The notes under the pieces were generated by a model. The model saw only the letters and a program-made list of their open reading frames with translations, was not told the DNA's origin and did no database searches. The translations under genes and the position numbers were made by a program. Positions 1-64,000 of a DNA stretch of 64,000 nt are shown here, one piece after another (positions within the stretch are counted from its first letter, which is position 1; each line of letters begins with the position of its first letter). Source of the stretch: a virus; the IMG/VR virus record IMGVR_UViG_3300045988_162176, positions 1 through 64,000 of that record, one strand, 5' to 3'.

Positions 1-55
1 AAAAGATATATTGAGAAAAGATATATTGAGAAAAGATATATTGAGAAAAGATATA
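1..55. repeat. Tandem 15-nt direct repeat AAAAGATATATTGAG (about 3.6 copies, cut by window edge)
   Basis: Read at 1-15, 16-30, 31-45, partial 46-55. Last unit forms inverted repeat AAAGATATA (47-55) / TATATCTTT (71-79). Confidence 0.85.
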
Positions 56-106
56 AAGATGATTTATCCGTATATCTTTGTTATTAATTTGAAAGGAAGT
101 GTTTTT

Positions 107-1333
107 ATGGGTAGAAAAATAATTGATTTAACAGGTAAAGATTTTGGAATGTTTCATGTAGTAAAATAGAGTGAGAAAAAATATATTACAGAAAGTGGAC
201 ATTCATTAGTTTAGTGGGATTGTGTTGATAAAGATGGAAATGAATATAAATTATTAGCGCAATATTTAAAAACTTATCCTACTGAATATAATCCATATAA
301 TAAAAAAGGCCATACAGACTCTAAATATAAAAACAATAAAAATACTTGGGTTCAACAAAAAGTTAACTCTTGGAAAGAAAATAATACTACTGAAATTAAA
401 CATCAAAGAAAAAAATATGATTTAATTGGACAAGTCTTTGGAGATTGGGAAGTTCTTGAAGAAGGCGAACCATATCAAAATAAATCTACTATATATACTA
501 GACGTACATGGAGATGTGTTTGCCATCATATTTTAAACGATGGAACAGAATGTGGTAAAGTTGAAGATGTTATTGAAGCTAATCTTGTAAGAGGTAAAAG
601 TTCTTGTTGCAAAGATTGTGTAAAACTTATTTCTTCAAAGAAAATAGAAATTGGGTAGATTTATGGAAAATTAAAAGTTGTTGAGAAAATAACAAAGGAC
701 CCTACTTTAACTGATAGATAGTGTGAATGGTTGTGTGAATGCCAATGTATATTAAAGACAAAAGTAATTCGTTTTCGGAATGTGCTCTTAAGTTCTTCTT
801 CAGTTGGAAAAGCTTGTCATCAATTCGGATGTAATACTAATGAAGTCATAACTGATGAAAATGGAAATATTTTAAAAAGAAAATGTAAAATATGTGGAGA
901 AATGAAAGATGCTTCTTGTTTTAGAAGTTCGCTACAAGCAAGAAAAAATCCAGTATGCTTAGAATGCAATCCAAGGCATCCAGTTATACCAATGACTCCT
1001 GAAGAAAAAAGTCCTCATGAAAGATATAAATTTTATCAAAATCGAGCAAAAAGTAAGGATTGTGAATTGGAATTTACAGAAGAAGAATTTGATAAATTTA
1101 CTAAATAGCCATGTTTCTATTGTGGGGGATATTCTATTAGCAAACAATATCAAGATTAGTTTTGTGGAATAGATAGAGTTGATTCTAACAAAGGGTATTC
1201 AAAAGATAATTGTGTACCGTGCTGTTTTAGTTGTAATGTTATGAAAATGGGACTTGATGTTTATGATTTCTTGGACAAAGTAGAATTGATAAACAAGAAT
1301 CTGGATAATATTAAATAGGCTTTGGAAAAATAA
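107..1333 (+). CDS. HNH homing-type endonuclease, 408 aa if 7 in-frame TAG codons are sense
   Basis: ATG 107 follows GAAAGGAAG. One frame is free of TAA/TGA until TAA 1331-1333, with TAGs at 167, 212, 656, 719, 1106, 1157 and 1316. C-terminal CFYCGG...GIDRVDSNKGYSKDNCVPCCFSCNVMK HNH motif; three Cys-rich FG..L.V N-terminal modules. Confidence 0.8.
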
Positions 1334-1451
1334 TTTTTTTGATTTTTTTGAAAAATTTTTTTCATTTTTTAATTCTCGTACCCCGAAATCTACGACAAAT
1401 AATATAAAAACTAAATAAAAGTAAGTAAAAAAATGTAATTTCAAGTAATAA

Positions 1452-1480
1452 AGCTGGTTAGTGAGTAATCATTAGCCAGC
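1452..1480 (+). terminator. Stem-loop AGCTGGTTA/TAGCCAGCT downstream of the HNH gene
   Basis: 9-bp stem with one T.G pair, followed by TTTAAAT. Weak T-run. Confidence 0.4.
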
Positions 1481-1515
1481 TTTAAATATATTTATCTTTA
1501 AAGGAGTCAAAGAAA

Positions 1516-1707
1516 ATGAAAGAGTACAAGTTCATCGCCCTCATCCTCGCTATCGTTCTCATCGGTCTTGGTTGCGTAAGATTTTGCAACCATCTGGTTG
1601 AGAAAACAATTGACCAAACAATCAAGAATGCAGTTCTTGTTGAATCAAACGAGAGCGGCTACACATTAAATTTCTATGGTCAGGAATATGATTATTCCTT
1701 TGATTAA
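1516..1707 (+). CDS. hypothetical small membrane protein (63 aa)
   Basis: SD AAAGGAG about 8 nt upstream of ATG; hydrophobic FIALILAIVLIGLG segment. Confidence 0.7.
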   Translation: MKEYKFIALILAIVLIGLGCVRFCNHLVEKTIDQTIKNAVLVESNESGYTLNFYGQEYDYSFD

Positions 1708-1722
1708 AAACTTTTCAATCCG

Positions 1723-1795
1723 ACTCGTTCTGGAAGGTTAACGAGTATAAACAAATAGCCTTTCTCCAATAGTCCTGCAATAATAAATTTTAAAG
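1723..1795 (+). repeat. about 70-nt intergenic repeat, copy 1 (hairpin ACTCGTT/AACGAGT plus conserved tail)
   Basis: About 80 percent identical by eye to 2052-2121; same position upstream of the next small gene. Confidence 0.75.
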
Positions 1796-1833
1796 ACCTC
1801 CTTGGGAAAGAGGCAAAGAAAGGAACAAAAGAA

Positions 1834-2043
1834 ATGAAAAAATCCATTAATAAAATGAGCAACGAGGAGCTGCGTGTTGCAGCTACCGAAAAGAAAACCC
1901 TTAAAAATGGCAAAAAGGTCTTCACAGACAGGGCAATTGCAGCCCAAACACGACTGTATGAGGAGAGCTTCTCCTCGTGCAGCAGAGGGTATTATATACC
2001 CACGAGGGAGGATGACACCATTCTCCTAAGTGATGAGTGGTAA
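1834..2043 (+). CDS. hypothetical protein (69 aa)
   Basis: ORF track; SD AAAGGAA upstream of ATG. Confidence 0.65.
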   Translation: MKKSINKMSNEELRVAATEKKTLKNGKKVFTDRAIAAQTRLYEESFSSCSRGYYIPTREDDTILLSDEW

Positions 2044-2051
2044 CATCCCTT

Positions 2052-2121
2052 ACTCGTTCTGAAGGATTAGCGAGTATAAATAATTAGTCCTATCCCATTA
2101 GTCATTGCAATAATATTTTAA
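2052..2121 (+). repeat. about 70-nt intergenic repeat, copy 2
   Basis: Matches 1723-1795; stem kept as ACTCGT/GCGAGT with a T.G pair. Confidence 0.75.
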
Positions 2122-2172
2122 GTCCAGCGTAATGAACTGGCGCTCCCAAATAAGGGAGAGAAGGAGTAAAAA

Positions 2173-2424
2173 ATGAAGTACAACAATATCGAAATGATGC
2201 GTAACATCGCTATTGCACTCGGCATGAAGGAAACTGTTTTCAATGGGCGTACCACATTTAGTGGCACAGTAAGAGGAAAGCACGCTTTCCTCTCTGGCGA
2301 TGCTAAATATGGCTGGTTCTTAAGATTAAGTCCCAGTCGTGATTGCGACTTCATTGATGAAGTCGAATCGTACTGCATTAGCGATGAAGTTGCAGCTTTG
2401 AGAATAGTTGAAGAGTTTGGTTAA
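2173..2424 (+). CDS. hypothetical protein (83 aa)
   Basis: SD GAAGGAG 7 nt upstream of ATG. Confidence 0.7.
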   Translation: MKYNNIEMMRNIAIALGMKETVFNGRTTFSGTVRGKHAFLSGDAKYGWFLRLSPSRDCDFIDEVESYCISDEVAALRIVEEFG

Positions 2425-2457
2425 TCCAGACTCTTCTAATTCCTAAGCATTGTTAAA

Positions 2458-2494
2458 GCCCAGTATCCAATCCCTCAAAGAAAAGATACTGGGC
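2458..2494. terminator. Bidirectional stem-loop GCCCAGTATC/GATACTGGGC (cassette 1)
   Basis: 10-bp perfect stem after stop of 2173-2424; short T stretches on both strands. Confidence 0.6.
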
Positions 2495-2590
2495 TTCATA
2501 GAGTGCTTAGTGTGAATAAGCTCTCTGCTTAATTATGGATTACCTACATAGTCTATAATTAAGTACTAAATTACGAAAGGAGTGATGCAA

Positions 2591-2665
2591 ATGTAGAAAA
2601 TCACTTTTATTAATTACGCTCTCAACGTAGTTGGTATGATTATTTTGAAGAACCACAACTTCTAA
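2591..2665 (+). CDS. mini-ORF 1, MQKITFINYALNVVGMIILKNHNF (24 aa, TAG at codon 2)
   Basis: SD AAAGGAG 8 nt before ATG 2591, which is followed directly by TAG. Peptide aligns with 5 paralogous mini-ORFs. Confidence 0.55.
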
Positions 2666-2713
2666 GATAATTTTGTGCATTAAGAGGGTTGTGTAGGCAA
2701 TCCTCTCATTATC

Positions 2714-2742
2714 ATAATAACACATTTTAAAATGAATGTCAA
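2714..2742 (-). promoter_or_regulatory. antisense promoter TTGACA-N17-TATTAT with TGT extension (cassette 1)
   Basis: Minus-strand -35 at 2737-2742, -10 at 2714-2719, 17-nt spacer. Confidence 0.65.
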
Positions 2743-2776
2743 GGAAAAGACAATAAAACCAGAAAGGAAATGAAGC

Positions 2777-3178
2777 ATGTTTATTAATATGACCTCTATT
2801 ACCATCATTACCATTGCTATTCTGATTATCATAGTTGTCTATGGTCTTGTTATCAATCTTGAAGCAATGGCTCAAAATAAGAGCATGAATCCCAGAGCGA
2901 TGTTCTTGTTAATGGTCATCATTGCTATTTGCTGTGCAATTTTTGCAGACCATATTGATTACAGTAAAAGCATCCCCGCAGAAGTCTACACCAACGAAGA
3001 CGTAACTGGAGCATATAATGCTGGTTACGATGCTGGTATTGAAGAAGCCTATGCAACTACTGAGGATTGGTTCTCTAACCTTCAGTCTGTTACTATTGGT
3101 GAAGATGGAACAACAATCCATCTCATTGATGGTAATGGAGAAGAATGGGTTCTGGTAAGTGACGATTATCAGAACTAA
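2777..3178 (+). CDS. hypothetical membrane protein (133 aa)
   Basis: SD GAAAGGAAA upstream; two hydrophobic segments at the N-terminus. Confidence 0.7.
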   Translation: MFINMTSITIITIAILIIIVVYGLVINLEAMAQNKSMNPRAMFLLMVIIAICCAIFADHIDYSKSIPAEVYTNEDVTGAYNAGYDAGIEEAYATTEDWFSNLQSVTIGEDGTTIHLIDGNGEEWVLVSDDYQN

Positions 3179-3222
3179 CCTCTCGACCCGAGCAAGTCGT
3201 TAAACTACTCAAACATAACAGA

Positions 3223-3248
3223 AGGAGAGATATCCCCCTATCTCTCCT
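3223..3248. terminator. Bidirectional stem-loop AGGAGAGATA/TATCTCTCCT (cassette 2)
   Basis: 10-bp stem, C-rich loop, T-rich flank on the minus strand. Confidence 0.6.
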
Positions 3249-3308
3249 CTGTAGTGAATAAGGACCTACATCCTTGTTTGCTTCTATCAATCTTCAGGAG
3301 GTAAAATA

Positions 3309-3383
3309 ATGAAGAAAATCATTAGCATTAATTATTTCTTTAATGTTGTTGTAAGCATTATTCTCAAGAACTACAACTTCTAA
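3309..3383 (+). CDS. mini-ORF 2, MKKIISINYFFNVVVSIILKNYNF (24 aa, no TAG)
   Basis: SD AGGAGG 7 nt upstream of ATG; close paralog of mini-ORF 1. Confidence 0.55.
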   Translation: MKKIISINYFFNVVVSIILKNYNF

Positions 3384-3446
3384 TAAGATGTAATTAAATA
3401 TCCTTAATAAGAGAGGTGTGTAGGCACTTCTCTTATTCTAACAACA

Positions 3447-3475
3447 AGTATAACATATAAAGTTGTGCTTGTCAA
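3447..3475 (-). promoter_or_regulatory. antisense promoter TTGACA-N17-TATACT with TGT (cassette 2)
   Basis: -35 at 3470-3475, -10 at 3447-3452 on the minus strand. Confidence 0.65.
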
Positions 3476-3502
3476 GAGTTTTATAGAAAGGAATCAAAGA
3501 AG

Positions 3503-3838
3503 ATGAAATTAGCCGTCCATGATATCTGCAATATGTTAGTTGGTATTGCAAAACCTTGGGAAGATACTGAAGTATTCGCTCAATGGGAAGATAGAGGAGC
3601 ATTTGCTCAGTCCCACTTTGGGACAGATTATTGGCTTCACGTATATGTCTCTCCTGATAGAGTGCTAAATGAAAATAATACAACTTATTATATAAAGTTG
3701 TATTGTGAATACACACTATCTAAACTTAATATGATAGCTAGGCCAATCAAAGAAAAAAGAATACAAATTACTTCCAAGGAAGATTTTGAATCTTTCATTA
3801 TGGAAGTACGCTCTCTCAAGGAACGTTACATCGGTTAA
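3503..3838 (+). CDS. hypothetical protein (111 aa)
   Basis: SD GAAAGGAA upstream of ATG; ORF track. Confidence 0.7.
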   Translation: MKLAVHDICNMLVGIAKPWEDTEVFAQWEDRGAFAQSHFGTDYWLHVYVSPDRVLNENNTTYYIKLYCEYTLSKLNMIARPIKEKRIQITSKEDFESFIMEVRSLKERYIG

Positions 3839-3865
3839 GCATTATTAGCAGAAAGGAAAAAAGAA

Positions 3866-4207
3866 ATGAATTACTCTATTAAATTTGTTAAAAGCATCTG
3901 CATTTATGATGCTGAGTCTATTATCAACAACTTTGAACAAGGGTGGAAGCCTGAAGGGGTGGATGGCCATCACCCCGATATTGTAAGTGTTTCTAGGGTA
4001 GTAGAAATTAAATTTGAAAACGATGCTAGACTTATGAAGTACATCAAGTCTCTTCAGGAACTCAGCAAATATGATATTATTGTCATGGCTGCTGAAAGTC
4101 ACCTCGCCACTTATACATTGAACAAAAATGAGCACCGCTGGGAGAAAAAAATTGGAGGAACTGTTCGATGGTTTAATTTCGTCTCTAATCAGTGGATTAA
4201 CATCTAA
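3866..4207 (+). CDS. hypothetical protein (113 aa)
   Basis: SD GAAAGGAAA upstream of ATG. Confidence 0.7.
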   Translation: MNYSIKFVKSICIYDAESIINNFEQGWKPEGVDGHHPDIVSVSRVVEIKFENDARLMKYIKSLQELSKYDIIVMAAESHLATYTLNKNEHRWEKKIGGTVRWFNFVSNQWINI

Positions 4208-4220
4208 ACGAGGTGTATAT

Positions 4221-4412
4221 ATGAAACTCAAATATTATTACGATGGTCCTGTAACCAGATGGAACGATTACTATTGTCATTATTCTGGTTACACAATGGC
4301 AAGTAGTGACAAACAAGCCCTGAATAACTTGCGTGGCAGAATCAAGCGTGAAAAAGGCTTAACCATGGATTCTAAGCTTGAGCTTAGTTCCAAATATCTC
4401 AAGCAAGTGTAA
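4221..4412 (+). CDS. hypothetical protein (63 aa)
   Basis: Start moved to ATG 4221, preceded by GAGGTG; the longer track ORF overlaps the upstream gene. Confidence 0.6.
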   Translation: MKLKYYYDGPVTRWNDYYCHYSGYTMASSDKQALNNLRGRIKREKGLTMDSKLELSSKYLKQV

Positions 4413-4452
4413 GTATCAACAATCAATTTGACAAAAGAAAGGAATTAAAGTC

Positions 4453-4785
4453 ATGTTTAAGAAAATGAAAAACACTGTTCGCTCTCTCACCAACAATCCC
4501 ACCCATTTAGAAGCGCCTTCTCTTAGTAGAGCGCTTGATACCTATGGAAATCTGAACTGTCTGATTGATTCAGGATTAAAAGAAATCATCCGATGGTGTG
4601 CAAAAAGCACCAGAGATGATACAAAAGAGAGATACATCTTTTCTAAAAAGAACCTTGATTATGTGCTCGACCATTTGAGCACTGAGGTTCTTGTGTCTAT
4701 TCAGGTCACACCTCTTGAAGATGATAATGGTAGTATCTGGTGTTGGATGCTTACCAAAATCAAAAAGAAACGTATTTACTTCTAA
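4453..4785 (+). CDS. hypothetical protein (110 aa), paralog of 27152-27478
   Basis: SD GAAAGGAA; shares RY.FS.K..Y...L and DNGSIWC motifs with 27152-27478. Confidence 0.7.
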   Translation: MFKKMKNTVRSLTNNPTHLEAPSLSRALDTYGNLNCLIDSGLKEIIRWCAKSTRDDTKERYIFSKKNLDYVLDHLSTEVLVSIQVTPLEDDNGSIWCWMLTKIKKKRIYF

Positions 4786-4847
4786 CCAATTGGCTTAAGG
4801 CGAATCAAAAACCAAATTTAATACAGACTTGAAAGGAGTCAAAGATT

Positions 4848-5162
4848 ATGAAAAAACTTACTATTATGGGTCGCAACTATACTCTCGACCAGACTTTAAC
4901 TGAAATGAACAGTTCTTGGGGGGTTAAACATCTTTGTAAGGTGAAAAACAACTTCTGCCTTAATATCTGCAAAGGCAAGAGTTGCAAATCCTGCGAAAAA
5001 TGTGAGATTGAACAATGTTTCAATCTTTCGCTTAAGGAAATCAAAGAGGGAAAGCGTAAGGAGTTAATTCCTTGTGCTGAGTACTTCAATGATAGAACCA
5101 ATTATGGTGCTCGTCGTTATTACAATGGCAAGGGCATCAAAACCGAAGTTTGGCACATTTAA
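4848..5162 (+). CDS. hypothetical Cys-rich protein (104 aa)
   Basis: SD GAAAGGAG; CKGKSCKSCEKCEIEQC cluster. Confidence 0.7.
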   Translation: MKKLTIMGRNYTLDQTLTEMNSSWGVKHLCKVKNNFCLNICKGKSCKSCEKCEIEQCFNLSLKEIKEGKRKELIPCAEYFNDRTNYGARRYYNGKGIKTEVWHI

Positions 5163-5176
5163 GGAGGTGAAACAAT

Positions 5177-5371
5177 ATGTTCAAGATTATTAATCGTTAT
5201 GGTAAAAGCGTAACTGTATTGATTAAGATGAAAGAGGTTACTGTATTTGAAGATGACCTCTTCCCCAGCATCATTTGCTCATTCCTTAATAAGAAGGAAA
5301 TTAAACCTGATTGGTTTGTGAACAGTTTTGATTTTAACTGGTGCAAGCCTTACATGGTTGCGCGTGTTTAA
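5177..5371 (+). CDS. hypothetical protein (64 aa)
   Basis: SD TAAGGAGGTG 7 nt upstream of ATG. Confidence 0.7.
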   Translation: MFKIINRYGKSVTVLIKMKEVTVFEDDLFPSIICSFLNKKEIKPDWFVNSFDFNWCKPYMVARV

Positions 5372-5380
5372 ACATTGTTA

Positions 5381-5408
5381 GAGGGATGGAAAATAACTTC
5401 CATCCCTC
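5381..5408. terminator. Stem-loop GAGGGATGGAA/TTCCATCCCTC (cassette 3)
   Basis: 11-bp stem directly after stop of 5177-5371. Confidence 0.55.
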
Positions 5409-5499
5409 AATAGAGTGTTTAAGCCCAACTTATTCACTCACACATTAATTTAGCCTACAATAAATTAATGTCTTATTAAATTAGAAAGGAGTTTTTGCT

Positions 5500-5571
5500 A
5501 TGTAGAAAATCTTAGCAGTTGACTATTATTGGTCCACAGTAGTAGTCTTCATCATTTACAATCGTAATTAA
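5500..5571 (+). CDS. mini-ORF 3, MQKILAVDYYWSTVVVFIIYNRN (23 aa, TAG at codon 2)
   Basis: SD AAAGGAG 8 nt upstream of ATG-TAG. Stop codon lies inside the 10-bp hairpin CGTAATTAAT/ATTAATTACG. Confidence 0.55.
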
Positions 5572-5622
5572 TCCATATTAATTACGTCACAAGTAGAGAG
5601 TGTAGGCTTTCTACTTGTGTTT

Positions 5623-5651
5623 ATCTTAGCACACTTGATAATATCTGTCAA
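5623..5651 (-). promoter_or_regulatory. antisense promoter TTGACA-N17-TAAGAT with TGC (cassette 3)
   Basis: -35 at 5646-5651, -10 at 5623-5628 on the minus strand. Confidence 0.6.
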
Positions 5652-5697
5652 GTGGTAATTACAAACATTTTTTGATTTATGAAAGGAATTTAGAATT

Positions 5698-6630
5698 ATG
5701 AAGAAGATTAACCTCACCAACATCAAGAACGAAAAGTCCGTTAGCGAAGTCCTGTTCGATGCACTTAAGCCCAAAGCAATCACCAATGAACAGTCTAAAA
5801 CTGTTTATGCTCTCAAACTCTCTGTTGAGAGAGAAATTGAGAAAAGAGAAGACGGTCGTAACTGGGCTATTAGAGACCTTCCTCTTTATCTTCCTGAAGT
5901 GGATTTACACTATCAGCGTGAACCCAAAAATTATGAAGTAGCCAAAATTACCAACAACTTTAATATCAATAAAGTTGAAGTTAAAGCAGCCTCTATTCGT
6001 AAAGTTGGTAACACTTGGCATCTGTTTCTTATGGATGGTGCTCATACTTTGAGCGTTCTGCTTTATATGCAAAGCAAGGGTTTCCCCATTTATGCTATCA
6101 CTTGTAAGGTTTTTATCAATCTTACTCTGGAAGAAGAAGCAGATTTGTTTGCTACTCAGAATGAGGGCAAGACTAACCTTCGTGGCTACGAAAGATATAA
6201 AGCTGAACTTTGTGCAAAGAAGCCCACAGCAGTGATTATCAATCAGGTTACAAAGGAATTTGGTCTGACTGTTAAGACCAATCGCAATAGCACCATCAAT
6301 CGTTATAACAACATCAATGCAGTTGAAGAGCTGTATCGTATTGTTAAGCGTGATGGTGAAAACGCTCTTCGTTTTGTGTTCGCTGTTCTTCAGGGAACTG
6401 GTTGGAAGGATGATATGGTTTATACTCAGCGTATGTTGGCAGGAATTTCTGCTTGTTATAAGCACTGTGAAGATACCAAAGCGTTCAACTATTTTCTGTT
6501 GAATCTTAAGCAGTATAAGAGCTGTGATGAGTTTGTTCGTGTTGCTCAGGACAAGATTGAAGAACACGAAGGTCATCCTGCTGAAAAGATTCGTGATTAT
6601 CTTCTTACTTACATGGTTTACAAGAAGTAA
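5698..6630 (+). CDS. ParB/Srx-fold N-terminal domain protein (310 aa)
   Basis: SD GAAAGGAA. YQRE...NFN..KV......V....W.L.DGAHTL pattern resembles the ParB-like nuclease N-domain (DGQHR-type); assigned by eye. Confidence 0.6.
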   Translation: MKKINLTNIKNEKSVSEVLFDALKPKAITNEQSKTVYALKLSVEREIEKREDGRNWAIRDLPLYLPEVDLHYQREPKNYEVAKITNNFNINKVEVKAASIRKVGNTWHLFLMDGAHTLSVLLYMQSKGFPIYAITCKVFINLTLEEEADLFATQNEGKTNLRGYERYKAELCAKKPTAVIINQVTKEFGLTVKTNRNSTINRYNNINAVEELYRIVKRDGENALRFVFAVLQGTGWKDDMVYTQRMLAGISACYKHCEDTKAFNYFLLNLKQYKSCDEFVRVAQDKIEEHEGHPAEKIRDYLLTYMVYKK

Positions 6631-6638
6631 AAGAAAAG

Positions 6639-6668
6639 AGACTGATAGCTGTCCAAACTACCAGTCTC
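6639..6668. terminator. Bidirectional stem-loop GAGACTG/CAGTCTC (cassette 4)
   Basis: 7-bp stem; TTTTCTTTT on the minus strand after the stem. Confidence 0.55.
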
Positions 6669-6732
6669 ATTTAAGACACCAGACTCCTGTAAAGTCTGTT
6701 TACATAATTACTCACAGAAAGGAGTATATCAC

Positions 6733-6804
6733 ATGAAAAAATATCTTTATGTCGATATGGTTGCATAGGTTTTTGCAATCAGAGTCCTCTACAACAGGAA
6801 TTAA
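6733..6804 (+). CDS. mini-ORF 4, MKKYLYVDMVAQVFAIRVLYNRN (23 aa, TAG at codon 12)
   Basis: SD AAAGGAG 8 nt upstream of ATG. C-terminal YNRN shared with mini-ORFs 3 and 5, with Arg coded by AGG here and CGT there. Confidence 0.55.
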
Positions 6805-6873
6805 TGAAATAATCGGGGACTAAAACCTACACTCGTCAAGTAAAAGTTACAGGCTACCTTGCTTGATGAGTGT

Positions 6874-6902
6874 AATATAACACAAACAACAACACTTGTC
6901 AA
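6874..6902 (-). promoter_or_regulatory. antisense promoter TTGACA-N17-TATATT with TGT (cassette 4)
   Basis: -35 at 6897-6902, -10 at 6874-6879 on the minus strand. Confidence 0.6.
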
Positions 6903-6959
6903 GTACTTTGTAAAAATTTCTTTTAAATACTTGACACCATTAAGAAAGGAAAGTATAAT

Positions 6960-7151
6960 ATGACCAATAATAAAATTAATTTCACCATTGAAACCCTCAA
7001 TGATAACGGTTCTGGTATGAAATATACTTCTAAGGAAGAATTCATGAAAGAACTGGGTTTAATGATTGATGATTGTATTGCCAATGGCGGTACATTCTTC
7101 GACATTCAGGTTGATTCTGATGCAAGTTGCTTCTGCACTGATGAGGACTAA
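6960..7151 (+). CDS. hypothetical protein (63 aa)
   Basis: SD GAAAGGAAAG upstream of ATG. Confidence 0.65.
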   Translation: MTNNKINFTIETLNDNGSGMKYTSKEEFMKELGLMIDDCIANGGTFFDIQVDSDASCFCTDED

Positions 7152-7187
7152 ACAACCTTTGTGATTTAAGAAGGGAAGTAAAAAATT

Positions 7188-7463
7188 ATGACTATGTATG
7201 CTATGGTTGTTTTCACCAAACGTTATTACAACGGACTTCAAAGAACTCATTCTCTTGAGTTTGAAGTTACAGAAGCTACAAAGAGCTTTGTCAGAACCAC
7301 AAAGGAAATTTGTCACATCCCCATTCGTCTTTCTAAAATTAACGAATACCGTCTTTGTAGCGGATATGAATGTTTGTATTTCTTTGGTCAAGACAAAAAC
7401 AAATTACTCGAAATATGGGAAGAAATGATGACTCCTACGACCAGATTCCTTGAAATGCTTTAA
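7188..7463 (+). CDS. hypothetical protein (91 aa)
   Basis: SD AGAAGGGAAG upstream of ATG. Confidence 0.65.
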   Translation: MTMYAMVVFTKRYYNGLQRTHSLEFEVTEATKSFVRTTKEICHIPIRLSKINEYRLCSGYECLYFFGQDKNKLLEIWEEMMTPTTRFLEML

Positions 7464-7492
7464 CAAATTTATCTAAGAAAGGAAAGTATAAT

Positions 7493-7660
7493 ATGAAATA
7501 CATTATTACATTTACTCGTTATGGCTTCGTTGAGGTTGAAGCTGATTCTGAATCTGAAGCTTTTAATAAAATTGGTGGTTATTGCGCCGACGATATCCCT
7601 TGGTCGGATGAATTTGAAGCTACCAATGTTCAGTCTGATGAAGAAATGGAGGAGGTTTAA
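7493..7660 (+). CDS. hypothetical acidic protein (55 aa), below the ORF-track size cut-off
   Basis: Same 21-nt SD region as gene 6960 (AAGAAAGGAAAGTATAATATG); translated by hand to MKYIITFTRYGF...EEMEEV with TAA at 7658-7660. Confidence 0.6.
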   Translation: MKYIITFTRYGFVEVEADSESEAFNKIGGYCADDIPWSDEFEATNVQSDEEMEEV

Positions 7661-7662
7661 CC

Positions 7663-7995
7663 ATGACCAATCAAACTTACAATTATGTCCTCATTGCCCA
7701 TGATGGTGAGAATTTCTTTCCTGTTTATTCTTCCAACCATAGAACAGTTGTAGAGAATATTATGTGGGCTGTGTGTATTCAAGAAGATGGCTTCAATAAA
7801 ATTGATAACAACAAATTGAGAGATTTCCTTATCCTCAATCGTATCAAACCTGTTGACCAGTTGGAAAACAAAGAAAATCCTGAATCTCCTGATTGGGATT
7901 GGAGAATTTCTCCCTCTCATCTTTTGAAGAAGCTTGAGGGGAATCGCTGGGGTTGGAATATGTATCTGCTTACTGTCCCTGCTCTTAACTTCTAA
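7663..7995 (+). CDS. hypothetical protein (110 aa)
   Basis: SD GGAGGAGG 7 nt upstream of ATG. Confidence 0.7.
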   Translation: MTNQTYNYVLIAHDGENFFPVYSSNHRTVVENIMWAVCIQEDGFNKIDNNKLRDFLILNRIKPVDQLENKENPESPDWDWRISPSHLLKKLEGNRWGWNMYLLTVPALNF

Positions 7996-8005
7996 AGGCT
8001 GATAG

Positions 8006-8033
8006 AGTGCAGGATTGAAATATATCCTGCACT
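8006..8033 (+). promoter_or_regulatory. stem-loop with conserved TGAAATAT loop, copy 1
   Basis: AGTGCAGGAT-TGAAATAT-ATCCTGCACT, 10 nt after stop of 7663-7995. Confidence 0.55.
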
Positions 8034-8101
8034 TCAATGAGCCTTTAAGCTCAATGAATTTACGTCACGTTCAAGACGTTAAAACGGAAAGGAGCCAAAC
8101 T

Positions 8102-8632
8102 ATGGCTAACATCAACATCAACACCAAGAAGTCCCTCAATCGCGTTCAGCTCATGAAAGAAAACAACACCAATATGGAATTCCTCTATATTGACGGAATC
8201 AAGTGCGGTTGCATGGGTTCTGTCAATGACCGCGACCGTGAAGCTGGTCTTGCTGTTATTCAGCGTATCGTTGATAACAGTGATAAAACTGGCATGGCTC
8301 TCGTCATGGAGGTTATGGCTCAGGTTCAGTTTGAATCCTCTATGAATGAGAAGGAAATCAACCCTGATGAAGTCCTTGAAATCAAGGTTGATGGTATTAC
8401 TTATCCTTGCGTCCTCAACTACGAAAAGAAGGCTTTATTTGATGAGGCTGGCGAGGAAATCTGCAACACTCGTGATATTGATTGCGAACTTGATGAGCGG
8501 GCTCTTAAGGCTCTCCTTGAAGCTCGTGCAATCAATGCTCTTCGTAAGGATTTAGCAAGCAAGTATGATGACCGCGAGGACGAAGATGAGGATTGTGAAG
8601 AAGATTATGAGTATTCAATCATCTGCCTATAA
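8102..8632 (+). CDS. hypothetical protein with acidic C-terminus (176 aa)
   Basis: Start moved to ATG 8102 after SD GAAAGGAG; the longer track ORF begins inside the hairpin. Confidence 0.7.
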   Translation: MANININTKKSLNRVQLMKENNTNMEFLYIDGIKCGCMGSVNDRDREAGLAVIQRIVDNSDKTGMALVMEVMAQVQFESSMNEKEINPDEVLEIKVDGITYPCVLNYEKKALFDEAGEEICNTRDIDCELDERALKALLEARAINALRKDLASKYDDREDEDEDCEEDYEYSIICL

Positions 8633-8658
8633 ATTTTCATCAGATTAACAACAAAATA

Positions 8659-8684
8659 GGAGAGGGTTGAAATATACCCTCTCC
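8659..8684 (+). promoter_or_regulatory. stem-loop with conserved TGAAATAT loop, copy 2
   Basis: GGAGAGGGT-TGAAATAT-ACCCTCTCC after stop of 8102-8632. Confidence 0.55.
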
Positions 8685-8708
8685 ACCTTAAAGAAAGGAA
8701 AAGAGAAA

Positions 8709-9065
8709 ATGAATAATAAGAATAATAGCAGTTATATTTCTATTTATAGTGACATTGATACCATCCTTATCGCAGCTACTATTATTATGGCTATTCTGAA
8801 GTACAAGGCAGGATATGATATTCCTACAATTATTGTGTTTACACCTTTAATTGTTATAGCAATTATATTTGGTATTCGCCTTGTTACTGCTATCCTTGCA
8901 TTGGTAGTTATTACTGTTATGGATATCCATGAAGGAAGTAAAAGATATCATGATATTCACTCTCGCTATGAAAACACTCATAGAATTTATTGGAATCCAG
9001 AAACAAAAGAAATAGAAGGAGTTGAACCTATGCCCGAATACGACAAATGGAAAGATGAAGACTAA
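8709..9065 (+). CDS. hypothetical membrane protein (118 aa)
   Basis: Start moved to ATG 8709 after SD GAAAGGAAAAG; two hydrophobic segments. Confidence 0.7.
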   Translation: MNNKNNSSYISIYSDIDTILIAATIIMAILKYKAGYDIPTIIVFTPLIVIAIIFGIRLVTAILALVVITVMDIHEGSKRYHDIHSRYENTHRIYWNPETKEIEGVEPMPEYDKWKDED

Positions 9066-9113
9066 CTCAGATAACACAATCAGTTAATTTAAAAATGAAA
9101 GGAAATTCAGAAA

Positions 9114-11447
9114 ATGAACACCACTTATATTGACAACATCCCCAGCGAAATCATTGAAAAGGATAAAGCTATTGTAAAGAAGTTTCTCTCAACTAAAGAA
9201 AGTATTAATCCCAATCCTAATAGTTGCCCTGATATCATTGTATATTGGCAACAAAAAGCAAATGGTAAAGCTTTCCATTTGCTGAGAGGTGAATATGAAA
9301 TTATTCAACATAACGATACTATTGGGCAGTATCGTAAAGGAGTAACTGGTCATTTCAATGTGAGTAATATTCAATCTCACACAATCGTTGTTGGCTCTGG
9401 TAAAGATGCAAAAGTGGCTTATGCCAAATATTATCCTGAATTTGAAATGCTTGTGTTTGGTATCATGGGAATTAACACAAAAAAGATTCCCGAAGAGAAA
9501 AGAAATTACCATTTTATAGAGCGTTATTTTCTTTTCAAAAATTGCCCTGCTCCATTTGATGTCAATGGAGACATTGCATTTAAATCTAAAGGAGGTAAAT
9601 TCTATAGTTTAGGATTTACTAATTTTCTTCAGCATGATTTGCATAAGACTGTTTCTCATTTCTATTTTTCTCAAGCAATTGAGGAATTTACTAGGAAGGG
9701 ATGCAATCCAAGAATCAAATGGACGCAATGGACTCCCTATACATTTGCTGATTACTATAAAGCAATGTATCCTCGTACTATTTCTAAATCTTCAGCAGAT
9801 ATCTCTGAAATTGTTAATAGCTTACCAACTATTAATTTGGACGAGCTCCGTCAGTTATATCCTAAAAAAGCCGTTGATGTTAAAAACTCTTGGAATGATG
9901 AGTATCACACTGAATACAAAGATACAATTTGGACATTTAACATCTTAAATGATAATTACTGTGTTATTCGTCAGTTTGGCGGTTATTTCGGGTTTGAAGA
10001 GCAATCACGTATTCTTATTGATAATAAAGGAAAAGTAACAATCTTTAAACCCATTTCAATTATTGATGGAGTTGTCGTATTTAGAGTATCTAGCTCTTCC
10101 GATGTTGGAGTTCCTGCTGATAATGTCTGTTTCTTCAAAGGTTTTGAGGATATGTTTAAGTTTAAGAGATTATTTTATATCTCTTCTATCATCAATGATA
10201 GCGACATTATGACTAAAACAAATTCCTTAATTCTCAGGATTATTTACACTCTTAGATGTCCTGCTATCGAACAATTTTATAAAGCTGGATATAAATATAT
10301 TGCCAATTATTTCATGAGTGCGTCTGCAAAATCTGATATTGAACATTTTTTTGGATACAAAAAGTATTCTAAATCTGCAAACATTTATGAGCTTAGTGGC
10401 ATGAACAAACATCAGCTTGAATTGGTAGATAAGATGTTTGAGGAAAAGAAAAAGAGTGCCAACAAATTTGTTAACCAAGGTCTTTCTTATACTCCTCGAT
10501 GTGTAATTGAAACCGTTCGATTTGTTGCTGGCGTTAAAAACCTTTCTTCTATTACTGACAAAGATTCCGACTTTTACTTTACCATGGCAAAAAGAATGAA
10601 TAATGTTCGTTCTGACTATCGTGAGTTTTTGCATTTTGTTGGAGTAAATAACAGCGTGTACACTTTTTATTTTAATAGAAGAAATTATTGGAAAGAAAGT
10701 TTGTATATAAACAAAGAAAAAGATATCCAGTCATCAACTCCCGAACAAAATGAAAAGGATAGAAAGAATCTCCTCAAGCTTATGCGTCTTCAGGAAAAAA
10801 CAGACAAGAAAGGTATTAACGAGGATGTGTTCAGAATCTTTTCCGATGCTCTCAACCTGTTTAAGCAAATCTCAAACACTAACAGACCAGATATTGACCT
10901 TTATGCCTGTAAAGATGTTAATGAACTTCATCGTTATCACAACATGTTGATTGAAATCAACATTGCAGACAAAGAAACGAGAGATAAAGAAGAACAGGAG
11001 AGATTGAATAAGTTAGCAGCTAAACTTTATGACCAACGCAAAGAAAAGTTTGAGTATGCTGATGATAACTTCTCTATCATTGTTCCTGAAGAAATGAACA
11101 AGATTACGAAGGAAGGTGTATATCTCCATCATTGTGTTGGTGGTTATATTAGTCGTGTTGCTGAAGGTAGAACAAATATTCTATTCTTAAGAAGAAATGA
11201 AGAAATTGAAATTCCTTTCTTCACGATTGAAGTTAACAACCACAATGAAATCATTCAGATTCACGGGCTTTATAATCGTTGGCTTGGAAATGAACCTGAT
11301 GCAGTTAAGTTTGTAATTAACTGGATTTATGAAAAGGGAATTAAATGTCCTGTAAACATTGTACTTAATAAAGGTCAAGGTTATAGCGCAAGTAGTAGTA
11401 AGCTTGATGCTAAAGAATATGGTTTGGAGGGTAAAAGTTATGTCTAA
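9114..11447 (+). CDS. PcfJ-like domain protein (777 aa)
   Basis: SD GAAAGGAAA. C-terminal GVYLHHCVGGYISRVAEGRTNILFLRR...FFTIEV...IIQIHGLYNR matches the PcfJ-type pattern and the C-terminus of 16657-18270. Confidence 0.7.
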   Translation: MNTTYIDNIPSEIIEKDKAIVKKFLSTKESINPNPNSCPDIIVYWQQKANGKAFHLLRGEYEIIQHNDTIGQYRKGVTGHFNVSNIQSHTIVVGSGKDAKVAYAKYYPEFEMLVFGIMGINTKKIPEEKRNYHFIERYFLFKNCPAPFDVNGDIAFKSKGGKFYSLGFTNFLQHDLHKTVSHFYFSQAIEEFTRKGCNPRIKWTQWTPYTFADYYKAMYPRTISKSSADISEIVNSLPTINLDELRQLYPKKAVDVKNSWNDEYHTEYKDTIWTFNILNDNYCVIRQFGGYFGFEEQSRILIDNKGKVTIFKPISIIDGVVVFRVSSSSDVGVPADNVCFFKGFEDMFKFKRLFYISSIINDSDIMTKTNSLILRIIYTLRCPAIEQFYKAGYKYIANYFMSASAKSDIEHFFGYKKYSKSANIYELSGMNKHQLELVDKMFEEKKKSANKFVNQGLSYTPRCVIETVRFVAGVKNLSSITDKDSDFYFTMAKRMNNVRSDYREFLHFVGVNNSVYTFYFNRRNYWKESLYINKEKDIQSSTPEQNEKDRKNLLKLMRLQEKTDKKGINEDVFRIFSDALNLFKQISNTNRPDIDLYACKDVNELHRYHNMLIEINIADKETRDKEEQERLNKLAAKLYDQRKEKFEYADDNFSIIVPEEMNKITKEGVYLHHCVGGYISRVAEGRTNILFLRRNEEIEIPFFTIEVNNHNEIIQIHGLYNRWLGNEPDAVKFVINWIYEKGIKCPVNIVLNKGQGYSASSSKLDAKEYGLEGKSYV

Positions 11448-11619
11448 ACGTACACCTAACAATGCTATCACAGAGTATCCCCAGTACGATGGTATGTACT
11501 ATGACCGCTGTGAAGGAATCCAGCGTAAGACTCATGGCAGTTATCGGTACAAAATTAACAAGCAGTACAAAGAAAAGCGGAAGCAATATTTGTACACAAT
11601 AGAAAAAGAGCAGGAATAA
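11440..11619 (+). CDS. hypothetical basic protein (59 aa)
   Basis: ATG 11440 after GGAGGG; overlaps the upstream stop by 8 nt. Confidence 0.55.
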   Translation: MSKRTPNNAITEYPQYDGMYYDRCEGIQRKTHGSYRYKINKQYKEKRKQYLYTIEKEQE

Positions 11620-11630
11620 AATCCTGCTCT
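11607..11630. terminator. Bidirectional terminator AGAGCAGGA/TCCTGCTCT (cassette 5)
   Basis: 9-bp stem spanning the stop codon; TTCTT after the stem on plus, TTTTT on minus. Confidence 0.65.
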
Positions 11631-11705
11631 TTCTTGATATAAGCATTTCCTATAAACTGTTTATATAATTTACCCCTTGTCTAAGGAGGAAAGGAGTTGA
11701 AAGCC

Positions 11706-11777
11706 ATGTAGAGAATCTTCTATGTTGATTATTTCTATGCTATTGTGTAGATAATGGTCATCTATAATCGTAATTAA
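11706..11777 (+). CDS. mini-ORF 5, MQRIFYVDYFYAIVQIMVIYNRN (23 aa, TAG at codons 2 and 15)
   Basis: Double SD AAGGAGGAAAGGAG upstream of ATG-TAG; stop inside hairpin GTAATTAAT/ATTAATTAC. Confidence 0.55.
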
Positions 11778-11849
11778 TCTAGGACATTAATTACAAAACT
11801 ACACAGATGGTAGTTAAGAAGTATAGGATTCTTTCTATCATCTGTGTAT

Positions 11850-11878
11850 ATATTAACACACAACATCAATCTTGTCAA
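11850..11878 (-). promoter_or_regulatory. antisense promoter TTGACA-N17-TAATAT with TGT (cassette 5)
   Basis: -35 at 11873-11878, -10 at 11850-11855 on the minus strand. Confidence 0.6.
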
Positions 11879-11919
11879 GTAGTTTCTAATATTTAATTTA
11901 CTTTATTTGGTTTAAATAC

Positions 11920-11948
11920 TTGACAAACACGGATTTGAGATTTATAAT
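11920..11948 (+). promoter_or_regulatory. plus-strand promoter TTGACA-N17-TATAAT, divergent from the cassette 5 promoter
   Basis: -35 at 11920-11925, -10 at 11943-11948. About 80-nt leader to ATG 12029. The only clear sigma70-type plus-strand promoter seen in the plus block. Confidence 0.6.
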
Positions 11949-12028
11949 AATCTCATCTTAAATCAATCAACATAATAACACATTAAAAACATTTTTGTTT
12001 AGAGCTAATGCTCGGAAAGGAATTTACT

Positions 12029-13039
12029 ATGGGTCTCGCCTCTTATAATACCGATAAGGTCAACGCTGTTATGGAAGCTGTTGAAAATACTCCTCGTAAG
12101 AAGTACTATGAGGATATGGGTATCACTCTTGAGAATGTTCACTCTCTTGAGTCTGCCCTTAAGCTCAGTGGTCTGGATTATTCTGTCGAAAAGCGTCCTG
12201 TCCAGTTCGTAAACAAAGTTGAGCAGGAATGGAATGGTCAGAAGATTCTGGTTGATACTCCGTTTATCATCCCTGACCAGTTTGCAACCATTCGTACTGA
12301 TACCAATGCTCCTCTGGGTATTGTCGGTAAGAACTACAATATTCTCCAGAATCGTGAAGCTTTCGACTTCCTTGACTCTCTTGCTTTGGGAGGTGCTAAG
12401 TTTGAAACTGCTGGTAGTTATGGACCTAATGGAGCTAAGAGCTTCATTACCATGTCTACTGAGCCTATGAAGATTCTGGATGATGAATTCTTGCCTACCA
12501 TGATGTTCCTTAATAGTCATGATGGTTCCAAGGCAATTCAGGCAATGTTCATCAGTATCCGTATCTTCTGTTCCAACTGCATTGCTCGTGCAACTAGAGG
12601 TGCTGAGAATCGTGTGAGTATTCGTCACAGTAATTCTATGCAGGCCAAGTTGGAACAGGCTAAGACCATTCTGCTTCAGAATACCAATTATCTTGAGCGT
12701 CTTAAAGTGGAAGCTGAGAAGCTTGCGGTTACTCCTTATTCCAAGGAAGCCTTCGAAGCTCTTGCTCGTGAGCTTTTCCCTGTCAAGACTGAGGATTCTG
12801 AGATTATTCAGATTCGTAATCTGGCTATGATTGAAAAGCTCATGACGGCTTACAATCAGGATGATTTGGCTAATTTCTCTGGAACTGCATGGCGAGCACT
12901 TCAGGCCATTTCTGACTTTGAATCTCATCCCACTCAGATGCGTAAGTCTTCCAAGTCTACCACTACGGGAGCGTTCACGGCTGTCGCAGTTAATACTATG
13001 CCTATTCTGAACTCTGTTTGGAATCGTATTGCCGCTTAA
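12029..13039 (+). CDS. DUF932-type phage/plasmid-like protein (336 aa)
   Basis: Start at ATG 12029 after GAAAGGAA. TIRTDTNAPLGIVGKNYNILQN and LNSHDGSKA motifs are typical of the DUF932/TIGR03299 family (by eye). Confidence 0.7.
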   Translation: MGLASYNTDKVNAVMEAVENTPRKKYYEDMGITLENVHSLESALKLSGLDYSVEKRPVQFVNKVEQEWNGQKILVDTPFIIPDQFATIRTDTNAPLGIVGKNYNILQNREAFDFLDSLALGGAKFETAGSYGPNGAKSFITMSTEPMKILDDEFLPTMMFLNSHDGSKAIQAMFISIRIFCSNCIARATRGAENRVSIRHSNSMQAKLEQAKTILLQNTNYLERLKVEAEKLAVTPYSKEAFEALARELFPVKTEDSEIIQIRNLAMIEKLMTAYNQDDLANFSGTAWRALQAISDFESHPTQMRKSSKSTTTGAFTAVAVNTMPILNSVWNRIAA

Positions 13040-13056
13040 TCGAAAGGAGAATAAAA

Positions 13057-13482
13057 ATGAAAAAGATTAATCTGTTTGTCCTCATCATTGCAATCCTCAT
13101 GACTTTTATGTATCTCAATAGCAGAGAAAGAGTTGCAGCTTTGGGTGATTCTGTAAAGGATTACCTCACACAAGTAGAGGAATTACAGGAACAGTTAGCT
13201 AAGACTAACGCTCCTATTCCTCCCAGCAACCTTCCTGAAGCAAAGTTCGAAGAAAACACCTATCCTGTTTATGCAGAACTTGTGGATTCAGATGTAGAAC
13301 ATGGGGAATATCGTTTCAGAGTTCTCAATGTAACCCAAGATGAAGGTTTCGATGGTATTTACACTCTTGAAACCAATATGGCTGTATATGAAGATGCTCC
13401 TTATATTCTCACTATGGATAACAATGGGACTAAAGAAACATCTGATGACTACATTGCTGTTGTGTGGATTGCGACTCCGTAA
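13057..13482 (+). CDS. hypothetical membrane-anchored protein (141 aa)
   Basis: Start moved to ATG 13057 after SD GAAAGGAG; N-terminal hydrophobic anchor. Confidence 0.7.
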   Translation: MKKINLFVLIIAILMTFMYLNSRERVAALGDSVKDYLTQVEELQEQLAKTNAPIPPSNLPEAKFEENTYPVYAELVDSDVEHGEYRFRVLNVTQDEGFDGIYTLETNMAVYEDAPYILTMDNNGTKETSDDYIAVVWIATP

Positions 13483-13534
13483 TCTACACTCACATAATAC
13501 CTACAAACAATCATATTAAAGAAAGGAAACCATT

Positions 13535-13873
13535 ATGAACACTATCGCTTACAAGCCTTCTGTCAACAATAACAAGGAAATGATGGAAAAGACCAATCCT
13601 GACAGTTGGAAAGCTATCATTGAGTTTGATTCTCTCGATGAAGTTCTAGCTCTCTATCATGCTCTTAATGATGCAATTGATGACCATTTTAAAGATGCTC
13701 GTAATAAGCATGTATGGGCATTGGGAGCTAACACACAGGAAGAATCTCTGTATTACGAAGCCCTTGCGGAACAGCAGAGAAAATATGGATATAAACTCAT
13801 GAATATTAAGAACGAGCTTGAAAAAACCTTTCATTGTTCTGAATATTACTTTGAAAGAGGTGCAAATAAATGA
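13535..13873 (+). CDS. hypothetical protein (112 aa)
   Basis: SD GAAAGGAAA upstream of ATG. Confidence 0.7.
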   Translation: MNTIAYKPSVNNNKEMMEKTNPDSWKAIIEFDSLDEVLALYHALNDAIDDHFKDARNKHVWALGANTQEESLYYEALAEQQRKYGYKLMNIKNELEKTFHCSEYYFERGANK

Positions 13874-14019
13874 TTACAATTATCCAGAATAAGGATAGAG
13901 CCACATTCAGAGTGATTAACGATGTTGCTTTTGACGAAGTAACCGTTATGATGCAGGATGCCGAAGCTGCGGATGAAATGATTTATCATCTGCTTGTAAA
14001 TGTGATTAAAGGAGAATAA
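13870..14019 (+). CDS. hypothetical protein (49 aa), below the ORF-track cut-off
   Basis: ATGA overlap with the upstream stop; GAAAGAGGTG upstream; fills the gap exactly up to the SD of the next gene. Confidence 0.5.
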   Translation: MITIIQNKDRATFRVINDVAFDEVTVMMQDAEAADEMIYHLLVNVIKGE

Positions 14020-14021
14020 AC

Positions 14022-14321
14022 ATGAAGAAATACATGTACATTGACACTTGTGAACGTGAAATTAACGAACCTACTTTCTTTGATAAGAAGGAAAAAGCCA
14101 TTTACCACATGGTTAATGATTTCTGCACAGTCAGAGACATTGGCATTGATATTGTTCCTCTTGTCATTGATGAGAAAACTTTAAAAGAAGCTTTGTCTAT
14201 TCTTGAAAAAAATGAACTCATGGATGATGAGAACATGGTGGATATCGAAAGTCTTTTGGCTTATGGTACTACACTGAACCACGATAACTGGGATGCTAAA
14301 ATCTTCGAAATTGAAATTTAA
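14022..14321 (+). CDS. hypothetical protein (99 aa)
   Basis: SD AAAGGAG upstream of ATG. Confidence 0.7.
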   Translation: MKKYMYIDTCEREINEPTFFDKKEKAIYHMVNDFCTVRDIGIDIVPLVIDEKTLKEALSILEKNELMDDENMVDIESLLAYGTTLNHDNWDAKIFEIEI

Positions 14322-14401
14322 TCCCAAATTTATATAACTCTTTTATCACAAATTAATTTATTATCCTGTGCTATCGGGTTTACGGGCAGAAAGGAAATAT
14401 C

Positions 14402-14893
14402 ATGAATAACACTTATTTCAACCTCAAGGTCAACTCCATCCCCGCTGGTCAATTCTTCAAGATGGCTTACGTTTCCGATGTGACTCTCTCTGCGCTCGGT
14501 CGTAAAGCTGGTGTCTCTGTTCTTAAGCGTGTTATCGGTACTTATCGTATTGGTGTCAACTACAAGCACACCAAGAAGGCAATCGCAAAGGCTGCTGAGA
14601 AGAATATCCCTATTGATACTGCTTCTAAGCTTCCTTGGGGTCAGTGGAAGGATAACAGCAATCGCATCATCTGCCACACTAATAAGAAGGGTGAGTATAA
14701 TGAGTACCTCCGTGTGTATGACACTCCCAATAAGCCCAAGGTCCAGCACTATCTCAATGGAAAGCCTATTTCTAAGGAAGACCTTCGTAAGACTGGTTTT
14801 GTTCCTGATAGTTATTTCACATCTTTCAATGAGACTGGTTGTATGACTATCAAGGCAGACAATATTGAATGGCTTGGTAAGCCCTCTGTCTAA
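14402..14893 (+). CDS. hypothetical protein (163 aa)
   Basis: SD GAAAGGAAA upstream of ATG. Confidence 0.7.
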   Translation: MNNTYFNLKVNSIPAGQFFKMAYVSDVTLSALGRKAGVSVLKRVIGTYRIGVNYKHTKKAIAKAAEKNIPIDTASKLPWGQWKDNSNRIICHTNKKGEYNEYLRVYDTPNKPKVQHYLNGKPISKEDLRKTGFVPDSYFTSFNETGCMTIKADNIEWLGKPSV

Positions 14894-14918
14894 TTTCAAC
14901 TGTTCAACACATCAATTT

Positions 14919-14944
14919 GGGAGAGAGTGAAATATCTCTCTCCC
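14919..14944 (+). promoter_or_regulatory. stem-loop with conserved TGAAATAT loop, copy 3
   Basis: GGGAGAGAG-TGAAATAT-CTCTCTCCC after stop of 14402-14893. Confidence 0.55.
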
Positions 14945-14977
14945 TTAAATTAAAATATTTTGAAAGGAATTGTAATT

Positions 14978-15133
14978 ATGTCTACTAATGATTATCCTCA
15001 GCTTCGTACTCTCCTTTTTAATTTCTGCCGCAATGAAATTAATCATGGTCGCTGTCCTGCGGATTGTTGTGAGTTCTGTTGTGTAAATAAAACTATTAAC
15101 CTTATCAACATTATAATTAGCGAGACCCTGTGA
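14978..15133 (+). CDS. hypothetical Cys-rich protein (51 aa), below the ORF-track cut-off
   Basis: SD GAAAGGAA 8 nt upstream of ATG; HGRCPADCCEFCC; TGA at 15131-15133. Confidence 0.55.
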   Translation: MSTNDYPQLRTLLFNFCRNEINHGRCPADCCEFCCVNKTINLINIIISETL

Positions 15134-15169
15134 TAAAACTAAAAGCTCTAGTAAGAAAGGAGATTAAAT

Positions 15170-15364
15170 ATGATTGTTCACGTTACCAATATTGAATGGG
15201 ACACTGATGAAAACGATATCCCCAGTGAAAGCCTTCCATCTGAAGTTGACCTTGAGTACGATGACCTTTGTACCAGTTTTTTAAGAGATATGGAAGCCTT
15301 TATTTGTGAAAGCCTTGAAGAAAGGTATGGATATTGTATAAAGAATTTTGCTATTGACACTTAA
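15170..15364 (+). CDS. hypothetical acidic protein (64 aa)
   Basis: SD GAAAGGAG upstream of ATG. Confidence 0.7.
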   Translation: MIVHVTNIEWDTDENDIPSESLPSEVDLEYDDLCTSFLRDMEAFICESLEERYGYCIKNFAIDT

Positions 15365-15383
15365 AAAGAAAGGAGATGTAACA

Positions 15384-15587
15384 ATGATTACCTTAGTAGA
15401 AAATCTTAGTGGCGCTTTGGTCGATTTTGAAGCATCTATTCCCTTCATGGATGACTATATCAGAGAAATGGTTCATAGCATGGGTGACTACAAAACTGAC
15501 CAAGAATTCTTTACTGCTTATGAAGAAGCCCATGCGCTGTTGAAAAAAGAACCATGGGAACTTTCTAAAACTAATCCAACTTATTAA
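15384..15587 (+). CDS. hypothetical protein (67 aa)
   Basis: Start moved to ATG 15384 after SD GAAAGGAG. Confidence 0.7.
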   Translation: MITLVENLSGALVDFEASIPFMDDYIREMVHSMGDYKTDQEFFTAYEEAHALLKKEPWELSKTNPTY

Positions 15588-15600
15588 AAAGGAGAATAAC

Positions 15601-15849
15601 ATGGTTATCGGTAATTTTACTATCACTTTTGAAGGAATTTCTACAGACTCGGAAAGTAACAAAGTATATTATTTATTTATTGTTACTCGTTTCGATTATA
15701 AAAACAAAGCTCTTGATAGCAAAGTGTTTTACTTTGCGTTTATGCCTCACTTTAAACCTAGAGACACAGACTTAATTACTGAGCTTTATAAGTTTCCCAG
15801 TCGCACAAGAATCGCTGGCGCTCATGTTACCTTTGATGTAGAGAAATAA
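15601..15849 (+). CDS. hypothetical protein (82 aa)
   Basis: SD AAAGGAG upstream of ATG. Confidence 0.7.
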   Translation: MVIGNFTITFEGISTDSESNKVYYLFIVTRFDYKNKALDSKVFYFAFMPHFKPRDTDLITELYKFPSRTRIAGAHVTFDVEK

Positions 15850-15916
15850 CTCTACTCAAATATAAACATCAAACATAAACAACAACACATCTATTGAAAA
15901 GAAAGGAAAAAAGATT

Positions 15917-16585
15917 ATGGCTATCTATGCTCCGTATCAGGGTGCTTATCTTAACGAGGAATTTGTTGGCTATGAAAGAGCTAAAAAGTTCATCAAAGAA
16001 TGGGATATGTGGGAAAAATGCTTTCCCACCCATATCCTTCTTTGGCTTGTGAATGAGAAAATTAAGATGAAAGATATCTGTGGTATCAAGTATATCCCTG
16101 TATCTTCTAGAAATCAAGAATTCTACTCTCAAAACTATCCTTTTATCCCTGAAATCGAGAAAAATTTTATATTCACAGAAGAACATAATGGTTGGAAAAG
16201 AGACCATCGCGAAAATGCTTACCAGTATATTGTCCCTCTTAACTATCAAAGTGTCTATCTTAGTAAGATTTTCAAAGAGGCAATTCTTATGGCTTATCCT
16301 TATCTGAAGAAATACAAATTCAATGCTTATGTTCCTACTTACGGCTCTGGCTCATGTGACATCTATATTAAAATGCCATATAAGCACAAGGGTGAAGAAG
16401 TTACTGTAAGCCTTTACTGCCCTCTTGAAGCATTATTGGAGAAAAACCCTGATATGATTTATCAGAGACATTTTGGTTATAACTCTGACTACTATAAGAG
16501 TCAGCCCGAAGCTAAAGATAAGATTCTTGGTGTCCTCAACAGCCAAAAGTACAAAGCTTTCTGCAAAAAGGTGAAGGAGGGTTAA
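15917..16585 (+). CDS. hypothetical protein (222 aa)
   Basis: SD GAAAGGAAAA upstream of ATG. Confidence 0.7.
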   Translation: MAIYAPYQGAYLNEEFVGYERAKKFIKEWDMWEKCFPTHILLWLVNEKIKMKDICGIKYIPVSSRNQEFYSQNYPFIPEIEKNFIFTEEHNGWKRDHRENAYQYIVPLNYQSVYLSKIFKEAILMAYPYLKKYKFNAYVPTYGSGSCDIYIKMPYKHKGEEVTVSLYCPLEALLEKNPDMIYQRHFGYNSDYYKSQPEAKDKILGVLNSQKYKAFCKKVKEG

Positions 16586-16656
16586 CCCCTCCTCCCTTTA
16601 ATATATAATCACTACAAACCATACCAAACATTTGAATTAAGAAAGGAAAATTGATT

Positions 16657-18270
16657 ATGTCTAACACTGCTATTGCTAACTTCTACAAGTCTACTACACA
16701 TGATTATGCAAGTTTTTTTAAGAACTACGAAGCTTCTGCTAAAGAGAAAGAAATCAACACTCGTATCAAGCATCTCACTGACCAACTCGAAGAAGCAAGA
16801 GTCGAAATGACTAAAGTTCAGAACAACCGTTACAATAGCGATTTTACTCCTCTTGGAAAGAAAATCATTGTTCACTATAGCTCAAATCGCTCTGATGTTG
16901 AGTTGTATTTTGATTTATTCACTGGCGCTTCTACCAGTCGTGATTATCTTGCACCTAATACTTTTATCATCAAAGAAATTAATTTGAAAGGTGGTGATTT
17001 CTGGGTCAATGTTGGTTATTGCTTCCCTCTTGGGGCTATTGTATCTCGTCATTATAGATATAGAATTGCCACTAACAACTCTTCTTGCAATTTTATTATG
17101 GATGGTGAGCAATTAATTCCTATCCTTGAGCCTACCGCAAAACCTGTCAGTGATGGTGATGCTCCTGTCTATGAATCTGGAATGGGTGATAGTGCTATCT
17201 ATTTCATCTCTCAGGCTTGGGATATTCCTATTGAGAATATTGGACCTAAATACACTTTCAGAGAATTGAGATTTGCATTAAGTAGAAATAAATCTACTGA
17301 AATCATCTTCCGCACTGCTCCTAAATCCATTCAAAATGACCTTCTTAATCTTAAAATTGAAACTGCTGAACCTGTTTACAAACTTGTTCATCTTACTAAA
17401 GCAGAATATAAAGAAGCTAATGACAGAGGCATTCTTGATGATTGGATGAATTTGATGTCTATTGTTGGTTCCGCTTTTAGAGATGATAATAAAACTTATT
17501 ATGGTTTTAATGACAACATGACTCTGGAAGATTTTTGTCACTATACCAATCAGGAATGGTTTGACATCATCGAAAAAGCTAAGTATTGGGATGAGGAATT
17601 TGAATTTAATCACGTCCAAACTGGTGGATATGGTGGAAAAGTTTTCTTTAATACTTTGTCTGCTTATCTCAGGAATAATAATTCTTATAGAAATTCCAAA
17701 TTCTATCAGTTCTATACCTTTGGTAAGTTCATGGATTATGTTTGTGAGGAAACAGTCAATCAGGGCTTTAAAACTTTAAACTCGTTTATGGGTGAACTTC
17801 GTGACTATCTTGATATGTGTGTTTCCATGAATATCAAGCCTACTCTTTATAGTTCTTACCTTAAACAGACTCATGATATCACCTCTCGTAACTATGAAGT
17901 TAAGCTTACCGAGGAACAGGCTGAGATGTTTGAAAATGCTTATAAAGATTTCAAGCCTTTTATCACTGAGGATAAAATATATAGTATTATTCGTCCTAAG
18001 AATGCAGATGATGTCAAGCACGAAGGTTCTGAACTTAATCATTGTGTTGCCAGTTATATTTCTAGAATTTTCAAGAGAAATTGTCTAATTGTTTTCCTTC
18101 GTAAGACAAAAGCTACTGACAAACCCTTGGTTACTATTGAAATTGAAAACAATGCAATTGTTCAGGCAAGGGGGGCTTCCAACCGTAGTATCACTGAGGA
18201 CGAATATAAAGCTATTTGCGAGTATGCCAACAAAAACAAATTCAAAGTTCGTGTTACTCCTCGTGACTAA
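16657..18270 (+). CDS. PcfJ-like domain protein (537 aa)
   Basis: ATG 16657 after GAAAGGAAA. C-terminal GSELNHCVASYISRIFKRNCLIVFLRK...LVTIEIENNAIVQARGASNR parallels 9114-11447. Confidence 0.7.
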   Translation: MSNTAIANFYKSTTHDYASFFKNYEASAKEKEINTRIKHLTDQLEEARVEMTKVQNNRYNSDFTPLGKKIIVHYSSNRSDVELYFDLFTGASTSRDYLAPNTFIIKEINLKGGDFWVNVGYCFPLGAIVSRHYRYRIATNNSSCNFIMDGEQLIPILEPTAKPVSDGDAPVYESGMGDSAIYFISQAWDIPIENIGPKYTFRELRFALSRNKSTEIIFRTAPKSIQNDLLNLKIETAEPVYKLVHLTKAEYKEANDRGILDDWMNLMSIVGSAFRDDNKTYYGFNDNMTLEDFCHYTNQEWFDIIEKAKYWDEEFEFNHVQTGGYGGKVFFNTLSAYLRNNNSYRNSKFYQFYTFGKFMDYVCEETVNQGFKTLNSFMGELRDYLDMCVSMNIKPTLYSSYLKQTHDITSRNYEVKLTEEQAEMFENAYKDFKPFITEDKIYSIIRPKNADDVKHEGSELNHCVASYISRIFKRNCLIVFLRKTKATDKPLVTIEIENNAIVQARGASNRSITEDEYKAICEYANKNKFKVRVTPRD

Positions 18271-18350
18271 TATTTAGCAAATCAACTTTACATTAACGAA
18301 TAACATATTTAAGCTGACCTAACGGCTATACGGGGAGAAAGGTTTACATT

Positions 18351-18902
18351 ATGACTAACACTAAGACTTACAAGGATATGACCGTTACCGTTACTTGTGA
18401 AGAAAACGAAGATACTGAAATGATGGAACTTCTTCAGCATTATCAGGATGCCAAGACTGTTTGTGAAGCTACAAAGGAATATTATATTCCTCGTACAGAA
18501 GCAATCGGTAGAGCTAAGTGGACTGTGATTGTTAACCAGATTTTTTCTTTGGTGAAAATTGCTGAAGAAACTAATCTCTTTTCAAGAACAAATCTTTATG
18601 CTCATTATTACAGAGATTATGGTAATGATGAAAGCGTAGCAGTTAGCAAACAGGGTGGTCGTTATTATATCACTTGGAGAAGTGGTAGTTATACTGACTC
18701 TATTGCACTTGATGCTTCTCCTGAATGCTGTCCCGAACCTTTGCTTGAAGATAAAGATGGTTGGCTTGCTAAATGGGATGAATATGAAATCTATTCTACA
18801 ATGAGAGCCAACCTTGTTTACAGTATTAGAAGCGCAACTAAAGCCATCATTGAAGAAAAGAACAAGATTGTTGAAACTTTCAAAGGATTTGCTGGGGAAT
18901 AA
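18351..18902 (+). CDS. hypothetical protein (183 aa)
   Basis: GGGGAGAAAGG upstream of ATG. Confidence 0.7.
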   Translation: MTNTKTYKDMTVTVTCEENEDTEMMELLQHYQDAKTVCEATKEYYIPRTEAIGRAKWTVIVNQIFSLVKIAEETNLFSRTNLYAHYYRDYGNDESVAVSKQGGRYYITWRSGSYTDSIALDASPECCPEPLLEDKDGWLAKWDEYEIYSTMRANLVYSIRSATKAIIEEKNKIVETFKGFAGE

Positions 18903-18917
18903 TCCCCAGCTTTTTCT
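18891..18917 (+). terminator. intrinsic terminator GCTGGGGA/TCCCCAGC plus TTTTTCT
   Basis: 8-bp GC-rich stem spanning the stop codon, followed by a T-run. Confidence 0.75.
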
Positions 18918-18962
18918 ATATCAAAACATTCTACTTACAAAAAAAAGAAAGGAAAAAAGATT

Positions 18963-19508
18963 ATGGCTACCAAGAATAACAAAAGCAATCCTCATATCGT
19001 TTGGAGCAACTACAACCTCAATCTCGTTGATTGGACTGATGGCATTAAGGAAAGACTCGATGAACGTGGGGTAGATTACTCTGAGTGGGATGAGAATAAG
19101 TTCTATGAGGAAATGGTCGAGGTAAATAATTTGTACTTTGAAGATGAAAAGTGCAACCTTAATATTCCAACTGGACGTATCATTGAGATTGCTGATGTTG
19201 GTCTTCGGGATGGACGTAGAACAGGTTACAACCTCCTTAACGAGTATAATATCAAAGCTTGTCTTAATTTCAAGCAAGACTGTGAATATGCTGAATGGTG
19301 GGTTGATTCTCACAATAATCTTCGCTCTCGTCAGACACACCATGATGGAACTCATTATATTTTGTATAGGGAGGTGAAGCCTAAAATCACTTCTGACCAG
19401 CTTGATAATTTCTGCTGGAAGCTCTACCGTGGTGAAGCAACTTCCAAGGATATTACCAAGTATACCCGCGCTATTGGTAAGCAAATTCGCAATGTTTACG
19501 GCTGGTAA
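18963..19508 (+). CDS. hypothetical protein (181 aa), paralog of 20660-21205
   Basis: SD GAAAGGAAAA. Shares WSNYNLNL.DW, CDYAEWWVD.HNNLRSRQTHHDGTH and SKDITKYTR.IGKQI..YGW with the paralog. Confidence 0.75.
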   Translation: MATKNNKSNPHIVWSNYNLNLVDWTDGIKERLDERGVDYSEWDENKFYEEMVEVNNLYFEDEKCNLNIPTGRIIEIADVGLRDGRRTGYNLLNEYNIKACLNFKQDCEYAEWWVDSHNNLRSRQTHHDGTHYILYREVKPKITSDQLDNFCWKLYRGEATSKDITKYTRAIGKQIRNVYGW

Positions 19509-19548
19509 CTACAAACATTTTTGATTTAAGAAAGGAAATATAAACAAA

Positions 19549-20379
19549 ATGAAACATTTTTATGAAAAGGATATTTTTATCAGTAAGGATGTTGCTGCTA
19601 AAATTAACAAAGCTTGTTCAACAAGTTATCCTGAAGATTGGTTCTCGGAAGATGAAACACCTTTTACACTTACCGCTAAATTTGCGGATGGAACGACAAT
19701 GGATATTCGTTGTTGTGGTTCACAAGAGGCTCCCTCTTGGTGTGAATCTATTCTTTGGGCTCCTGATGAAAACGGCGGTTTGCATGAAATAAATTGCTCT
19801 GGAGAAGTTTGTGATTCCATCCTCGGTAACTGGGAACTGGTTGACCATGATACTGAGAATAAATATATTGTCAATGTCAAAATTGAGGAGGAAAATGAAA
19901 TGCCTACTAACAAGAAGTTTAACGAAATGATTATCCATTCTGAGAAAAACAATTGTTCCCCTTACGTCTCTGTCGATACTCCTAATGGTCAGTTTAGAAT
20001 TTACTGTGAACCTGAAGATGGATATCATGGAGCGTTTATCACGTTTATTCGTGATGGTCAAGCAGTTGAGCAAGATATCTGTATGGCAGAGATTGACCCT
20101 GATGATAAGTCTGGTAATACCTTCTCTGTCAAGGTTTGGAGTGAACCTCAGTCTGAAGAGTATCAGGAAAATATTCATTTTGGTCAGTATCGCGAGCCTT
20201 GTTGTCCTTATTGTGGAAATAAAAGTGTGGATGAGGTAGATGATTTTGGAAACAAAATCAAGTTCCTTTGCCAAGAATGTGGTCAAGATTTCTTAATGAG
20301 TATTTACACAGGCGAATATTTTACTCTTAATCGTATTCCTCTTAAACCTTTTGAGGAAAAAGAAAAGGAACAGGAGTAA
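19549..20379 (+). CDS. hypothetical protein with C-terminal zinc-ribbon (276 aa)
   Basis: SD GAAAGGAAA; CCPYCGN...CQECG near the C-terminus. Confidence 0.7.
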   Translation: MKHFYEKDIFISKDVAAKINKACSTSYPEDWFSEDETPFTLTAKFADGTTMDIRCCGSQEAPSWCESILWAPDENGGLHEINCSGEVCDSILGNWELVDHDTENKYIVNVKIEEENEMPTNKKFNEMIIHSEKNNCSPYVSVDTPNGQFRIYCEPEDGYHGAFITFIRDGQAVEQDICMAEIDPDDKSGNTFSVKVWSEPQSEEYQENIHFGQYREPCCPYCGNKSVDEVDDFGNKIKFLCQECGQDFLMSIYTGEYFTLNRIPLKPFEEKEKEQE

Positions 20380-20388
20380 CCCTGTTCC
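20367..20388. terminator. Bidirectional terminator GGAACAGG/CCTGTTCC (cassette 6)
   Basis: 8-bp stem spanning the stop codon; TTTTCTTTTT after the stem on the minus strand. Confidence 0.6.
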
Positions 20389-20465
20389 TATCTAAAACTC
20401 CAGCCCCGTAAGCTGTTCATATAAATGAAACCCTTGTCTTAAGGAAGAAAAGGAGATGAAAGACC

Positions 20466-20546
20466 ATGTAGAAAATCAAATAGATAAACTACAAATTTAA
20501 CATTTATTACTTCGTGATAGTGTTAACAGGTTTCCTTGAGCTATAA
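20466..20546 (+). CDS. mini-ORF 6, MQKIKQINYKFNIYYFVIVLTGFLEL (26 aa, TAG at codons 2 and 6)
   Basis: SD AAAGGAG upstream of ATG-TAG; stop inside hairpin GTTTCCTT/AAGGAAAC; most diverged family member. Confidence 0.5.
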
Positions 20547-20606
20547 GGAAACTAAAACCTAATACACATAGGGTTGAGAGGTTACGGGTCTCTTAACTCT
20601 ATGTGT

Positions 20607-20635
20607 ATTGTAACATATCAACACAACTTTGTCAA
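20607..20635 (-). promoter_or_regulatory. antisense promoter TTGACA-N17-TACAAT with TGT (cassette 6)
   Basis: -35 at 20630-20635, -10 at 20607-20612 on the minus strand. Confidence 0.6.
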
Positions 20636-20659
20636 GTATTTTAAGAAAGGAATTTTGCT

Positions 20660-21205
20660 ATGTCTACTAAAACTAATAAGCATATTATTTGGAGCAATTA
20701 CAACCTTAATCTCGAAGATTGGATTGAGGATATCAAAGAAAATCTCAAATACTGTGGAGTTGATATCTCTACTTGGACTAGAGAGATGTTTGAGCAGGAG
20801 ATGATTGATACAAATAATTTGTATCTTGATGATGAAAAAGGCAACCTTAATATCCAGACTGAGGGTGATATTATTATCATCGCCAAGTTGGGTTTGTGGA
20901 ATTGTTTTCCTATAGCCTATAAGTATATCCCTTCCAACTGTCGCAATATCTCTAATTGCTTATGCTTTGAACCTAATTGCGATTATGCGGAATGGTGGGT
21001 TGATTTTCATAATAATCTTCGTTCAAGACAGACTCATCATGATGGTACTCATCAGTTGCTTTATCGTGAGCTTAAGCCTAATCTCTCTTGGAAACAGAAA
21101 GACAATTTCTTTAATAAGATTCTTCAGAGGACATTAACCTCTAAGGATATAACCAAGTATACTCGTTCCATCGGCAAACAGATTTGTGAAATCTACGGCT
21201 GGTAA
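20660..21205 (+). CDS. hypothetical protein (181 aa), paralog of 18963-19508
   Basis: SD GAAAGGAA; same length and motifs as 18963-19508. Confidence 0.75.
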   Translation: MSTKTNKHIIWSNYNLNLEDWIEDIKENLKYCGVDISTWTREMFEQEMIDTNNLYLDDEKGNLNIQTEGDIIIIAKLGLWNCFPIAYKYIPSNCRNISNCLCFEPNCDYAEWWVDFHNNLRSRQTHHDGTHQLLYRELKPNLSWKQKDNFFNKILQRTLTSKDITKYTRSIGKQICEIYGW

Positions 21206-21257
21206 ATATTTATACACACCACACAAACAATTTTTGATTTAAGAAAGGAAAATTGCT

Positions 21258-21974
21258 ATGTCTAAGAAGTATGATTACAACAAGTCCGATATCGCTAACA
21301 TCGTTTTGGAATTCAAGTCTTTGCTTGAAGAGCATGAATGCCTTGACGATGTTTGCATCTATTATAACAATAGACGTACTCGTTACATCCGAAATCTATG
21401 GGATAAGGATGAGAAGAAATATGTCCCTCTGAATACTTGGGTTGATGAGGGTGAAGGCTTCCATCCCACTAAATATTGCGAGTACGCTCCTTCTACCAAT
21501 ATTATCAGTTTCTCTTCTGAGGGAACTTTGAGTGGTTATATGTACTCAGGTGCTCCTGAGTGGCTTGAGAAGTTTGCTCTTAAATATGGTATGTACATTG
21601 AGTGTGCAACTTCTTGGTTTTTCTATTTCGCTCCTTGCAATAATTGGAGTGATTATGAAACCGATGATACCGAAGAGCATAAGGATTATCCCATCCCTCT
21701 CTTCTGTCCTGAAGATTATGATGATAATAAAATTCCTGCTATCAAAGCTATTGCTCAGGTTTGGGAAGACCTTTGCAGAATGTCTGAGGATAAGGGATGC
21801 TGTGCAATTGGATATGGTATGATTTTCAGATACGAAGGTCAGAAGTATAAAATGATTCCTCGTTCTGATAAGCAGGGTGAATGGAGTTGGGAACAGTGGG
21901 TTGACAAGATTAAGAACTATCTTATTATTGTTGGCTGTACTGAAATCTACTGGGATTATGGACATATGGATTAA
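21258..21974 (+). CDS. hypothetical protein (238 aa)
   Basis: SD GAAAGGAAAA upstream of ATG. Confidence 0.7.
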   Translation: MSKKYDYNKSDIANIVLEFKSLLEEHECLDDVCIYYNNRRTRYIRNLWDKDEKKYVPLNTWVDEGEGFHPTKYCEYAPSTNIISFSSEGTLSGYMYSGAPEWLEKFALKYGMYIECATSWFFYFAPCNNWSDYETDDTEEHKDYPIPLFCPEDYDDNKIPAIKAIAQVWEDLCRMSEDKGCCAIGYGMIFRYEGQKYKMIPRSDKQGEWSWEQWVDKIKNYLIIVGCTEIYWDYGHMD

Positions 21975-21993
21975 TTGAGAGGAGGTGAACAAA

Positions 21994-22182
21994 ATGTTGC
22001 GAATTATTAATGGTACAGGTAAGTGTTGTCCTTGTTGTGGGGTTGAAGTAAATCTCACCTTTGATGATGAATTTGACTATATTTGTCCTGAATGTGGTCA
22101 ACTTCTTTATTCTTGGGAATGTGGCAACACAGTCCAAACTACTATGCAGGACATCAAAGAGCAAGAAGCTCTGGAACGCTAA
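21994..22182 (+). CDS. hypothetical zinc-ribbon protein (62 aa)
   Basis: ATG 21994 after GAGGAGGTG; CCPCCG...CPECG. Confidence 0.65.
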   Translation: MLRIINGTGKCCPCCGVEVNLTFDDEFDYICPECGQLLYSWECGNTVQTTMQDIKEQEALER

Positions 22183-22217
22183 CAATAACTTTTATTAAAA
22201 GAAAGGATTTAAGAATT

Positions 22218-22778
22218 ATGTCTCAATATACCAACATTGAAGCTGTTAAAAATTATATCGAACTGGCAAGAATGAATTTGATTCATCTTGGATTCACTGA
22301 ATTGTCCGATATAAAAATCGTGACAGAATGGAACACAAGAGCTAAGAACCGACTTGGGCAGTGCTGTCCTAAACGTGCTTTTGACGGCAAGCGCTATTTC
22401 GTTCTCAGCTTCAACAAGAAATATTTTGAGATTGGAGATGATAACAATGTACGAGGCACAATTATCCATGAAGTAGCTCACTGTGTTACTAATGGGTTAA
22501 GCCATGAGCATTCAAGCGGATGGTACAAAGCTATTACCAAATATAACGCTGTTTATGGCACGCATATTCAGAGATGTAGTTATGACCCTGTTTACCATGA
22601 ATATCTTAACAAACAGTCTAAATCAAGCAACAATTACAAAATCTATTGTGATTGCTGTAAGAAGGTGGTGAAAACTTATCAGCGTAATTGCAACACAGTT
22701 CAGGGTATCAGGTCTAATCCTTCTGGTTGGAGATGTGGTGGCTGTGGTAAAACAGGAACTCTTAAGCTTTTGAGTTAA
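22218..22778 (+). CDS. SprT-like zinc metallopeptidase domain protein (186 aa)
   Basis: Start at ATG 22218 after GAAAGGA; HEVAH (HExxH) motif plus C-terminal CDCC...CGGCG zinc ribbon. Confidence 0.65.
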   Translation: MSQYTNIEAVKNYIELARMNLIHLGFTELSDIKIVTEWNTRAKNRLGQCCPKRAFDGKRYFVLSFNKKYFEIGDDNNVRGTIIHEVAHCVTNGLSHEHSSGWYKAITKYNAVYGTHIQRCSYDPVYHEYLNKQSKSSNNYKIYCDCCKKVVKTYQRNCNTVQGIRSNPSGWRCGGCGKTGTLKLLS

Positions 22779-22811
22779 ACTAGTCTAACAAAAAAGAAAG
22801 GAAGTGTTTAT

Positions 22812-23075
22812 ATGTCTAATATCATTCTTACTGATTCTCACAATGTCGTTCATTGGAAGCCTGTAACTGGTACAAAAGGAGAAAACTTCTATATGTCTAA
22901 GGATGAGAAATATTATATTTCTCGTCCTGTTTTCTCCCGTAAGGGTTGGGAACTAAGTAAAAGAAGTGTCATTGATGGTGTAGTTGTTTACACTTTCATC
23001 AAAGCATTCTCTTCACTTAAGGCTGCAAAAAATTATGTGGCTAACACCCTGCATTCCTACAACTACAACTGGTAA
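22812..23075 (+). CDS. hypothetical protein (87 aa)
   Basis: SD GAAAGGAAG upstream of ATG. Confidence 0.7.
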   Translation: MSNIILTDSHNVVHWKPVTGTKGENFYMSKDEKYYISRPVFSRKGWELSKRSVIDGVVVYTFIKAFSSLKAAKNYVANTLHSYNYNW

Positions 23076-23111
23076 CAAAATAATCTGTTTTAATTTGAAA
23101 GGAGTTTAACT

Positions 23112-23387
23112 ATGAAGTACATTTCTTCCACCCTTTATAGCTGGCTTTCTGATACTGCTGATTCTAAGTCTCAGCTTCATATCTACGCAATCCAGAGCGA
23201 AGAGGAATATCTCAATCTGGATGCTATGATTGAAAACGGCGAAGAACAGGAAATCCTTGAATATCTGCATTACGAAAGTGATGTCATTCCTGTCGAAGCT
23301 ATTCAGGGCAAGGAATACACTACTTATCATTGTAAACTTATTGGTGATTTCCTTGTCGTTGAAGAAACTGTTATCATTGATGTTTAA
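23112..23387 (+). CDS. hypothetical acidic protein (91 aa)
   Basis: Conserved leader AATTTGAAAGGAG upstream of ATG. Confidence 0.7.
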   Translation: MKYISSTLYSWLSDTADSKSQLHIYAIQSEEEYLNLDAMIENGEEQEILEYLHYESDVIPVEAIQGKEYTTYHCKLIGDFLVVEETVIIDV

Positions 23388-23427
23388 CATTTAATTTGTT
23401 TGTTTAATTTGAAAGGAGTTATGAATT

Positions 23428-24072
23428 ATGTCTTATACTTTATATCATGGTTGCGTCGAATCTGCTATTGAGCCTATTATCAATGGGGAATACGGAGTGG
23501 AGAAATCTGCCCCTATTGTTCATCCTTGGATTTGTGCAAAAGGGAAAGAAATCTTCTTTTATGACAAGGAATTAATTAAAGAAGATGAAGGTATTGATGA
23601 TGAAGATGATGCCAGTGCTATTGAGTATTGTATTGAACGCTGCAATGGACAAGCACAAATTCAGAACGCCTGCCTTCCTCAACCTTTTAGTGTAACTTGC
23701 GTTTTAGAGGTAACTTTCTATTACGACAAGAATGGAGACTCTATTGATTCTTGGGAGGATATCTGCGTGGAAGACAATAGCTGTGAAAACATGGCAGCCG
23801 CAGTTTGTATGGATACTGATGTCTTCAATTCTTTGGTAAAGGAGGATAAAGTCGATTTTAAAGTTCATAAATATGAATTTTTTCCTAAGCTTGCTTTGTG
23901 TTATATTGCTTCTATGCCTACTGAAAACAATCTCTTTAATAAGAATTGTTTATCAGAGGGAGAACTGAAAGCTTGTAAAGCTATCATGGACGCAGAAGTT
24001 TACATTGATGAACTTTATGAAGCCAATCAAGTAGATTGTTATGAAGTTCCTCCTCTTACACTTAGACAATAA
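23428..24072 (+). CDS. hypothetical protein (214 aa)
   Basis: Conserved leader AATTTGAAAGGAG upstream of ATG. Confidence 0.7.
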   Translation: MSYTLYHGCVESAIEPIINGEYGVEKSAPIVHPWICAKGKEIFFYDKELIKEDEGIDDEDDASAIEYCIERCNGQAQIQNACLPQPFSVTCVLEVTFYYDKNGDSIDSWEDICVEDNSCENMAAAVCMDTDVFNSLVKEDKVDFKVHKYEFFPKLALCYIASMPTENNLFNKNCLSEGELKACKAIMDAEVYIDELYEANQVDCYEVPPLTLRQ

Positions 24073-24106
24073 TAAAACTTTTTTGAATTTGAAAGGAGCA
24101 CAAATT

Positions 24107-24667
24107 ATGAAAGACCAGCCTATTACTTCTAAGTTCACTTCCGTCAATAACTCTAAACTTCCTCGTGTCTACAATCATATTGATTGGAGTCAGTTGAAAT
24201 ATGACAAAGTTTGGTGTAAAAACGCCTTTAGCCATTATCAAACTTTTGGAACTCCCTTGGTTGTTTATGATTGGGGATGTGGTCGCTATCCTGAAGTTAT
24301 CGGGGATTTTCTTAAGTCTAAGAACATTAAATATATTGGGTATGACCCATATTGGTATCCTGAAGGGTATAGAAATTATCCTGAAGAGGGCTATGGATTT
24401 CCCAGCGCAGATGTGTTCATCTGTTCCAATGTTCTCAACGTAATCTGTGATTGGACGGAGGTGAAACGTATCTCTCAGATTCTTCGTAATCAGTGTAGAC
24501 CTTTCTTTATTACTTGTTACGAGGGAACAAAATCTTACATTGGTCAGGAAACTCGTAAGGATTGTTGGCAGTGGAATAAGCCTATCGAATCTTATATCAT
24601 GAATCATAAGGATACGATTAAAAAGAAAGTGCTTACAAACGAAAGATATAAGTCCTACATCATTTAA
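24107..24667 (+). CDS. class I SAM-dependent methyltransferase-like protein (186 aa)
   Basis: Start at ATG 24107 after TTTGAAAGGAG; motif I-like VVYDWGCGRYPE and DVFICSNVLNVI. Substrate unknown. Confidence 0.55.
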   Translation: MKDQPITSKFTSVNNSKLPRVYNHIDWSQLKYDKVWCKNAFSHYQTFGTPLVVYDWGCGRYPEVIGDFLKSKNIKYIGYDPYWYPEGYRNYPEEGYGFPSADVFICSNVLNVICDWTEVKRISQILRNQCRPFFITCYEGTKSYIGQETRKDCWQWNKPIESYIMNHKDTIKKKVLTNERYKSYII

Positions 24668-24700
24668 ATTAAACCGTTTAAATTTGAAAGGAGTATAACT

Positions 24701-25027
24701 ATGGCAGCTTTAAATCTTCATTCTGTTCGTACCAACATCAAAAATGAATATGGTAAGTTTAAAATTTTTACCCCTTGGGCAAATGTAGAGCATAGATATT
24801 ATATCGAGTTCTATCCTCCCAAAATTGACATTCTTGATGAAAGTCCCGAAAGATGTTTGGGAATCATGACTATCTACAACCCTGAAACTGAAAAACTTTC
24901 TATCAAGTGGATTTGGGATAGCCGTGATTGGAAAAATCATTATGCGTTTTCTTATACACATAGTTTTGTTCCTATCGTAAATTCCATGTTGTCTCACATC
25001 AAAGAAATTGAAAAGGAGTGTGCGTAA
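24701..25027 (+). CDS. hypothetical protein (108 aa)
   Basis: Conserved leader AATTTGAAAGGAG upstream of ATG. Confidence 0.7.
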   Translation: MAALNLHSVRTNIKNEYGKFKIFTPWANVEHRYYIEFYPPKIDILDESPERCLGIMTIYNPETEKLSIKWIWDSRDWKNHYAFSYTHSFVPIVNSMLSHIKEIEKECA

Positions 25028-25557
25028 TGTTAACTTATTTCTGTGGAGACCATATCAACAAACCCGTTGTCATGATTGCTTTTGGAGACCCTGAGTATTA
25101 CGACAACATTTCTTTGCCTACTTCTTACTATGATGGCAAACATATCAAAGAAGCCTATATGTATGAGTATCTTCGGGACTTTATGAAGTATCTCAAGGAG
25201 CAGTCTGAAATGAAGGAGGAACTTGAACATCCCACTGTCTATTGGATTGTTGACCTTAAGAGAAACATTACTCTTTGGACTGGTCTTGCTCTTAAGTCTA
25301 GCTTTGCTCAGGCTATAAGAACTCTTAAAGAGTATTATGCAACAGAACTCAAACAGTCTTCTAAGTTTCAAAAATATGACGTTCTTCTTGAGGTTAAAGG
25401 CACCCTAGAAGTTGCAGTTGAAGCAAAAAGTTTCGATGATGCCAAACACAAAGCTCAAAATCAGCTTCATACTTTTACAAATGAAGACCTTCTCTGCCTT
25501 TCTACTAAGGCAATCAGTGCTATGGATGAAAGTAAAACAACTCATGAGTACTGTTAA
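25027..25557 (+). CDS. hypothetical protein (176 aa)
   Basis: ATG 25027 overlaps the upstream TAA (TAATG); AAAAGGAG upstream. Confidence 0.65.
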   Translation: MLTYFCGDHINKPVVMIAFGDPEYYDNISLPTSYYDGKHIKEAYMYEYLRDFMKYLKEQSEMKEELEHPTVYWIVDLKRNITLWTGLALKSSFAQAIRTLKEYYATELKQSSKFQKYDVLLEVKGTLEVAVEAKSFDDAKHKAQNQLHTFTNEDLLCLSTKAISAMDESKTTHEYC

Positions 25558-25615
25558 TATATAGTCCCTAAATATACATTAACTAACAATTTATTTTTGA
25601 AAGGAAGTTTTAATT

Positions 25616-26317
25616 ATGGCTAAGTCTGTTAACAACAAAAAGGAATTCACCATGTCTCGTGAGGAATACATTCAGCATCTCTCTATGAGAACGAATGAGA
25701 TTCACATGACTACTAAGAACTCCAAGACTGGTATGGGAGTCATTGATTTGGCAGTTCCGACTTGTTGTTGTCGTGAAGATGCGCCTTGTAAGAAGGGTGG
25801 TTGTTATTGTATGAAAGGTACTCAGACCTTAACCATCGTTCAAGCTTCGTATCTTCGCAATCTTCGCATTTATAATAGCGACCATGAAGATTTCTGGAAT
25901 CAGGTTGACTTTAAGCTCAAACATTCTGGTCTTAGTATGTGTCGTTTCTTTGATTGTGGCGACATTCCTGATTACGATTTCTTCGACGGAATGGTTAACA
26001 TTGCTTTGAAGAATCCCAAGATTAAGTTTATGGCATTTACGAAGAAGTATTTTATCGTGAATGAATGGCTTTCTGAAAATGAAAAGCTTCCTAAAAACTT
26101 AAACGTTATCTTCTCTGCATGGGATAAGGATTGGGTTGTTCCTAATCCGTATAATCTTCCTGTGGCTTATGTTGATTTCAAGGATAAGTCCAAGAACCCT
26201 GAGTTCCCTAAGAATTATTCTACTTGTCCTAATCAGCATGATAAAACTGTTACTTGCACAGTTTGCCAGAAATGTTGGAATAAAAAGGTGAAAACCGTTG
26301 TGTTTAAGCAGCATTGA
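25616..26317 (+). CDS. hypothetical Cys-rich protein (233 aa)
   Basis: Leader TTTGAAAGGAAG; CCCREDAPCKKGGCYC and TCTVCQKCW clusters. Family not recognised with confidence. Confidence 0.7.
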   Translation: MAKSVNNKKEFTMSREEYIQHLSMRTNEIHMTTKNSKTGMGVIDLAVPTCCCREDAPCKKGGCYCMKGTQTLTIVQASYLRNLRIYNSDHEDFWNQVDFKLKHSGLSMCRFFDCGDIPDYDFFDGMVNIALKNPKIKFMAFTKKYFIVNEWLSENEKLPKNLNVIFSAWDKDWVVPNPYNLPVAYVDFKDKSKNPEFPKNYSTCPNQHDKTVTCTVCQKCWNKKVKTVVFKQH

Positions 26318-26341
26318 TGTTATAATAAGAAAGGAGGTGAT

Positions 26342-26947
26342 ATGATGTTGTATGCTTTATTTGCATTCTTCGTGGGTCTGTTAGGTACAGCAATTTTCAA
26401 TAAAGGTTTGTTCGGAAGTGCTTTGTCTACTATTGTCGTTTTTCTTTTAGCAATTCCCGTTGTTCTTGCAATTGGTGGAGCAATCCACGAAAGTAAAGAA
26501 GAAGAACAAAAACAACAAGCAGAGTACGAACGAAAACAGAGAGTTAAACGTGGTCATCTTGAGGATGATTTGACTCCTAAACAAAGAATCCTTTGGAATT
26601 CTCTCCATAAGTATCGTTATAGTGATGTCTTAACAGAGAACATTATTAACGAAACTAAAAGAGAACACGACCAAAAAATGTGGAGTTGGAGGTATAACAA
26701 AGAACTTAAAGAAAAATATTTCGCTTCTTATTGTAAAGCTAAGAGAGAAGGTGATTTACTAAAAGCTCAAGTTGACTACACTACATTTACGTATTATGAA
26801 CGTAATACAGATACAGAAGCTAAAGAGCTTCAGAAAATCGGACTTCTTGACAAGTATAGGAATTATACTTTTTGGGATAATTTTCCTGATAATTGGAAGT
26901 TGTCTGATGAAGAGTTAGAGGCATTAGATTATGAGGATGAAGACTGA
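26342..26947 (+). CDS. hypothetical membrane protein (201 aa)
   Basis: SD AAAGGAGGTG; two N-terminal hydrophobic segments, charged C-terminal part. Confidence 0.7.
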   Translation: MMLYALFAFFVGLLGTAIFNKGLFGSALSTIVVFLLAIPVVLAIGGAIHESKEEEQKQQAEYERKQRVKRGHLEDDLTPKQRILWNSLHKYRYSDVLTENIINETKREHDQKMWSWRYNKELKEKYFASYCKAKREGDLLKAQVDYTTFTYYERNTDTEAKELQKIGLLDKYRNYTFWDNFPDNWKLSDEELEALDYEDED

Positions 26948-27081
26948 AAGGAGGTGATGTCCATGTAGATTCCTTAAAATCTAATGAAAGGAGGTGAAGC
27001 GTATAACTATCGAAGGTATTTTGCTTTGCTTCGAGATTGCAATTGCAATCCTGTGGCTCATTGGTAGAGCTAAATAAGATT

Positions 27082-27106
27082 GGGGAGAGAAATCTCCCCC
27101 TTTCTT
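27082..27106 (+). terminator. intrinsic terminator GGGGAGA-GAAA-TCTCCCC plus CTTTCTT
   Basis: 7-bp GC-rich stem, tetraloop, T-rich tail. Confidence 0.7.
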
Positions 27107-27151
27107 ACAAATCAATCTCAACAACTAAACTATTTATTTTAGAAAGGATTT

Positions 27152-27478
27152 ATGGTCATGAAAAAGAATCTTAACAACAACACTGCTCTTATCTCTTCTG
27201 CTGCTATCTTCGCTGAAGTTATGTCTGAAATGCTTGACTCTTATTTTGCAGAATGCATCTGTCATTTCAACAAGCTTTGTATGCGCAAGCGTAAGGATGA
27301 AACCACTCGTTATTTCTTTTCCATGAAGGAAGTGAATTATGTCAGAGATAATTTACAGAATCCTGATAGTGTCGTTGTTAGACCTTTATATGATAACGGC
27401 TCTATTTGGTGTTATGAAATGGATTATGCTCAGGTAACTAAAGAAAAGAGAGGAGGAAAGGTTGCCATCAATACCTAA
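27152..27478 (+). CDS. hypothetical protein (108 aa), paralog of 4453-4785
   Basis: SD GAAAGGA; shared DNGSIWC motif. Confidence 0.7.
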   Translation: MVMKKNLNNNTALISSAAIFAEVMSEMLDSYFAECICHFNKLCMRKRKDETTRYFFSMKEVNYVRDNLQNPDSVVVRPLYDNGSIWCYEMDYAQVTKEKRGGKVAINT

Positions 27479-27511
27479 GTATAATCAAAATTAAAGAAAG
27501 GTTGTGATACT

Positions 27512-27961
27512 TTGGGTTATTTTGCAATTGGTCTTCCTATTGCAATCCTGATTCGTCTGTTTGCAGGAGTTCCTTTGTTTTGGTTTATTGTAATTCCTAT
27601 TACAATTCTCACATTCATTGGAATTGCTAAGATGGATGAAACTTCAATCTTAGCAGCAAGAAAGTTTAAGGATGGTAAATCTATTGACTCTTTAGCTATG
27701 GCTAAAAAGTATTACGAAGAATACCGTCGAAGGGATGAAAAATATGAATACAAGCACTTCTGTGAACAGCAAAAATATTTTTGGAAGAAAGTATGGAGGG
27801 AACGTCCAGTGACTCAGATTTATCTTAAAGATGGCACTGATATGTGGTGCGATTATGTAACTTGGAATGAACGGCTTCAGGAGATTCATCTTCGTAACAA
27901 TAATCGAGAAGAATATAAAATTGTACGTTATGAAGACATTGGTTCAATCCGTGTCGTATAA
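27512..27961 (+). CDS. hypothetical membrane protein (149 aa), TTG start
   Basis: AAAGAAAGG 9 nt upstream of TTG; two hydrophobic segments. Last gene of the plus block. Confidence 0.6.
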   Translation: MGYFAIGLPIAILIRLFAGVPLFWFIVIPITILTFIGIAKMDETSILAARKFKDGKSIDSLAMAKKYYEEYRRRDEKYEYKHFCEQQKYFWKKVWRERPVTQIYLKDGTDMWCDYVTWNERLQEIHLRNNNREEYKIVRYEDIGSIRVV

Positions 27962-27975
27962 GTGATGTCTTGGTA

Positions 27976-28291
27976 GGGAGGGTGGGTTAGACTTCTCAGT
28001 ACTTATAGTTACTCAGTGGCTATAAGTTAAGATTCTTACTCAGTGAGAATCTATCTCCCTTTTCATAGGGATTTTTTTTCCTTGTTTAAGGGGAGATTTT
28101 TCCCTGATTTCCAAGGGGGAGATTTTTTAGGTTCCCCACCACCACCCCAGAAAATTAAAAATCAGTAATCGAAAAGAGAAACGCCTTCTTTTCAATAAAC
28201 CACAAACAAGTGGCAAAACTTTTTCAGGTTCGTCGGATGCGAAGGTCCCACTATGTTTCTCTCTCACTTTAATCTCCCAACCCACCCACCC
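27976..28291. other. structured non-coding module bounded by a 13-nt imperfect inverted repeat
   Basis: GGGAGGGTGGGTT (27976-27988) versus AACCCACCCACCC (28279-28291), 12 of 13 complementary. Contains hairpins 28001-28027 and 28031-28051, G-run/T-run repeats, and a minus-strand GGGTGGGTGGGTTGGG tract at 28276-28291. Confidence 0.6.
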
Positions 28292-28584
28292 TTTTTAAAG
28301 TGCAACGGGGGGGAAGTCTTTTTAAAACACCAAAGGGAAATCTTTTTCCCGCTTCGCTTCTCACAACTCTTCTCAAGGAATATTCAGCAATTCAATCACC
28401 CATTTTCACCTCTTATATTCCACTCACCATTTCATTATAAACAATTCTTTATAAATTTCATCTCAGAATCAATTTCAACTTCAACCCATCAAATTACACT
28501 CCCTAATCCCTACCTTTCAAAATTGGAACTCAAATATAGATAATTTATTTATAAGTTATCTATCTTATATCCTCTCTCACCCAT

Positions 28585-28621
28585 AAAACAAAAAAGACCC
28601 AACTTATAAAAGTCAGGTCTT
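28585..28621 (-). terminator. intrinsic terminator for the 29383-28636 operon
   Basis: Minus-sense AAGACC...GGTCTT stem followed by TTTTTGTTT. Confidence 0.6.
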
Positions 28622-28635
28622 CTTATAATTACTCT

Positions 28636-28935
28636 TTATTCCTTATTTCCCCATCTTGAAGCAGCAATTCTCTTACCACGTTCTACCATAGCTTCTCTCT
28701 GTTCCTCTGTCAAATTACGACTCTTAGGAGGTCTAGGATTTCTCATCCACTTAGCAGGAATCTTAATAGTCAGGCATCTGTTCTGCCCATCACTATCACT
28801 GTAGTCAGATACAATGCTTACTTCATCAGGATAATTCTTGAGATATTCTTCCATAGTTCTAATCACAGTAAAATAATCAGAACTCCATACAACAGTATCT
28901 TCACCATGAATGAAATCAATATTAGTTTCAGCCAT
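28636..28935 (-). CDS. hypothetical protein (99 aa)
   Basis: SD AAAGGAGG upstream of ATG; overlaps the upstream gene end by 8 nt. Confidence 0.7.
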   Translation of the reverse strand: MAETNIDFIHGEDTVVWSSDYFTVIRTMEEYLKNYPDEVSIVSDYSDSDGQNRCLTIKIPAKWMRNPRPPKSRNLTEEQREAMVERGKRIAASRWGNKE

Positions 28936-29383
28936 TAGAATTATCCTCCTTTGAATTTTTGTTTGGATTATTTAAATTCTCATCATAGTTCTTAGCCATA
29001 TATTCTGGCTTGTAGTATGATTTAACTTCTGCTCCATGCTTAATGAGCCATTTATTAATAACTTCACCTAAATCAGAAGCGCACCTACTACAAATGTAAG
29101 GTTGCATTTCCTCTACAGCAAAGTGATAAGGCGCAAGTGTTGTAAGCAAAGATAGATTTAATCTGCGCCCTGAATAAATAGGTTCTTTGCAACATACGCA
29201 TCGAGGTGTGTCATCCTTCTTTGGTCTACCTTTATTTACAGTACCTACTTCTACTCCCATTTCATTAACATCTTTTGTCTTAGTAGTCCCACTAGAGACT
29301 TCCTTTACAACATCCCCACTAGAGTTTGTTGTGACAGTATCGGTAACAGGTAAAGGATTTTTCCTCGGTCTACCTCTCGGCAT
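28928..29383 (-). CDS. AT-hook DNA-binding protein with zinc-ribbon-like Cys pairs (151 aa)
   Basis: Start moved to ATG 29383 after AGAGAGG; PRGRPRKNP and KGRPKK AT-hook motifs; CVCC...CSRC. Confidence 0.65.
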   Translation of the reverse strand: MPRGRPRKNPLPVTDTVTTNSSGDVVKEVSSGTTKTKDVNEMGVEVGTVNKGRPKKDDTPRCVCCKEPIYSGRRLNLSLLTTLAPYHFAVEEMQPYICSRCASDLGEVINKWLIKHGAEVKSYYKPEYMAKNYDENLNNPNKNSKEDNSNG

Positions 29384-29419
29384 TGTATGCACCTCTCTTT
29401 ACATCTCTTTACATTAATT

Positions 29420-29448
29420 ATTATAACAAAATGCCTGTAGCTTGTCAA
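29420..29448 (-). promoter_or_regulatory. promoter TTGACA-N17-TATAAT with TGT
   Basis: -35 at 29443-29448, -10 at 29420-29425 on the minus strand, upstream of 28928-29383. Confidence 0.7.
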
Positions 29449-29877
29449 GAGTTTAATAACTTTTCTTGACTTGCTACAGACATTGGGCAACTTTAGTTGC
29501 TGTGGATTTCTTTAGGTTGTATAAAGCATACTTGAGCAATAGATATACAACTAAACAAAATTATGGATTAATTATATATTAATTACTTATAAATTTCGTT
29601 CTGTTTTTTGTTGCATCATCATTTAGGTAAAAGTATACTACTAATTTTTAGTAGCTTTGTACTTTTGTAATGTAATGTATTTATTATAATTAAATTGTTT
29701 TCTGTTTTTTTGCTTTATTTGTTATTTCTTTTTAATTTAATTATAATTATAATTACTTTTCAGCCTGAATTTAATTTAGCATTCCAAAGGTTAAATTATA
29801 CTCAGACCGTACTCAAGTCCTAAGCTTGCTTACAAATAAATTATATTATTATAAATCTTTAACTTTATTAAAACCTA

Positions 29878-30834
29878 TTAACCTTCTCTGGTATAATTGA
29901 TTACAGGTTCATTCTTTAAAGCAAAGAATTTATGACCACCAATATAATTAGTAGTACTTCCATCTTCATTTACATAAGTAATAGGCTTTAAAGTCTTAGC
30001 ATTTTCATGCCATGTACCTTTACTATGTGCAGGAGCATAGAAGAATAATACAAAATCATCTGTAGGCATACTATAATTATCGAATATCTCTTTTACTGCT
30101 TGTCTACATTCATCAGCAGCATTTGTGTTGCCATAGGCTTTAAGACATTCTTTTTCAAATTCATCAATGTCCTTATATCCATCATAGGAGTATTGCTTTC
30201 TTACTTGTGAGGGGGACATATTATCTCGTAACATACCATTATAAACAGCCTGAGCCACGAGTTTTTTGCCCACAAAGGGCTGATTACCACTCTCACCAGC
30301 TACAATACTTTCTACTACATGACGTTCAGAATCAGTGAGATGAATTAAATATGCGTAGCGATAAGTTGAGGTTTTAGATTCTGTCTGCTCAGGTTCAGAA
30401 CTTTGGTTTTCAGAAGTTTGACCCTCGGAATACTGTACGCTCATGTCTGAAAAAATATAAACAGACTCATCATTATTGTTTTCAACCATCTTACTCATAT
30501 CCACATAAAAAATTCTATTAGGACTAATATTTCCAATATTATTTATGTCCCAATAATTTTCTTTTTGTGTTTGAAAGTTTTTAATGGCGATATAATGAGG
30601 AGAAGTTGTTTCAACTAAAGAAGAATTATCCTCTCCTGTTTTATTTAAGGCTTGAGCATACCCTACTACACTTACCACTAAACTGAATGTGAGACAAGTT
30701 GCAATCGCTTTATGAATACTTGTCTTAATTAGGGGGTGTGAATTTGTGAGCTGTGTCTCATGTGTGGGTGTATTTGTATTTGTGTTACTATGGTTAGGCT
30801 TGCTATATTTAATTGTATATTTCTTGTTTTTCAT
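29878..30834 (-). CDS. SleB-type cell wall hydrolase domain protein with N-terminal membrane anchor (318 aa)
   Basis: SD AAGGAAGGAAA; hydrophobic anchor ATCLTFSLVVSVVGYA. ERHVVESIVAGESGNQPFVGKKLVAQAVYNGM resembles the Hydrolase_2/SleB signature (by eye). Confidence 0.6.
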   Translation of the reverse strand: MKNKKYTIKYSKPNHSNTNTNTPTHETQLTNSHPLIKTSIHKAIATCLTFSLVVSVVGYAQALNKTGEDNSSLVETTSPHYIAIKNFQTQKENYWDINNIGNISPNRIFYVDMSKMVENNNDESVYIFSDMSVQYSEGQTSENQSSEPEQTESKTSTYRYAYLIHLTDSERHVVESIVAGESGNQPFVGKKLVAQAVYNGMLRDNMSPSQVRKQYSYDGYKDIDEFEKECLKAYGNTNAADECRQAVKEIFDNYSMPTDDFVLFFYAPAHSKGTWHENAKTLKPITYVNEDGSTTNYIGGHKFFALKNEPVINYTREG

Positions 30835-30960
30835 TTATCGTTTCCTTCCTTAAGTCTATATGATGGGCAAGGCTAACTTACGGATGGTTAGCTTACACAC
30901 CCTTAATGCTTAGGTCGTTGGCAATAATGTTTATTACCTACTTTATACAACCATGAGAGT

Positions 30961-30989
30961 ATTATAACATAGGAAGAAGATGTTGTCAA
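30961..30989 (-). promoter_or_regulatory. promoter TTGACA-N17-TATAAT with TGT
   Basis: -35 at 30984-30989, -10 at 30961-30966 on the minus strand, upstream of 29878-30834. Confidence 0.7.
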
Positions 30990-31223
30990 GAAGTTAATGA
31001 AATTTTGGTTACAGATTGTTACTTTTTGGACATTGAAGTGGGCATTGAAGTGAAAAATGCTAATTTTTGAGTATTTAGGGGTGGTTTGTTTGGATTATGA
31101 ACAAATTATGAATTTTTTGTAAATTTTTTTGAAAAAAAGATTGTGTTTGTGCCTACCTCTCTTTACCTAAAAGAGCACCAGAATGGGAAAATGGGCAAAA
31201 TTGGCCTTCGGTACGTCAGGGCT

Positions 31224-31291
31224 AATGTACCAAATATTCCAAGAATGTTCCAAACATTCCATTAAATGTACTAAATGTACCATAACGTTCC
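31224..31291. repeat. phased array of 7 AAyrTwCy octamers (about 10-bp period)
   Basis: AATGTACC 31224, AATATTCC 31233, AATGTTCC 31244, AACATTCC 31253, AATGTACT 31265, AATGTACC 31274, AACGTTCC 31284. Confidence 0.7.
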
Positions 31292-31625
31292 AGATTACGT
31301 TTTTTCTCAAACAAAATTATCGTTTAACAATAATTCACTCTCAAACTTTACAATTTTCTTGTAATTCATTCAAACTTTAACAACAATCTTGTTATCTATA
31401 TTTTATCTATATCTATCCTATATCGACTACCGATATACTCTCAATTTTCCCCATACAATTCAAGCCTTAATTCCATTTCACCTCTCAAAACCTCCCCAAA
31501 AACTTTACACAACTGTCCAATATCTGCACACCCTATCCAAAATGTACCTTCTTACGTTTTTCTCCATATTTTTCCTACCAAAAACAAAAATCAATACTTG
31601 AACTTTTCAAATACCCCTTATTCAT

Positions 31626-32123
31626 TTACCAGTACACAACCTGTTCAGGGTTAGTACAATTTTTCATAAACTCATTAAACTCATATTTACTAATTAAACC
31701 AAATCTATGCCATGTATTCATTCCAACTGTTCCAGTCATCGGCATAGTTACTTTTTCAGCGTCTTCCTTAGTTTTATAAGTAAAAACAAAATCATTCATA
31801 ATATGTTCAGAAAAACAATTAGAACAAACAAACCAATCCTTATAAATATAAAAAGTATTACAACCACAAGCGCACCTATAAGTAATCCACTTGTTAACAG
31901 TCATCTTATAATACTTAAGTTTTCCTGTCAATAAATTTCTAATGTTATTTCTCCAAGTATTATCACAACCACCATACATATCACAGTACTCATGATGCCC
32001 ATAACAAGAAGACTGTTGATTATCAGTAAAAATAACTACATATAAATTATTTTCATCAAAAGCACTTTCAAGATTTTTCTCAAACTGTTCTTTTTTATGT
32101 TTAATATACTCTTTCTTATTCAT
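31626..32123 (-). CDS. hypothetical Cys-rich protein (165 aa)
   Basis: ORF track; weak SD GAGAG; several CxxC-like pairs. Confidence 0.6.
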   Translation of the reverse strand: MNKKEYIKHKKEQFEKNLESAFDENNLYVVIFTDNQQSSCYGHHEYCDMYGGCDNTWRNNIRNLLTGKLKYYKMTVNKWITYRCACGCNTFYIYKDWFVCSNCFSEHIMNDFVFTYKTKEDAEKVTMPMTGTVGMNTWHRFGLISKYEFNEFMKNCTNPEQVVYW

Positions 32124-32136
32124 TTATATTTATCTC

Positions 32137-32199
32137 TCACATTCCAGCCGCAATAGCCAAAGCCAACACACAACAAAAAATAATACCAATAATAACCAT
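32137..32199 (-). CDS. possible 20-aa hydrophobic peptide MVIIGIIFCCVLALAIAAGM
   Basis: AGGAG 9 nt upstream of ATG 32199; fills the gap between two genes. Very short, so uncertain. Confidence 0.35.
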   Translation of the reverse strand: MVIIGIIFCCVLALAIAAGM

Positions 32200-32212
32200 A
32201 TTAATATTCTCC

Positions 32213-32728
32213 TCATATAGTAAGCTTTTCCAACTTAAAACCACTCTCAGTAACCAAAGGAACAGACAAACCATTACACAAAGTATACAAGCAAGAGATA
32301 ACAGCATAAGTACTATCAAGAAAAAATCCATCACTACAAACCTGAATAAGAGAAGTAAACTTAGACAAAGGAAGAGATTCAAACAACTCAGCCAGAGCTT
32401 TCATAGTCCAACCATTCTTATTATCAACTGCATCTTGAACAGTCTGCATAAAATTCAAAAAAGTAACGCCAGTAGTAAAAGTAACACTACTATCTTGACT
32501 ATACTTATAACCTCTATAAACAACATTGTCTACACGATTACAAAACTCAACAACCTTACTCAAATTACCGCGCTCAAGAGCAAGCAAATCAAAAGGAGCA
32601 TTTTCACAAGAATACTCCCAAGTCATATCAATAGCCAAATTATCAACAATCAAGTGATGTTCACTATCTTCTTCGGTATAATAATTAAGATAAAGGATAT
32701 CCTGAAAATTATAAACACGTTCAGACAT
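32213..32728 (-). CDS. hypothetical protein (171 aa), paralog of 32731-33246
   Basis: SD GGGGAG; C-terminal ...YAVISCLYTLCN...GFK motif shared with the neighbour. Confidence 0.7.
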   Translation of the reverse strand: MSERVYNFQDILYLNYYTEEDSEHHLIVDNLAIDMTWEYSCENAPFDLLALERGNLSKVVEFCNRVDNVVYRGYKYSQDSSVTFTTGVTFLNFMQTVQDAVDNKNGWTMKALAELFESLPLSKFTSLIQVCSDGFFLDSTYAVISCLYTLCNGLSVPLVTESGFKLEKLTI

Positions 32729-32730
32729 TT

Positions 32731-33246
32731 TTAATTCTCCCCTGTCATATTAATAAACTTAAACCCTGCATCTGCCAATGTAGCAAAGTTAGGATTCTTA
32801 CACATAAGATACAAAGCTGAAATAACAGCATACTCATCATTGATATCATCACTGTTATCAATCATAAGTTTAGCAAACTTAAACAAAGGTTGCTTCTTAA
32901 AGACTCTCAAGAAACTATCCCAATCAACGCGCGAGCGTTGCTCGCAATCATAGTCATAAACACCGATTTTCTTATTGAAATTACTAATAAAATGTTCAAT
33001 ATAGCAACCAGAGTTATAACCAAAGATATCATTAGGATGTAACTTAAGAATAATACTGACAATATTATTTTCAAGGTCTTCTTTATTATCAGTGGTACGC
33101 TTTGTATAATCAATAGGATAGTCATTAGAATTCTTAAAAGGAGAGTTATTTTGAAGATAATCATCAGAAAGAGAAAGATATAAACAATCATTATTACTAT
33201 GATAAGCAATATCAATCATATCTTTAAATTTAAAACAAGTAATCAT
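32731..33246 (-). CDS. hypothetical protein (171 aa), paralog of 32213-32728
   Basis: SD AAGGAG; carries GC-rich element copy A1. Confidence 0.7.
   Translation of the reverse strand: MITCFKFKDMIDIAYHSNNDCLYLSLSDDYLQNNSPFKNSNDYPIDYTKRTTDNKEDLENNIVSIILKLHPNDIFGYNSGCYIEHFISNFNKKIGVYDYDCEQRSRVDWDSFLRVFKKQPLFKFAKLMIDNSDDINDEYAVISALYLMCKNPNFATLADAGFKFINMTGEN
32926..32945. repeat. GC-rich dual-hairpin element, copy A1 (AACGCGCGAGCGTTGCTCGC)
   Basis: 27 nt including flanks identical to 34448-34474. Two overlapping hairpins: AACGC-GCGA-GCGTT and GCGAGC-GTT-GCTCGC. Confidence 0.8.
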
Positions 33247-33261
33247 AATTTAATTTGCTCC

Positions 33262-33780
33262 TTATTTTTTAGAGTTATATTCCTCTTCTAACTTCTTAGC
33301 CTTAGCTTTATCTTTGTCTGTAACCATACCATCAACAAATTTAATGTTTACCTTTTTAACTTCCTTAGTCTTATTCATATCACGAATTAGCGCGGGAGCG
33401 CTGCTCCTAATACCAGTTAATTCTTCAAGGTAAACATTTTCAACAGGCTTAACAATTTCAATACTACATCTATAAAAATTATAATTCTTTTCCATAATTT
33501 CAATAACTTCATCAACAAGTTCAGAAATATTCAAAGGAGAAGAATTACCATCATAAATAGCAGATTTAGCAAAAGAGTCAAACTGGTTTTTCAAAAGATA
33601 ATCAAAAGTATCGAATACATCTTGAAGTTCATACTCCATAATACTAGTACTTAACATCATATCATCACAAGGAGTAAAAGCTACGATACAAGGAGCGACC
33701 TCATTAGTATTCTCATAGATAGAATGAATAGTACGAAATACAGTATAAGTACCAAACGTATGAGTAAGAATAGAACCCAT
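33262..33780 (-). CDS. hypothetical protein (172 aa)
   Basis: SD AAAGGAAG; carries GC-rich element copy C. Confidence 0.7.
   Translation of the reverse strand: MGSILTHTFGTYTVFRTIHSIYENTNEVAPCIVAFTPCDDMMLSTSIMEYELQDVFDTFDYLLKNQFDSFAKSAIYDGNSSPLNISELVDEVIEIMEKNYNFYRCSIEIVKPVENVYLEELTGIRSSAPALIRDMNKTKEVKKVNIKFVDGMVTDKDKAKAKKLEEEYNSKK
33389..33408. repeat. GC-rich dual-hairpin element, copy C (AGCGCGGGAGCGCTGCTCCT)
   Basis: Same layout as copies A1/A2, with paired changes that keep both stems. Confidence 0.75.
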
Positions 33781-33800
33781 AATTACACTTCCTTTATTTT

Positions 33801-34109
33801 TTAATTAAGCACATTATTAAGAAATCTCTTAGCATCTCTCTGAAAAGAATTCATAAAAGAATTCATATTATTATTAGAAATAAGTGTATAACAAGCAGTA
33901 GAATTATTTCCAATAATATAGTGAACTCTTTTATTTCTATTGAAATAGATAAAAAAGTTATATGCTCTATAAAAGATACCATCTTCCTCATCCCATTCAG
34001 CAGCGTAAACAGCAAATAGAATGATATCATTCTTTTTTGCTTTAAGGTACTTAATCTGGAACTTATTATTTTTATACTTAGCAGAGGTATTAAGTTTAAT
34101 ATTTCTCAT
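33801..34109 (-). CDS. hypothetical protein (102 aa), paralog of the 34109-34534 core
   Basis: SD GAGGAG; TAATG overlap; FMNSFQRDAKRFLNN aligns with FMKCFNENAYYFLKR of the neighbour. Confidence 0.7.
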   Translation of the reverse strand: MRNIKLNTSAKYKNNKFQIKYLKAKKNDIILFAVYAAEWDEEDGIFYRAYNFFIYFNRNKRVHYIIGNNSTACYTLISNNNMNSFMNSFQRDAKRFLNNVLN

Positions 34110-34534
34110 TATTCTTTCTCCTCATTTTTTTTATTTTCAGGATATTTTCTTTTTAAAAAATAATAAGCATTCTCATTAAAACACTTCATAAAAGTTTTAA
34201 AAGGAATGGGGTCATTAATGATACAAATACCCAAACTAAGGTCTTTACAAAGGACAAAAGAAGTAATATTATTACAAGAAGTTTTAAAGAAGAAATACAT
34301 ACGGTCAGCACTATCTGTAAACACACTACACTTATAATGAGCAAAAACAGAAGTATTATTAGGATTAACATGTCTAAGAACAGTAATCTTGTATTTTTTA
34401 TCTTTTAAAGTATCCATTATATTTTTATTAAGCAAAATAGACTTCATAATCAACGCGCGAGCGTTGCTCGCAATACAAACTCCATTCACAGGGGAAGTTC
34501 TAAGTTCAGTGTTCGTGCAAGCACTCCACTTCAC
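34109..34534 (-). CDS. hypothetical protein (up to 141 aa; start uncertain)
   Basis: Longest frame starts at GTG 34534 after a weak GGAAG. The paralog alignment suggests the conserved core begins near ATG 34447 or 34417, which would place GC-rich element A2 in the leader. Confidence 0.5.
   Translation of the reverse strand: MKWSACTNTELRTSPVNGVCIASNARALIMKSILLNKNIMDTLKDKKYKITVLRHVNPNNTSVFAHYKCSVFTDSADRMYFFFKTSCNNITSFVLCKDLSLGICIINDPIPFKTFMKCFNENAYYFLKRKYPENKKNEEKE
34452..34471. repeat. GC-rich dual-hairpin element, copy A2
   Basis: Identical to 32926-32945. Confidence 0.8.
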
Positions 34535-34609
34535 ATAAGAACTTCCAGAATTTTGGTGTTACGAAAGACAGATATTTATATTTTATCAATTATCTTTCTC
34601 AGTATAGAT

Positions 34610-34638
34610 ATAATAACAGATATAGAGTAAGAAGTCAA
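34610..34638 (-). promoter_or_regulatory. promoter TTGACT-N17-TATTAT with TGT
   Basis: -35 at 34633-34638, -10 at 34610-34615 on the minus strand. Confidence 0.6.
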
Positions 34639-34639
34639 T

Positions 34640-35394
34640 AGTTTAATAAAGATTTTTCTTGTTATTGTAATGATTTTTTATTGTAATGGTGTTTCTGAGT
34701 AATGATTTATAATTACGAAGGTGCTTCATTGCGATGATTTTTATTGCAATGGTGCTTCGCCGATAATCCACCGTGATGCGGTGTTTGTATCATTATGAAA
34801 GATGGTCGCATTACGCTCCGTCCGTCGCTAATGCTCTCTCTTTCATAATGCAAACATCCTCTCGCGGTTACAGCCAAAAATAGAAAAAGAAGGCATAAGA
34901 GTTTGTAATCGTTCGCAAGGCTCACTTCAACAAACTCTAATGCTTTTTCTAGTTTTTGACTGTACTTTTTTCAAATGAAACAGGAAGGTATTACTTATTA
35001 TTATAGAAATATTGAGATAAAAGTTATAGAAAATGTAGAGTTTCTTAGTGAATACGAGCGTAAGCGAAGTATGAAATTAGAAACTCTCCTGTTGAGGGAC
35101 TTTTTTAAAAAAACGTACATTTTGAAATTTCAACAAATTTCTAAATATAGTAAATATAAGGGTTTTAAGAGGGTCAGGTCAAAATCCTTCCATAGAAAGA
35201 AAAAACATTTTATTTCTCTGTCTCGGTTACAGACGGTAACAAAATTACGAATTAAAAATGTCATAAACCCTATATAAATACTGTATTTAATTTTAAAAAT
35301 CCTTAAATGGGATTCTCCAATACTAATATCTATTATATAATATATCCGAAACTGTTTTAAAGAATTTTTTAAATTTAAAATTAGAAAACCCTTA
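34640..35394 (-). ncRNA. candidate non-coding transcript with a GC-enriched structured core
   Basis: Own promoter at 35401-35429. No SD-led ORF. Long hairpin CATTATGAAAGA...TCTTTCATAATG (34789-34850) with inner GCATTA/TAATGC stem. Confidence 0.3.
34664..34751. promoter_or_regulatory. four ATTGyrATG sites just upstream of promoter 34610-34638
   Basis: ATTGTAATG 34664 and 34680, ATTGCGATG 34728, ATTGCAATG 34743; they sit within two roughly 31-nt direct repeats. Confidence 0.5.
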
Positions 35395-35400
35395 TTTTAT

Positions 35401-35429
35401 ATGATAAAAACGAAGATAAATTTTGTCAA
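35401..35429 (-). promoter_or_regulatory. promoter TTGACA-N17-TATCAT
   Basis: -35 at 35424-35429, -10 at 35401-35406 on the minus strand; faces a 750-nt ORF-free stretch. Confidence 0.5.
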
Positions 35430-35494
35430 AAATTTTGCATTTCAGAACGAAACTGTCACCGAGGAAGAAATAAACATAGAAAAATAAAGGTTTT

Positions 35495-36886
35495 TCAATT
35501 TTTATCCTGATAGTTTTTAATTTTTGTCCATGATTTATTAAACAAATCTTCCCATATAGAATTTTTTTCAGTAAGATTAGAAGAAAGAGAATTAAAATTT
35601 TGAGGAATAAGCTTATCTAAGTTAAGTTGAATAAGGTCTTTATTTAACTTTTCATATAAGAAAGTTTCATAATATTGCGAAAGTTGAAAAGCTTCCTCTT
35701 CTTTTTTGTCAATAAAATAAACAGTTCCATCAGGTTGATTGATAACATTTCTTGAATTTGGTATTTCTTTAGCTTGTCTACTCTTTTTTAATTTAGAAAT
35801 TTTCTTTTGAGTTTCTTTATTATTAGTAGTTAAATTCTTTTTTAATAATACATCATCAATATCAGAAGTTTGTTTATAAAGAGATGCACATACAGCAATA
35901 TGTTCAGTAGAATATCTAATTAAATAAGATGGATAAGCAAACAAAGCACCAAGATTAATGATAAGAGAGTGGGTTAATTTCTTTTGAAATTCTTTTAATA
36001 ACCCTTTTTCTAAAATATCAGAATAACCTTTACAATTATACTCAGCAAAGATTTTACCGCGAATATTAACAAAAGTATTTAATTCATTTGGTTTTAAAGG
36101 TCTTTCTTTGTAGGTAACTAATAAAGGCGATTTATCTTTTAATGGTAAATAAAAATTACCATCTTCTTCATATATAGTTGAATAATCAGCATTAAAAGGA
36201 AGTCTATCTTTTTCTATAAATCCACCAACAAATACATCTTGAGGAAAAATAACTCCATCTTTTTCTAATTTATCAATAATAGTTTCTATTTGATAAAAAT
36301 TTTGTTTAGAAGTATGAGAATCATAATCGTCTAAAAGATTTTGAGTTCTTTTAGTTATATTATGAGCAGTTTCTTTGTTATTTCTTAATTCACGGATTTC
36401 TTTTTTAGGTTGAGTAACAAAAGGATATTTTGAATCTCTTAAATTTAAAGTATATTCTTCTAAGCGTCTACCATAAGAATAAGGAGAAAAATGAAATTGT
36501 TTATAATTTTCATTTTGTAATCCTATTGCAATAGCTAAGTCTCCTTTAGACATACAAAGATTTTCTCTTTTAGTATACTAACCATATACATTAAGAAAAG
36601 CGCAAAAAATCCATATAGCTGTATTTTGATATAATTCTTTTGCAACAGCACGATAATATTCATCAGGAGGAACTATTTTAATACAGGTAAATTTATCCTT
36701 GTTCTTTCTCCAAGTAAAACATTTCTTCCAATTTTCTAATTGTTTTTTCTAAAATTTCTTTTGCGATGGAGAAGAATAATTAGGTTCATCAAGTAGCTTG
36801 CAAAGTTCTTTATAGCTATTGACGGTGGAAACATTAGATAGTTTTTCCTAAACTCTAAGATAAAGGCTCTATTTCTAATCAGCCAT
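35495..36886 (-). CDS. hypothetical protein (463 aa) with 5 in-frame TAG codons in the first 103 codons
   Basis: ATG 36886 after SD AAAGGAG. The frame joins the 352-aa track ORF when TAG at codons 4, 6, 13, 46 and 103 is sense. Confidence 0.65.
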
Positions 36887-36954
36887 AAATTATCTCCTTT
36901 ACATAAGTAGTATTAATAGTTGCACAATATGGCGAATTCTATTAATCCATATAT

Positions 36955-36983
36955 AGTGTAACATATAAAAATCAAGCTGTCAA
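36955..36983 (-). promoter_or_regulatory. promoter TTGACA-N17-TACACT with TGT
   Basis: -35 at 36978-36983, -10 at 36955-36960 on the minus strand. Confidence 0.6.
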
Positions 36984-37074
36984 GTACAATTTAAAATAAA
37001 AAACAAACTTGTTTATCCGATATGAGATAAACAAGTTTAAAATAAGTTATGAAAATAGTTTAAAATAATGTTTA

Positions 37075-37398
37075 TTATCTAAGCTGATAATTTTTTTCAA
37101 GAAAACGTTCAGAATTAGAAATATATTTTTCGGTAATATCTTCCGCAGTAAAGACCTGAATACAAAGGAATTGAACAGATTCTAACTTTCTTCTTGGAAA
37201 AGCAAAATCAGGATTGATGTTAATGTCTTTTAAGATATCTGTAAGCCATTCTCTCGCATCATTAATAGTTTTAAATCTTTTTGCTTGGTCAAAAGAACGG
37301 AAAGGAGAAGGAAGAGAAAGGAGGACATAGCCAGCATAAGTGGTACGAATTTTACCTTGTTCATAATAAGTAAACTCAATGATAAACTGATTTTTCAT
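37075..37398 (-). CDS. hypothetical protein (107 aa), TTYAGY-motif family
   Basis: SD AAAGGAG; the RTTYAGY...FDQAKRF...A..W pattern recurs in 37410-37799 and 54389-54775. Confidence 0.7.
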   Translation of the reverse strand: MKNQFIIEFTYYEQGKIRTTYAGYVLLSLPSPFRSFDQAKRFKTINDAREWLTDILKDININPDFAFPRRKLESVQFLCIQVFTAEDITEKYISNSERFLEKNYQLR

Positions 37399-37409
37399 TT
37401 TATTCTCCT

Positions 37410-37799
37410 TTAAATCTTCTCTACATCTTCTGTATTAATAACGATTTTGGAAATGTAAGTGGAAGAATTTTCCCTCTCAGTAATAATCTTAAAGTAATTC
37501 TTCTGCTTTTCATAGAAATTCTTAGCCGCTTCAATATTGTCAAATTTTTCAGCTTCATTGAAGTCACAGTAAGGATAAGGCCACCAATTATAACCAACCC
37601 TATTATAACCAGCATAAGTGGTCTGAATAAAGTTATTAGAATCCTTCCAAACAAACTTAATAACGTAATAGGTCATGAATTTAGACTGTACAGTTAATTT
37701 GCTTTTTTCACTTTCCCAATTACATCGAGTACATGTTACTCGACCATAGTAAGCATTAAATTCAGCGATAGCACCGCACTGAGGGCAAATTTTGCACAT
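37410..37799 (-). CDS. hypothetical protein (129 aa), zinc-ribbon plus TTYAGY-motif domain
   Basis: CPQCG...CTRC at the N-terminus; QTTYAGY...FNEAEKF. Confidence 0.7.
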   Translation of the reverse strand: MCKICPQCGAIAEFNAYYGRVTCTRCNWESEKSKLTVQSKFMTYYVIKFVWKDSNNFIQTTYAGYNRVGYNWWPYPYCDFNEAEKFDNIEAAKNFYEKQKNYFKIITERENSSTYISKIVINTEDVEKI

Positions 37800-37867
37800 A
37801 TTGCTTCACCAGTTTCCTTTCACGGCTCAAATTTGAAGTCTTACGAATTCTTTCTTTTTGTATTTAC

Positions 37868-37896
37868 AGTATAGCAAATCACAAAGTAGAAGTCAA
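37868..37896 (-). promoter_or_regulatory. promoter TTGACT-N17-TATACT with TGC
   Basis: -35 at 37891-37896, -10 at 37868-37873 on the minus strand. Confidence 0.6.
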
Positions 37897-37900
37897 GTAT

Positions 37901-37935
37901 TTAATAAAAAAGAAGAGCCAAAATGACTCTTCTTT
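37901..37935 (-). terminator. intrinsic terminator AAAGAAGAG/CTCTTCTTT plus T-run
   Basis: 9-bp stem, then TTTTTATT in minus sense. Lies 10 nt after TAA 37945-37947, not after TAG 38101-38103. Confidence 0.65.
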
Positions 37936-37944
37936 ATAATATCA

Positions 37945-39708
37945 TTATAATTTTTTTGCGTGGGTTGAAGTAGCAAAACTATTATTATATATTTCCTTTT
38001 TCCATGATGGCCATAACTCAGCAGTTTTTCGAACTGCATTATAAACAGAGGAATAATTTTTAACCTTTTCAGATGATGGTAGGGTGCTTTTCAATTCGTT
38101 CTATCTTTCTTCAAGTCTTCTCCTACGTTCTTCTTCTTGGATTTCATTAAGATTATACAAAATAACATCATCAATAGCCTCGATAACTTCATTCAGCTTA
38201 TGAACAATATCGGTAGTAAGTTTAGTATTTACTTCATAGCTATAAGCAGAATCAGTAAGATAAAGCTTACTAAGATAATTAGGAAGTGAATCAGCACTAG
38301 TAACTTTTCTGCTGGATGGAGGTGATGCATTATCTGTTGTAGATGTGTTAGAATCTTTTTCATTTTTACAATCATTTACATATTTATCATTTACATATTT
38401 ATCAAGATAAGGAAACTGCTTAAAATTATCTTCACTTAACTTATAAACAGAATCAATACGAGCCATTTCCTTGACGCAATTAAGGTCAGACATGAGATAG
38501 TTGCCGATGCGCTTATAATAGTTCTCATAGGGATAAATCAAACTAAGTTCCTTGTCAACTTCAAGGTAATTATATGTTTTATCTTTATAAGAGACAATAA
38601 TAGGTGTCCAACAATAATAGCAATACTTATCATTATATCCAATGCGAGAAATATAGCCAACAGAATTATTGTTATTATAGACAACATCACCGAGCTTAAA
38701 GACAGGTTTGGGCTTTTCTATATCAACACTACCAACCTTATGCGTTCCAGTATCCGTATCATTGTTATCAATGGTAACAACAGACTGATTATTATTTACT
38801 TTAACAGTTTTAGTCTCAGGTTCTTCTTTAACTTCTTTTGTGTAATCCTTGTACTTTTCTTTCATCCAGCTCTTAAATTCATCGAAAGTTTTTTTAGAAA
38901 AATCGGAAGCTGAATAAAAAGTGTCCACCACTCGTGTACAAATTTCATCCAAATCCTCATCAGAAAAGCCAGCAAATTTCTTAACGGATTCTTTACACTT
39001 ATTTTTAGCAGTATTTGTATGGGTTTCAAGGAAGCCATCAATTTTTTTGATAGCTTCATCGAGTTCTTCCTGTGAATAAAATGCGGATTTTAACTGGGTA
39101 TCGACACCCGTTTTTCCCTTATTTTTAGGGAAGTAATTTTTTTCGTTTTCAGTCATTTTTTTGTCCTCTTTCGGGAGACATTTTTCAGTCTCTTTCTCAA
39201 TTTTGTCCTTTAAATCATCAAAAGTTCGTAGGGTAGAAAACTGCCCAACCTTTTCTTCATATTTCTTATCTTCTTCTTGAGTTAAAAGGAATAACTTTTG
39301 AATATCTTCCTTTTCCTCTTTTGTGGGAAAAGTTGTAGGAGACTTCATCGTGTCAAAAATGCTCCAAAGCACATTATAATTTTGAACAAAAGTAATAATA
39401 TTCCAATCTTTAATAGCAGGAATTGTGATTGCATTGCTATCAACATAAAGATAGTACTTAGAAGCAAGGTCATAACGAGTTAACTTTTCATAAGTATTAT
39501 AATAATGACCGCCAGCCCAATCTTCGTTGCAATCTTCACTATGAATACAACGAATATTAATTGTTATTCTACGACCATCAAAAACGACATAGGAAGAAAC
39601 TTCCCAAATATTATAAAACTTGTCGATTAAAATATCTCCCTCTTCAATATTTTCCCAAACATATTGAGCAAAAGCTACGGGATTAGTGGGGAAATCATTC
39701 TTTTTCAT
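37945..39708 (-). CDS. hypothetical protein (587 aa if TAG 38101-38103 is read through; 535 aa otherwise)
   Basis: SD AAAGGAG; a stop-free 51-codon extension after the TAG ends at a TAA followed by a terminator. Confidence 0.65.
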
Positions 39709-39719
39709 ATTATTCTCCT

Positions 39720-40160
39720 TTACTTTTCAGGGGCATCCTTAAAATCAACAATATCTGTAGGAATATCGCCAGTATCATACTCAATCTTAACACCAGTGTT
39801 CTTGTAAGGAGCATCCTTAAGAGTGAGCTTCTTATCAATCATAGGAGTCAAATCAAAATACTCTTCAATTTCCTTGTCAGTAAGAAGAAGAGCCCCAGTA
39901 AGAGCGCCTACAATCAAATAAAGAGGGTTTTTATGATTATCCTGAGATTTAAGCTCTGTAGAGAAGATAGCACACTGAGTATCATTTTCCTTAAGGATGT
40001 ACTTGACATCATTAGGATTGTCACTATCTTTAGTATCAGGAGTAGGAAGGTTCTTCTTACAAGTCAGCTTGGGAAATTCCTTCTGACGAGCAAGAAGTGT
40101 GTAGTTACGAGAAATGCCCTTACGAGCCTTGAAATTGCGTGCCATACGAGATTTAGGCAT
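39720..40160 (-). CDS. hypothetical protein (146 aa)
   Basis: SD AAAGGAG upstream of ATG. Confidence 0.7.
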   Translation of the reverse strand: MPKSRMARNFKARKGISRNYTLLARQKEFPKLTCKKNLPTPDTKDSDNPNDVKYILKENDTQCAIFSTELKSQDNHKNPLYLIVGALTGALLLTDKEIEEYFDLTPMIDKKLTLKDAPYKNTGVKIEYDTGDIPTDIVDFKDAPEK

Positions 40161-40192
40161 TATAGTTATCTCCTTTTTTAAATTGTTTTATT

Positions 40193-41017
40193 TTAAATCC
40201 AGTAATTGTAATAATTATTATGCGCTCTTTCTTTTTCAGTAGCAATAGAATCAGAATTAAAATTTAATATTGAATTAACTGCATTAATAGACAAATGAAG
40301 TTTGTGAATTGCAACCATTGTTTGTCTTATTTCATTACAATTTTTTGAATTATTTATAATATTATGTTGTTCTAAAGTGCGCCAAATACAAGATTCTTTT
40401 TCATATTTATCAAGAGTAATACGAATTGTTAAATAATCTAAAAGAGCAAATGCAAATTGTAAATCATGCCAATGACGAGTAATATAAAATCCCAAACTTC
40501 CAAAATACTTGTTACAAATTTTGTTGTTGCCGTTTAATGCGCGTTCAAATGCTTGAGTAATAACAACCTCATTTTCTTCAAAAAATGTTTTTCTTTCGAT
40601 AATGTCAAACCAAGTAATATGGAAAAGTTTACCATTTAATAGGTTGTTATAAGATGCACCATCATTAAGATAAGTAAAAGGTTGTGGCAGTTTTCCACTT
40701 GTTTTTGCATTCCATAATGAAGCATTACTTACAAAAGACACAAACCAACTTGGTTGCCATACAATTAAGTCATAGCAATATTCAAGAATAGCATCGAATT
40801 TTTTAGAAATGCTATAAAGAATCATCCAATCATTTTTGTTCTCAGGCTTTTTATAAACAAATTCCCCAAAATCCATATCACCTAAATCTTTCGTCAAGCA
40901 AGTCATAGCTGCAATAAATTGAACAATATTATGTCTGTTAGGCTTTTTCCCTTTAGAAAGAATTTTAGCTTTTTCAGCTTGATATTCATCTATGTTATAC
41001 ATATCTAAATAAATCAT
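40193..41017 (-). CDS. hypothetical protein (274 aa)
   Basis: ATGA overlap with the upstream stop (translational coupling). Confidence 0.65.
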   Translation of the reverse strand: MIYLDMYNIDEYQAEKAKILSKGKKPNRHNIVQFIAAMTCLTKDLGDMDFGEFVYKKPENKNDWMILYSISKKFDAILEYCYDLIVWQPSWFVSFVSNASLWNAKTSGKLPQPFTYLNDGASYNNLLNGKLFHITWFDIIERKTFFEENEVVITQAFERALNGNNKICNKYFGSLGFYITRHWHDLQFAFALLDYLTIRITLDKYEKESCIWRTLEQHNIINNSKNCNEIRQTMVAIHKLHLSINAVNSILNFNSDSIATEKERAHNNYYNYWI

Positions 41018-41904
41018 GTAGCTGTCCTCAATAATTCAGTACATTCTGCAACAACTCTGTGAGCATTTTCACGCAAAGTTCTATCAAATTCTCCCTCAAT
41101 TTCTTCCCCAATGATTTCAGCGGCAATATTATTAAATCTTGTGTGAGGAATGGTTTCAAAGAAATTTGTTCCTTCTCCACCTCTAGCAAAAGTTAAATCG
41201 GCAGTAACGGGGAGGAGGGGATTATCATTACCAACGGCTGTAACAGGAACAAAAGGGTTATAAATAACTTGGGTGTTTGGTTGAGTGCAATGAATATAAA
41301 TCATGTTATTTATTGGATTGTAAATCATATTGTCTACTGGATATCGACTTACACCCTTCTTTTTTACCAAGATATAATTGCCATAAAATCCCATTAACTC
41401 AGTTAAAATCTTAATAGTTTTTACAGAAATACTTTTATAAATAGGATTAAGATAATTTTTTGGGGCATCAAGCATAAGAAAAAAATCATCTATAATTGAA
41501 ACACAATTTTTTAAAGCCTTGAGATATTTATACATTAGACTATAATTTTTAATGGCGTCATTTTTAACAATGAAATCTGCATTAAAAGAAGTATTCATTT
41601 CAGTATAATAACCAACCCAATTACAAAAACTAGTTATTTTTAATCCATCTTTGTTCTTTTTATAGTCAAAGAAAGGATTATTCATGAAAAATGGAACAGT
41701 TACATCTGGATTTTCAGTTCGAAGCATAGTAATATAAGGAAGTATTGGAAGAGTAGGTTCAAGATAATTAAACAATACCGCAAATTTATCAGGGCAAATC
41801 TTTTCATTGTCAAAGAAAGAATTAAAAGGAATTTCAACAAGAATCTTTAAGAAAGAGACAAATTGTTTTTTAATATCCTCACAAGTAATTGTTTTATTTT
41901 CCAT
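41014..41904 (-). CDS. hypothetical protein (296 aa)
   Basis: TAATG overlap with the upstream gene. Confidence 0.65.
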   Translation of the reverse strand: MENKTITCEDIKKQFVSFLKILVEIPFNSFFDNEKICPDKFAVLFNYLEPTLPILPYITMLRTENPDVTVPFFMNNPFFDYKKNKDGLKITSFCNWVGYYTEMNTSFNADFIVKNDAIKNYSLMYKYLKALKNCVSIIDDFFLMLDAPKNYLNPIYKSISVKTIKILTELMGFYGNYILVKKKGVSRYPVDNMIYNPINNMIYIHCTQPNTQVIYNPFVPVTAVGNDNPLLPVTADLTFARGGEGTNFFETIPHTRFNNIAAEIIGEEIEGEFDRTLRENAHRVVAECTELLRTAT

Positions 41905-42698
41905 TAATAATCATCCCCACAATTCTCGTCATTAGGAATATCTGGAGTAGAATTAAACGTGTCCCCATGTTCATTAAAACCATGATAATAAATACACTTT
42001 TCCATGTCTCTGCTAATTCGCGTAATAAGAAAAAGATTGTAATCAAATTTACTTTTCTTTAGGCTGTTTTCACAAACTTTCAATTCACTTGTAGAATAAT
42101 AAGTAAGGTCAGTAATATGAGTACCAAAACAACGCCCGTTAAGCATTGTAGCTATAGGATAGCTTTCTTTTATTAAATCTCTAAAAGCCCAAATTACAGT
42201 TAAAGCTCCCCAAACATCTTCCATAATACAATATAAGAAAATGAAAAGGTTTTTTTTATTTTGCTTTTTTAAATCCATAATTAATTTATCAGTGTCTTCA
42301 AATAAAGTGATTTCTGATTCAAGAAACTTTTGGCTCAATTGTTCTGGACGTAAACCGTAATCAAGAACAACCTTATCGTAATTTTTAGTATGAGAAACTA
42401 AAAAGTTTTCTTCCATGCAGTCAAGCCAGCTGCTATTAAACATGATTGACTGTTTAGCGGGAAACATGTAAAAATTACGAGGATTCTTTAAGGTTAAAAG
42501 ATACTCATAAGTAGGAACAAAAGCAAAAAACCACTCACGATATTGAAATAACACATCAATAGTCATTTCATTAAAAAGAATTGGTTCGAATAATACGTCT
42601 TTGTTTTGTTCAATCAATCCATTTTTACCTAAAATATGTTCAGTTATATCCACAGCATTAATAACATTCGCATTAGGAGGAGTTACTTTCATTGCCAT
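41904..42698 (-). CDS. hypothetical protein (264 aa)
   Basis: Start moved to ATG 42698 after GAGGTG; the longer track ORF starts upstream of promoter 42721-42749. Confidence 0.65.
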   Translation of the reverse strand: MAMKVTPPNANVINAVDITEHILGKNGLIEQNKDVLFEPILFNEMTIDVLFQYREWFFAFVPTYEYLLTLKNPRNFYMFPAKQSIMFNSSWLDCMEENFLVSHTKNYDKVVLDYGLRPEQLSQKFLESEITLFEDTDKLIMDLKKQNKKNLFIFLYCIMEDVWGALTVIWAFRDLIKESYPIATMLNGRCFGTHITDLTYYSTSELKVCENSLKKSKFDYNLFLITRISRDMEKCIYYHGFNEHGDTFNSTPDIPNDENCGDDY

Positions 42699-42720
42699 AC
42701 TTTCACCTCTATTCTTTAAT

Positions 42721-42749
42721 ATAATACAACAAAAAGTCTTATTTGTCAA
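42721..42749 (-). promoter_or_regulatory. promoter TTGACA-N17-TATTAT
   Basis: -35 at 42744-42749, -10 at 42721-42726 on the minus strand. Confidence 0.6.
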
Positions 42750-42788
42750 GGGTTTAATCAAGACAAATAAGACTTTTATGATATATTT

Positions 42789-43055
42789 TTACTTATTCTT
42801 ATAGAGAAGAGCACGACGAGGGTAAAGATTGGGAGTTTTCATAATTGAAAGATTCTTAATAGCGAAAGCGTAGAATTTGTTAAACTCTTCAAGAGAAGAC
42901 CAACAAAGAATATTCTCATCATTTTTTTGACCAAAGTAATAATACTTATCAGTTGCATTCCAACAGAGATAAGCGCCTGTATCCCGACAGAGACAAGGAC
43001 CTTTTGTATCACTATAAATAGTGTAGACAATTTTCTCCTGTGTGGCATTTGTCAT
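42789..43055 (-). CDS. hypothetical protein (88 aa)
   Basis: SD GAAAGGAG upstream of ATG. Confidence 0.7.
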   Translation of the reverse strand: MTNATQEKIVYTIYSDTKGPCLCRDTGAYLCWNATDKYYYFGQKNDENILCWSSLEEFNKFYAFAIKNLSIMKTPNLYPRRALLYKNK

Positions 43056-43070
43056 GATAAAATTCTCCTT

Positions 43071-43334
43071 TCAATTTAATCTTGTCCAAAAAACAAAATT
43101 TATATCAATCTCACGAGGAGAAATATCCCAAGGATACTTGTTAGGATAGGACTTAAAATTACTTAAAGTTATCAAATATTCATCTGCGTAACAATCAAAT
43201 TTTTTGCCTTGGAATATTGCTGAATAAACTTCGTAGTTTCCACCAAAAATTTCATCCGTAAATCGAATATCTTCAAGTATAAGAACTTCTTCTCCGATAC
43301 GGGGCTATCTATCTTCAAAACTATACCATTCCAT
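43071..43334 (-). CDS. DUF551-like small protein, array copy 1 (87 aa, TAG at codon 10)
   Basis: MEWYSFEDR(TAG)PRIGEE...FWTRLN; missed by the ORF track because of the TAG. Family name is tentative. Confidence 0.65.
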
Positions 43335-43351
43335 TTTTGTTAATTCCTTTT

Positions 43352-43591
43352 TCAATTCAATCTTGTCCAGCGCAAACAGGAAGATAAAAAATAATGATAT
43401 TGGCTCGAATAATCTTTTTGGATGTATTTTTTAAAATTGTCTAACTTAACATCAAACATTTCTTCGCTATCTACTCTTTTTCTTCCTAAATAAGTAGCGA
43501 TAAATATTTTAGTGTCATTAAAAAATATTTTCGCTACGAGAATTTCTTCCCCAATATGAGGTCTTTTCTTTTCAAATTCAAACCACTCCAT
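43352..43591 (-). CDS. DUF551-like small protein, array copy 2 (79 aa)
   Basis: MEWFEFEKKRPHIGEE...RWTRLN. Confidence 0.7.
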   Translation of the reverse strand: MEWFEFEKKRPHIGEEILVAKIFFNDTKIFIATYLGRKRVDSEEMFDVKLDNFKKYIQKDYSSQYHYFLSSCLRWTRLN

Positions 43592-43594
43592 AGG

Positions 43595-43870
43595 TTATTC
43601 CAATCTTGCCCAACGGAATCTTTTTGGTTCAAATGGAAAAGATGCATGTTCACTTTGTTTGCAAAAGAAATTACCAGAAATTAAAACAAGGTCAGAAAAT
43701 TCAAGTTTTTTGTGATAATAATCATAACGATGCTGTCCAGTAACAGTGCTAAATTTTTCGTAAACACATTTATAAATAACACTTCGTTTTGAACTGTTAG
43801 GAGTTGACCAACAAAGAAGAATAGTTTCTCCCACAAAAGGTTTTTTCTTTTCAAAATCAAACCATTCCAT
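43595..43870 (-). CDS. DUF551-like small protein, array copy 3 (91 aa)
   Basis: MEWFDFEKKKPFVGET...RWARLE; 3-nt gap to its neighbours. Confidence 0.7.
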   Translation of the reverse strand: MEWFDFEKKKPFVGETILLCWSTPNSSKRSVIYKCVYEKFSTVTGQHRYDYYHKKLEFSDLVLISGNFFCKQSEHASFPFEPKRFRWARLE

Positions 43871-43873
43871 AAC

Positions 43874-44155
43874 TTAATCCAATCTTGTCCAATGAACGAA
43901 TTTTGAATAAAACTGTCTCTTTTCTAAATGGTCATGAAGTTTTTCTCCATCAATTATTTTTAGATTTACAACATATACCATACTCATATCAATTCCAGCA
44001 TAAACACTTTTTTCGATATTTTTATAATTACACTCGTAAATAGTATAATGTTTAGTGGGAATACGCCCGATGATATCGTTAGTACACCATTCATAAATGA
44101 TTAAAATTCGCTCCCCGTTTTTAGGGCGGTGTTCAAAAAAATTTTTCCAATTCAT
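43874..44155 (-). CDS. DUF551-like small protein, array copy 4 (93 aa)
   Basis: Start moved to MNWKNFFEHRPKNGER; ends ...HWTRLD. Confidence 0.65.
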   Translation of the reverse strand: MNWKNFFEHRPKNGERILIIYEWCTNDIIGRIPTKHYTIYECNYKNIEKSVYAGIDMSMVYVVNLKIIDGEKLHDHLEKRQFYSKFVHWTRLD

Positions 44156-44166
44156 AATGAGCCCTC

Positions 44167-44406
44167 TTAATCCAATCTTCCCCAATGTAAATTTTCAGAT
44201 GCAAAAAAATGAAATTGACTTATATAATTTTTTGGAAAATATTTCTCAAAATTATCCAATTCAACGTCGCAACTTCCATTATTACATATATTTATTCTCC
44301 CTAAATAAGTAGCAATAAAAATATTGGTTCCTTTCCACATATCTTTAGCTACAAAAATTTTTTCTCCAATACGAGGTTGTCTCTTTTCAAATTCAAGCCA
44401 TTTCAT
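44167..44406 (-). CDS. DUF551-like small protein, array copy 5 (79 aa)
   Basis: MKWLEFEKRQPRIGEK...HWGRLD; Gln (CAA) at the position of the TAG in copy 1. Confidence 0.7.
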   Translation of the reverse strand: MKWLEFEKRQPRIGEKIFVAKDMWKGTNIFIATYLGRINICNNGSCDVELDNFEKYFPKNYISQFHFFASENLHWGRLD

Positions 44407-44409
44407 AAT

Positions 44410-44649
44410 TCAATATAATCTCGCCCAATGAAGACTGACAGACATAAATCTATTATGTTGATTTAAATAACTTTTATTATTATATCTTTTAAAATTATTT
44501 AATCTAATAACAGATACGCCAAAAATATCTATATGCTCTCTTCCTAAATAAGTGCAATAAAAAATATTATTACCATTAGAAAGTTGTTGAATTACAAGAA
44601 TCCTTTCTCCGATAATAGGTCTTTTCTTTTCAAATTCAAACCAATTCAT
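44410..44649 (-). CDS. DUF551-like small protein, array copy 6 (79 aa)
   Basis: MNWFEFEKKRPIIGER...HWARLY. Confidence 0.7.
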   Translation of the reverse strand: MNWFEFEKKRPIIGERILVIQQLSNGNNIFYCTYLGREHIDIFGVSVIRLNNFKRYNNKSYLNQHNRFMSVSLHWARLY

Positions 44650-44652
44650 AAC

Positions 44653-44910
44653 TTAGTTTAACCTCGCCCAATGTAACCCTCTTGCACCAATATATTGAGT
44701 TTTTTCAAAATTATTACACTTTTCTCCAGTAATGTGTTTTAAATTTATAAAGTTGACAGTATACTTCTTGATGTTTTTGAAATTACATTCATAAATAGTA
44801 TAACATGCTTTAGTAGAATGTAATTCAAAATTATATTCACCCCATTCGTGAATGATTAAAATTCGTTCTCCAACTTTAGGGAGGTATTCAAAAAAACTAT
44901 ACCATTCCAT
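44653..44910 (-). CDS. DUF551-like small protein, array copy 7 (85 aa)
   Basis: MEWYSFFEYLPKVGER...HWARLN. Confidence 0.7.
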   Translation of the reverse strand: MEWYSFFEYLPKVGERILIIHEWGEYNFELHSTKACYTIYECNFKNIKKYTVNFINLKHITGEKCNNFEKTQYIGARGLHWARLN

Positions 44911-44915
44911 AACTT

Positions 44916-45197
44916 TTAAATCATTCTTGCCCAGTGTAAATCTCCTGCGTCAAAATACTGGCTTTGAAAAAAATTAACAAATTTTTTCCCAGCAATTTGT
45001 TTTAAATTTGTAAGATTAACAACTGTTCTTTTAGCACTCCCATAAATATTTCTTTTAACGCTTTTGAAATTACACTCATAAATAGCCCAGCATCTTTTCG
45101 ATTGATTCAACTTAAAATCATAATCTACCCATTCACGAATGACTAAAATTCGTTCTTCAATTTTAGGTTGTTTAACACTAAAATTAAATCATTCCAT
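44916..45197 (-). pseudogene. DUF551-like array copy 8 with TGA replacing the invariant Trp codon 3
   Basis: ATG GAA TGA TTT... reads ME(stop)FNFSVKQPKIEERILVI and is in frame with track ORF 44916-45110. The other 7 copies have TGG here. Confidence 0.5.
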
Positions 45198-45199
45198 GG

Positions 45200-45850
45200 T
45201 TAAAATTCAGGACAACGCCCAGCGTCTACTGTCCAACGGAATTCATCTTTTGTTAACTGCCAATAAAACTCTCCTCTCATACTAACAAAAATATACTTCC
45301 CGTTTGTAGAATCATAACAATATTTAGCAGGGAAAGTGTTATAAGGAGAACAATTGGAAGTAGAGGGACGTTCCTTAACACAAAGAGTAATAGGAAGTCC
45401 AACAGGAGGAATCTTTTCATTAATGCTCCACCACTTAAGGTCTGCAATGTTAATGAAATTTTTAGTAATGAGGGGATAAATCTTTTCTTCTTTGGTCGAT
45501 TTACGAACAGCAACCTTATGAGACTTCTTCTCTTCTTTGGTAGATTCCTCTTTATAGTCGATAACAGTAGCAGAGTCATTTTCAACACGCTCGAAAAAAT
45601 CTGCTGGAATAATAGCTCCATTAAAAGCTGGGCCTTTAATTACATAACATTCTTTGTATTGACCCATGGAATTATTGTAAACAGGACCTTCAATTGTATG
45701 AAAACATCCCCAAAGAAAATTTTTGGAAGTTTCATCTACAGGGATACCATAAAGTGATGTTGCAGAGTCTCCATTCTTATCTTTATACTTCTGGACAGCC
45801 CAAGGAAAATATTTTTCAATATAAAGAGAATTGGAAAGAATACCAATCAT
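45200..45850 (-). CDS. hypothetical protein (216 aa) with a DUF551-like C-terminal module
   Basis: SD GAAAGGAAG; C-terminal WWSINEKIPPVGLPI...FRWT resembles the array motif. Confidence 0.7.
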   Translation of the reverse strand: MIGILSNSLYIEKYFPWAVQKYKDKNGDSATSLYGIPVDETSKNFLWGCFHTIEGPVYNNSMGQYKECYVIKGPAFNGAIIPADFFERVENDSATVIDYKEESTKEEKKSHKVAVRKSTKEEKIYPLITKNFINIADLKWWSINEKIPPVGLPITLCVKERPSTSNCSPYNTFPAKYCYDSTNGKYIFVSMRGEFYWQLTKDEFRWTVDAGRCPEF

Positions 45851-45884
45851 AATTTACTTCCTTTCATTTTTATCAAAGTTACTG

Positions 45885-46079
45885 TTAATCCTCTCTTGAA
45901 AGAGTTTTATCTTCATCTGCAAGAATGAGTGGCTTTGTATCACGCATACGGGTTCTCTTCACAGTGTATGTCTTATGGCAGTAAAAACAAGGAACTTTAT
46001 AATTCCCATTCCAACCTACCATATTAGCTCTTCCGCAATAAGGGCAATCAATAATGCCCAGTACAGGCTTATTAGCCAT
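45885..46079 (-). CDS. hypothetical zinc-ribbon protein (64 aa)
   Basis: SD AAAGGAGG; CPYCG...CFYCH. Confidence 0.7.
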   Translation of the reverse strand: MANKPVLGIIDCPYCGRANMVGWNGNYKVPCFYCHKTYTVKRTRMRDTKPLILADEDKTLSRED

Positions 46080-46103
46080 TAGATTTCCTCCTTTATAACT
46101 TCT

Positions 46104-46322
46104 TTATCGGGCGGCATCTTCAATTCTAACGATAAAGGTCTTAGATATAAAAGGCGAATCTTTATCATAAAATTTAACAACAAGACCAGTATCATTTTCA
46201 GGTTCGTAATGAAAATCAACATAGTCTCCACCAAGAACTGCATTATCTCCGAAGAGAGCTTTGACAATATCTTTTCTCAAATCTTCCTGAGTGTATGCGA
46301 CAAGATTTTCAATTCGTTTCAT
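46104..46322 (-). CDS. hypothetical protein (72 aa), paralog of 46342-46566
   Basis: Start moved to ATG 46322; the same 23-nt SD region AAAGGAGCTGTTATTTTATGAAA as the paralog. Confidence 0.7.
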   Translation of the reverse strand: MKRIENLVAYTQEDLRKDIVKALFGDNAVLGGDYVDFHYEPENDTGLVVKFYDKDSPFISKTFIVRIEDAAR

Positions 46323-46341
46323 AAAATAACAGCTCCTTTTT

Positions 46342-46566
46342 TTAGAACGCTTCCTCAACTTCATCAATCATAATACGAAAAGTCTTAGTAAGATTAGGCT
46401 GGTCTTTATCTTGCACCTTAACAAAAAGTCCAGCGCGATTATCATCATCATAATGGAAATCGATATAATCCTCGTGGAGAATGGCATATTCACCAAAGAG
46501 AGCCTTAATGATATCTTTTCTCAAATCTTCCTGATGATACCACAGAACTTTATCAACCTTTTTCAT
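46342..46566 (-). CDS. hypothetical protein (74 aa), paralog of 46104-46322
   Basis: QEDLRKDI.KALFG......DY.DFHY motif shared with the paralog. Confidence 0.7.
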   Translation of the reverse strand: MKKVDKVLWYHQEDLRKDIIKALFGEYAILHEDYIDFHYDDDNRAGLFVKVQDKDQPNLTKTFRIMIDEVEEAF

Positions 46567-46598
46567 AAAATAACAGCTCCTTTCTTTACTGTAACTAT

Positions 46599-46627
46599 AT
46601 TATAGCAAGTAAGAAAGAAGCTGTCAA
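46599..46627 (-). promoter_or_regulatory. promoter TTGACA-N17-TATAAT with TGC, embedded in a hairpin
   Basis: -35 at 46622-46627, -10 at 46599-46604. The spacer pairs with the downstream SD region (46573-46589 versus 46609-46624). Confidence 0.7.
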
Positions 46628-46641
46628 GTGTTTATTAAATT

Positions 46642-47466
46642 TTAATCAAAAATATCAATGTCACTACGAGGACAATAGGAACGAGATTCTTCAAGTGTTT
46701 TCTTAGCTCGATTGTTAGCAGCATTAATTTTTTCAACAATCAAGCCACAATTTTCAAGCTTGTTGATAATTTCCATCTGTTCCTTAATAGTACGTCTTGC
46801 AATAAGGACATCTTGAAGCTTTTTAAAGATAAGATAGCCATTACAAGCGTCAAGGTGAGAGAACTCGATGTAATGAAGAATATCAACCACCTGAGCATTA
46901 TAATCACCCAGTTGAGTTGCTAAATCTTCATTAGAAGGAAGAGAATTAATAGCAGAAGTGATATTTTCAAAAATCTTTGACATAGCTTCCAAAGGAGGAA
47001 GAATCTTATTTCTGGAATATTCACTTGCTTGATATCTCTTGTTTGAATCTTTGACAGGAAGTTCATCACCATCAATCATTGCTTTTGCGCAATTGGAATG
47101 AGAAACAACGGGCAAAACCGAATCTTTAAATTTCATTTCGATAGGATTCCCATTTGTGACAGGTGCTTCACCTAAGCTTTCTTGCAAGTTAAGAACCGCT
47201 TTAGAAACACTTGAGAGAATTAATCCTTTATTTGCCACATTAGAGACAAGTTTATCATATACCAGATTGCCAGTTTCGGCGTGATAAATGGAAAATACGC
47301 GATTTGACAAAAACTTGTCAACAAGAGAATGATTGAGAACAATGTTTGCAGCTTTGTCAACATCCTTAAACAAATGTTTCTTGTCAGGATTTGAAATATA
47401 GCTGTACTGATTACCAACAAACTGAACATAAGAGTTAGTTGTAGTTTCTTTCAGATAAAAGCTCAT
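46642..47466 (-). CDS. hypothetical protein (274 aa)
   Basis: Start moved to ATG 47466 after GAAAGGAG. Confidence 0.7.
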   Translation of the reverse strand: MSFYLKETTTNSYVQFVGNQYSYISNPDKKHLFKDVDKAANIVLNHSLVDKFLSNRVFSIYHAETGNLVYDKLVSNVANKGLILSSVSKAVLNLQESLGEAPVTNGNPIEMKFKDSVLPVVSHSNCAKAMIDGDELPVKDSNKRYQASEYSRNKILPPLEAMSKIFENITSAINSLPSNEDLATQLGDYNAQVVDILHYIEFSHLDACNGYLIFKKLQDVLIARRTIKEQMEIINKLENCGLIVEKINAANNRAKKTLEESRSYCPRSDIDIFD

Positions 47467-47500
47467 ATCAGCTTTATCTCCTTTCAATCTTGATATGGTA

Positions 47501-47529
47501 ATTATATCAAAATAAAAGGATTATTTCAA
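47501..47529 (-). promoter_or_regulatory. promoter TTGAAA-N17-TATAAT with TGA
   Basis: -35 at 47524-47529, -10 at 47501-47506 on the minus strand. Confidence 0.6.
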
Positions 47530-47536
47530 GGGTTTA

Positions 47537-47914
47537 TTAACAAATTTTTTCGGGATTAATAATAGAATAATTAATTCCAACCACAAGAAATTCATCACGA
47601 TGAGATAAGTAAAACAAATGAATTACTCTTTCTCCGAGATAAATTTCTTCGTCTGCATCAAGTAACATATATCTCTCATGTTCAGGGCTAATTTCATAAA
47701 TATCTGTTCTAATTTCTGTAATGGTTTTAAGTTCATTTTCAGACAACGGATTATCCCCTTTATTATCCATAACAGAAATTTCATTTAAAGGAACAAAGTT
47801 TCCAAGCAAAGGAGAATTATTAGAAGTTAAACAAATACCAATTTTAGTGTCGTTATGCCAAACAGTACTTGTCCCTCTAAGACCAATAGGCATAGAAAAA
47901 ATATTATTAGTCAT
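47537..47914 (-). CDS. hypothetical protein (125 aa)
   Basis: SD GGAAGGAAA upstream of ATG. Confidence 0.65.
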   Translation of the reverse strand: MTNNIFSMPIGLRGTSTVWHNDTKIGICLTSNNSPLLGNFVPLNEISVMDNKGDNPLSENELKTITEIRTDIYEISPEHERYMLLDADEEIYLGERVIHLFYLSHRDEFLVVGINYSIINPEKIC

Positions 47915-48176
47915 CTAAAATTTTCCTTCCGCAATAAGGACAAAAATTCATATCTAAATGTAATTGTTCTCCACATTCAGAACAAACTTCAAAGATTCGA
48001 GCAATATTATAGCGTCCATCTTTTTGATATGTAGTTACAAGTTTCTTCCTGCATGTTACTTTACTACCTACTCCAAAGCCAAGTGTATTCAATTGGTCTT
48101 CTACAAGGTCTCTTTCCCACGCAACTTGTTCGTAGACACCATAAGAAACGGTATCAGGATGTTCTTTATTATTCAT
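47907..48176 (-). CDS. hypothetical protein with C-terminal zinc-ribbon (89 aa)
   Basis: Start moved to ATG 48176 after GGAGGA; CSECG...CPYCG. Confidence 0.65.
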   Translation of the reverse strand: MNNKEHPDTVSYGVYEQVAWERDLVEDQLNTLGFGVGSKVTCRKKLVTTYQKDGRYNIARIFEVCSECGEQLHLDMNFCPYCGRKILDD

Positions 48177-48213
48177 TAATATAAATCCTCCGAGTAAAGT
48201 TCTGTTTTTTATG

Positions 48214-48447
48214 TTAATTACAACCATTTTTCATAAAAGCTCCACAAACAGGACAATAAGAACTGGCAATAACATGAATTCCAACGTCGTTAATAGTGGT
48301 TCGGATGATACCTCTTTTTTTACAATGAGAACACGTTGCTATAGCAAGAGTCTTATAAAAAGGCTTAACATCATAATAAAAATCTATATCAGTCCAATTT
48401 GCTTCGGGGGAAGAAACAACTTTAGATTTAATATATTTGGTTTTCAT
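48214..48447 (-). CDS. hypothetical zinc-ribbon protein (77 aa), paralog of 48791-49003
   Basis: Start at ATG 48447 after GAGGTG; ATCSHC..RG.IRT......SS.YCP.CGAFMKNG shared with the paralog. Confidence 0.7.
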   Translation of the reverse strand: MKTKYIKSKVVSSPEANWTDIDFYYDVKPFYKTLAIATCSHCKKRGIIRTTINDVGIHVIASSYCPVCGAFMKNGCN

Positions 48448-48477
48448 ATTACTTTTCACCTCATCATTTGTTAGTCA

Positions 48478-48789
48478 TTAATACAAATCCTCCGAGTAAA
48501 GTTCTGTTTCTTTACGCTGTTCTTTAAAGTAAATAAGAGAAGCAGGAAGAGAATCTTTTACAAGCTCAAAAGCCTTTTCTCTGGTATAAAAGTTTCCAGC
48601 TTCGTCAATAAAACCTTCTTCTTTGTCCCAATCAAAAGGTTTGTAATTTCCTGTTAACATATTGCTAATACGTGCAAAATTTCTATAACCATCACCATGA
48701 CGAGGACAGGGAAGAATAATATCCTTTTTAATATCATCAGGGATAAATCTAGGAGTAAATTTAATAGCAGCACAAATAATTTTTGACAT
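48478..48789 (-). CDS. hypothetical protein (103 aa)
   Basis: ORF track; weak SD AAGG. Confidence 0.6.
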   Translation of the reverse strand: MSKIICAAIKFTPRFIPDDIKKDIILPCPRHGDGYRNFARISNMLTGNYKPFDWDKEEGFIDEAGNFYTREKAFELVKDSLPASLIYFKEQRKETELYSEDLY

Positions 48790-48790
48790 A

Positions 48791-49003
48791 TTATACCTTA
48801 ATTAAGCCGTTTTTCATAAAAGCACCACAAGCGGGACAATAAGGACTACTGATTGCGTAGTCACCTTCCTTAGTAACTTTGGTTCTAATTTTTCCTCTAC
48901 GGTTACAATGAGAACAAGTTGCAACTTCTGTGTTATAATTAATGTCATACCAGTAATTTTCTTCTGGTAAGACAACTTTAGATTTAATATGTTTAATTTT
49001 CAT
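48791..49003 (-). CDS. hypothetical zinc-ribbon protein (70 aa), paralog of 48214-48447
   Basis: Start at ATG 49003 after GGAGGG. Confidence 0.7.
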   Translation of the reverse strand: MKIKHIKSKVVLPEENYWYDINYNTEVATCSHCNRRGKIRTKVTKEGDYAISSPYCPACGAFMKNGLIKV

Positions 49004-49004
49004 A

Positions 49005-49319
49005 TTAACCCTCCATTTCTTCAACAGGAAAAATTTGATTCTTCATGCCATTATCTTTAGGGATGGCGATGAATTTACCATAACTATCGGGATTGTAGAT
49101 ATTCCTATCTCCGTACCAGCAACCCATAAAAACGCCAAAGGCTTTCTGATACCTATTATAAAACACCCTTCCCATATAGGAATGATTCTTACCCTTAATT
49201 TCATATAAATTGCCAGTAATAATATTGTTACCATTGACATCAAGAAGAGAGGTTACGACGTTGCAATTTTCTCTCTTGTCGCGGGTAGGTTCTCTGCGTC
49301 CCTTTTTAATACGTTCCAT
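49005..49319 (-). CDS. hypothetical protein (104 aa)
   Basis: Start at ATG 49319 (TAATG overlap) after AAGGAG. Confidence 0.65.
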   Translation of the reverse strand: MERIKKGRREPTRDKRENCNVVTSLLDVNGNNIITGNLYEIKGKNHSYMGRVFYNRYQKAFGVFMGCWYGDRNIYNPDSYGKFIAIPKDNGMKNQIFPVEEMEG

Positions 49320-49717
49320 TAATAACGCTCCTTCCATTCATAAGTATATATAAATTTAGAAATAAGTTCTTTATGCCCTTTGTAATTAATGAATCTTTTT
49401 TCTCCGATGCCGATAAAAACAGATTTAATTTTACCGACTTTCTTTACTTGGACAGGCTTTTTAATCCAACATTCACCAGTAATAATTGCATCAATTACAT
49501 GGGTTTTACATGAATAACCTTTTAACTTTTGGTTAACAGGAGTATATACATAATATTCTGTACCAATGTCCTGCAAAGCTGAAAGGCAACCTTTAATAGT
49601 AGGAGAAAAACAAACTCTTGGAATAGAAACATCCTCATTAAAGGCTACAGCAGTTTCTGGAATTTTGGGAGTTAGAATTGTAAGATTAGGGTCACGAGAG
49701 AGATGATATAACATCAA
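49319..49717 (-). CDS. hypothetical protein (132 aa)
   Basis: SD GAAAGGAG; ATGA-type overlap with the upstream gene. Confidence 0.7.
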
Positions 49718-49983
49718 ACTCTCCTTTCAGCATCAGGTTGAGTATATACACGACGATACATTTGTTCATAAACTCCCTCAGTAAGAATGAGAGGGGAGCT
49801 AAATACACGAGTAGAATGAGAAACGGTACGTACAAAGGTCTTTATATAAATTTCCTTATCAGGCGTAACTTCGAGAACAGAACCATCAGCAAAATTGTTA
49901 CCCTGATACCAACAATCTTTATACCAAATCTCTTCCAGAACTTCCTCAAAAGTTAAATTATAAGTGTACTTTTTCTTTTCCAT
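49714..49983 (-). CDS. hypothetical protein (89 aa)
   Basis: Start moved to ATG 49983 after AAGGAG plus T6. Confidence 0.7.
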
Positions 49984-50013
49984 AAAAAACAACTCCTTAT
50001 TCTTGATATTTAA

Positions 50014-50042
50014 ATAATACCAAAAGAATAAGGAGTTGTCAA
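50014..50042 (-). promoter_or_regulatory. promoter TTGACA-N17-TATTAT with TGG, embedded in a terminator hairpin
   Basis: -35 at 50037-50042, -10 at 50014-50019. A 13-bp inverted repeat (49990-50002 / 50026-50038) brackets it. Confidence 0.7.
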
Positions 50043-50046
50043 GTAT

Positions 50047-50736
50047 TTAATCTTTTTTCTTGCCAAGAATTGCAAGCAAACGAATAAAGATATTAATAAT
50101 ATCAAGATAAAGGTCTGTTGCACAACTAATGGCATTATAAGGTGTAGCAGCATAGTTCTGAGAACAGTACCAATCATAGCCAATATAAAGAGAAAATAGT
50201 GCTACAACTGCATAATCAATTACATGACCTTCGTATCCGAGAAAGAATACTAAAACTCCCTCAATAAAAATAATACTAATTAAAGATACAAGAAGGATAT
50301 GTCCAAGAGAACAAAAATACTCTGGAAATACTGTGCTAACAATAATCATAATTACCACAATAATAGCAGTAAGAAGACATACATAACTAATACTCAACAC
50401 TGTATACTGACTTACATAAACGCTTAGAAGTGCTCCAATGGGCAAGCAAATAAGATTAAACCCAAGAAAAGCAACTATAGCGTTTTCTGTGCCACTAATA
50501 ATAATAGCCCCAAGAAAAGCCAGAGCAAAATATCCCAAAATAAAGAGAAGAGGATGAGACGATACAAAGCTAAAGACCTGTGTTTCAAGGAACATACAGA
50601 TGAAAAAATTACAAATCAATCCCCAAAGAATAGTACATCCCATGAGAGCATTAAATCCTGCATCACTCATTTGCATATCTTCTGGCATACAGTCAAAAGC
50701 AATTCTATCTTCTTTTAAATTAAAGCCGTTATTCAT
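50047..50736 (-). CDS. Bax inhibitor-1/YccA-family membrane protein (229 aa)
   Basis: Roughly 7 hydrophobic segments. C-terminal DLYLDIINIFIRLLAILGKKK matches the BI-1 family signature (by eye). Confidence 0.6.
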   Translation of the reverse strand: MNNGFNLKEDRIAFDCMPEDMQMSDAGFNALMGCTILWGLICNFFICMFLETQVFSFVSSHPLLFILGYFALAFLGAIIISGTENAIVAFLGFNLICLPIGALLSVYVSQYTVLSISYVCLLTAIIVVIMIIVSTVFPEYFCSLGHILLVSLISIIFIEGVLVFFLGYEGHVIDYAVVALFSLYIGYDWYCSQNYAATPYNAISCATDLYLDIINIFIRLLAILGKKKD

Positions 50737-51034
50737 TCTTAGTTTCCTTTTCTTTTTCTAGTTTCTTCTTCCACATTTTCAAGTAATCATCAAGGTCAAG
50801 AAAAGAAATATTATTAGTTAACCCCTCTTTAATTTTATCCATCATCATTTTTGCCAACCAATACTCATCTTCTGTAAAAACACCCAAGTTACAAGAAGAT
50901 TTATCATTAAGCTCAATAGTAAGAGAATAAACAAGGGGAGAAGTTTCCCAGCCAAAATCTCCACAGACAATAATGTGAATAGCTTTCCAGCCCATATCCA
51001 AATTGATAATTTGATTATCATAGCAAATAATCAT
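50729..51034 (-). CDS. hypothetical protein (101 aa)
   Basis: SD GAGGAGG upstream of ATG. Confidence 0.7.
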   Translation of the reverse strand: MIICYDNQIINLDMGWKAIHIIVCGDFGWETSPLVYSLTIELNDKSSCNLGVFTEDEYWLAKMMMDKIKEGLTNNISFLDLDDYLKMWKKKLEKEKETKNE

Positions 51035-51256
51035 TTAGATTACCTCCTCAAGTTTGTTTTCGGAGATATCTACAATAGAAGAATTCTTTGTAATAGCAAC
51101 ACGAATTTTAGAGAAAGCCTTTTTTGCAAGGTCTTCATTTTCATACTTTAAAAGGTAGTTTCTATTTGCTAAACCAATCGTAATATTATTTTTATTAATT
51201 CTTATAAATTCAATTTTATCAAGATTAAATAAAGTATTATTACTAACAATAAACAT
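51035..51256 (-). CDS. hypothetical protein (73 aa)
   Basis: Start moved to ATG 51256 after AAGGAG. Confidence 0.65.
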   Translation of the reverse strand: MFIVSNNTLFNLDKIEFIRINKNNITIGLANRNYLLKYENEDLAKKAFSKIRVAITKNSSIVDISENKLEEVI

Positions 51257-51304
51257 TTTAAATATTCTCCTTAGCATTTTAATCAAATAAAAGATTTCTT
51301 TTAT

Positions 51305-51952
51305 TTAAAAATCTACCATGGGAGGGTCATTGTCATATTCTGTTTTCATCTTTATAAGGGCAGCAATATCTTTTCCTTTTATATTATTATGATGCCAATG
51401 TAATTCTTTATCAAGATTTTCTTTAACTTTTGTAGAAGTCTCTGCTGCTTTCTTCATTTCTTCTTCGGACTGTTTTTTAAGAATTTCAATATCTTCCTGA
51501 GCACTTTCAAGAATAAGTTTGAGATTTTTTACCTCTCTTTCATTCGCTTCTCTGGTTTCTTTAGACTTGAGATATTTATGTCTCCATAAAGAATATTTTA
51601 GATTGCCAATAAAACCAAAATCTACATAAACATCTTTAATACAATAACTATGATTCCAATAATTTGAGGTAATAATAATATCTCCAAACTTCGGTCTGGT
51701 TGTATCAATGCGACAAGATGGGAGGCAACCTAAACTCCATTTTTTAGTATTCAAGCAATAAATATCATACCATTTATCGAAACCCATCTTGACACATTCT
51801 TCACGTTTGCGCTTTTCGTTAATGTCATCTAAATCAGCATCAAAGATTCCTTTGAAAACAAGCGGACCAATTAAAAGCCCAAAAAGAAGCCATACAAGAA
51901 CTCCACCTAAAAAGACAAGAAATAAAATCATAGCAATTTTTAATAGTATCAT
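51305..51952 (-). CDS. membrane-anchored coiled-coil protein (215 aa), paralog of 51954-52496
   Basis: N-terminal TM; shared DFGFIGN.KY and Q.DIE..KK..EE..KA motifs. Confidence 0.7.
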   Translation of the reverse strand: MILLKIAMILFLVFLGGVLVWLLFGLLIGPLVFKGIFDADLDDINEKRKREECVKMGFDKWYDIYCLNTKKWSLGCLPSCRIDTTRPKFGDIIITSNYWNHSYCIKDVYVDFGFIGNLKYSLWRHKYLKSKETREANEREVKNLKLILESAQEDIEILKKQSEEEMKKAAETSTKVKENLDKELHWHHNNIKGKDIAALIKMKTEYDNDPPMVDF

Positions 51953-51953
51953 A

Positions 51954-52496
51954 TCAATTCTCCCATCTATCAGTAGATTTTAATTCAATTTCTTTATTTA
52001 AATAAGACTCTCGAATTTTATCAATTTCTTTTTTGGCTTTGTTGGTTTCTTCTTCGGCTTTCTTTTGGATTTCTTCAATATCTCCCTGCACAGCTTCAAG
52101 AACATATCTTAAACTGTCTTGAGAGTTTTTGTTAAATTCTTCTTTCTTTCGTTTATTTTTCATGTCATATTTAAAGAAGACATATTTAATATTTCCAATA
52201 AAACCGAAATTGATATAAACATTACCCCAATTGCCTGTTTTTGTTCTAACAGTTCGGCACGGTGCGAACCATTTCAACTCCCATTCATGAGGAGCTAAAA
52301 TATAATATTTCTTCCAATCATTAAACTTTAAATGTGCCCAACTACGCCAATCTTTGCGATATTCTTTAATCCAATCAGTTATTGTATTTTTATATCCATA
52401 GTCTTCGTCTTTATAAATAATATAGGCAAGATAACAAACAAATACAACAAGTGCAATAAAAAACAACCCACTAATAAAACACAAAATTGTTAACAT
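51954..52496 (-). CDS. membrane-anchored coiled-coil protein (180 aa), paralog of 51305-51952
   Basis: SD AGAGAGGTG; N-terminal TM. Confidence 0.7.
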   Translation of the reverse strand: MLTILCFISGLFFIALVVFVCYLAYIIYKDEDYGYKNTITDWIKEYRKDWRSWAHLKFNDWKKYYILAPHEWELKWFAPCRTVRTKTGNWGNVYINFGFIGNIKYVFFKYDMKNKRKKEEFNKNSQDSLRYVLEAVQGDIEEIQKKAEEETNKAKKEIDKIRESYLNKEIELKSTDRWEN

Positions 52497-52525
52497 AAAA
52501 ACACCTCTCTTTTTTTAGTATATTC

Positions 52526-52554
52526 AATATACCATAAAAGAGAAGTGTTGTCAA
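52526..52554 (-). promoter_or_regulatory. promoter TTGACA-N17-TATATT with TGG, embedded in a hairpin
   Basis: -35 at 52549-52554, -10 at 52526-52531. The spacer arm 52537-52549 pairs with the SD arm 52500-52512. Confidence 0.7.
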
Positions 52555-52574
52555 CTATTTATTAAATTAAATTG

Positions 52575-52880
52575 TTAGTTTTCCTTGGGCTTAATAGTAA
52601 TAATTGAATCAATTTTCTTAACAAAAACAGAAAATCCATAATATTCTGAGATAAAATCACACATATCCTTGAAGAGTTGATGGTTAATTACATTTAAATA
52701 TTGTGGATAAATAGTATAAATACAAACATTTTCAAGTTCATAATCATAACTGATAAAGAAAGTATCTGTTAAAGTAGCCAGAGTTTCATCTTGGTCAATA
52801 ATACGCTGAATAAAATCTGCAATTTCCTAGTCAATAGGGGAAGTAATATCAGAAATTATCTCATATTTCTTTTTGTTCAT
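52575..52880 (-). CDS. hypothetical protein (101 aa, TAG at codon 18)
   Basis: ATG 52880 after GAGGAA. Translated by hand; absent from the ORF track because of the TAG. Confidence 0.6.
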
Positions 52881-53226
52881 TGCTTTTTTCCTCGCTTAAA
52901 TCGCTTAAATATTCATCTAATACACTATCAACATTACCACTTACAAAGATGATAGGAGGGTCTTCTTTGGAATAGGGATAAGAAGTAGAATTAAGATATT
53001 CATAGTCTTTAGGCATTACACAAGCCCAATGATTTAGTTTGGGTACATAAACAAGATTAGAAAAACCCCAGTTATAAAACAAATCAAGTTCTCTCGCAGT
53101 AAAATTTAATCTGTAAGCTTCATGTTTATAATATTCAGATTTCTTTTTATCGTTTGTTTTATTAGAAGCTTTAAGATAATCTTTTAAAATTTCTTCAATT
53201 TTAAGACAAGTATCAAAAATTTTCAT
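52861..53226 (-). CDS. hypothetical protein (121 aa)
   Basis: Start at ATG 53226 (TAATG overlap) after GGAGGAA. Confidence 0.65.
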   Translation of the reverse strand: MKIFDTCLKIEEILKDYLKASNKTNDKKKSEYYKHEAYRLNFTARELDLFYNWGFSNLVYVPKLNHWACVMPKDYEYLNSTSYPYSKEDPPIIFVSGNVDSVLDEYLSDLSEEKSNEQKEI

Positions 53227-54257
53227 TATTCCTCCACATAACAGATATAGCAATTATATCCTTTTTCAGCTAAATCAGCCTTAACCTTTTCAGCACCAGA
53301 CTTTTTAGCAAAGAATCCTACTTGAACCTTGTAAAGTTTGGTTTTATGGTCTAGTATACAGAAAGCAGTTGAATAATCAATAATACCAGTTAAGGTGCGA
53401 ATCTCATTACGGTAGGTAATCGCACGAGCAGAATTACTAAAAGCTCCCAACTGACAGCGATAGCCAGTCTTTTTAGGACGGTTTTCCTCTTTCTTATCAA
53501 TTTTATTCTGTTTCTTTTCTTCTATCTCTGCTTTTTCTCTTTCGGCATTAGAACGAAGCCAGAAAGCGAGAATAGAATCAACAGGTCTCAACCAACCAGA
53601 AGCAGAAAGTCGTGTTCCTTCAAAGTTTGTGTAAGTAGAATTTCCACCATCCTGATTGCAACAATAATCTACATCAGGAAAAAGAGATTTAATAAAGTTC
53701 TGAGCAGTAGAAAGCTTCATACCACCAGACACAACAGAAACAATAAAGTACTTTTCATTCTTGGGATTGCCATCTGTCTTTGTCCAACCGAACATCTGTC
53801 TCTTAGCTTCGTAATCAATATCAGCATAGTTCTTTACAGATTGAGGTTGCTTATTTTTAAACAGGGCAGGATATTCTGTGCCAAAATCTCTCCAACCAAC
53901 GCCATTGTTAAATACGCCATTCATAATCTTTCCAGAATTTGTAATACCCCAACCATTAGAGAAATTACTATCTTTGGCATAAACAGTATTGTTGCTTTTC
54001 AAATTCCAGATAGAAGTTCCACTTGCAGTATCAAAGAAGAAAGCGTTCGTTACAATATCAGGCTTGTAGCCATAAAGATTATACATCTTTTCAGGGCTTA
54101 ACTTGGGTTGAGTACACATATCAATACTTGCACTCTTTAATTCGCTTTTAGGCCAATCAATTACAACTACATTGTTATAAGTAACCCCTCTTACAATAGG
54201 GTGATACCAACGAAGCAGAGAATTGTTTTTACCATAATGATACTAAATATTTGCCAT
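53226..54257 (-). CDS. putative cell-wall hydrolase: DUF2233/phosphodiester-glycosidase-like domain plus C-terminal SPOR domain (343 aa, TAG at codon 5)
   Basis: ATG 54257 after TGGAG, and in frame with the 297-aa track ORF if TAG 54243-54245 is sense. NQDGGNST motif; C-terminal YRCQLGAFSN...YKVQVGFFAKKSGAEKV is SPOR-like. Confidence 0.6.
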
Positions 54258-54333
54258 GTTATCTCCATTCTTCTATATATTTCAATAGATTAATTTAAAT
54301 TAAAATAAAGGACAAGTATCCTTTTCTATTATT

Positions 54334-54362
54334 AGTTTAGCATAAAAAAGAATACTTGTCAA
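54334..54362 (-). promoter_or_regulatory. promoter TTGACA-N17-TAAACT with TGC
   Basis: -35 at 54357-54362, -10 at 54334-54339. Followed by a leader hairpin AAAGGA/TCCTTT plus a T-rich run before the lysin gene. Confidence 0.6.
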
Positions 54363-54388
54363 TATTTAAATTGTTAAATTTTTATGAA

Positions 54389-54775
54389 TTATACTTCTTT
54401 GTAAGGTTCTGTAATGGGAACATCTACCTTTTTCTTTTTATTATATGTACGCTTCTTGGTAGTTTCAAGAGTTACATTGTTAGTAACAGTCTCTTCCTTA
54501 GAAAGATAAATATTCATAACAGGAACAAGCTTAAGCTCTTCAATGGTAATGCTTGTCCAGTCATAGTACTTAGGAGGAAGATTGGTTTCATCAAAATGGA
54601 ATTTAAACCACTTTTCTGCTGAGAGGGGACAACTAAAACGTCTCGCCTTATCAAAATCAACAAAGAAGCCAGTAAGACCGAGATAATCTTCTCCTGCATA
54701 AAGAGTCTTAATTTCAGAATCTCGGTTTGCTTTAATGGTAATATAATACACAGGCTGATTTTTAAGAGCCACCAT
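54389..54775 (-). CDS. hypothetical protein (128 aa), TTYAGY-motif family
   Basis: SD AAAGGAG; KTLYAGEDY...FDKARRF. Confidence 0.7.
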   Translation of the reverse strand: MVALKNQPVYYITIKANRDSEIKTLYAGEDYLGLTGFFVDFDKARRFSCPLSAEKWFKFHFDETNLPPKYYDWTSITIEELKLVPVMNIYLSKEETVTNNVTLETTKKRTYNKKKKVDVPITEPYKEV

Positions 54776-54786
54776 AATATTCTCCT

Positions 54787-55119
54787 TTAATGCATGATAG
54801 TATACTTACTTCCAATTTCTACCTTGATAATCTTTGCGTAATTGAAATCATATTCCTTGGCATAAGTCTTATTTTCAAGGAAGAACTTCTTATTTTTGCC
54901 CCACCATTCCTTAGCATCTTTCTCTGTGTCAAAAGAATAGCAAGAAAGAGTAAACTGTTCCGCAATAAGATAGGGAACGTTTGCCCAACCTCTATTAGCA
55001 AAACCATAAGAGGGAGATTCACCATAATTAAGAGGTAATTTCTTTCTAGGAATACCAACACAGTAATAAGTCTCCATGTTAGAATGAGCAAGACCATTAT
55101 CTGTAAGATTAAAAACCAT
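54787..55119 (-). CDS. hypothetical protein (110 aa)
   Basis: Start moved to ATG 55119 (GGAAAG upstream); overlaps the upstream gene end by 11 nt. Confidence 0.6.
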   Translation of the reverse strand: MVFNLTDNGLAHSNMETYYCVGIPRKKLPLNYGESPSYGFANRGWANVPYLIAEQFTLSCYSFDTEKDAKEWWGKNKKFFLENKTYAKEYDFNYAKIIKVEIGSKYTIMH

Positions 55120-55618
55120 TGTTCTTTCCGTCCCTTTCTGCAATCTGTTTTTTAAGATTGTCAATATGAGCCAACTTTTGTCTCAAGGTTTCTTTTGTGC
55201 CTTCAATTCTATTGGCATAATATTCAAAGCTGGTTTGCAAACGCTTAAAAGATTTCTCTTCTTCATCATAAGCGTGTTCAGCTTTAGCCAATGCTTCATC
55301 AAGAGAATCTCTAACGGGAAAATTATCAGCGAAAGAAATTTTTCTATTCTTGGGAATGTGAACATAAAAACGTCTGCTATTAAGACTAGCAAGAGGATTG
55401 TTTTGTCTCCAACTCATATATTTTTCGTAAGATTCAAAGACGTAATTTTGATAAGAATTTTTTCTAATTGTAATTACTTCTGTAGAACCTGATACTCGAC
55501 AGACATAAAAATCTTTGTTCTCATAAACGACAGGATACACAGAAATAGACTTGATATCATGATGAATTTCAACAATCTTTCCGTGTTCCCAAGGTTTCAT
55601 AGCTTCGTAGTTATCCAT
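55109..55618 (-). CDS. hypothetical protein (169 aa)
   Basis: SD AAGGAGG upstream of ATG. Confidence 0.7.
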   Translation of the reverse strand: MDNYEAMKPWEHGKIVEIHHDIKSISVYPVVYENKDFYVCRVSGSTEVITIRKNSYQNYVFESYEKYMSWRQNNPLASLNSRRFYVHIPKNRKISFADNFPVRDSLDEALAKAEHAYDEEEKSFKRLQTSFEYYANRIEGTKETLRQKLAHIDNLKKQIAERDGKNNGF

Positions 55619-55629
55619 GTTAAACCTCC

Positions 55630-56034
55630 TTAAAAGTTTTCAGGGGAAGTGTGATATTTATTATCCATTAAAGAAGTGGTAACAACATGTTCTTTTCGAA
55701 TAACAGAAAAATAATGTTCAAGATATTGAGGCGCATTAGGAAAAGGACTAGGATTATTGTAGGATTTAACAGCTTTAACAAAAGTGTTAATTAAATTTTC
55801 ACTGTTTGGGTCAGATTTAAATTCCCCAACCAATGCTAAAGCCTCTCCTTCAGAATTAGCACTGAGAATATTGTCTTCTTCATAAGTTTGCGAAAAGAAA
55901 TAATTGTGGACAAAATACATAAGGTCGCGCTTAATAAAATAAATACATTTGTATTTATTAAACTTAACCACAAGAACAGGATAATAGGTAATAATTTTGT
56001 TTTCTACTACATTATTTCCAATTTTATAATTCAT
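55630..56034 (-). CDS. hypothetical protein (134 aa)
   Basis: SD GAGGTG upstream of ATG. Confidence 0.7.
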   Translation of the reverse strand: MNYKIGNNVVENKIITYYPVLVVKFNKYKCIYFIKRDLMYFVHNYFFSQTYEEDNILSANSEGEALALVGEFKSDPNSENLINTFVKAVKSYNNPSPFPNAPQYLEHYFSVIRKEHVVTTSLMDNKYHTSPENF

Positions 56035-56043
56035 AATTTCACC

Positions 56044-56382
56044 TCAAATATTTTTTAGTTCGATTACAGTTTTAAGAGTGCAAGCATTTTTTCCAGCAAA
56101 CACAAAGACAAAACCTTTATAATAATAAATACGTTCGCTATTAGATTTAGTGCGGAAACGACGTTTAAAAGCATACATTTCTTCACTGGTTAGTCCATTT
56201 TTCTCGTAGTTGTAAATAGTTAAAGCATCAAGATTGATGCCTTTGTTACGAGCATTACAAGCTAACTGACGAAGCTCTCTTTCGTTCTTAATACCAAGTC
56301 TTTCCAATCCACGGTCACGAGAATGAAAAGTTAGCTTGATTTTATCAGAACCAATTTTGTTGTGAAAATTACGATTGTACAT
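56044..56382 (-). CDS. hypothetical protein (112 aa)
   Basis: SD GAAAGGAG upstream of ATG. Confidence 0.7.
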   Translation of the reverse strand: MYNRNFHNKIGSDKIKLTFHSRDRGLERLGIKNERELRQLACNARNKGINLDALTIYNYEKNGLTSEEMYAFKRRFRTKSNSERIYYYKGFVFVFAGKNACTLKTVIELKNI

Positions 56383-56423
56383 TTATTAAACAACTCCTTT
56401 CGGTGGATTCACTTCATATTTAA

Positions 56424-56452
56424 AGTATACCAGACCTAAAAGGAGTTGTCAA
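56424..56452 (-). promoter_or_regulatory. promoter TTGACA-N17-TATACT with TGG, embedded in a hairpin
   Basis: -35 at 56447-56452, -10 at 56424-56429. Arms 56439-56449 / 56390-56400 pair the spacer with the SD. Confidence 0.7.
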
Positions 56453-56459
56453 GTGTTTA

Positions 56460-56948
56460 TTAAATTGATTCTGGGAATACAGCTAATCTTTCTCTAAGAG
56501 CCGCATACTCTTTTAAAATCTGGTTATAATTATCAATAGCGTCTTTAGTTCCTTCTTCTGCTTCTTCAATGGTAAGAAGTTCAAGAGAAGTATTGTCTCC
56601 CCGACTGTCAATTTTTACGCCAATAAGATAATACTTCTGACCATTTTGATGATTAAAGCAAAATTCAGCTAAGGTTTTCTTTTGCCAAGAACTAATATAA
56701 ATCCTTAGAGAATATTCTAAAAAGCTAAGAAGATAAGCAGGAGTAGCTTCTTCTCCCATAACAAACCAATATTCGTCTTCGCTTTCATAAGGATTGGGAA
56801 TATAGAAGCAACGCTTTACCATTACGGCACGAATATCAGAACTTTTTTCATAGGCAAAACATTCCTCTTCTGTATTGAACATACGACCATCTTCTGCAAC
56901 CCAATACGTTTTTTCTGTTGCAGGAACTACTTCTTTCTGCATTTTCAT
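56460..56948 (-). CDS. hypothetical protein (162 aa)
   Basis: ORF track; AAGGA upstream. Confidence 0.65.
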   Translation of the reverse strand: MKMQKEVVPATEKTYWVAEDGRMFNTEEECFAYEKSSDIRAVMVKRCFYIPNPYESEDEYWFVMGEEATPAYLLSFLEYSLRIYISSWQKKTLAEFCFNHQNGQKYYLIGVKIDSRGDNTSLELLTIEEAEEGTKDAIDNYNQILKEYAALRERLAVFPESI

Positions 56949-56949
56949 A

Positions 56950-57300
56950 TTAATTAAAATCCTTAATTACTTTATAATAAAATTCATCTTTTAATTTATC
57001 AGAAATGATGCCCATCTTGTGAAAATGCTCGTTTAGTTTAATGCAAGCTAATTTAATAAATTCGTTATAATTAAATATCCATGTCCAACCTAAAACAAGG
57101 TTTATGATTGGAAGAGCACTTAAAATAAGAATTTGAATAATTGGAATTGCAGAACCAGTACTGGATAATTTAATTTTAACATTTCTTGCATCAAAAAAAT
57201 TATTCACATATTTTGTAATTTCTTTGACAAGATAAAAGAAAACCAAAACATCCAGAATAAAAACAAATCGCCAAACATTAATTAGAATTTTTAGAATCAT
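56950..57300 (-). CDS. hypothetical membrane protein (116 aa)
   Basis: ORF track; two or three hydrophobic segments; overlaps the end of 57278-57505. Confidence 0.55.
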   Translation of the reverse strand: MILKILINVWRFVFILDVLVFFYLVKEITKYVNNFFDARNVKIKLSSTGSAIPIIQILILSALPIINLVLGWTWIFNYNEFIKLACIKLNEHFHKMGIISDKLKDEFYYKVIKDFN

Positions 57301-57505
57301 CTGTCTTTGTATCTTTCTCCTTTACTTCTTCAACTTCTTTCGGGACTTCTTTGAATTTTTTACAAAGATAAGATAAATGCCCCATGGAATTATATGTAAA
57401 TCCACTTTCATGATGTCTTACACAATCCTTCCATGGGCATTTCTTTTCATCACAGCCAGTAAAAGGAAGTAAAGATATCTATCTGTCACCTTTTGGAATA
57501 TACAT
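57278..57505 (-). CDS. hypothetical protein (75 aa, TAG at codon 9)
   Basis: ATG 57505 after AGGAG. Hand translation MYIPKGDR(TAG)ISLLPFTGCDEKKCPW...; TAA at 57278-57280. Confidence 0.55.
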
Positions 57506-57528
57506 TTATTTTTCTCCTATATGTATTA

Positions 57529-58065
57529 TTATCCCTTAATTTGAATATAAGGGATAGACTCGGGACCAATATCAAAGTCCCATCCGTTTTCCACAATTTT
57601 TTCAAGAAAAGTCTTGTTATTTGCCAGATTCCAAACAATATTACTACAGCAATCTTTATGAATGGTATAATAAGGATGCTTGATATTTTTTTCACGACCA
57701 ACTTCAAAAAGACGCCCCATAATGACATTAAAGAAATAACTTGCATCATTATCTTTAAAAGTCTGATTCCAAACTTCTGCATCTTCCTTTGCTTTTGCGC
57801 TGGTAATATCAACCCAAGAACCATCTTCATTCTTTTGAAAGGAGAGTTCATACCCTCTACACTCGCAAAGCTCTTTAAATCGCTTATCATTGGTTAGAAT
57901 TTTCCATAAAGTCGGAGTGAGCTGGAAACTTTCAAAACGTGCAACACTATATCCCAAACTGGAATTGTGGTCAAGACGTTCTTCGATATAACTAAGAAGC
58001 TTGGTGATATTATTATTCTTATTATTGCTCTTGTATTCTTCAAGATATTCCTGTTTAGTAAACAT
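57529..58065 (-). CDS. hypothetical protein (178 aa)
   Basis: GGGAG upstream of ATG. Confidence 0.7.
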   Translation of the reverse strand: MFTKQEYLEEYKSNNKNNNITKLLSYIEERLDHNSSLGYSVARFESFQLTPTLWKILTNDKRFKELCECRGYELSFQKNEDGSWVDITSAKAKEDAEVWNQTFKDNDASYFFNVIMGRLFEVGREKNIKHPYYTIHKDCCSNIVWNLANNKTFLEKIVENGWDFDIGPESIPYIQIKG

Positions 58066-58104
58066 AATTTAACAACTCCCATTGCTTTTTTAGTTGATAT
58101 TTAT

Positions 58105-58133
58105 ATAATACTACAAGCAAAGAGAGTTGTCAA
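58105..58133 (-). promoter_or_regulatory. promoter TTGACA-N17-TATTAT, embedded in a hairpin
   Basis: -35 at 58128-58133, -10 at 58105-58110. The spacer ACAACTCTC pairs with GGGAGTTGT at the SD. Confidence 0.65.
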
Positions 58134-58140
58134 GTGGTTA

Positions 58141-58530
58141 TTAAGTTTTTTTACCAATTTTATAAGGGTATAATTTTAATTCTTCTGATAAATCTTTATA
58201 CTGGATAGCTTTTTCTTCAATAAGATAAGAATCATTTTTCTTTTTTGAAGATTTCATATCTTTAAGATTTTTGCTACCACAATAAGGACAATAAATAAAT
58301 TCTTTTTCGAGAGCATATCTTGTAATGAATTCTGGATTAGATAAAGTAGAAGTTGCGTGCATATATTCTCTGCAATTTATACAATAAGAATAAAAAGCTC
58401 CATCATGGATAAATTTAATTACAAGCCAGTCTCCATTTCGAAATAAGACTCTGTAACGAGGGTCATTACCATTGTACTGATAATCACTGTACTTCGCTTG
58501 TCTTATCTTCTTTCTTTGTTTCTTCGACAT
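58141..58530 (-). CDS. hypothetical zinc-ribbon protein (129 aa)
   Basis: ORF track; CINC...CPYCG. Confidence 0.65.
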   Translation of the reverse strand: MSKKQRKKIRQAKYSDYQYNGNDPRYRVLFRNGDWLVIKFIHDGAFYSYCINCREYMHATSTLSNPEFITRYALEKEFIYCPYCGSKNLKDMKSSKKKNDSYLIEEKAIQYKDLSEELKLYPYKIGKKT

Positions 58531-58535
58531 TTTCT

Positions 58536-58832
58536 TTATTTTAACTTTCCTTGAAATAAATATGTTACTGTAGTATTTGTTTTGTCGGCAATAATCATAA
58601 AATCACGGCAAGTAAGAAAATATTTTTTATGAATAATTTTTCTTACATTCTTTTCTGAAATATTAAGAAATTCAGCCCACTGCTTGTATGAATAAGGACT
58701 TGCTTTCATTACTTTGCTTACTCGCTTTAATTTATCCATATAAGGTTTATTAGGATGAATATAATAGAATTTAATATAATACCAAAAACCAAGAAGTTTA
58801 TTTTTAAAATTTTTCATGGCTTCTTTTTCCAT
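58536..58832 (-). CDS. helix-turn-helix (XRE-like) protein (98 aa)
   Basis: KQWAEFLNISEKNVRKIIHKK resembles an HTH. No clear SD. Confidence 0.5.
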   Translation of the reverse strand: MEKEAMKNFKNKLLGFWYYIKFYYIHPNKPYMDKLKRVSKVMKASPYSYKQWAEFLNISEKNVRKIIHKKYFLTCRDFMIIADKTNTTVTYLFQGKLK

Positions 58833-58847
58833 TATTCGAAAGTATTT

Positions 58848-59033
58848 TTAAGAATTGCTTTTTTGAAGAAATTCTTCCACATTCTTTAAACAATTACTAC
58901 ATAAATCATAAGATTGATAATCATCCCAAATTTCGCCGCCACGTTCAAAATGTCTTTTTATTTTTAAAATATTAATATTGAAAGGATTTGAAATAGGCAT
59001 TCCGCATCTATCGCAAAAACATTTAGTTGCCAT
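58848..59033 (-). CDS. hypothetical zinc-ribbon protein (61 aa)
   Basis: Start moved to ATG 59033 after AAAGGAG; CDRCG...CSNC. Confidence 0.65.
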   Translation of the reverse strand: MATKCFCDRCGMPISNPFNINILKIKRHFERGGEIWDDYQSYDLCSNCLKNVEEFLQKSNS

Positions 59034-59325
59034 TTTGTTTTTCTCCTTTGTAGTATTTCTTCTCAATCATCTGGTCGATACAGCCTTTATAACAACCTCG
59101 ATGAACTGTTCTTATATGACCTTTATGCCAAATCCATTTCCACCAAGGTAAATATCCTTTGTAATGAAAATCATGCTCCCCTTCTTCATCAAGCCACATC
59201 CAATGTGGGCAAGGAACTTTATTCAAAAAAACAGGAAGATACATTATTTTAATTTTAGGATTTTTTATTTTAGCTTTAATAGCTTCAAATAAACAATTAG
59301 AATAAAAGTCTTTTGAATTTTTCAT
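59023..59325 (-). CDS. hypothetical protein (100 aa)
   Basis: ATGA overlap with the upstream stop. Confidence 0.65.
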   Translation of the reverse strand: MKNSKDFYSNCLFEAIKAKIKNPKIKIMYLPVFLNKVPCPHWMWLDEEGEHDFHYKGYLPWWKWIWHKGHIRTVHRGCYKGCIDQMIEKKYYKGEKQNGN

Positions 59326-59816
59326 TTACTAATCCTATCTGCAATCGTACTTGCTACAAAACTATCTGGTTTAACAGTTGGTTCGTAACCAGCACCTTTT
59401 AACCACCCAACAATTTCTGGAATTACTTGACCACTTGGTCCAGCATATCCAGCATCTACATGAATCCCAATGCTAGTATACTTTTCATAGTCAAAATTTT
59501 CTTGAATAGACAAAGTTGTTAATTCATCAATTAACTGGTCAGCATATACAATGCTTAATTCAGTTTCCTTGTGAATTTTAACTTTTAAATTTAAAATAAT
59601 GGGGAGCTTTTGAATTTCATAGAAGAACTTACCACCTTTGCCATCGGTATAGACAGCAATGACAATGACGGCTTTTGTTTCATCTTTGTGATTTTGACTA
59701 TCAGTACCAATGACAATATGATTATGTTCTGCTACATCTGCATGGTCTCTAATATAGTCAAAAATAATTTCGGCTATTTGGCGCATATTTACTCGTCCAT
59801 ATGTCGGACTAATCAT
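59322..59816 (-). CDS. YkuK/DUF458-like RNase H-fold protein (164 aa)
   Basis: SD AAAGGAA; IVIGTDSQ, IHVDAGYAGPSG and KPDSFVASTIADR motifs resemble the YkuK family (by eye). Confidence 0.6.
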   Translation of the reverse strand: MISPTYGRVNMRQIAEIIFDYIRDHADVAEHNHIVIGTDSQNHKDETKAVIVIAVYTDGKGGKFFYEIQKLPIILNLKVKIHKETELSIVYADQLIDELTTLSIQENFDYEKYTSIGIHVDAGYAGPSGQVIPEIVGWLKGAGYEPTVKPDSFVASTIADRISK

Positions 59817-59842
59817 ATTATCATTCCTTTACTTTGTTTTAA

Positions 59843-60676
59843 TTATAAACTGTTAAGTTTATCTATGATTTGATTAAACTTATCAATTGTTTTAGAAGAG
59901 AATTCGTATTTTTTGTTCGTGTTTCTATCGTAAATTGTACTAATTACACTACCAGAATCATACTTATAGTAAAAATCGTCCTTCGTAAAATGAGGAAGTT
60001 TTGCCTTAGCTTCTTTAACAGGCATTTCTACAACAACACGAGTTGTAGTAAAAATCTCATAATCTTCTGGATTATAAAACCAATTCAGTTCTTTCTTGAG
60101 AGCTTTAATAGAAGTGAAATACTTAGCTCCATCTTTATCTGTAACAAGTGGCGTATCTCCAAAAGTACTCATTCCTTTATAATAGCACTCTTCGGGATTA
60201 GAACCTTTAACAAACTCAGAATTAATTTTAGCAATATAAACTTGCTCTTCTGTTTTTGTTTCTGTCTCTTTTTTTAGAGGCTTTCGAATTGTAATTTCTT
60301 CAATTTCATAATCTTCTTCATTGAAAAACCAATCAGCCGTGCATTTTGCTTCAAAGAAAGTTTTAAAAGGATAAGCTTCTTCTTTCTTACCAAAAACAAC
60401 TTCTTCATGATGTAAACCAGACGCATTACAATAATAATTTTTTCCTTCTGTGGGAACTTCATGTTCTTTTGCATTAGATTTAATACAAATAACATCAGGT
60501 TTAACACGAATAATAAAACGTTTGTTTGAATCATTACCATTTTTAAGATTTTCATTTAGCAAAGTGCCACATACAGGACAATAATTAGCATGGACATAAA
60601 AATCCCCATGGTCAATAAGATTCTTTTTACTTGTAGCGTTAATAGTGAATCTATAATTCTCACACCACTTACACAT
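59843..60676 (-). CDS. hypothetical protein (277 aa), zinc-ribbon plus two internal repeats
   Basis: SD GAAAGGAG; CKWC...CPVCG; two WF.NEEDYEI-type repeat modules. Confidence 0.7.
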   Translation of the reverse strand: MCKWCENYRFTINATSKKNLIDHGDFYVHANYCPVCGTLLNENLKNGNDSNKRFIIRVKPDVICIKSNAKEHEVPTEGKNYYCNASGLHHEEVVFGKKEEAYPFKTFFEAKCTADWFFNEEDYEIEEITIRKPLKKETETKTEEQVYIAKINSEFVKGSNPEECYYKGMSTFGDTPLVTDKDGAKYFTSIKALKKELNWFYNPEDYEIFTTTRVVVEMPVKEAKAKLPHFTKDDFYYKYDSGSVISTIYDRNTNKKYEFSSKTIDKFNQIIDKLNSL

Positions 60677-60713
60677 ATAGAAAAGACTCCTTTCAGTCTA
60701 ATTTACTATCAAT

Positions 60714-60742
60714 AGTATAAACCAAAAAGAGTCTGTTGTCAA
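60714..60742 (-). promoter_or_regulatory. promoter TTGACA-N17-TATACT, embedded in a hairpin
   Basis: -35 at 60737-60742, -10 at 60714-60719. The spacer AGACTCTTT pairs with AAAGGAGTCT at the SD. Confidence 0.65.
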
Positions 60743-60747
60743 GAGTT

Positions 60748-61017
60748 TTATTTAATTTTCTTTTGTTTTCTTATTTCACTTTGAATTTTAAACCAATAAA
60801 TTGCTGCCATAACAAGAGCAATAGGCCAACAAAAAATCAAAGTTAAATAATGTAATAAGGTTACTTCTTTATCATTTTTATTAGCAGGACAATTATAAAC
60901 ATTATATGTTACTGCAAGCCCACATAAAAGATAAAGAGCAAAACCTATTAGAGATACATCATTCAATCTCATTGGTAAGTTGCCACTCAAAATGTATTTA
61001 AATATATTTAAACACAT
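60748..61017 (-). CDS. hypothetical small membrane protein (89 aa or shorter)
   Basis: Two hydrophobic segments. No SD before ATG 61017 or the internal ATG. Lies directly downstream of the tnpB 3' region. Confidence 0.4.
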   Translation of the reverse strand: MCLNIFKYILSGNLPMRLNDVSLIGFALYLLCGLAVTYNVYNCPANKNDKEVTLLHYLTLIFCWPIALVMAAIYWFKIQSEIRKQKKIK

Positions 61018-61019
61018 CG

Positions 61020-61200
61020 AGAAATTGAAATCCTTACGGATAATTCTTACTGCTTCATAATATATGCTTTCACGATTATAAATAATCCGCTATTCGCAGG
61101 TCCTTGTATATTCCACAGTCGTAAATTCCCGAAATAGCCTTCGGTACATACTTATGATTGCTTAATTATACAATTTCATAAGTTAAAGCATCTCTCAAAT
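61020..61200 (-). ncRNA. candidate TnpB guide RNA (omega/reRNA) scaffold
   Basis: Overlaps the tnpB 3' end and the 150-nt ORF-free tail. Minus-sense hairpins CCGAA..TTCGG, GATTAT..ATAATC and ATCC-GTAA-GGAT. Confidence 0.4.
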
Positions 61201-62317
61201 TAAGACTTGCATTGAAATCTCTATCTGCAATATAACCACATGAACAGTAGTATACTCTGTCTGAAAGTTTTAAGTCTTTATTAATATTACCACAACAATG
61301 ACATAATTTAGAAGAGGGATAAAATCTATCTACAATTCTTAATTCAATATCATTTTCGGCACATTTAACTTTTAATTTTGTTCTAAATTCATAAAACTTT
61401 TGTGCGGCAATAGCTTTTGAAAGATACTTATTCTTCATCATACCTGATATATCTAAATTTTCAATAGTTATATAAGATGGCTTGGTTTTTACTATCTCAG
61501 CTATTATTTTATTGATATAATCAGTTCGAATATTAGTTATTTTATGATAAAGTTTTTGTACTTTAAGTTTTTGTTTTTGTATATTTTTTTGAGTGCTGCC
61601 TCCTTTCTTAAAATTTTCATATTTACGAGAAAGACATCGTTGTTCTCTTCGTAATTGTTTTTCTATTTTTTTTATTTCCCTTGATTTGTTGATATTTTTA
61701 TATATTTTACCATTTGAAATAACGGCAAAATCTTTCAAACCCAAATCAATTCCTATACCTTCATTAAAATTGTGCGCAATTTGAATATTTGGCATCTCTA
61801 CTAAAACAGATACAAAATATTTATTTGCTTTAATAGATACTGTGCCGCTCTTAATTTTCAAACCGCTTTTAGATACTGGTATATAACCTTTTTCTTTTAA
61901 ACGAACCCATCCCAAACTTGGAATTTTAATTCTATGTCTTTCACAAAGACAATCGGTTAAATTATTTTTAACAAAATACATTTTTACATCAGATTTTCCT
62001 TTTTTCTTAAATTTAGGATAACCTGATTGATGTTTAAAAAATTTTGTAAAAGCAGCATATCCATCTTCAATAGATTTTTTTACTGCTTTTGAATATACTT
62101 CTTTAATCCATATTTTGTCAGGATTGTTTGGAATATATTCATTATTAAGCCATAAACTAAAACTTTTTCCTGTTACAAATTTTTTATTTCGGTCATATAA
62201 TTCTTTATTATAAGACAAATAAAAATTGTAAATATATCTACAAGTCCCAATTGTTTTATTAATTTGAATCTTTTGTTCTTTTGTTGGATTTATTTCCGTT
62301 TTAAAACTTTTTAACAT
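61166..62317 (-). CDS. tnpB: TnpB RNA-guided nuclease (IS605 OrfB family, 383 aa)
   Basis: GIDLGLKDF, ITIENL and ADRDFNASLNL RuvC-like D/E/D motifs with a CHCCG...CSCG zinc finger. No in-frame TAG. Confidence 0.85.
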   Translation of the reverse strand: MLKSFKTEINPTKEQKIQINKTIGTCRYIYNFYLSYNKELYDRNKKFVTGKSFSLWLNNEYIPNNPDKIWIKEVYSKAVKKSIEDGYAAFTKFFKHQSGYPKFKKKGKSDVKMYFVKNNLTDCLCERHRIKIPSLGWVRLKEKGYIPVSKSGLKIKSGTVSIKANKYFVSVLVEMPNIQIAHNFNEGIGIDLGLKDFAVISNGKIYKNINKSREIKKIEKQLRREQRCLSRKYENFKKGGSTQKNIQKQKLKVQKLYHKITNIRTDYINKIIAEIVKTKPSYITIENLDISGMMKNKYLSKAIAAQKFYEFRTKLKVKCAENDIELRIVDRFYPSSKLCHCCGNINKDLKLSDRVYYCSCGYIADRDFNASLNLRDALTYEIV

Positions 62318-62332
62318 TTTTACCTTTTAATT

Positions 62333-62460
62333 AAAATAAAAAGAACTGTGGTACAAAATTTGTTTTTGGAGGAAACAAACATGAACAAAATACGAAAAAG
62401 GAGGTGGCCTTATTAGCAAATCCAGTCTATTATAAGGAGGTAAATTGTACCACAGTTCTT
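62333..62460 (-). ncRNA. about 125-nt promoter-to-terminator RNA upstream of tnpB
   Basis: The inferred start site falls at the first base of a 16-bp stem (62445-62460 / 62341-62356), which is followed by TTTTTATTTT. The interior carries three CCUCC motifs. Confidence 0.5.
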
Positions 62461-62466
62461 ATTATT

Positions 62467-62495
62467 ATATTAACATACTCTTTCGAGTTTGTCAA
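62467..62495 (-). promoter_or_regulatory. promoter TTGACA-N17-TAATAT with TGT
   Basis: -35 at 62490-62495, -10 at 62467-62472 on the minus strand. Confidence 0.65.
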
Positions 62496-62506
62496 CAACT
62501 TATTAG

Positions 62507-63514
62507 TTATTTTTTAAGAAGCATCTGATGAGAATAAAGAATCTGCATCTTTTCAGCTACAGACAAACTTCTGTTATAAGCATCATCATTGTCAGCCAAA
62601 CGCATTGCAAATTGATAGTCAAGATGGTTGAGGATTTCTTCTGTTAACACATGACCATAATTCATGTTTAAACATTGAGAAACTTTTTTATATTCGATAA
62701 TATATACATCAAACATACACTGAGCATAAGTCATATCAAAAGGTTGACCATTCTCAACAAGACTAAGCATCTTCTTATAATCAAAGAAAGTGATGTTAAG
62801 ATTTTTTGTCAGTTTTTCAAAAGTGTTTAAACTAACACCTTTAGTTTTACAAGTAGATTTTAAATAATCACAAGCATTATTATTAAGAACACTACTGTTC
62901 CAATACACATCATGGTCTCGATTAGCGTAAACTTCTTCTGGACTAGCAAAACCAGTTAATACAATTGCTTTGCCAACAATTTTACCGTTGTCAAGTTTGT
63001 TTTTGCCATAGCAATTTGCCAAATCCTTTTTATTAACTAAAAGTTTTGCTTTAGCAACAACGGTTAATTTAATATTAACAGAATAAGTATAGCCATAATT
63101 TGAAATATATGAAATATAATTATACCATTTTAGAGCATCTTTTACAGTTAAACAAGCATGGAAACCATTGCCACAGTAATCAATTTTACTAAATTCCTCT
63201 TCTTCTGGTAGTGCATAAACTTTATTAAGTTCATAGACAAAGTTACGACTGGGACCCATATATTTTACTTTTTCATCGGAAAGATAATAGGTCTTATAAA
63301 GAGCTTTGTAACAATCAATCCATTCCCAATCTTCTCCAATAGGAAAAGGAACATCTTCCATTTTTTCATATTCCCAAGTATTCCTACTGATAACTGTATG
63401 ATTAGGAAGATTATTCGTGTAAGATTCGCTGGAAGATTCTTCAAAATCTACCCCAGATGCAGGGTAAGCTTCATATTCGACAGGATTGTTTTTTTTAGAC
63501 TTATTAAAAAACAT
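62507..63514 (-). CDS. hypothetical protein (335 aa)
   Basis: AAAAGGGGA upstream of ATG. Confidence 0.7.
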   Translation of the reverse strand: MFFNKSKKNNPVEYEAYPASGVDFEESSSESYTNNLPNHTVISRNTWEYEKMEDVPFPIGEDWEWIDCYKALYKTYYLSDEKVKYMGPSRNFVYELNKVYALPEEEEFSKIDYCGNGFHACLTVKDALKWYNYISYISNYGYTYSVNIKLTVVAKAKLLVNKKDLANCYGKNKLDNGKIVGKAIVLTGFASPEEVYANRDHDVYWNSSVLNNNACDYLKSTCKTKGVSLNTFEKLTKNLNITFFDYKKMLSLVENGQPFDMTYAQCMFDVYIIEYKKVSQCLNMNYGHVLTEEILNHLDYQFAMRLADNDDAYNRSLSVAEKMQILYSHQMLLKK

Positions 63515-63530
63515 ATTTTATTCCCCTTTT

Positions 63531-64000
63531 TTAAAACCTATAAAATTTACGAGGTTTAATATCTCGCACCATATTTTTAATTATCCCTTGAGATTTTTGA
63601 ATTGCTTCTTCCATTTTCTTATCAAATTCGTCACGAGGTACTTCCTTGAAATGGTCAGTATCATTTGGATAATTTAACAGGAAGAATAAATCAATATCCT
63701 CATTATAATACGGAGCAATATCAATTTCTGAATCTTCATAACTACCATAAGGTATTTCATATTCAAAATTGTTAATTTCAATACAACCCCATTGAGAAGA
63801 ATAAGAAACTTCACATCTACCTTCTAACAACTTGGAAGGCTGAACAATCATAATATAATGTCCTCTATGAATATAACAATTTCCAATCAACTTTGGAGCG
63901 AGTTCTTTCATAATATATTCATCATAAGACTTTCTTGTAAGCTTGTTTAATTCTTTAACAGTTTCAGAAAGCTCTTTCTTTTTAGTTTCCAGTGACGTTT
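63531..64000 (-). CDS. hypothetical protein, 5' partial (frame open to the window edge)
   Basis: No SD before ATG 63911, and the frame stays open upstream (…TSLETKKKELSETVKELNKLTRKSYDEYIMKEL…). Confidence 0.6.
   Translation of the reverse strand, partial: TSLETKKKELSETVKELNKLTRKSYDEYIMKELAPKLIGNCYIHRGHYIMIVQPSKLLEGRCEVSYSSQWGCIEINNFEYEIPYGSYEDSEIDIAPYYNEDIDLFFLLNYPNDTDHFKEVPRDEFDKKMEEAIQKSQGIIKNMVRDIKPRKFYRF

Follow-up and report, generated by a model that had tools for sequence, protein, structure and literature searches.

Probable genetic code 15 in a ~215-kb human-gut phage with in-frame TAG codons and its own CUA tRNA

If TAG is a stop codon, several genes in the 64,000-nt stretch of viral DNA analyzed here (the window) are broken; if it is a sense codon, then the questions are which amino acid it specifies, what decodes it, and what its placement means for the phage. 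Our explanation, which we hold to be very probable as a whole and including its mechanism, is that the window covers the early or accessory region of a human-gut phage of ~215 kb that uses genetic code 15 and reads TAG as glutamine. The host is probably a member of the Firmicutes. The 214-kb contig k119_55060 (ENA ERZ27296301) matches the window at 100% identity over positions 52507-64000 and at 99.99% over positions 22-13178. The lineage is a very common, well-sampled gut phage; one of its marker proteins is recorded in 2287 blocks of public assemblies, the longest of the contigs concerned reaching 228 kb.

TAG is translated in frame

At least six genes of the window, and the majority of the genome's late genes, are translated through in-frame TAG codons, and the phage terminates its genes with TAA or TGA. 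In the comparison of codes 11 and 15 that an earlier, sequence-only reading of this DNA had suggested, 110 genes are called in the window under code 11 (ending in TAA in 94, TGA in 15, and TAG in 1) and 114 with TAG as sense (98 TAA and 16 TGA), counts that depend on a simple gene caller of ours. Coding density in the late block rises from 0.55-0.72 under code 11 to 0.81-0.89 with TAG as sense. TAG terminates 0 of the 114 genes, against an off-frame TAG share of 12% (P about 4e-7), and there is no clade-wide excess of TAG near 3′ ends. The earlier statement that all genes end in TAA or TGA is borne out by these terminators, but the TAG at 38101-38103, discussed below, aligns with the TAA of orthologs, so the further claims that no gene requires TAG and that it is "never needed as a terminator" fail for one gene.

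Seven window ORFs, with the coordinates, strands, and TAG counts first reported for them, hold 17 in-frame TAGs (7, 5, 1, 1, 1, 1, and 1) and contain no TAA or TGA, and each has its own ATG preceded by an AAGGA/GGAG-type Shine-Dalgarno sequence. All seven had been described as broken genes repaired by recoding. Six are; the seventh (37945-39708) was never broken, and it is either extended or has a leaky stop at its TAG. If the phage used the standard code, these ORFs would be pseudogenes or chance frames, and the lack of TAG ends would reflect an AT-rich bias to TAA. This would suit the 107 of 114 window genes that have no need for recoding, the single TAG that coincides with a stop position (38101-38103), and the annotation of the phage in code 11 by NCBI TPA and IMG, whose records give shortened products (535 aa, 297 aa, and pieces of 108 and 68 aa). 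Yet two of the frames, of 408 and 463 codons, are broken by TAG alone, and the chance of finding 408 codons free of TAA and TGA is 4e-16, and of 463 codons 4e-18, both below 1e-15. TAG sites are kept in relatives at 86-92% nucleotide identity amid synonymous changes on both sides, and purifying selection acts in the same frame upstream and downstream of TAG. Under a standard code this genome's genes for terminase, RNA polymerase, and endolysin would also be broken, and a CUA tRNA in the same contig would be hard to account for; we consider this reading exceedingly improbable. Because the NCBI TPA and IMG records use code 11, they split or truncate the polymerase, terminase, lysin, and endonuclease genes, and code 15 is the right setting for annotating them.

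The most heavily recoded gene (107..1333, + strand, 408 codons) encodes, by its translation and PHROG matches, an HNH/endonuclease VII-like (PacI-like) homing-type endonuclease and carries seven TAGs (167-169, 212-214, 656-658, 719-721, 1106-1108, 1157-1159, and 1316-1318). Its nuclease domain falls at residues 257-404 (PHROG endonuclease VII/HNH families), and the HNH motif does lie downstream of six TAGs, as had been noted from the letters, with the conserved PacI-like core following 6 of the 7. TAG accounts for 7 of its 19 Gln-like codons (binomial 4e-6), and PacI (3LDY) has Q opposite TAG codon 351. The gene is probably mobile, since only two IMG/VR relatives have it. The second such gene (35495..36886, − strand, 463 codons), whose product has no Pfam or PHROG match, carries TAG at codons 4, 6, 13, 46, and 103 (36875-36877, 36869-36871, 36848-36850, 36749-36751, and 36578-36580). 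Four of these five are kept in relatives at 92% nucleotide identity, codon 13 is CAG in relative L111, and CAA codons 199, 216, and 339 of the window are TAG in relatives.

Four of the remaining genes, all on the − strand, carry single TAGs close to their starts. In a 101-codon gene (52575..52880), TAG codon 18 (52827-52829) is conserved in L001 and L003 with mostly synonymous changes on either side, and window CAA codon 68 is TAG in L003. In a 343-codon gene for a SPOR-domain protein (Pfam SPOR; 53226..54257), TAG codon 5 (54243-54245) is likewise conserved in L001 and L003, and no ATG occurs from the TAG to codon 47. A 75-codon gene supported by its translation and relatives (57278..57505) has TAG at codon 9 (57479-57481). 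Copy 1 of a small paralog family (43071..43334) has TAG at codon 10 (43305-43307), kept in L108 and L109; the MEWxxF N-terminus upstream of the TAG is common to the paralogs, so translation starts before it. The column opposite this TAG in copies 2-8 (43352..45200, − strand) reads R, K, R, Q (CAA), R, L, Q. This array had been offered as evidence for glutamine, and Q is indeed found in copies 5 and 8, but in the other five the residues are R, K, R, R, and L, which leaves the array with little weight. The eighth copy has a TGA (45189-45191) where other copies have Trp.

Adjoining the window is a gene for a 953-aa protein that matches PF05183, a fold that we take to be that of the YonO-type single-subunit RNA polymerase of Bacillus SPbeta. 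Its best cultured-phage matches are in Bacillus, Enterocloster, and Clostridium phages. The likeness to YonO lies in the PF05183 match; the difference is that the phage polymerase gene itself carries an in-frame TAG, at codon 52 and in some strains also at 661 and 664, the one at 661 being aligned with Q in 37 of 40 homologs. Synthesis of this polymerase should, because of its in-frame TAG, depend on the suppressor tRNA.

The suppressor tRNA and the residue at TAG

The 64-kb window contains no tRNA genes, in agreement with the earlier expectation that the decoding tRNA lies outside it, and a scan beyond it in the same contig, as had been advised, found one with a CUA anticodon (ARAGORN; L104 1077-1147 of k119_55060). 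It lies about 17.7 kb beyond window position 64000, where it closes an array of 10-15 tRNA genes, and its Rfam tRNA score of 36.8 bits (gathering score 29) is the lowest within that array. With G1-C72, U73, and no encoded CCA, it is unlike tRNA-Gln, and no isotype can be assigned to it by sequence similarity. A CUA tRNA occupies the same site in 26 of 26 relatives, intact in 16 and split in 10, and is of at least four unrelated-looking types, one with a long variable arm; with several types at one site, a single charged amino acid is an assumption. An approximate query for the release-factor core motif had no match in some 120 kb of clade DNA, and no release-factor or aminoacyl-tRNA synthetase genes were seen in the portions of the genome covered by the analysis, all but about 97 kb.

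The split tRNAs carry a ~219-nt insertion inside the anticodon that is predicted to be a group-I-like intron. Comparison of the intron-less locus (L081) with five split ones (L073, L099, L101, L085, and L093) defines the exact junction and restores the tRNA precisely; the 5′ exon ends in U and the last base of the insert is G. RF00028 matches the insert over its full length at 34.9 bits (L073) and 35.6 bits (L085), against a gathering score of 50 (E about 2-4e-7, from focused searches), and has no match in the L071-type insert. Splitting of this kind may explain why a suppressor tRNA can be detected in only 35-40% of recoded phages.

Judging from codon substitutions, the best fit for the residue at TAG is glutamine. 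Across relatives there are 260 orthologous TAG columns, of which 139 vary. Gln codons occur in 84 of these (CAA in 60, CAG in 39) and are the sole alternative in 61; the other partners are Lys (26), Glu (10), Asn (10), Trp (5), Tyr (3), and Leu (2), and 55 of the 139 have no Gln codon. Interchange of TAG with Gln codons is seen in 5 of 5 cases in window genes and in 8 of 11 over the whole contig, whereas in the mini-ORFs described below and in most paralogs TAG is aligned with Lys or Arg. Reading the residues opposite TAG, as had been proposed earlier, thus makes Gln the commonest partner but leaves those 55 columns outside it.

TAG might instead be sense without being uniformly Gln, encoding Lys, pyrrolysine, Ser, or some other residue, or a residue that varies between strains with the tRNA type. 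Lys is the second commonest partner (26 of 139 columns), four of the mini-ORFs have TAG and two have Lys at codon 2, the tRNA has no isotype assignable by similarity and comes in at least four types, one with a class-II-like variable arm, and ARAGORN labels it "Pyl", albeit from the anticodon alone. We nonetheless think this unlikely: the Gln partners (84 of 139, sole in 61) include CAA, which is two mutations from TAG, replacements of Q by K or E are ordinary ones for Gln, and the same TAG positions are kept despite different tRNA types, as in the HNH genes of the window and L106. Pyrrolysine decoding in particular was set aside, since the main TAG partner is Gln rather than Lys and the "Pyl" label comes only from the anticodon; an unsystematic look saw no pyl genes in the DNA examined. 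Reassignment of TAG to Gln through a phage suppressor tRNA, as first put forward from the window, is therefore supported by the CUA tRNA, the Gln partners, the same-frame selection, and the pattern of TAG density.

TAG placement and a possible code switch

TAG density is 0.94 per 1000 codons in the window and 4.4-6.6 in the terminase/structural/lysis block, and both the endolysin and holin genes carry in-frame TAG. Within the early region TAG is biased toward 5′ ends: the first 20 codons hold 21% of TAG columns versus 10% of Gln-only columns, and the median relative position is 0.33 versus 0.57 (MWU 3e-11), statistics that rest on the same simple gene caller and come from related genomes that are not independent. 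The late block has no such 5′ bias.

By analogy, timing and gating in this phage would follow the published model. Just after the phage enters, translation would obey the standard code of the host, with release factor 1 stopping at TAG, so that early on only TAG-free genes (107 of 114 in the window) would be made in full. As the suppressor tRNA accumulates, TAG would be read and the TAG-containing genes opened, namely the HNH endonuclease, the 463-aa protein, the SPOR protein, and several small proteins inside the window and the YonO-like RNA polymerase, terminase, structural proteins, holin, and endolysin outside it. The placement of TAG near 5′ ends and at codon 2 of the mini-ORFs fits a role of early-region TAG as an inexpensive gate that turns genes on or off, instead of an extra Gln codon.

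Six leader mini-ORFs, of a family with further members in relatives, lie on the + strand, and five of them contain TAG, as originally noticed. These are 2591..2665 (M-TAG-KITFINY..., TAG codon 2), 5500..5571 (M-TAG-KILAVDY..., codon 2), 6733..6804 (MKKYLYVDMVA-TAG-..., codon 12), 11706..11777 (M-TAG-RIFYVDY..., codons 2 and 15), and 20466..20546 (M-TAG-KIK-TAG-INY..., codons 2 and 6); the only copy without TAG is 3309..3383 (MKKIISINY...). ATG-TAG opens 10 of the 11 distinct mini-ORF sequences retrieved by a pattern search that missed the TAG-free copy at 3309. Each mini-ORF has a long hairpin with a conserved TGTAGGC-like loop 13-24 nt downstream, followed by an early-block gene. One speculative reading, which we would not expect to hold but which these features suggest, is that the phage has sensors of its own code switch in the mini-ORFs, the 5′ TAGs, and maybe an intron-timed tRNA. 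Under host RF1 the mini-ORFs would then be start-stop units, whereas with the suppressor tRNA a 23-aa hydrophobic peptide would be made and the ribosome would reach the hairpin. A lone TAG at codons 4-18 of an early-region gene that has no other TAG would act alike, and, in the roughly 40% of strains where a group I intron interrupts the anticodon of the suppressor tRNA, self-splicing of that intron might time the switch. If this were true, intron timing would also explain the undetected suppressor tRNAs of many recoded phages.

The TAG at 38101-38103 is a case of its own. In the gene at 37945..39708 (− strand), ortholog alignment places this TAG (codon 536) on an ancestral TAA stop, exactly opposite the TAA of all five orthologs: L108 and L112 both terminate there, with ...EEERRRQFEER-TAA, and the same GAAGAAAGATAA is present in L109-L111, with a 2-nt indel upstream. 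Homologs consistently ending at the TAG positions had been named in advance as evidence against recoding; that pattern is found here, at one gene of the seven. Past the TAG, a strain-specific 51-codon tail (37948-38100, − strand), recognized by ortholog comparison as a 153-nt insert in the window strain only, runs to a TAA (37945-37947). Directly after this TAA, in keeping with the sequence-only reading, comes an intrinsic-terminator-like hairpin (37909..37935, − strand; 12-bp stem and T-run) that also follows the TAA stop in L108-L112. We give even weight to the possibility that the TAG is a leaky terminator under early host RF1 and the tail an unselected by-product of the insertion. The orthologs, whose TAA stop falls on this very position, do not have the tail, and no locus examined contains a homolog of it; its coding score is at the 5th percentile of genes, and its chance of being open is 0.01-0.06. 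That coding score is borderline, however, being also higher than the 95th percentile for off-frame windows. The open frame of the tail runs precisely up to the shared hairpin, and a 587-aa version of the protein is also recorded in a second large contig (P0074).

Comparison with known suppressors, introns, and recoded phages

Group I introns occur in the anticodon loops of bacterial tRNAs, including cyanobacterial tRNA-Leu UAA and Azoarcus tRNA-Ile. The phage insert resembles them in its position in the anticodon, the U before the 5′ splice site, the terminal G, and the full-length RF00028 match, and differs in having a phage suppressor tRNA as host gene and in scoring below gathering, with splicing here a prediction. 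The classical amber suppressor supE of E. coli is a tRNA-Gln with a CUA anticodon. The phage tRNA shares that anticodon, keeping U35, and the "TGAGGA.." suppressor types of relatives have an unpaired 1-72 position and G73, like tRNA-Gln; in contrast, the type in the window contig is G1-C72/U73, and these are dedicated phage genes rather than mutant alleles of cellular tRNAs.

TAG reassignment with a phage's own suppressor tRNA is a real and already well-described phage trick. Code 15 is known in uncultivated gut phages of the crAss-like, Lak, and "gemstone" clades (bioRxiv 10.1101/2021.08.26.457843; PMC7886860). Recoded gut phages are TAG poor early and TAG rich late (bioRxiv 10.1101/2021.08.26.457843), and metaproteomic peptides prove Gln at TAG in two crAss-like phages (PMC9523058). 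The lineage described here joins them as a well-sampled addition. It shares with code-15 gut phages in-frame TAGs that align with Gln, a CUA tRNA encoded by the phage, few TAGs in early genes but many in those for structure, packaging, and lysis, recoding of a homing endonuclease, and a host that presumably has the standard code. Among published recoded phages a minority have accessory genes for the code change (RF2, GlnRS), and neither a release factor nor a synthetase was found in the parts of this genome examined. The phage also differs in its suppressor tRNA, which comes in several unrelated types and is often intron-split, and in the 5′ bias of its early-region TAGs. The intron-split suppressor tRNAs, the 5′-biased early TAGs, and the ATG-TAG leader mini-ORFs are testable details of the lineage. 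Compared by description, the nearest known clades are "Sapphire" or "Jade", which share a size of ~200 kb, TAG recoding, few recoded genes, and a link to Firmicutes.

Open reading frames through TAG

The window (33% G+C) carries its genes on the plus strand from 1 to 28,000 and on the minus strand from 28,600 to 64,000. It matches, in reverse orientation, the 214,176-bp human-gut phage contig k119_55060 (ENA ERZ27296301), with 100% identity at window 52507-64000 and 99.99% at 22-13178. The phage is very common: the public assembly collection lists one 151-aa protein of its genome in 2287 blocks, the longest contigs reaching 228 kb. At NCBI it is present only in third-party records, named 'Bacteriophage sp.' and 'Siphoviridae sp. 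ctLqe90'. No GenBank phage matched at the DNA level when 25 kb of the window was searched with Megablast, and a capsid-like late protein likewise had no match. A 953-aa PF05183-type RNA polymerase gene adjoins the window, and since the closest cultured relatives of this polymerase are in Bacillus, Enterocloster, and Clostridium phages, a Firmicutes host is likely. The plus block includes plasmid/conjugation-type genes without TAG (5698-6630, 9114-11447, 12029-13039, and 16657-18270, all +), its named genes being DUF6551 (ParB-like), two PcfJ-like genes, and DUF932. A TnpB/IS605 OrfB gene (61166-62317, −; Pfam HTH_OrfB_IS605, OrfB_IS605, and Cas12f1-like TNB) is missing at this position from the loci L001 and L003 of Hadza relatives (L numbers denote fetched DNA loci of this phage or its relatives), and TnpB copies lie at other places in relatives (L108 1930-3228, L109 12291-13394).

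The seven ORFs that the sequence-only reading had extended through TAG are all present, free of TAA and TGA, and each begins at its own ATG after an AAGGA or GGAG box, as claimed. These are 107-1333 (seven in-frame TAGs), 35495-36886 (−; five), and, with one TAG each, 37945-39708 (−), 43071-43334, 52575-52880, 53226-54257, and 57278-57505. With an author-made codon-usage caller, TAG as a stop (code 11) yields 110 genes, 94 ending in TAA, 15 in TGA, and 1 in TAG; the same caller with TAG as sense yields 114, ending in TAA (98) or TGA (16), and the coding density of the window, proposed earlier as a check of code 15 (TAG read as Gln) against code 11, is lifted from 0.81 to 0.85. The lack of any TAG among these 114 terminators has P ~4e-7 against an off-frame TAG share of 12%. 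Because TAA and TGA make up 8.3% of codons in the off-frames of the same genes, the probability that a stretch is open by chance is 4e-16 for 408 codons and 4e-18 for 463 codons. A 'sum of long ORFs' metric was dropped, as making any stop codon sense inflates the total and leaves the codes indistinguishable.

The gene at 107-1333, called an HNH endonuclease from sequence, is confirmed as a nuclease gene: residues 257-404 of its product are matched by PHROG endonuclease VII/HNH families, and the core aligns with the solved structure of PacI, a restriction enzyme (E 4e-4), in which a Gln faces TAG codon 351. Of the 19 Gln-like codons in the gene, TAG supplies 7 (P 4e-6), and only two IMG/VR relatives have the gene. 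Its heavy recoding parallels that of the homing endonuclease described in a preprint on recoded gut phages (bioRxiv 10.1101/2021.08.26.457843).

A paralog array in the minus block had been offered as support for Gln at TAG, but this support is weaker than claimed: Q stands opposite the TAG in copies 5 and 8, but R, K, R, R, and L elsewhere. TGA as a second recoded codon was rejected. Paralogs end WTRLN-TGA in the column where others end in TAA, which makes TGA a genuine stop, and because it is so in the other copies, the lone TGA at codon 3 of the eighth paralog (45189-45191 in 44916-45200, −; ME-TGA-F versus MEWF, with TGG (Trp) in the other seven) is probably a nonsense mutation.

The residue at TAG and the suppressor tRNA

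Database proteins were rejected as a source for the residue opposite TAG. Logan and ENA products of this clade already carry Q at TAG, which makes the comparison circular, and we therefore compared only DNA-level codons, in the called genes of 60 clade loci; a comparison of all ORFs was also set aside after off-frame and antisense ORFs produced spurious W, L, and Y signals. Of 260 orthologous TAG columns, 139 are variable. Gln is the commonest partner, its codons occurring in 84 of the 139 (CAA 60, CAG 39) and as the sole alternative in 61, followed by Lys (26), Glu (10), Asn (10), Trp (5), Tyr (3), and Leu (2). Since CAA is two mutations from TAG, these swaps are synonymous exchange and not mutational neighborhood. 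All five TAG interchanges in window genes are with Gln codons: in 35495-36886, TAG codon 13 is CAG in L111 and CAA codons 199, 216, and 339 are TAG in relatives, and in 52575-52880, CAA codon 68 is TAG in L003. For the RNA polymerase, 37 of 40 homologs have Q opposite the TAG at position 661.

No tRNA genes were found within the 64-kb window, and a suppressor tRNA had been predicted to lie outside it. Searching outward through related IMG/VR contigs with two-part queries, we found an array of 10-15 tRNA genes ~20 kb past window position 64000, the last of which has the anticodon CUA. This gene lies 0-30 nt after tRNA-Arg(UCU) and ~110-130 nt before a fully conserved 151-aa gene, and in the window's own contig it is at L104 1077-1147 (contig ~112,129-112,199; ARAGORN), where the Rfam tRNA model scores it at 36.8 bits, above the gathering score of 29. 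The gene is intact at this position in 16 of 26 related genomes; in the other 10 it is interrupted, which is why standard ARAGORN misses it. The absence of a suppressor tRNA, named beforehand as an argument against recoding, therefore fails. An approximate release-factor core motif had no match in all fetched clade DNA (~120 kb). We consider the earlier interpretation supported: very probably, a suppressor tRNA encoded by the phage itself decodes TAG, and does so as Gln.

The sequence of this tRNA does not itself settle the amino acid identity. The window contig's tRNA has G1-C72 and U73, types in other strains have an unpaired U1-U72 and G73, which we take to be tRNA-Gln-like by E. coli rules, and similarity to the other 126 tRNAs, never above 70% identity, gives no isotype. 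At least 4 suppressor types with 52-72% mutual identity, one with a long variable arm, occupy the same site after tRNA-Arg(UCU) (L072/L078, L075, L083, L104/L076, and L071), and judged from these alleles the site behaves like a replaceable cassette. Every strain has, directly after the suppressor tRNA, a gene of the Acb2/Tad1-hairpin family (L104 2302-2667), by its Pfam name an anti-CBASS/anti-Thoeris sponge family. The tRNA array also contains sub-threshold YrlA (Y RNA-like) matches (37-41 bits, gathering score 69; L071 2713-2811, L085 2964-3062, and L099 4786-4884), which may form a Ro/Y-RNA-like pair with the gene for a 572-aa DUF2828/DUF7788 protein 12 kb away (L104 13078-14796).

The interrupted suppressor tRNA genes of the 10 relatives carry an insert of ~200-220 nt that divides the anticodon (L073 9578-9871; L085 8586-8878; L099 9583-9876; L101/L102 9582-9875; L093 8586-8879; further, L071 8581-8885, L084, L096, and L098). 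The commonest form has a 5' exon ending in CUCU and a 219-nt insert whose last base is G, with the break between U35 and A36, and its 3' exon AAAAUCCU restores CUCUAAA exactly as in the intron-less alleles. The Rfam group I model aligns at full length with two different alleles at 34.9 and 35.6 bits, both below the threshold of 50. It has no match on the L071-type split tRNA, a third type with the insertion after U33, and in a 61-kb search the known sub-threshold matches also disappeared. Other tRNAs of the array fit the Rfam model only with 50-100-nt anticodon-loop insertions (L104 736-868; L073 3682-3803 and 9268-9400; L085 456-593), which are too short for group I introns. Suppressor tRNAs are reported in only 35-40% of recoded phages (bioRxiv 10.1101/2021.08.26.457843) and are missing in zeta crAss-like phages despite obvious recoding (PMC12386605). 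We found no description of split suppressor tRNA genes in the literature searched; standard tRNA finders miss the split CUA genes, and such genes are possibly one concrete reason for undetected suppressor tRNAs.

Placement of TAG within genes and mini-ORFs

The sequence-only reading largely holds, but one of its seven genes needs correction. It had TAG never needed as a terminator and took 37945-39708, which encodes a 587-aa protein, to be broken at TAG 38101-38103. An IMG/VR search with this protein found nothing, and five orthologs (L108-L112) were reached through cluster members of the neighboring 463-aa protein (35495-36886). The L108 and L112 proteins close with EEERRRQFEER, and TAA follows at a nucleotide position identical to that of the window TAG; the same GAAGAAAGATAA occurs in L109-L111 with a 2-nt indel immediately upstream, and ~45 nt beyond, all five have a terminator hairpin equivalent to the window hairpin at 37935-37909. 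The 51-codon extension in the window is a 153-nt insert absent from every other fetched locus. By coding score it ranks at the 5th percentile among real genes but above the 95th percentile of off-frames, and the chance of its being open is 0.01-0.06. The alignments thus place TAG 38101-38103 on the ancestral stop, and because the orthologs stop at this position and the tail is a strain-specific insert, the gene was never broken. Homologs ending at TAG sites, which the earlier reading had set as evidence against itself, were found here but not for the other sixteen TAGs.

TAG is also unevenly placed within genes. In early-region genes, with orthologous columns collapsed beforehand, the first 20 codons hold 21% of TAG columns versus 10% of Gln-only columns (Fisher 4e-4), and the median relative position is 0.33 for TAG versus 0.57 for Gln (MWU 3e-11), in genomes that are related to each other and with genes from an author-made caller. 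The bias persists after dropping sites with a possible downstream start, and in the late block TAG is placed like Gln codons, with no difference. Single TAGs in the window fall at codons 5 (53226-54257), 9 (57278-57505), 10 (43071-43334), and 18 (52575-52880), and all four are kept as TAG in relatives.

Six mini-ORFs, five of them containing TAG, had been described, and both counts are borne out (2591-2665, 3309-3383, 5500-5571, 6733-6804, 11706-11777, and 20466-20546, all +). Each lies 110-250 nt ahead of a plus-strand gene and has an SD sequence AAAGGAG, an ATG, and 23-26 hydrophobic codons. One copy uses TTG for Leu and another uses CTC, a difference suggesting that selection acts at the level of the peptide. 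The start is ATG-TAG in 4 of the 6 window copies and in 10 of 11 distinct sequences from a pattern search of the window and relatives that missed the TAG-free copy at 3309. A 10-22-bp hairpin begins 13-24 nt after each mini-ORF, its stem covarying between copies and its TGTAGGC-like loop conserved; this hairpin region, within ~120 nt downstream, is followed by a TTGTCAAGT motif and then the next gene. Mini-ORF and hairpin together may constitute an amber-gated leader.

Early and late genes in recoded phages

In-frame TAG occurs at 0.94 per 1000 codons in the window (7 of 114 genes) and at 1.3-1.6 in flanking early regions, versus 4.4-6.6 in the RNA polymerase/terminase/structural/lysis block, where up to 18 of 27 genes contain TAG and code 11 takes coding density down to 0.55-0.72. 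The endolysin has TAG at codons 10 and 56 and a holin-like gene at codon 91. In-frame TAGs also interrupt the YonO-like PF05183 RNA polymerase and neighboring NT5C-like nucleotidase genes (L007 1-2578; L010/L012 9845-12706), so that the phage's polymerase would be expected to require the suppressor tRNA. The gene for the terminase large subunit has an intein-like insert in one strain, and in another it is interrupted by a gene for an HNH endonuclease (L010 19032-20786; L012 19002-21569).

This early-poor, late-rich distribution matches the published model, in which early genes are legible in the host code and late and lysis genes need a suppressor tRNA (bioRxiv 10.1101/2021.08.26.457843; PMC7886860). 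If the same timing of TAG decoding operates here, as we infer, early genes would be readable in the host's code at the start, and late and lysis genes would open only once the suppressor tRNA acts. For two crAss-like phages, metaproteomics has proven that Gln is inserted at TAG (PMC9523058).

A public gene-calling pipeline already translates k119_55060 through TAG, whereas NCBI TPA and IMG do not, and the main finding is therefore real and not new in kind. The phage is a member of the known code-15 class, with all of the defining features tested present. Its ~215-kb genome, TAG recoding, few recoded genes, and Firmicutes link liken it, by description alone, to the clades called 'Sapphire' and 'Jade' in the preprint (bioRxiv 10.1101/2021.08.26.457843). 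The 5'-biased TAGs, the ATG-TAG mini-ORFs, and the split suppressor tRNAs are leads that go beyond the published picture.

Follow-up and report, generated by a model that had tools for sequence, protein, structure and literature searches.

A repeated intergenic cassette of apparently TAG-recoded gut phages that looks like a new version of an RNA-controlled toxin-antitoxin module

Six copies of the cassette and their relatives

The window (the whole 64,000-nt stretch of viral DNA that was analysed) carried the same cassette at six intergenic sites, 2455-2745, 3220-3478, 5378-5655, 6636-6905, 11604-11880 and 20364-20640. All six copies were present as originally predicted, a repetition far beyond chance, and relatives also carried the module many times. 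Each copy contained an upstream stem-loop (T), hairpin A, an SD with a mini-ORF, hairpin B and a minus-strand promoter (Table 1). The order of these parts had been described as the same in every copy, which was correct except that copies 1 and 3 had an extra hairpin (X) between the terminator and hairpin A. A search of the window with nhmmer revealed no copies beyond the six. The neighbours of the modules included genes for two PcfJ-like proteins, a DUF932 protein, a DUF6551/ParB-like protein and a SprT-like protein. Genes of these types also occur in plasmid leading regions (PMC11541004).

Table 1. Parts of the six cassette copies in window coordinates (q, residue encoded by TAG)
Copy	Part	Position	Strand	Details
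1	Stem-loop T	2457-2495	-	End of antisense RNA; U-tract weak
1	Extra hairpin X	2500-2526		
1	Hairpin A	2529-2562	+	Loop CCTACA at 2543-2548
1	SD and mini-ORF	2577-2665	+	SD 2577-2582; ORF 2591-2665; MqKITFINYALNVVGMIILKNHNF
1	Hairpin B	2683-2706	+	Loop TGTAGG at 2692-2697, complementary to loop A
1	Antisense promoter	2714-2742	-	TTGACA-17-TGtTATTAT; predicted RNA ~2707 to ~2450
2	Intrinsic terminator of antisense RNA	3222-3249	-	
2	Hairpin A	3254-3281	+	Loop CCTACA at 3265-3270
2	SD and mini-ORF	3296-3383	+	ORF 3309-3383; MKKIISINYFFNVVVSIILKNYNF; without TAG
2	Hairpin B	3406-3437	+	Loop TGTAGG at 3419-3424
2	Antisense promoter	3447-3475	-	TTGACA-17-TGtTATACT; predicted RNA ~3440 to ~3214
3	Stem-loop T	5381-5408	-	U-tract weak
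3	Extra hairpin X	5413-5439		
3	Hairpin A	5443-5470	+	Loop GCCTACA at 5453-5459
3	SD and mini-ORF	5486-5571	+	ORF 5500-5571; MqKILAVDYYWSTVVVFIIYNRN
3	Hairpin B	5588-5619	+	Loop TGTAGGC at 5601-5607
3	Antisense promoter	5623-5651	-	TTGACA-17-TAAGAT with TG; predicted RNA ~5616 to ~5375
4	Intrinsic terminator of antisense RNA	6638-6668	-	Tail TTTTCTTTT
4	Hairpin A	6680-6698	+	Loop CCTGTAA at 6686-6692
4	SD and mini-ORF	6719-6804	+	ORF 6733-6804; MKKYLYVDMVAqVFAIRVLYNRN
4	Long hairpin B	6829-6873	+	Loop TTACAGG at 6847-6853
4	Antisense promoter	6874-6902	-	TTGACA-17-TGtTATATT; predicted RNA ~6867 to ~6630
5	Intrinsic terminator of antisense RNA	11603-11634	-	
5	Hairpin A	11637-11666	+	Loop TCCTATA at 11648-11654
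5	SD and mini-ORF	11691-11777	+	ORF 11706-11777; MqRIFYVDYFYAIVqIMVIYNRN
5	Long hairpin B	11801-11847	+	Loop TATAGGA at 11822-11828
5	Antisense promoter	11850-11878	-	TTGACA-17-TAATAT with TG; predicted RNA ~11843 to ~11595
6	Intrinsic terminator of antisense RNA	20366-20389	-	Tail TTTCTTTTT
6	Hairpin A	20401-20415	+	Loop CCCGTAA at 20405-20411
6	SD and mini-ORF	20450-20546	+	ORF 20466-20546; MqKIKqINYKFNIYYFVIVLTGFLEL
6	Long hairpin B	20566-20604	+	Loop TTACGGG at 20582-20588
6	Antisense promoter	20607-20635	-	TTGACA-17-TGtTACAAT; predicted RNA ~20600 to ~20358

The family comprised at least 245 distinct copies with 114 distinct peptides, and it was confined to a single clade of apparently TAG-recoded phages with genomes of 110-220 kb, a clade common in human-gut metagenomes. 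There were six or more copies per genome, close relatives differed in copy number and in the adjoining genes, and the identity between copies of one genome was only about 55%. In one relative (L005) a tandem unit was found, in which two mini-ORFs had one promoter and one terminator in common. A more distant relative (L011), with a DUF932 protein 57% identical, had neither the cassette nor the antisense consensus promoter. Positions 1-24000 of the window gave no megablast match in the INPHARED phage collection. Pattern hits elsewhere were checked with nhmmer, which upheld just two contigs, 3300026549_000037 and a 28 kb one binned as Bacteroidaceae; those on unrelated viral contigs and on 77 of the 78 genome contigs were due to chance. 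A Bacteroidaceae host for the 28 kb contig was doubtful because of its SD and sigma-A-type signals.

The cassette had not been recognised as a described system, and the searches of RNA and protein families (Rfam, Pfam and NCBIfam) agreed with this. The sole Rfam match was Ref66 (E = 2.7, 19 bits vs a 92-bit threshold), beyond which nothing was found at the gathering score or at E-values up to 5. Eight peptides compared with Pfam and NCBIfam at E-values up to 10 had no match, the Fst toxin family included. Similarly, there was no profile or covariance-model match in Pfam, NCBIfam or Rfam to Ibs/Sib, Ldr/Rdl, Hok/Sok, TxpA/RatA or other named families.

The mini-ORF, the antisense unit and the hairpins

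The GGAG of the SD and the ATG were invariant in the window copies, and the ORF was 23-26 codons long with TAG read as sense. Across the family, GGAG was located 7-10 nt upstream of the ATG in 243 of 245 copies. The peptides were exactly those written down in the original prediction, as were the synonymous changes among them: the Arg of YNRN was encoded by CGT, CGT and AGG, and the Val-Asp codons differed synonymously. Identity at the three codon positions across the six window copies was 0.47, 0.63 and 0.36. Within orthologue groups, pN/pS was 0.1-0.28 in the frame of the ORF only (0.038/0.377, 0.095/0.474, 0.069/0.66 and 0.186/0.662 by group), and the remaining plus-strand frames had no such contrast, with pN near or above pS. 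Since the ratios were this low, the amino-acid sequence itself is under selection. Thus, judged from selection, the plus-strand mini-ORF with its strong SD is a translated gene, as had been proposed.

The peptides followed the consensus M-Q/K-K-I-x-x-V-D/N-Y-x-x-N-I/V-...-I-I/V-Y/K-N/H-R-N. Their description as hydrophobic was only partly upheld. The median GRAVY was 0.36, and the longest uncharged run was 13 residues in the median and never more than 19. The KNYNF subfamily was borderline in this respect (16 residues), and the YHRN subfamily was polar, with a GRAVY of about -0.2 and charged residues throughout. Almost half of the residues were V, I, Y, F, W or T, a composition more suggestive of beta structure than of a transmembrane helix. 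The peptide-coding part diverged 4-6 times faster than the RNA scaffold at two syntenic sites, and such fast turnover of the core within a conserved scaffold points to an arms race with a gut-bacterial target. A PqqA-like RiPP precursor was also considered and rejected: the E-x-x-x-Y motif was absent by eye, and no modification enzyme was encoded nearby.

On the minus strand, the predicted promoter (TTGACA-17-TAnnnT with a TG extension) was found in all six window copies, and the T, A and T of TAnnnT were unchanged in 245 of 245 copies. Within orthologue groups the mean pairwise difference was 0.000 for the -35 box and, for the -10 box, 0-0.02 in four of five groups and 0.18 in the fifth. The promoter spacer differed by 0.05-0.24 and the third positions of the ORF by 0.22-0.36 (four larger orthologue groups). 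Promoters of this class also drive genuine minus-strand genes, at 29448 and 30989.

The upstream stem-loop had been taken for the end of the preceding gene. Its T-run and G.U pairs belonged to the minus strand (82 G.U pairs in minus-strand folds vs 24 in plus-strand folds), and minus-strand intrinsic terminators were called in copies 2, 4, 5 and 6 of the window. On these signals, the stem-loop is therefore an intrinsic terminator mainly of a noncoding antisense RNA. The strictly conserved promoter and the terminator signals predict an RNA of about 227-257 nt, close to the 220-255 nt first proposed, that would extend across hairpin B, the entire ORF with its SD, and hairpin A. Accordingly, the Fst-like bidirectional terminator shared by two converging RNAs had to be given up, because the predicted antisense RNA spans the ORF together with its SD and leader and terminates on their upstream side. 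The broader claim of a type I layout stood insofar as the antisense unit fully overlapped the ORF; its geometry was of the Ibs/Sib type and not that of Fst. A coding gene on the minus strand was rejected because stops broke every minus frame in at least some orthologue groups, and it had no conserved start with an SD. A plasmid-type single-strand (Frpo-like) promoter was rejected as well, as the -35 and -10 boxes did not lie in a long hairpin when the alignments were read. No consistent -35/-10 pair was found on the plus strand within the cassette. With no convincing sense promoter inside it, the putative toxin mRNA would be part of a polycistronic message.

Hairpins A and B were predicted to fold best in the sense RNA. 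The summed folding energy of hairpin B over 48 copies was -762 kcal/mol on the plus strand vs -539 on the minus strand, with 109 vs 39 G.U pairs in this region, and hairpin A of copy 1 folded at -10.6 kcal/mol on the plus strand vs -4.6 on the minus strand. In copy 4 the outer stem of hairpin B extended to the -10 box, so that this hairpin would be complete only in the sense RNA. Hairpin B was without a U-tract in five of the six window copies, copy 3 being the exception.

The apical loops of A and B were complementary in six covarying versions. The match was exact in 215 of 245 copies and missing in about 12%, and hairpin A was altogether absent in some. In the loop A/loop B helix 99.5% of cells were paired, and three of the six pairs changed on both sides, while none changed on one side only. 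Its G.U pairs left the strand preference undecided (two cases for plus, one for minus), and no YUNR U-turn motif was seen in the loops by eye. The contact enclosed the ORF. This complementarity and its covariation had been missed by the original prediction. In the predicted folds the SD was mostly paired (unpaired probability 0.13-0.41), and no conserved anti-SD partner was identified in them. The T1TAdb criteria for type I toxin mRNAs include 5' stem-loops, SD sequestration and long-distance 5'-3' pairing (PMC8594479). A cis-antisense RNA needs no intramolecular loop-loop pairing to find its target.

TAG codons in the mini-ORFs

Read in frame, the six window mini-ORFs contained seven TAG, no TAA and no TGA in 143 codons. 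These seven TAG were their only glutamine codons (no CAA/CAG), whereas 34 neighbouring genes had no TAG and 170 CAA/CAG. TAG also ended none of the 34 plus-strand genes of the window. The same preference was observed throughout the family, where the mini-ORFs had 128 TAG vs 13 CAA/CAG; in the first 37 distinct peptides the counts were 49 TAG vs 9 CAR, and in the neighbouring long ORFs of the relatives they were 22 vs 818. Orthologues alternated TAG with CAA/CAG at the same codon. The coupling of the modules to stop-codon recoding had already been proposed, and with TAG enriched in the mini-ORFs and absent from the 34 neighbouring genes, the link is real and much stronger than had been stated.

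TAG was located at codon 2 in most copies. Codon 2 was Lys in copy 2, which had no TAG at all, and in 27 other peptides. In-frame TAG was also found in a few genes of this genome, including one for a SPOR-domain cell-wall-binding protein and an ORF ending in an HNH-like Cys/His motif (seen by eye; no Pfam match). No tRNA gene, suppressor included, was found in the 64-kb window or in the 32 related loci scanned. Recoding by suppressor tRNAs has been described in gut phages (PMC10879173, PMC11210395), and the TAG usage of this genome matches it. The TAG-to-glutamine cases described are ordinary late genes. The cassette differs from these in that TAG gathers at the second codon of micro-ORFs whose operons are otherwise free of it, and in that a predicted antisense RNA accompanies it.

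A candidate type I module and competing explanations

Each cassette is very probably a two-gene module, with a peptide gene on the plus strand and a noncoding RNA gene on the minus strand. As a whole, it has the look of an RNA-controlled toxin-antitoxin module in a new, phage-borne form. Ibs/Sib of E. coli similarly has a very short ORF (18-19 codons for Ibs) wholly under a cis-encoded antisense RNA that covers both SD and ORF, and it occurs in several diverged copies per genome, each with its cognate RNA. On the other hand, Ibs/Sib had no sequence or profile similarity to the cassette peptides, and Ibs is almost purely hydrophobic while these peptides are not. The cassette also differs in that its sense gene is inside a phage operon, has recoded TAG and is flanked by hairpins with complementary loops.

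The Fst-type par locus of pAD1 (RNA I-RNA II) likewise combines a small peptide with an antisense RNA, and it too has a low-GC background with SD-led translation and sigma-A promoters. Moreover, the SD of an Fst toxin message is masked by the fold of its 5' region and pairing begins at loops, as may be the case here. However, the two RNAs of an Fst locus run towards a common terminator and overlap only in their 3' ends and in short repeats. In the cassette the terminator precedes the mini-ORF, which has none of its own and is overlapped completely. The hok/sok and aapA/IsoA systems resemble the cassette in having a long-distance 5'-3' contact round the toxin ORF and a strong antisense promoter, and aapA/IsoA also in its multi-copy paralogues. 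Their contact is a linear helix removed by 3' processing; in the cassette it is a 6-8 bp loop-loop contact of two hairpins, with no evidence of processing.

We propose that antisense RNA and TAG together hold a harmful or late peptide off, in a type I toxin-antitoxin module of the Ibs/Sib layout, and we give this complete explanation about an even chance. The peptide gene, led by a strong SD and flanked by hairpins A and B, would belong to a read-through early operon. Just past hairpin B, the consensus host-type promoter (sigma-A-like, with an extended -10) would make an abundant antisense RNA that pairs with the peptide message, probably starting from exposed loops, and the pairing would stop translation or provoke cleavage of the duplex. 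In most copies the TAG at codon 2 may be a second lock, at which ribosomes would halt after Met until the suppressor tRNA is active. With both locks in place, the peptide would be made only late in infection or when the supply of antisense RNA collapses, and once released it would damage or reprogram the cell.

The toxin-like function of the peptide is more tentative than the explanation as a whole. By composition, the peptides seem to be only moderately hydrophobic, one subfamily is polar and no known toxin was matched. In addition, the TAG lock would undo classical post-segregational killing in cells without the suppressor tRNA.

It is possible, if rather unlikely, that the peptides are non-toxic late micro-proteins, such as binders of a host or phage protein or anti-defence factors, and that the antisense RNA and TAG only set their timing. 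The resemblance of the neighbouring genes to those of plasmid leading regions (PMC11541004) is in line with this. So are the peptides themselves, which are under purifying selection yet not membrane-like and in one subfamily polar, and the replacement of their core at the two syntenic sites is arms-race-like. The TAG gate would suit late expression if TAG genes need an active suppressor tRNA; it has reportedly been proposed that the TAG-bearing genes of recoded phages become readable only at that point. However, a late gene could simply belong to a late operon, and a dedicated strong antisense gene for each of more than 200 copies suggests a product that needs a tight hold. It is also a hallmark of chromosomal type I systems that paralogues occur in several copies, each of them paired with a cognate antisense RNA.

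An unlikely extension of the toxin-antitoxin reading is that the modules act as a double-locked phage 'dead-man switch' or lysis clock, whose fast-diversifying peptides would be freed late in infection or once phage transcription is shut down, as host defence might do. The covarying A/B loops would then be a key for each module that holds the sense RNA closed, and the antitoxin, being cis-encoded, would re-match automatically after each replacement of the peptide core. If true, the modules would represent the first type I-like system that belongs natively to large, possibly lytic, phages, and a switch of the genetic code would for the first time serve as the safety catch of a toxin.

It is distinctly improbable that the cassettes work at the level of the operon, where a strong opposing promoter and duplexes of sense with antisense RNA would attenuate, insulate or process long early plus-strand transcripts through transcriptional interference and cleavage by RNase III. 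Translation of the mini-ORF would then count only as an act, in the manner of a leader peptide, or serve as a start-stop sensor for the reading of TAG. In copies 1, 2, 3 and 6 the antisense -35 box was within about 35 nt of the start of the next gene, whose transcript must therefore cross the cassette, and since the terminators are polar, read-through on the plus strand is expected. ATG-TAG after a strong SD would also be a start-stop unit in the standard code. Plasmid copy-number controls similarly join a leader peptide, a long-range loop pseudoknot and an antisense RNA, as in repY-repZ of IncI/IncB and tap-repA of R1. This account is opposed by the pN/pS values, which indicate a peptide sequence that is selected rather than free to vary. 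Moreover, the stop codon of the mini-ORF was 17-50 nt upstream of hairpin B and more than 100 nt upstream of the next start codon, so translational coupling is not expected, and the copies with Lys at codon 2 cannot form a start-stop unit.

The cassettes also recall the promoter-early stem-loops (PeSLs) of T4-type phages, in which a stem-loop and a host-type early promoter are repeated in intergenic regions between accessory modules. PeSLs are about 50-70 bp long, point the same way as the genes and have no coding content (PMC2839356, PMC4122927). A mobile or recombinogenic element of this kind, with gene-module shuffling as its main role, would agree with a repeated intergenic promoter and stem-loop beside variable accessory genes and with the varying copy number and neighbours among close relatives. 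We consider it highly improbable, since the promoter is directed against the genes, PeSLs have neither a selected ORF nor covarying RNA loops, and copies only about 55% identical within a genome are too diverged for homologous exchange.

Least probable of all are exported signalling-peptide precursors (SHP, PrgQ or arbitrium-like) controlled like prgQ/Anti-Q of pCF10: prgQ is a 23-codon ORF overlapped by a countertranscript, and a length of 23-26 residues, an N-terminal M-K/Q-K that leads into a stretch rich in Ile and Val, and C-termini particular to each subfamily would fit, but there was no Rgg or RRNPP type receptor gene beside any copy, six or more paralogues per genome would require equally many receptors, and the N-terminus and middle were conserved as well as the C-terminus.

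As a toxin-antitoxin-like module, the family offers hundreds of variants in recoded gut phages of 110-220 kb and would widen where and why such modules exist. It is also a concrete candidate case of stop-codon recoding as a gene-specific switch, and its loop-loop covariation is a natural mutational series for closure of the sense RNA or its handover to the antisense partner. Because they are short (23-26 codons) and have TAG, the mini-ORFs are invisible to standard gene callers.

A new family of repeated cassettes

The six intergenic cassettes could be aligned over ~320 columns. Invariant positions coincided with GGAG and ATG, the initial codons, TTGACA on the minus strand and the -10 box, and a profile of the six regions matched exactly these six sites in the 64-kb window. 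The ordered module noted originally (stem-loop T, here assigned to the end of the antisense RNA, hairpin A, a Shine-Dalgarno (SD) sequence with a mini-ORF, hairpin B and a minus-strand promoter pointing back) was confirmed. The six peptides listed at that time were reproduced when TAG was read as sense, as were the synonymous codon differences (Arg as CGT, CGT and AGG; Val-Asp as GTT GAC, GTC GAT and GTT GAT).

Relatives were reached via the proteins adjoining the cassettes and then by DNA-pattern scans confirmed by the profile. They were IMG/VR contigs of 108-220 kb that each carried the module many times, always in the orientation of the neighbouring genes. In IMG/VR these scans found the family in this clade only, and among 185,579 species genomes a single metagenome-assembled genome had it, on one contig of 28 kb. 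Numerous metagenome assemblies, human-gut and viral, harboured it as well. A relative at greater distance, whose DUF932 protein was 57% identical, carried no cassette. Altogether, 245 distinct cassettes were collected, and the 114 distinct peptides that they encode had 23, 24 or 26 residues. Among the variants were a natural tandem unit (9180-9680 of the related locus L005) with two mini-ORFs sharing a single antisense promoter and a single terminator, a partly duplicated copy (505-894 of the related locus L003), and a cassette at 20765 of L003 with an unrelated 34-codon ORF (MqKMKTHQLL..., q being TAG read as glutamine).

Neither peptides nor cassettes matched known toxin or antitoxin families, in agreement with the original view that this was not a described system. 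The cassettes form a new family that varies the theme of small toxins under antisense control, marked by their occurrence in large recoded gut phages, high copy number, a TAG gate, a covarying loop-loop contact and a replaceable peptide core.

Features of the window (mini-ORFs translated with TAG as sense)
Feature	Position	Strand	Remark
Mini-ORF, copy 1	2591-2665	+	
Mini-ORF, copy 2	3309-3383	+	
Mini-ORF, copy 3	5500-5571	+	
Mini-ORF, copy 4	6733-6804	+	
Mini-ORF, copy 5	11706-11777	+	
Mini-ORF, copy 6	20466-20546	+	
ORF ending in HNH-like Cys/His motif	104-1333	+	7 in-frame TAG; motif read by eye, no Pfam match
DUF6551/ParB-like gene	5698-6630	+	
PcfJ-like gene	9114-11447	+	
DUF932 gene	12008-13039	+	
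PcfJ-like gene	16651-18270	+	
SprT-like gene	22092-22778	+	
Unannotated 463-residue protein	35495-36886	-	5 in-frame TAG, three within first 13 codons
SPOR-domain protein	53226-54257	-	in-frame TAG at codon 5

Coding and recoding of the mini-ORFs

Within four orthologue groups, pN/pS in the ORF frame was 0.038/0.377, 0.095/0.474, 0.069/0.66 and 0.186/0.662, and the contrast was absent from the two other plus-strand frames. Differences within orthologue groups were concentrated at third codon positions, and GGAG stood 7-10 nt upstream of ATG in 243/245 copies. Since an RNA-level constraint cannot yield a three-base periodicity, the amino-acid sequence was selected beyond the mere act of translation. 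This bore out the conservation first proposed at the amino-acid level.

Of the 34 plus-strand genes in the block holding the cassettes, 31 ended in TAA, 3 in TGA and none in TAG, and reading through TAG joined fragments into coherent proteins. In orthologous mini-ORFs, a given codon could be TAG in one copy and CAA or CAG in another. The suggested coupling of the cassettes to recoding was evident from the codon counts: the mini-ORFs of the window had 7 TAG and 0 CAA/CAG, whereas the 34 neighbouring genes had 0 and 170. The ratio was 49 to 9 in the first set of 37 distinct peptides, in contrast to 22 to 818 in long neighbouring ORFs of the relatives. Codon 2 of the 114 peptides was TAG in 85, Lys in 28 and CAG in 1, with the TAG share biased upward by search patterns favouring ATG-TAG. 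Under the standard code, mini-ORFs with TAG at this codon would stop after Met. UAG-to-glutamine recoding via suppressor tRNAs is described for gut phages (PMC10879173, PMC11210395). No suppressor tRNA was detected in the window or the 32 related loci scanned; the window covers 64 kb of a 110-220 kb genome.

At 2591-2612, 6733-6757 and 11706-11727, and in HRN-type copies of the relatives, AUG-UAG and the next bases can pair with codons 5-7 (e.g., AUGUAG with UUACAU), forming a small start-codon hairpin in several subfamilies. Such a hairpin may partly account for the conservation of the N-terminus.

The antisense unit and the structured sense RNA

A consensus scan recovered the proposed minus-strand promoter in 6/6 copies (TTGACA, 17 nt, TAnnnT), with TG extending the -10 box in every case, and minus-strand intrinsic terminators were called at copies 2, 4, 5 and 6, the four in which a T-run had been noted. 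These signals predicted an antisense RNA of ~227-257 nt, close to the 220-255 nt first estimated. Within orthologue groups the -35 hexamer differed by 0.000 and the -10 region by 0-0.02 in 4/5 groups (0.18 in the fifth), while the spacer differed by 0.05-0.24; for ORF third positions the value was 0.22-0.36 across the four larger groups and 0.09 in the remaining one. This classic footprint argued for a working antisense promoter. The T, A and T of TAnnnT were unchanged in 245/245 copies, part of which had been gathered with a pattern requiring these bases. Since ordinary minus-strand genes at 29448 and 30989 were preceded by the same promoter class, it is the phage's host-type early promoter.

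Stem-loop T differed in sequence in every subfamily, yet its structure always formed, with the U-tract and most G.U pairs on the minus strand (82 vs 24 on the plus strand). No minus-strand frame stayed free of stop codons in all orthologue groups, nor was any start with an SD conserved on that strand. Judged by these sequence signals, the minus strand carries a genuine gene for a predicted noncoding transcript. No promoter or terminator of its own was found for the sense gene within the cassette. A perfect 12/12 plus-strand promoter match (TTGACA-17-TATAAT) at 6931-6960 ended one base before the ATG (6960) of the next ORF; it cannot serve that ORF because it contains its SD.

Hairpin B lay between the mini-ORF stop codon and the antisense start site. 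Its energy summed over 48 copies was -762 kcal/mol on the plus strand vs -539 on the minus strand, with 109 vs 39 G.U pairs in the region. In copies 4-6 the outer stem extended right to the -10 box, so that an antisense RNA starting ~7 nt beyond this box cannot hold the full stem. In copies 1, 2 and 5, hairpin A folded clearly better as plus-strand RNA, and the 40 nt upstream of the SD were the most conserved noncoding stretch (difference 0.015-0.066). The folding models thus indicate that the sense RNA is structured.

A feature missed originally was that hairpins A and B have mutually complementary apical loops. Across 35 aligned copies, the six pairs between the loops were formed in 99.5% of cells; three changed on both sides (U-A/C-G 28:5, A-U/G-C 21:12, U-A/C-G 21:11) and none on one side only. 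An exact match was present in 215/245 cassettes in six versions: CCTACA/TGTAGG, CCTATA/TATAGG, CCTGTA/TACAGG, CCCGTA/TACGGG, CCCACA/TGTGGG and TCCGTG/CACGGA, the sixth read by eye from the unmatched list after the exact-match scan had missed it. Most remaining cassettes were one base off, and one subfamily was without hairpin A. Owing to this complementarity, the 5' loop is the same in sense and antisense RNA, and so is its complement, the 3' loop. Because complementarity to the target is inherent in a cis-antisense RNA, the contact must serve another purpose; most simply, it would seal the sense RNA by a loop-loop closure that encloses SD and ORF.

Possible function and genomic setting

We propose that the peptide is kept off by two locks. 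The first would be a strongly transcribed cis-antisense RNA spanning the SD and ORF, and the second the codon-2 TAG, which would be readable only while the phage suppressor tRNA is active. This logic of holding a peptide off resembles type I toxin-antitoxin modules (definitions in PMC6563280, PMC2887945 and PMC8309996; toxin mRNA criteria in PMC8594479). Of the likeness to such loci first suggested, the small peptide gene overlapped by a predicted antisense RNA stood but the Fst-type layout did not: Fst RNAs converge on a shared terminator, whereas here the predicted antisense overlap was full. The layout corresponds to that of Ibs/Sib loci, which have full overlap and several diverged copies.

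While confidence in the two-gene architecture was high, it was clearly lower, at somewhat less than even, for a toxin-like function, given the absent family matches, the sense gene without its own promoter or terminator, and the peptides themselves. Rich in Val, Ile, Tyr and Phe, these were only moderately hydrophobic, and one subfamily was polar, so the hydrophobic character originally assigned to them held in part. At the syntenic sites of copies 3 and 4, the ORF interior differed between close relatives by 0.36-0.48 vs 0.07-0.12 in the flanks (Fisher p 8e-7 to 7e-11), with alternative peptides in the same RNA scaffold (e.g., MKKYLYVDMVAqVFAIRVLYNRN vs MqKILHVDMDRQISVIRIVYHRN). The peptide core thus undergoes turnover at these two sites; copy 2 had the opposite pattern, with 1/24 residues changed and flanks 25% different. 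The main rival to a toxin, a timed, non-toxic late micro-protein, would account for the arms-race pattern as well as for the polar subfamily. The selection acting on the peptide sequence, together with the spacing, speaks against an operon-level insulator or leader-peptide device. With PeSL-like recombination cassettes (PMC2839356, PMC4122927) the only common ground is the concept of repeated units of promoter plus stem-loop, and the reading as a signalling-peptide precursor lacks a receptor gene in the neighbourhood.

PcfJ-like, DUF932, DUF6551/ParB-like and SprT-like families are typical of plasmid leading regions. Such regions are rich in anti-defence genes (PMC11541004), and by this analogy the presence of these families suggests that the plus-strand block 5698-22778 may be an early anti-defence or establishment region; for most other genes no annotation was obtained. 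The use of SD sequences and of sigma-A-type promoters suggests that the host belongs to the Bacillota, although the single cassette contig binned as Bacteroidaceae was weak evidence against it.

A RAGATH-18 RNA (Rfam RF03064, 59.9 bits) at 61047-61119 (-) lay directly 3' of a TnpB / IS605 OrfB gene at 61166-62317 (-) with HTH_OrfB_IS605, OrfB_IS605 and Cas12f1-like_TNB domains; it is probably either the guide (omega) RNA of an IS605-type element within the phage or that element's right end. Positions 1-55, upstream of the TAG-containing HNH-like ORF, consist of a 15-nt unit (AAAAGATATATTGAG) repeated perfectly in tandem, with 3.7 copies in all. The minus-strand block also encoded a Bax1-I (BAX inhibitor / YccA-like) family membrane protein at 50047-50736 (-).
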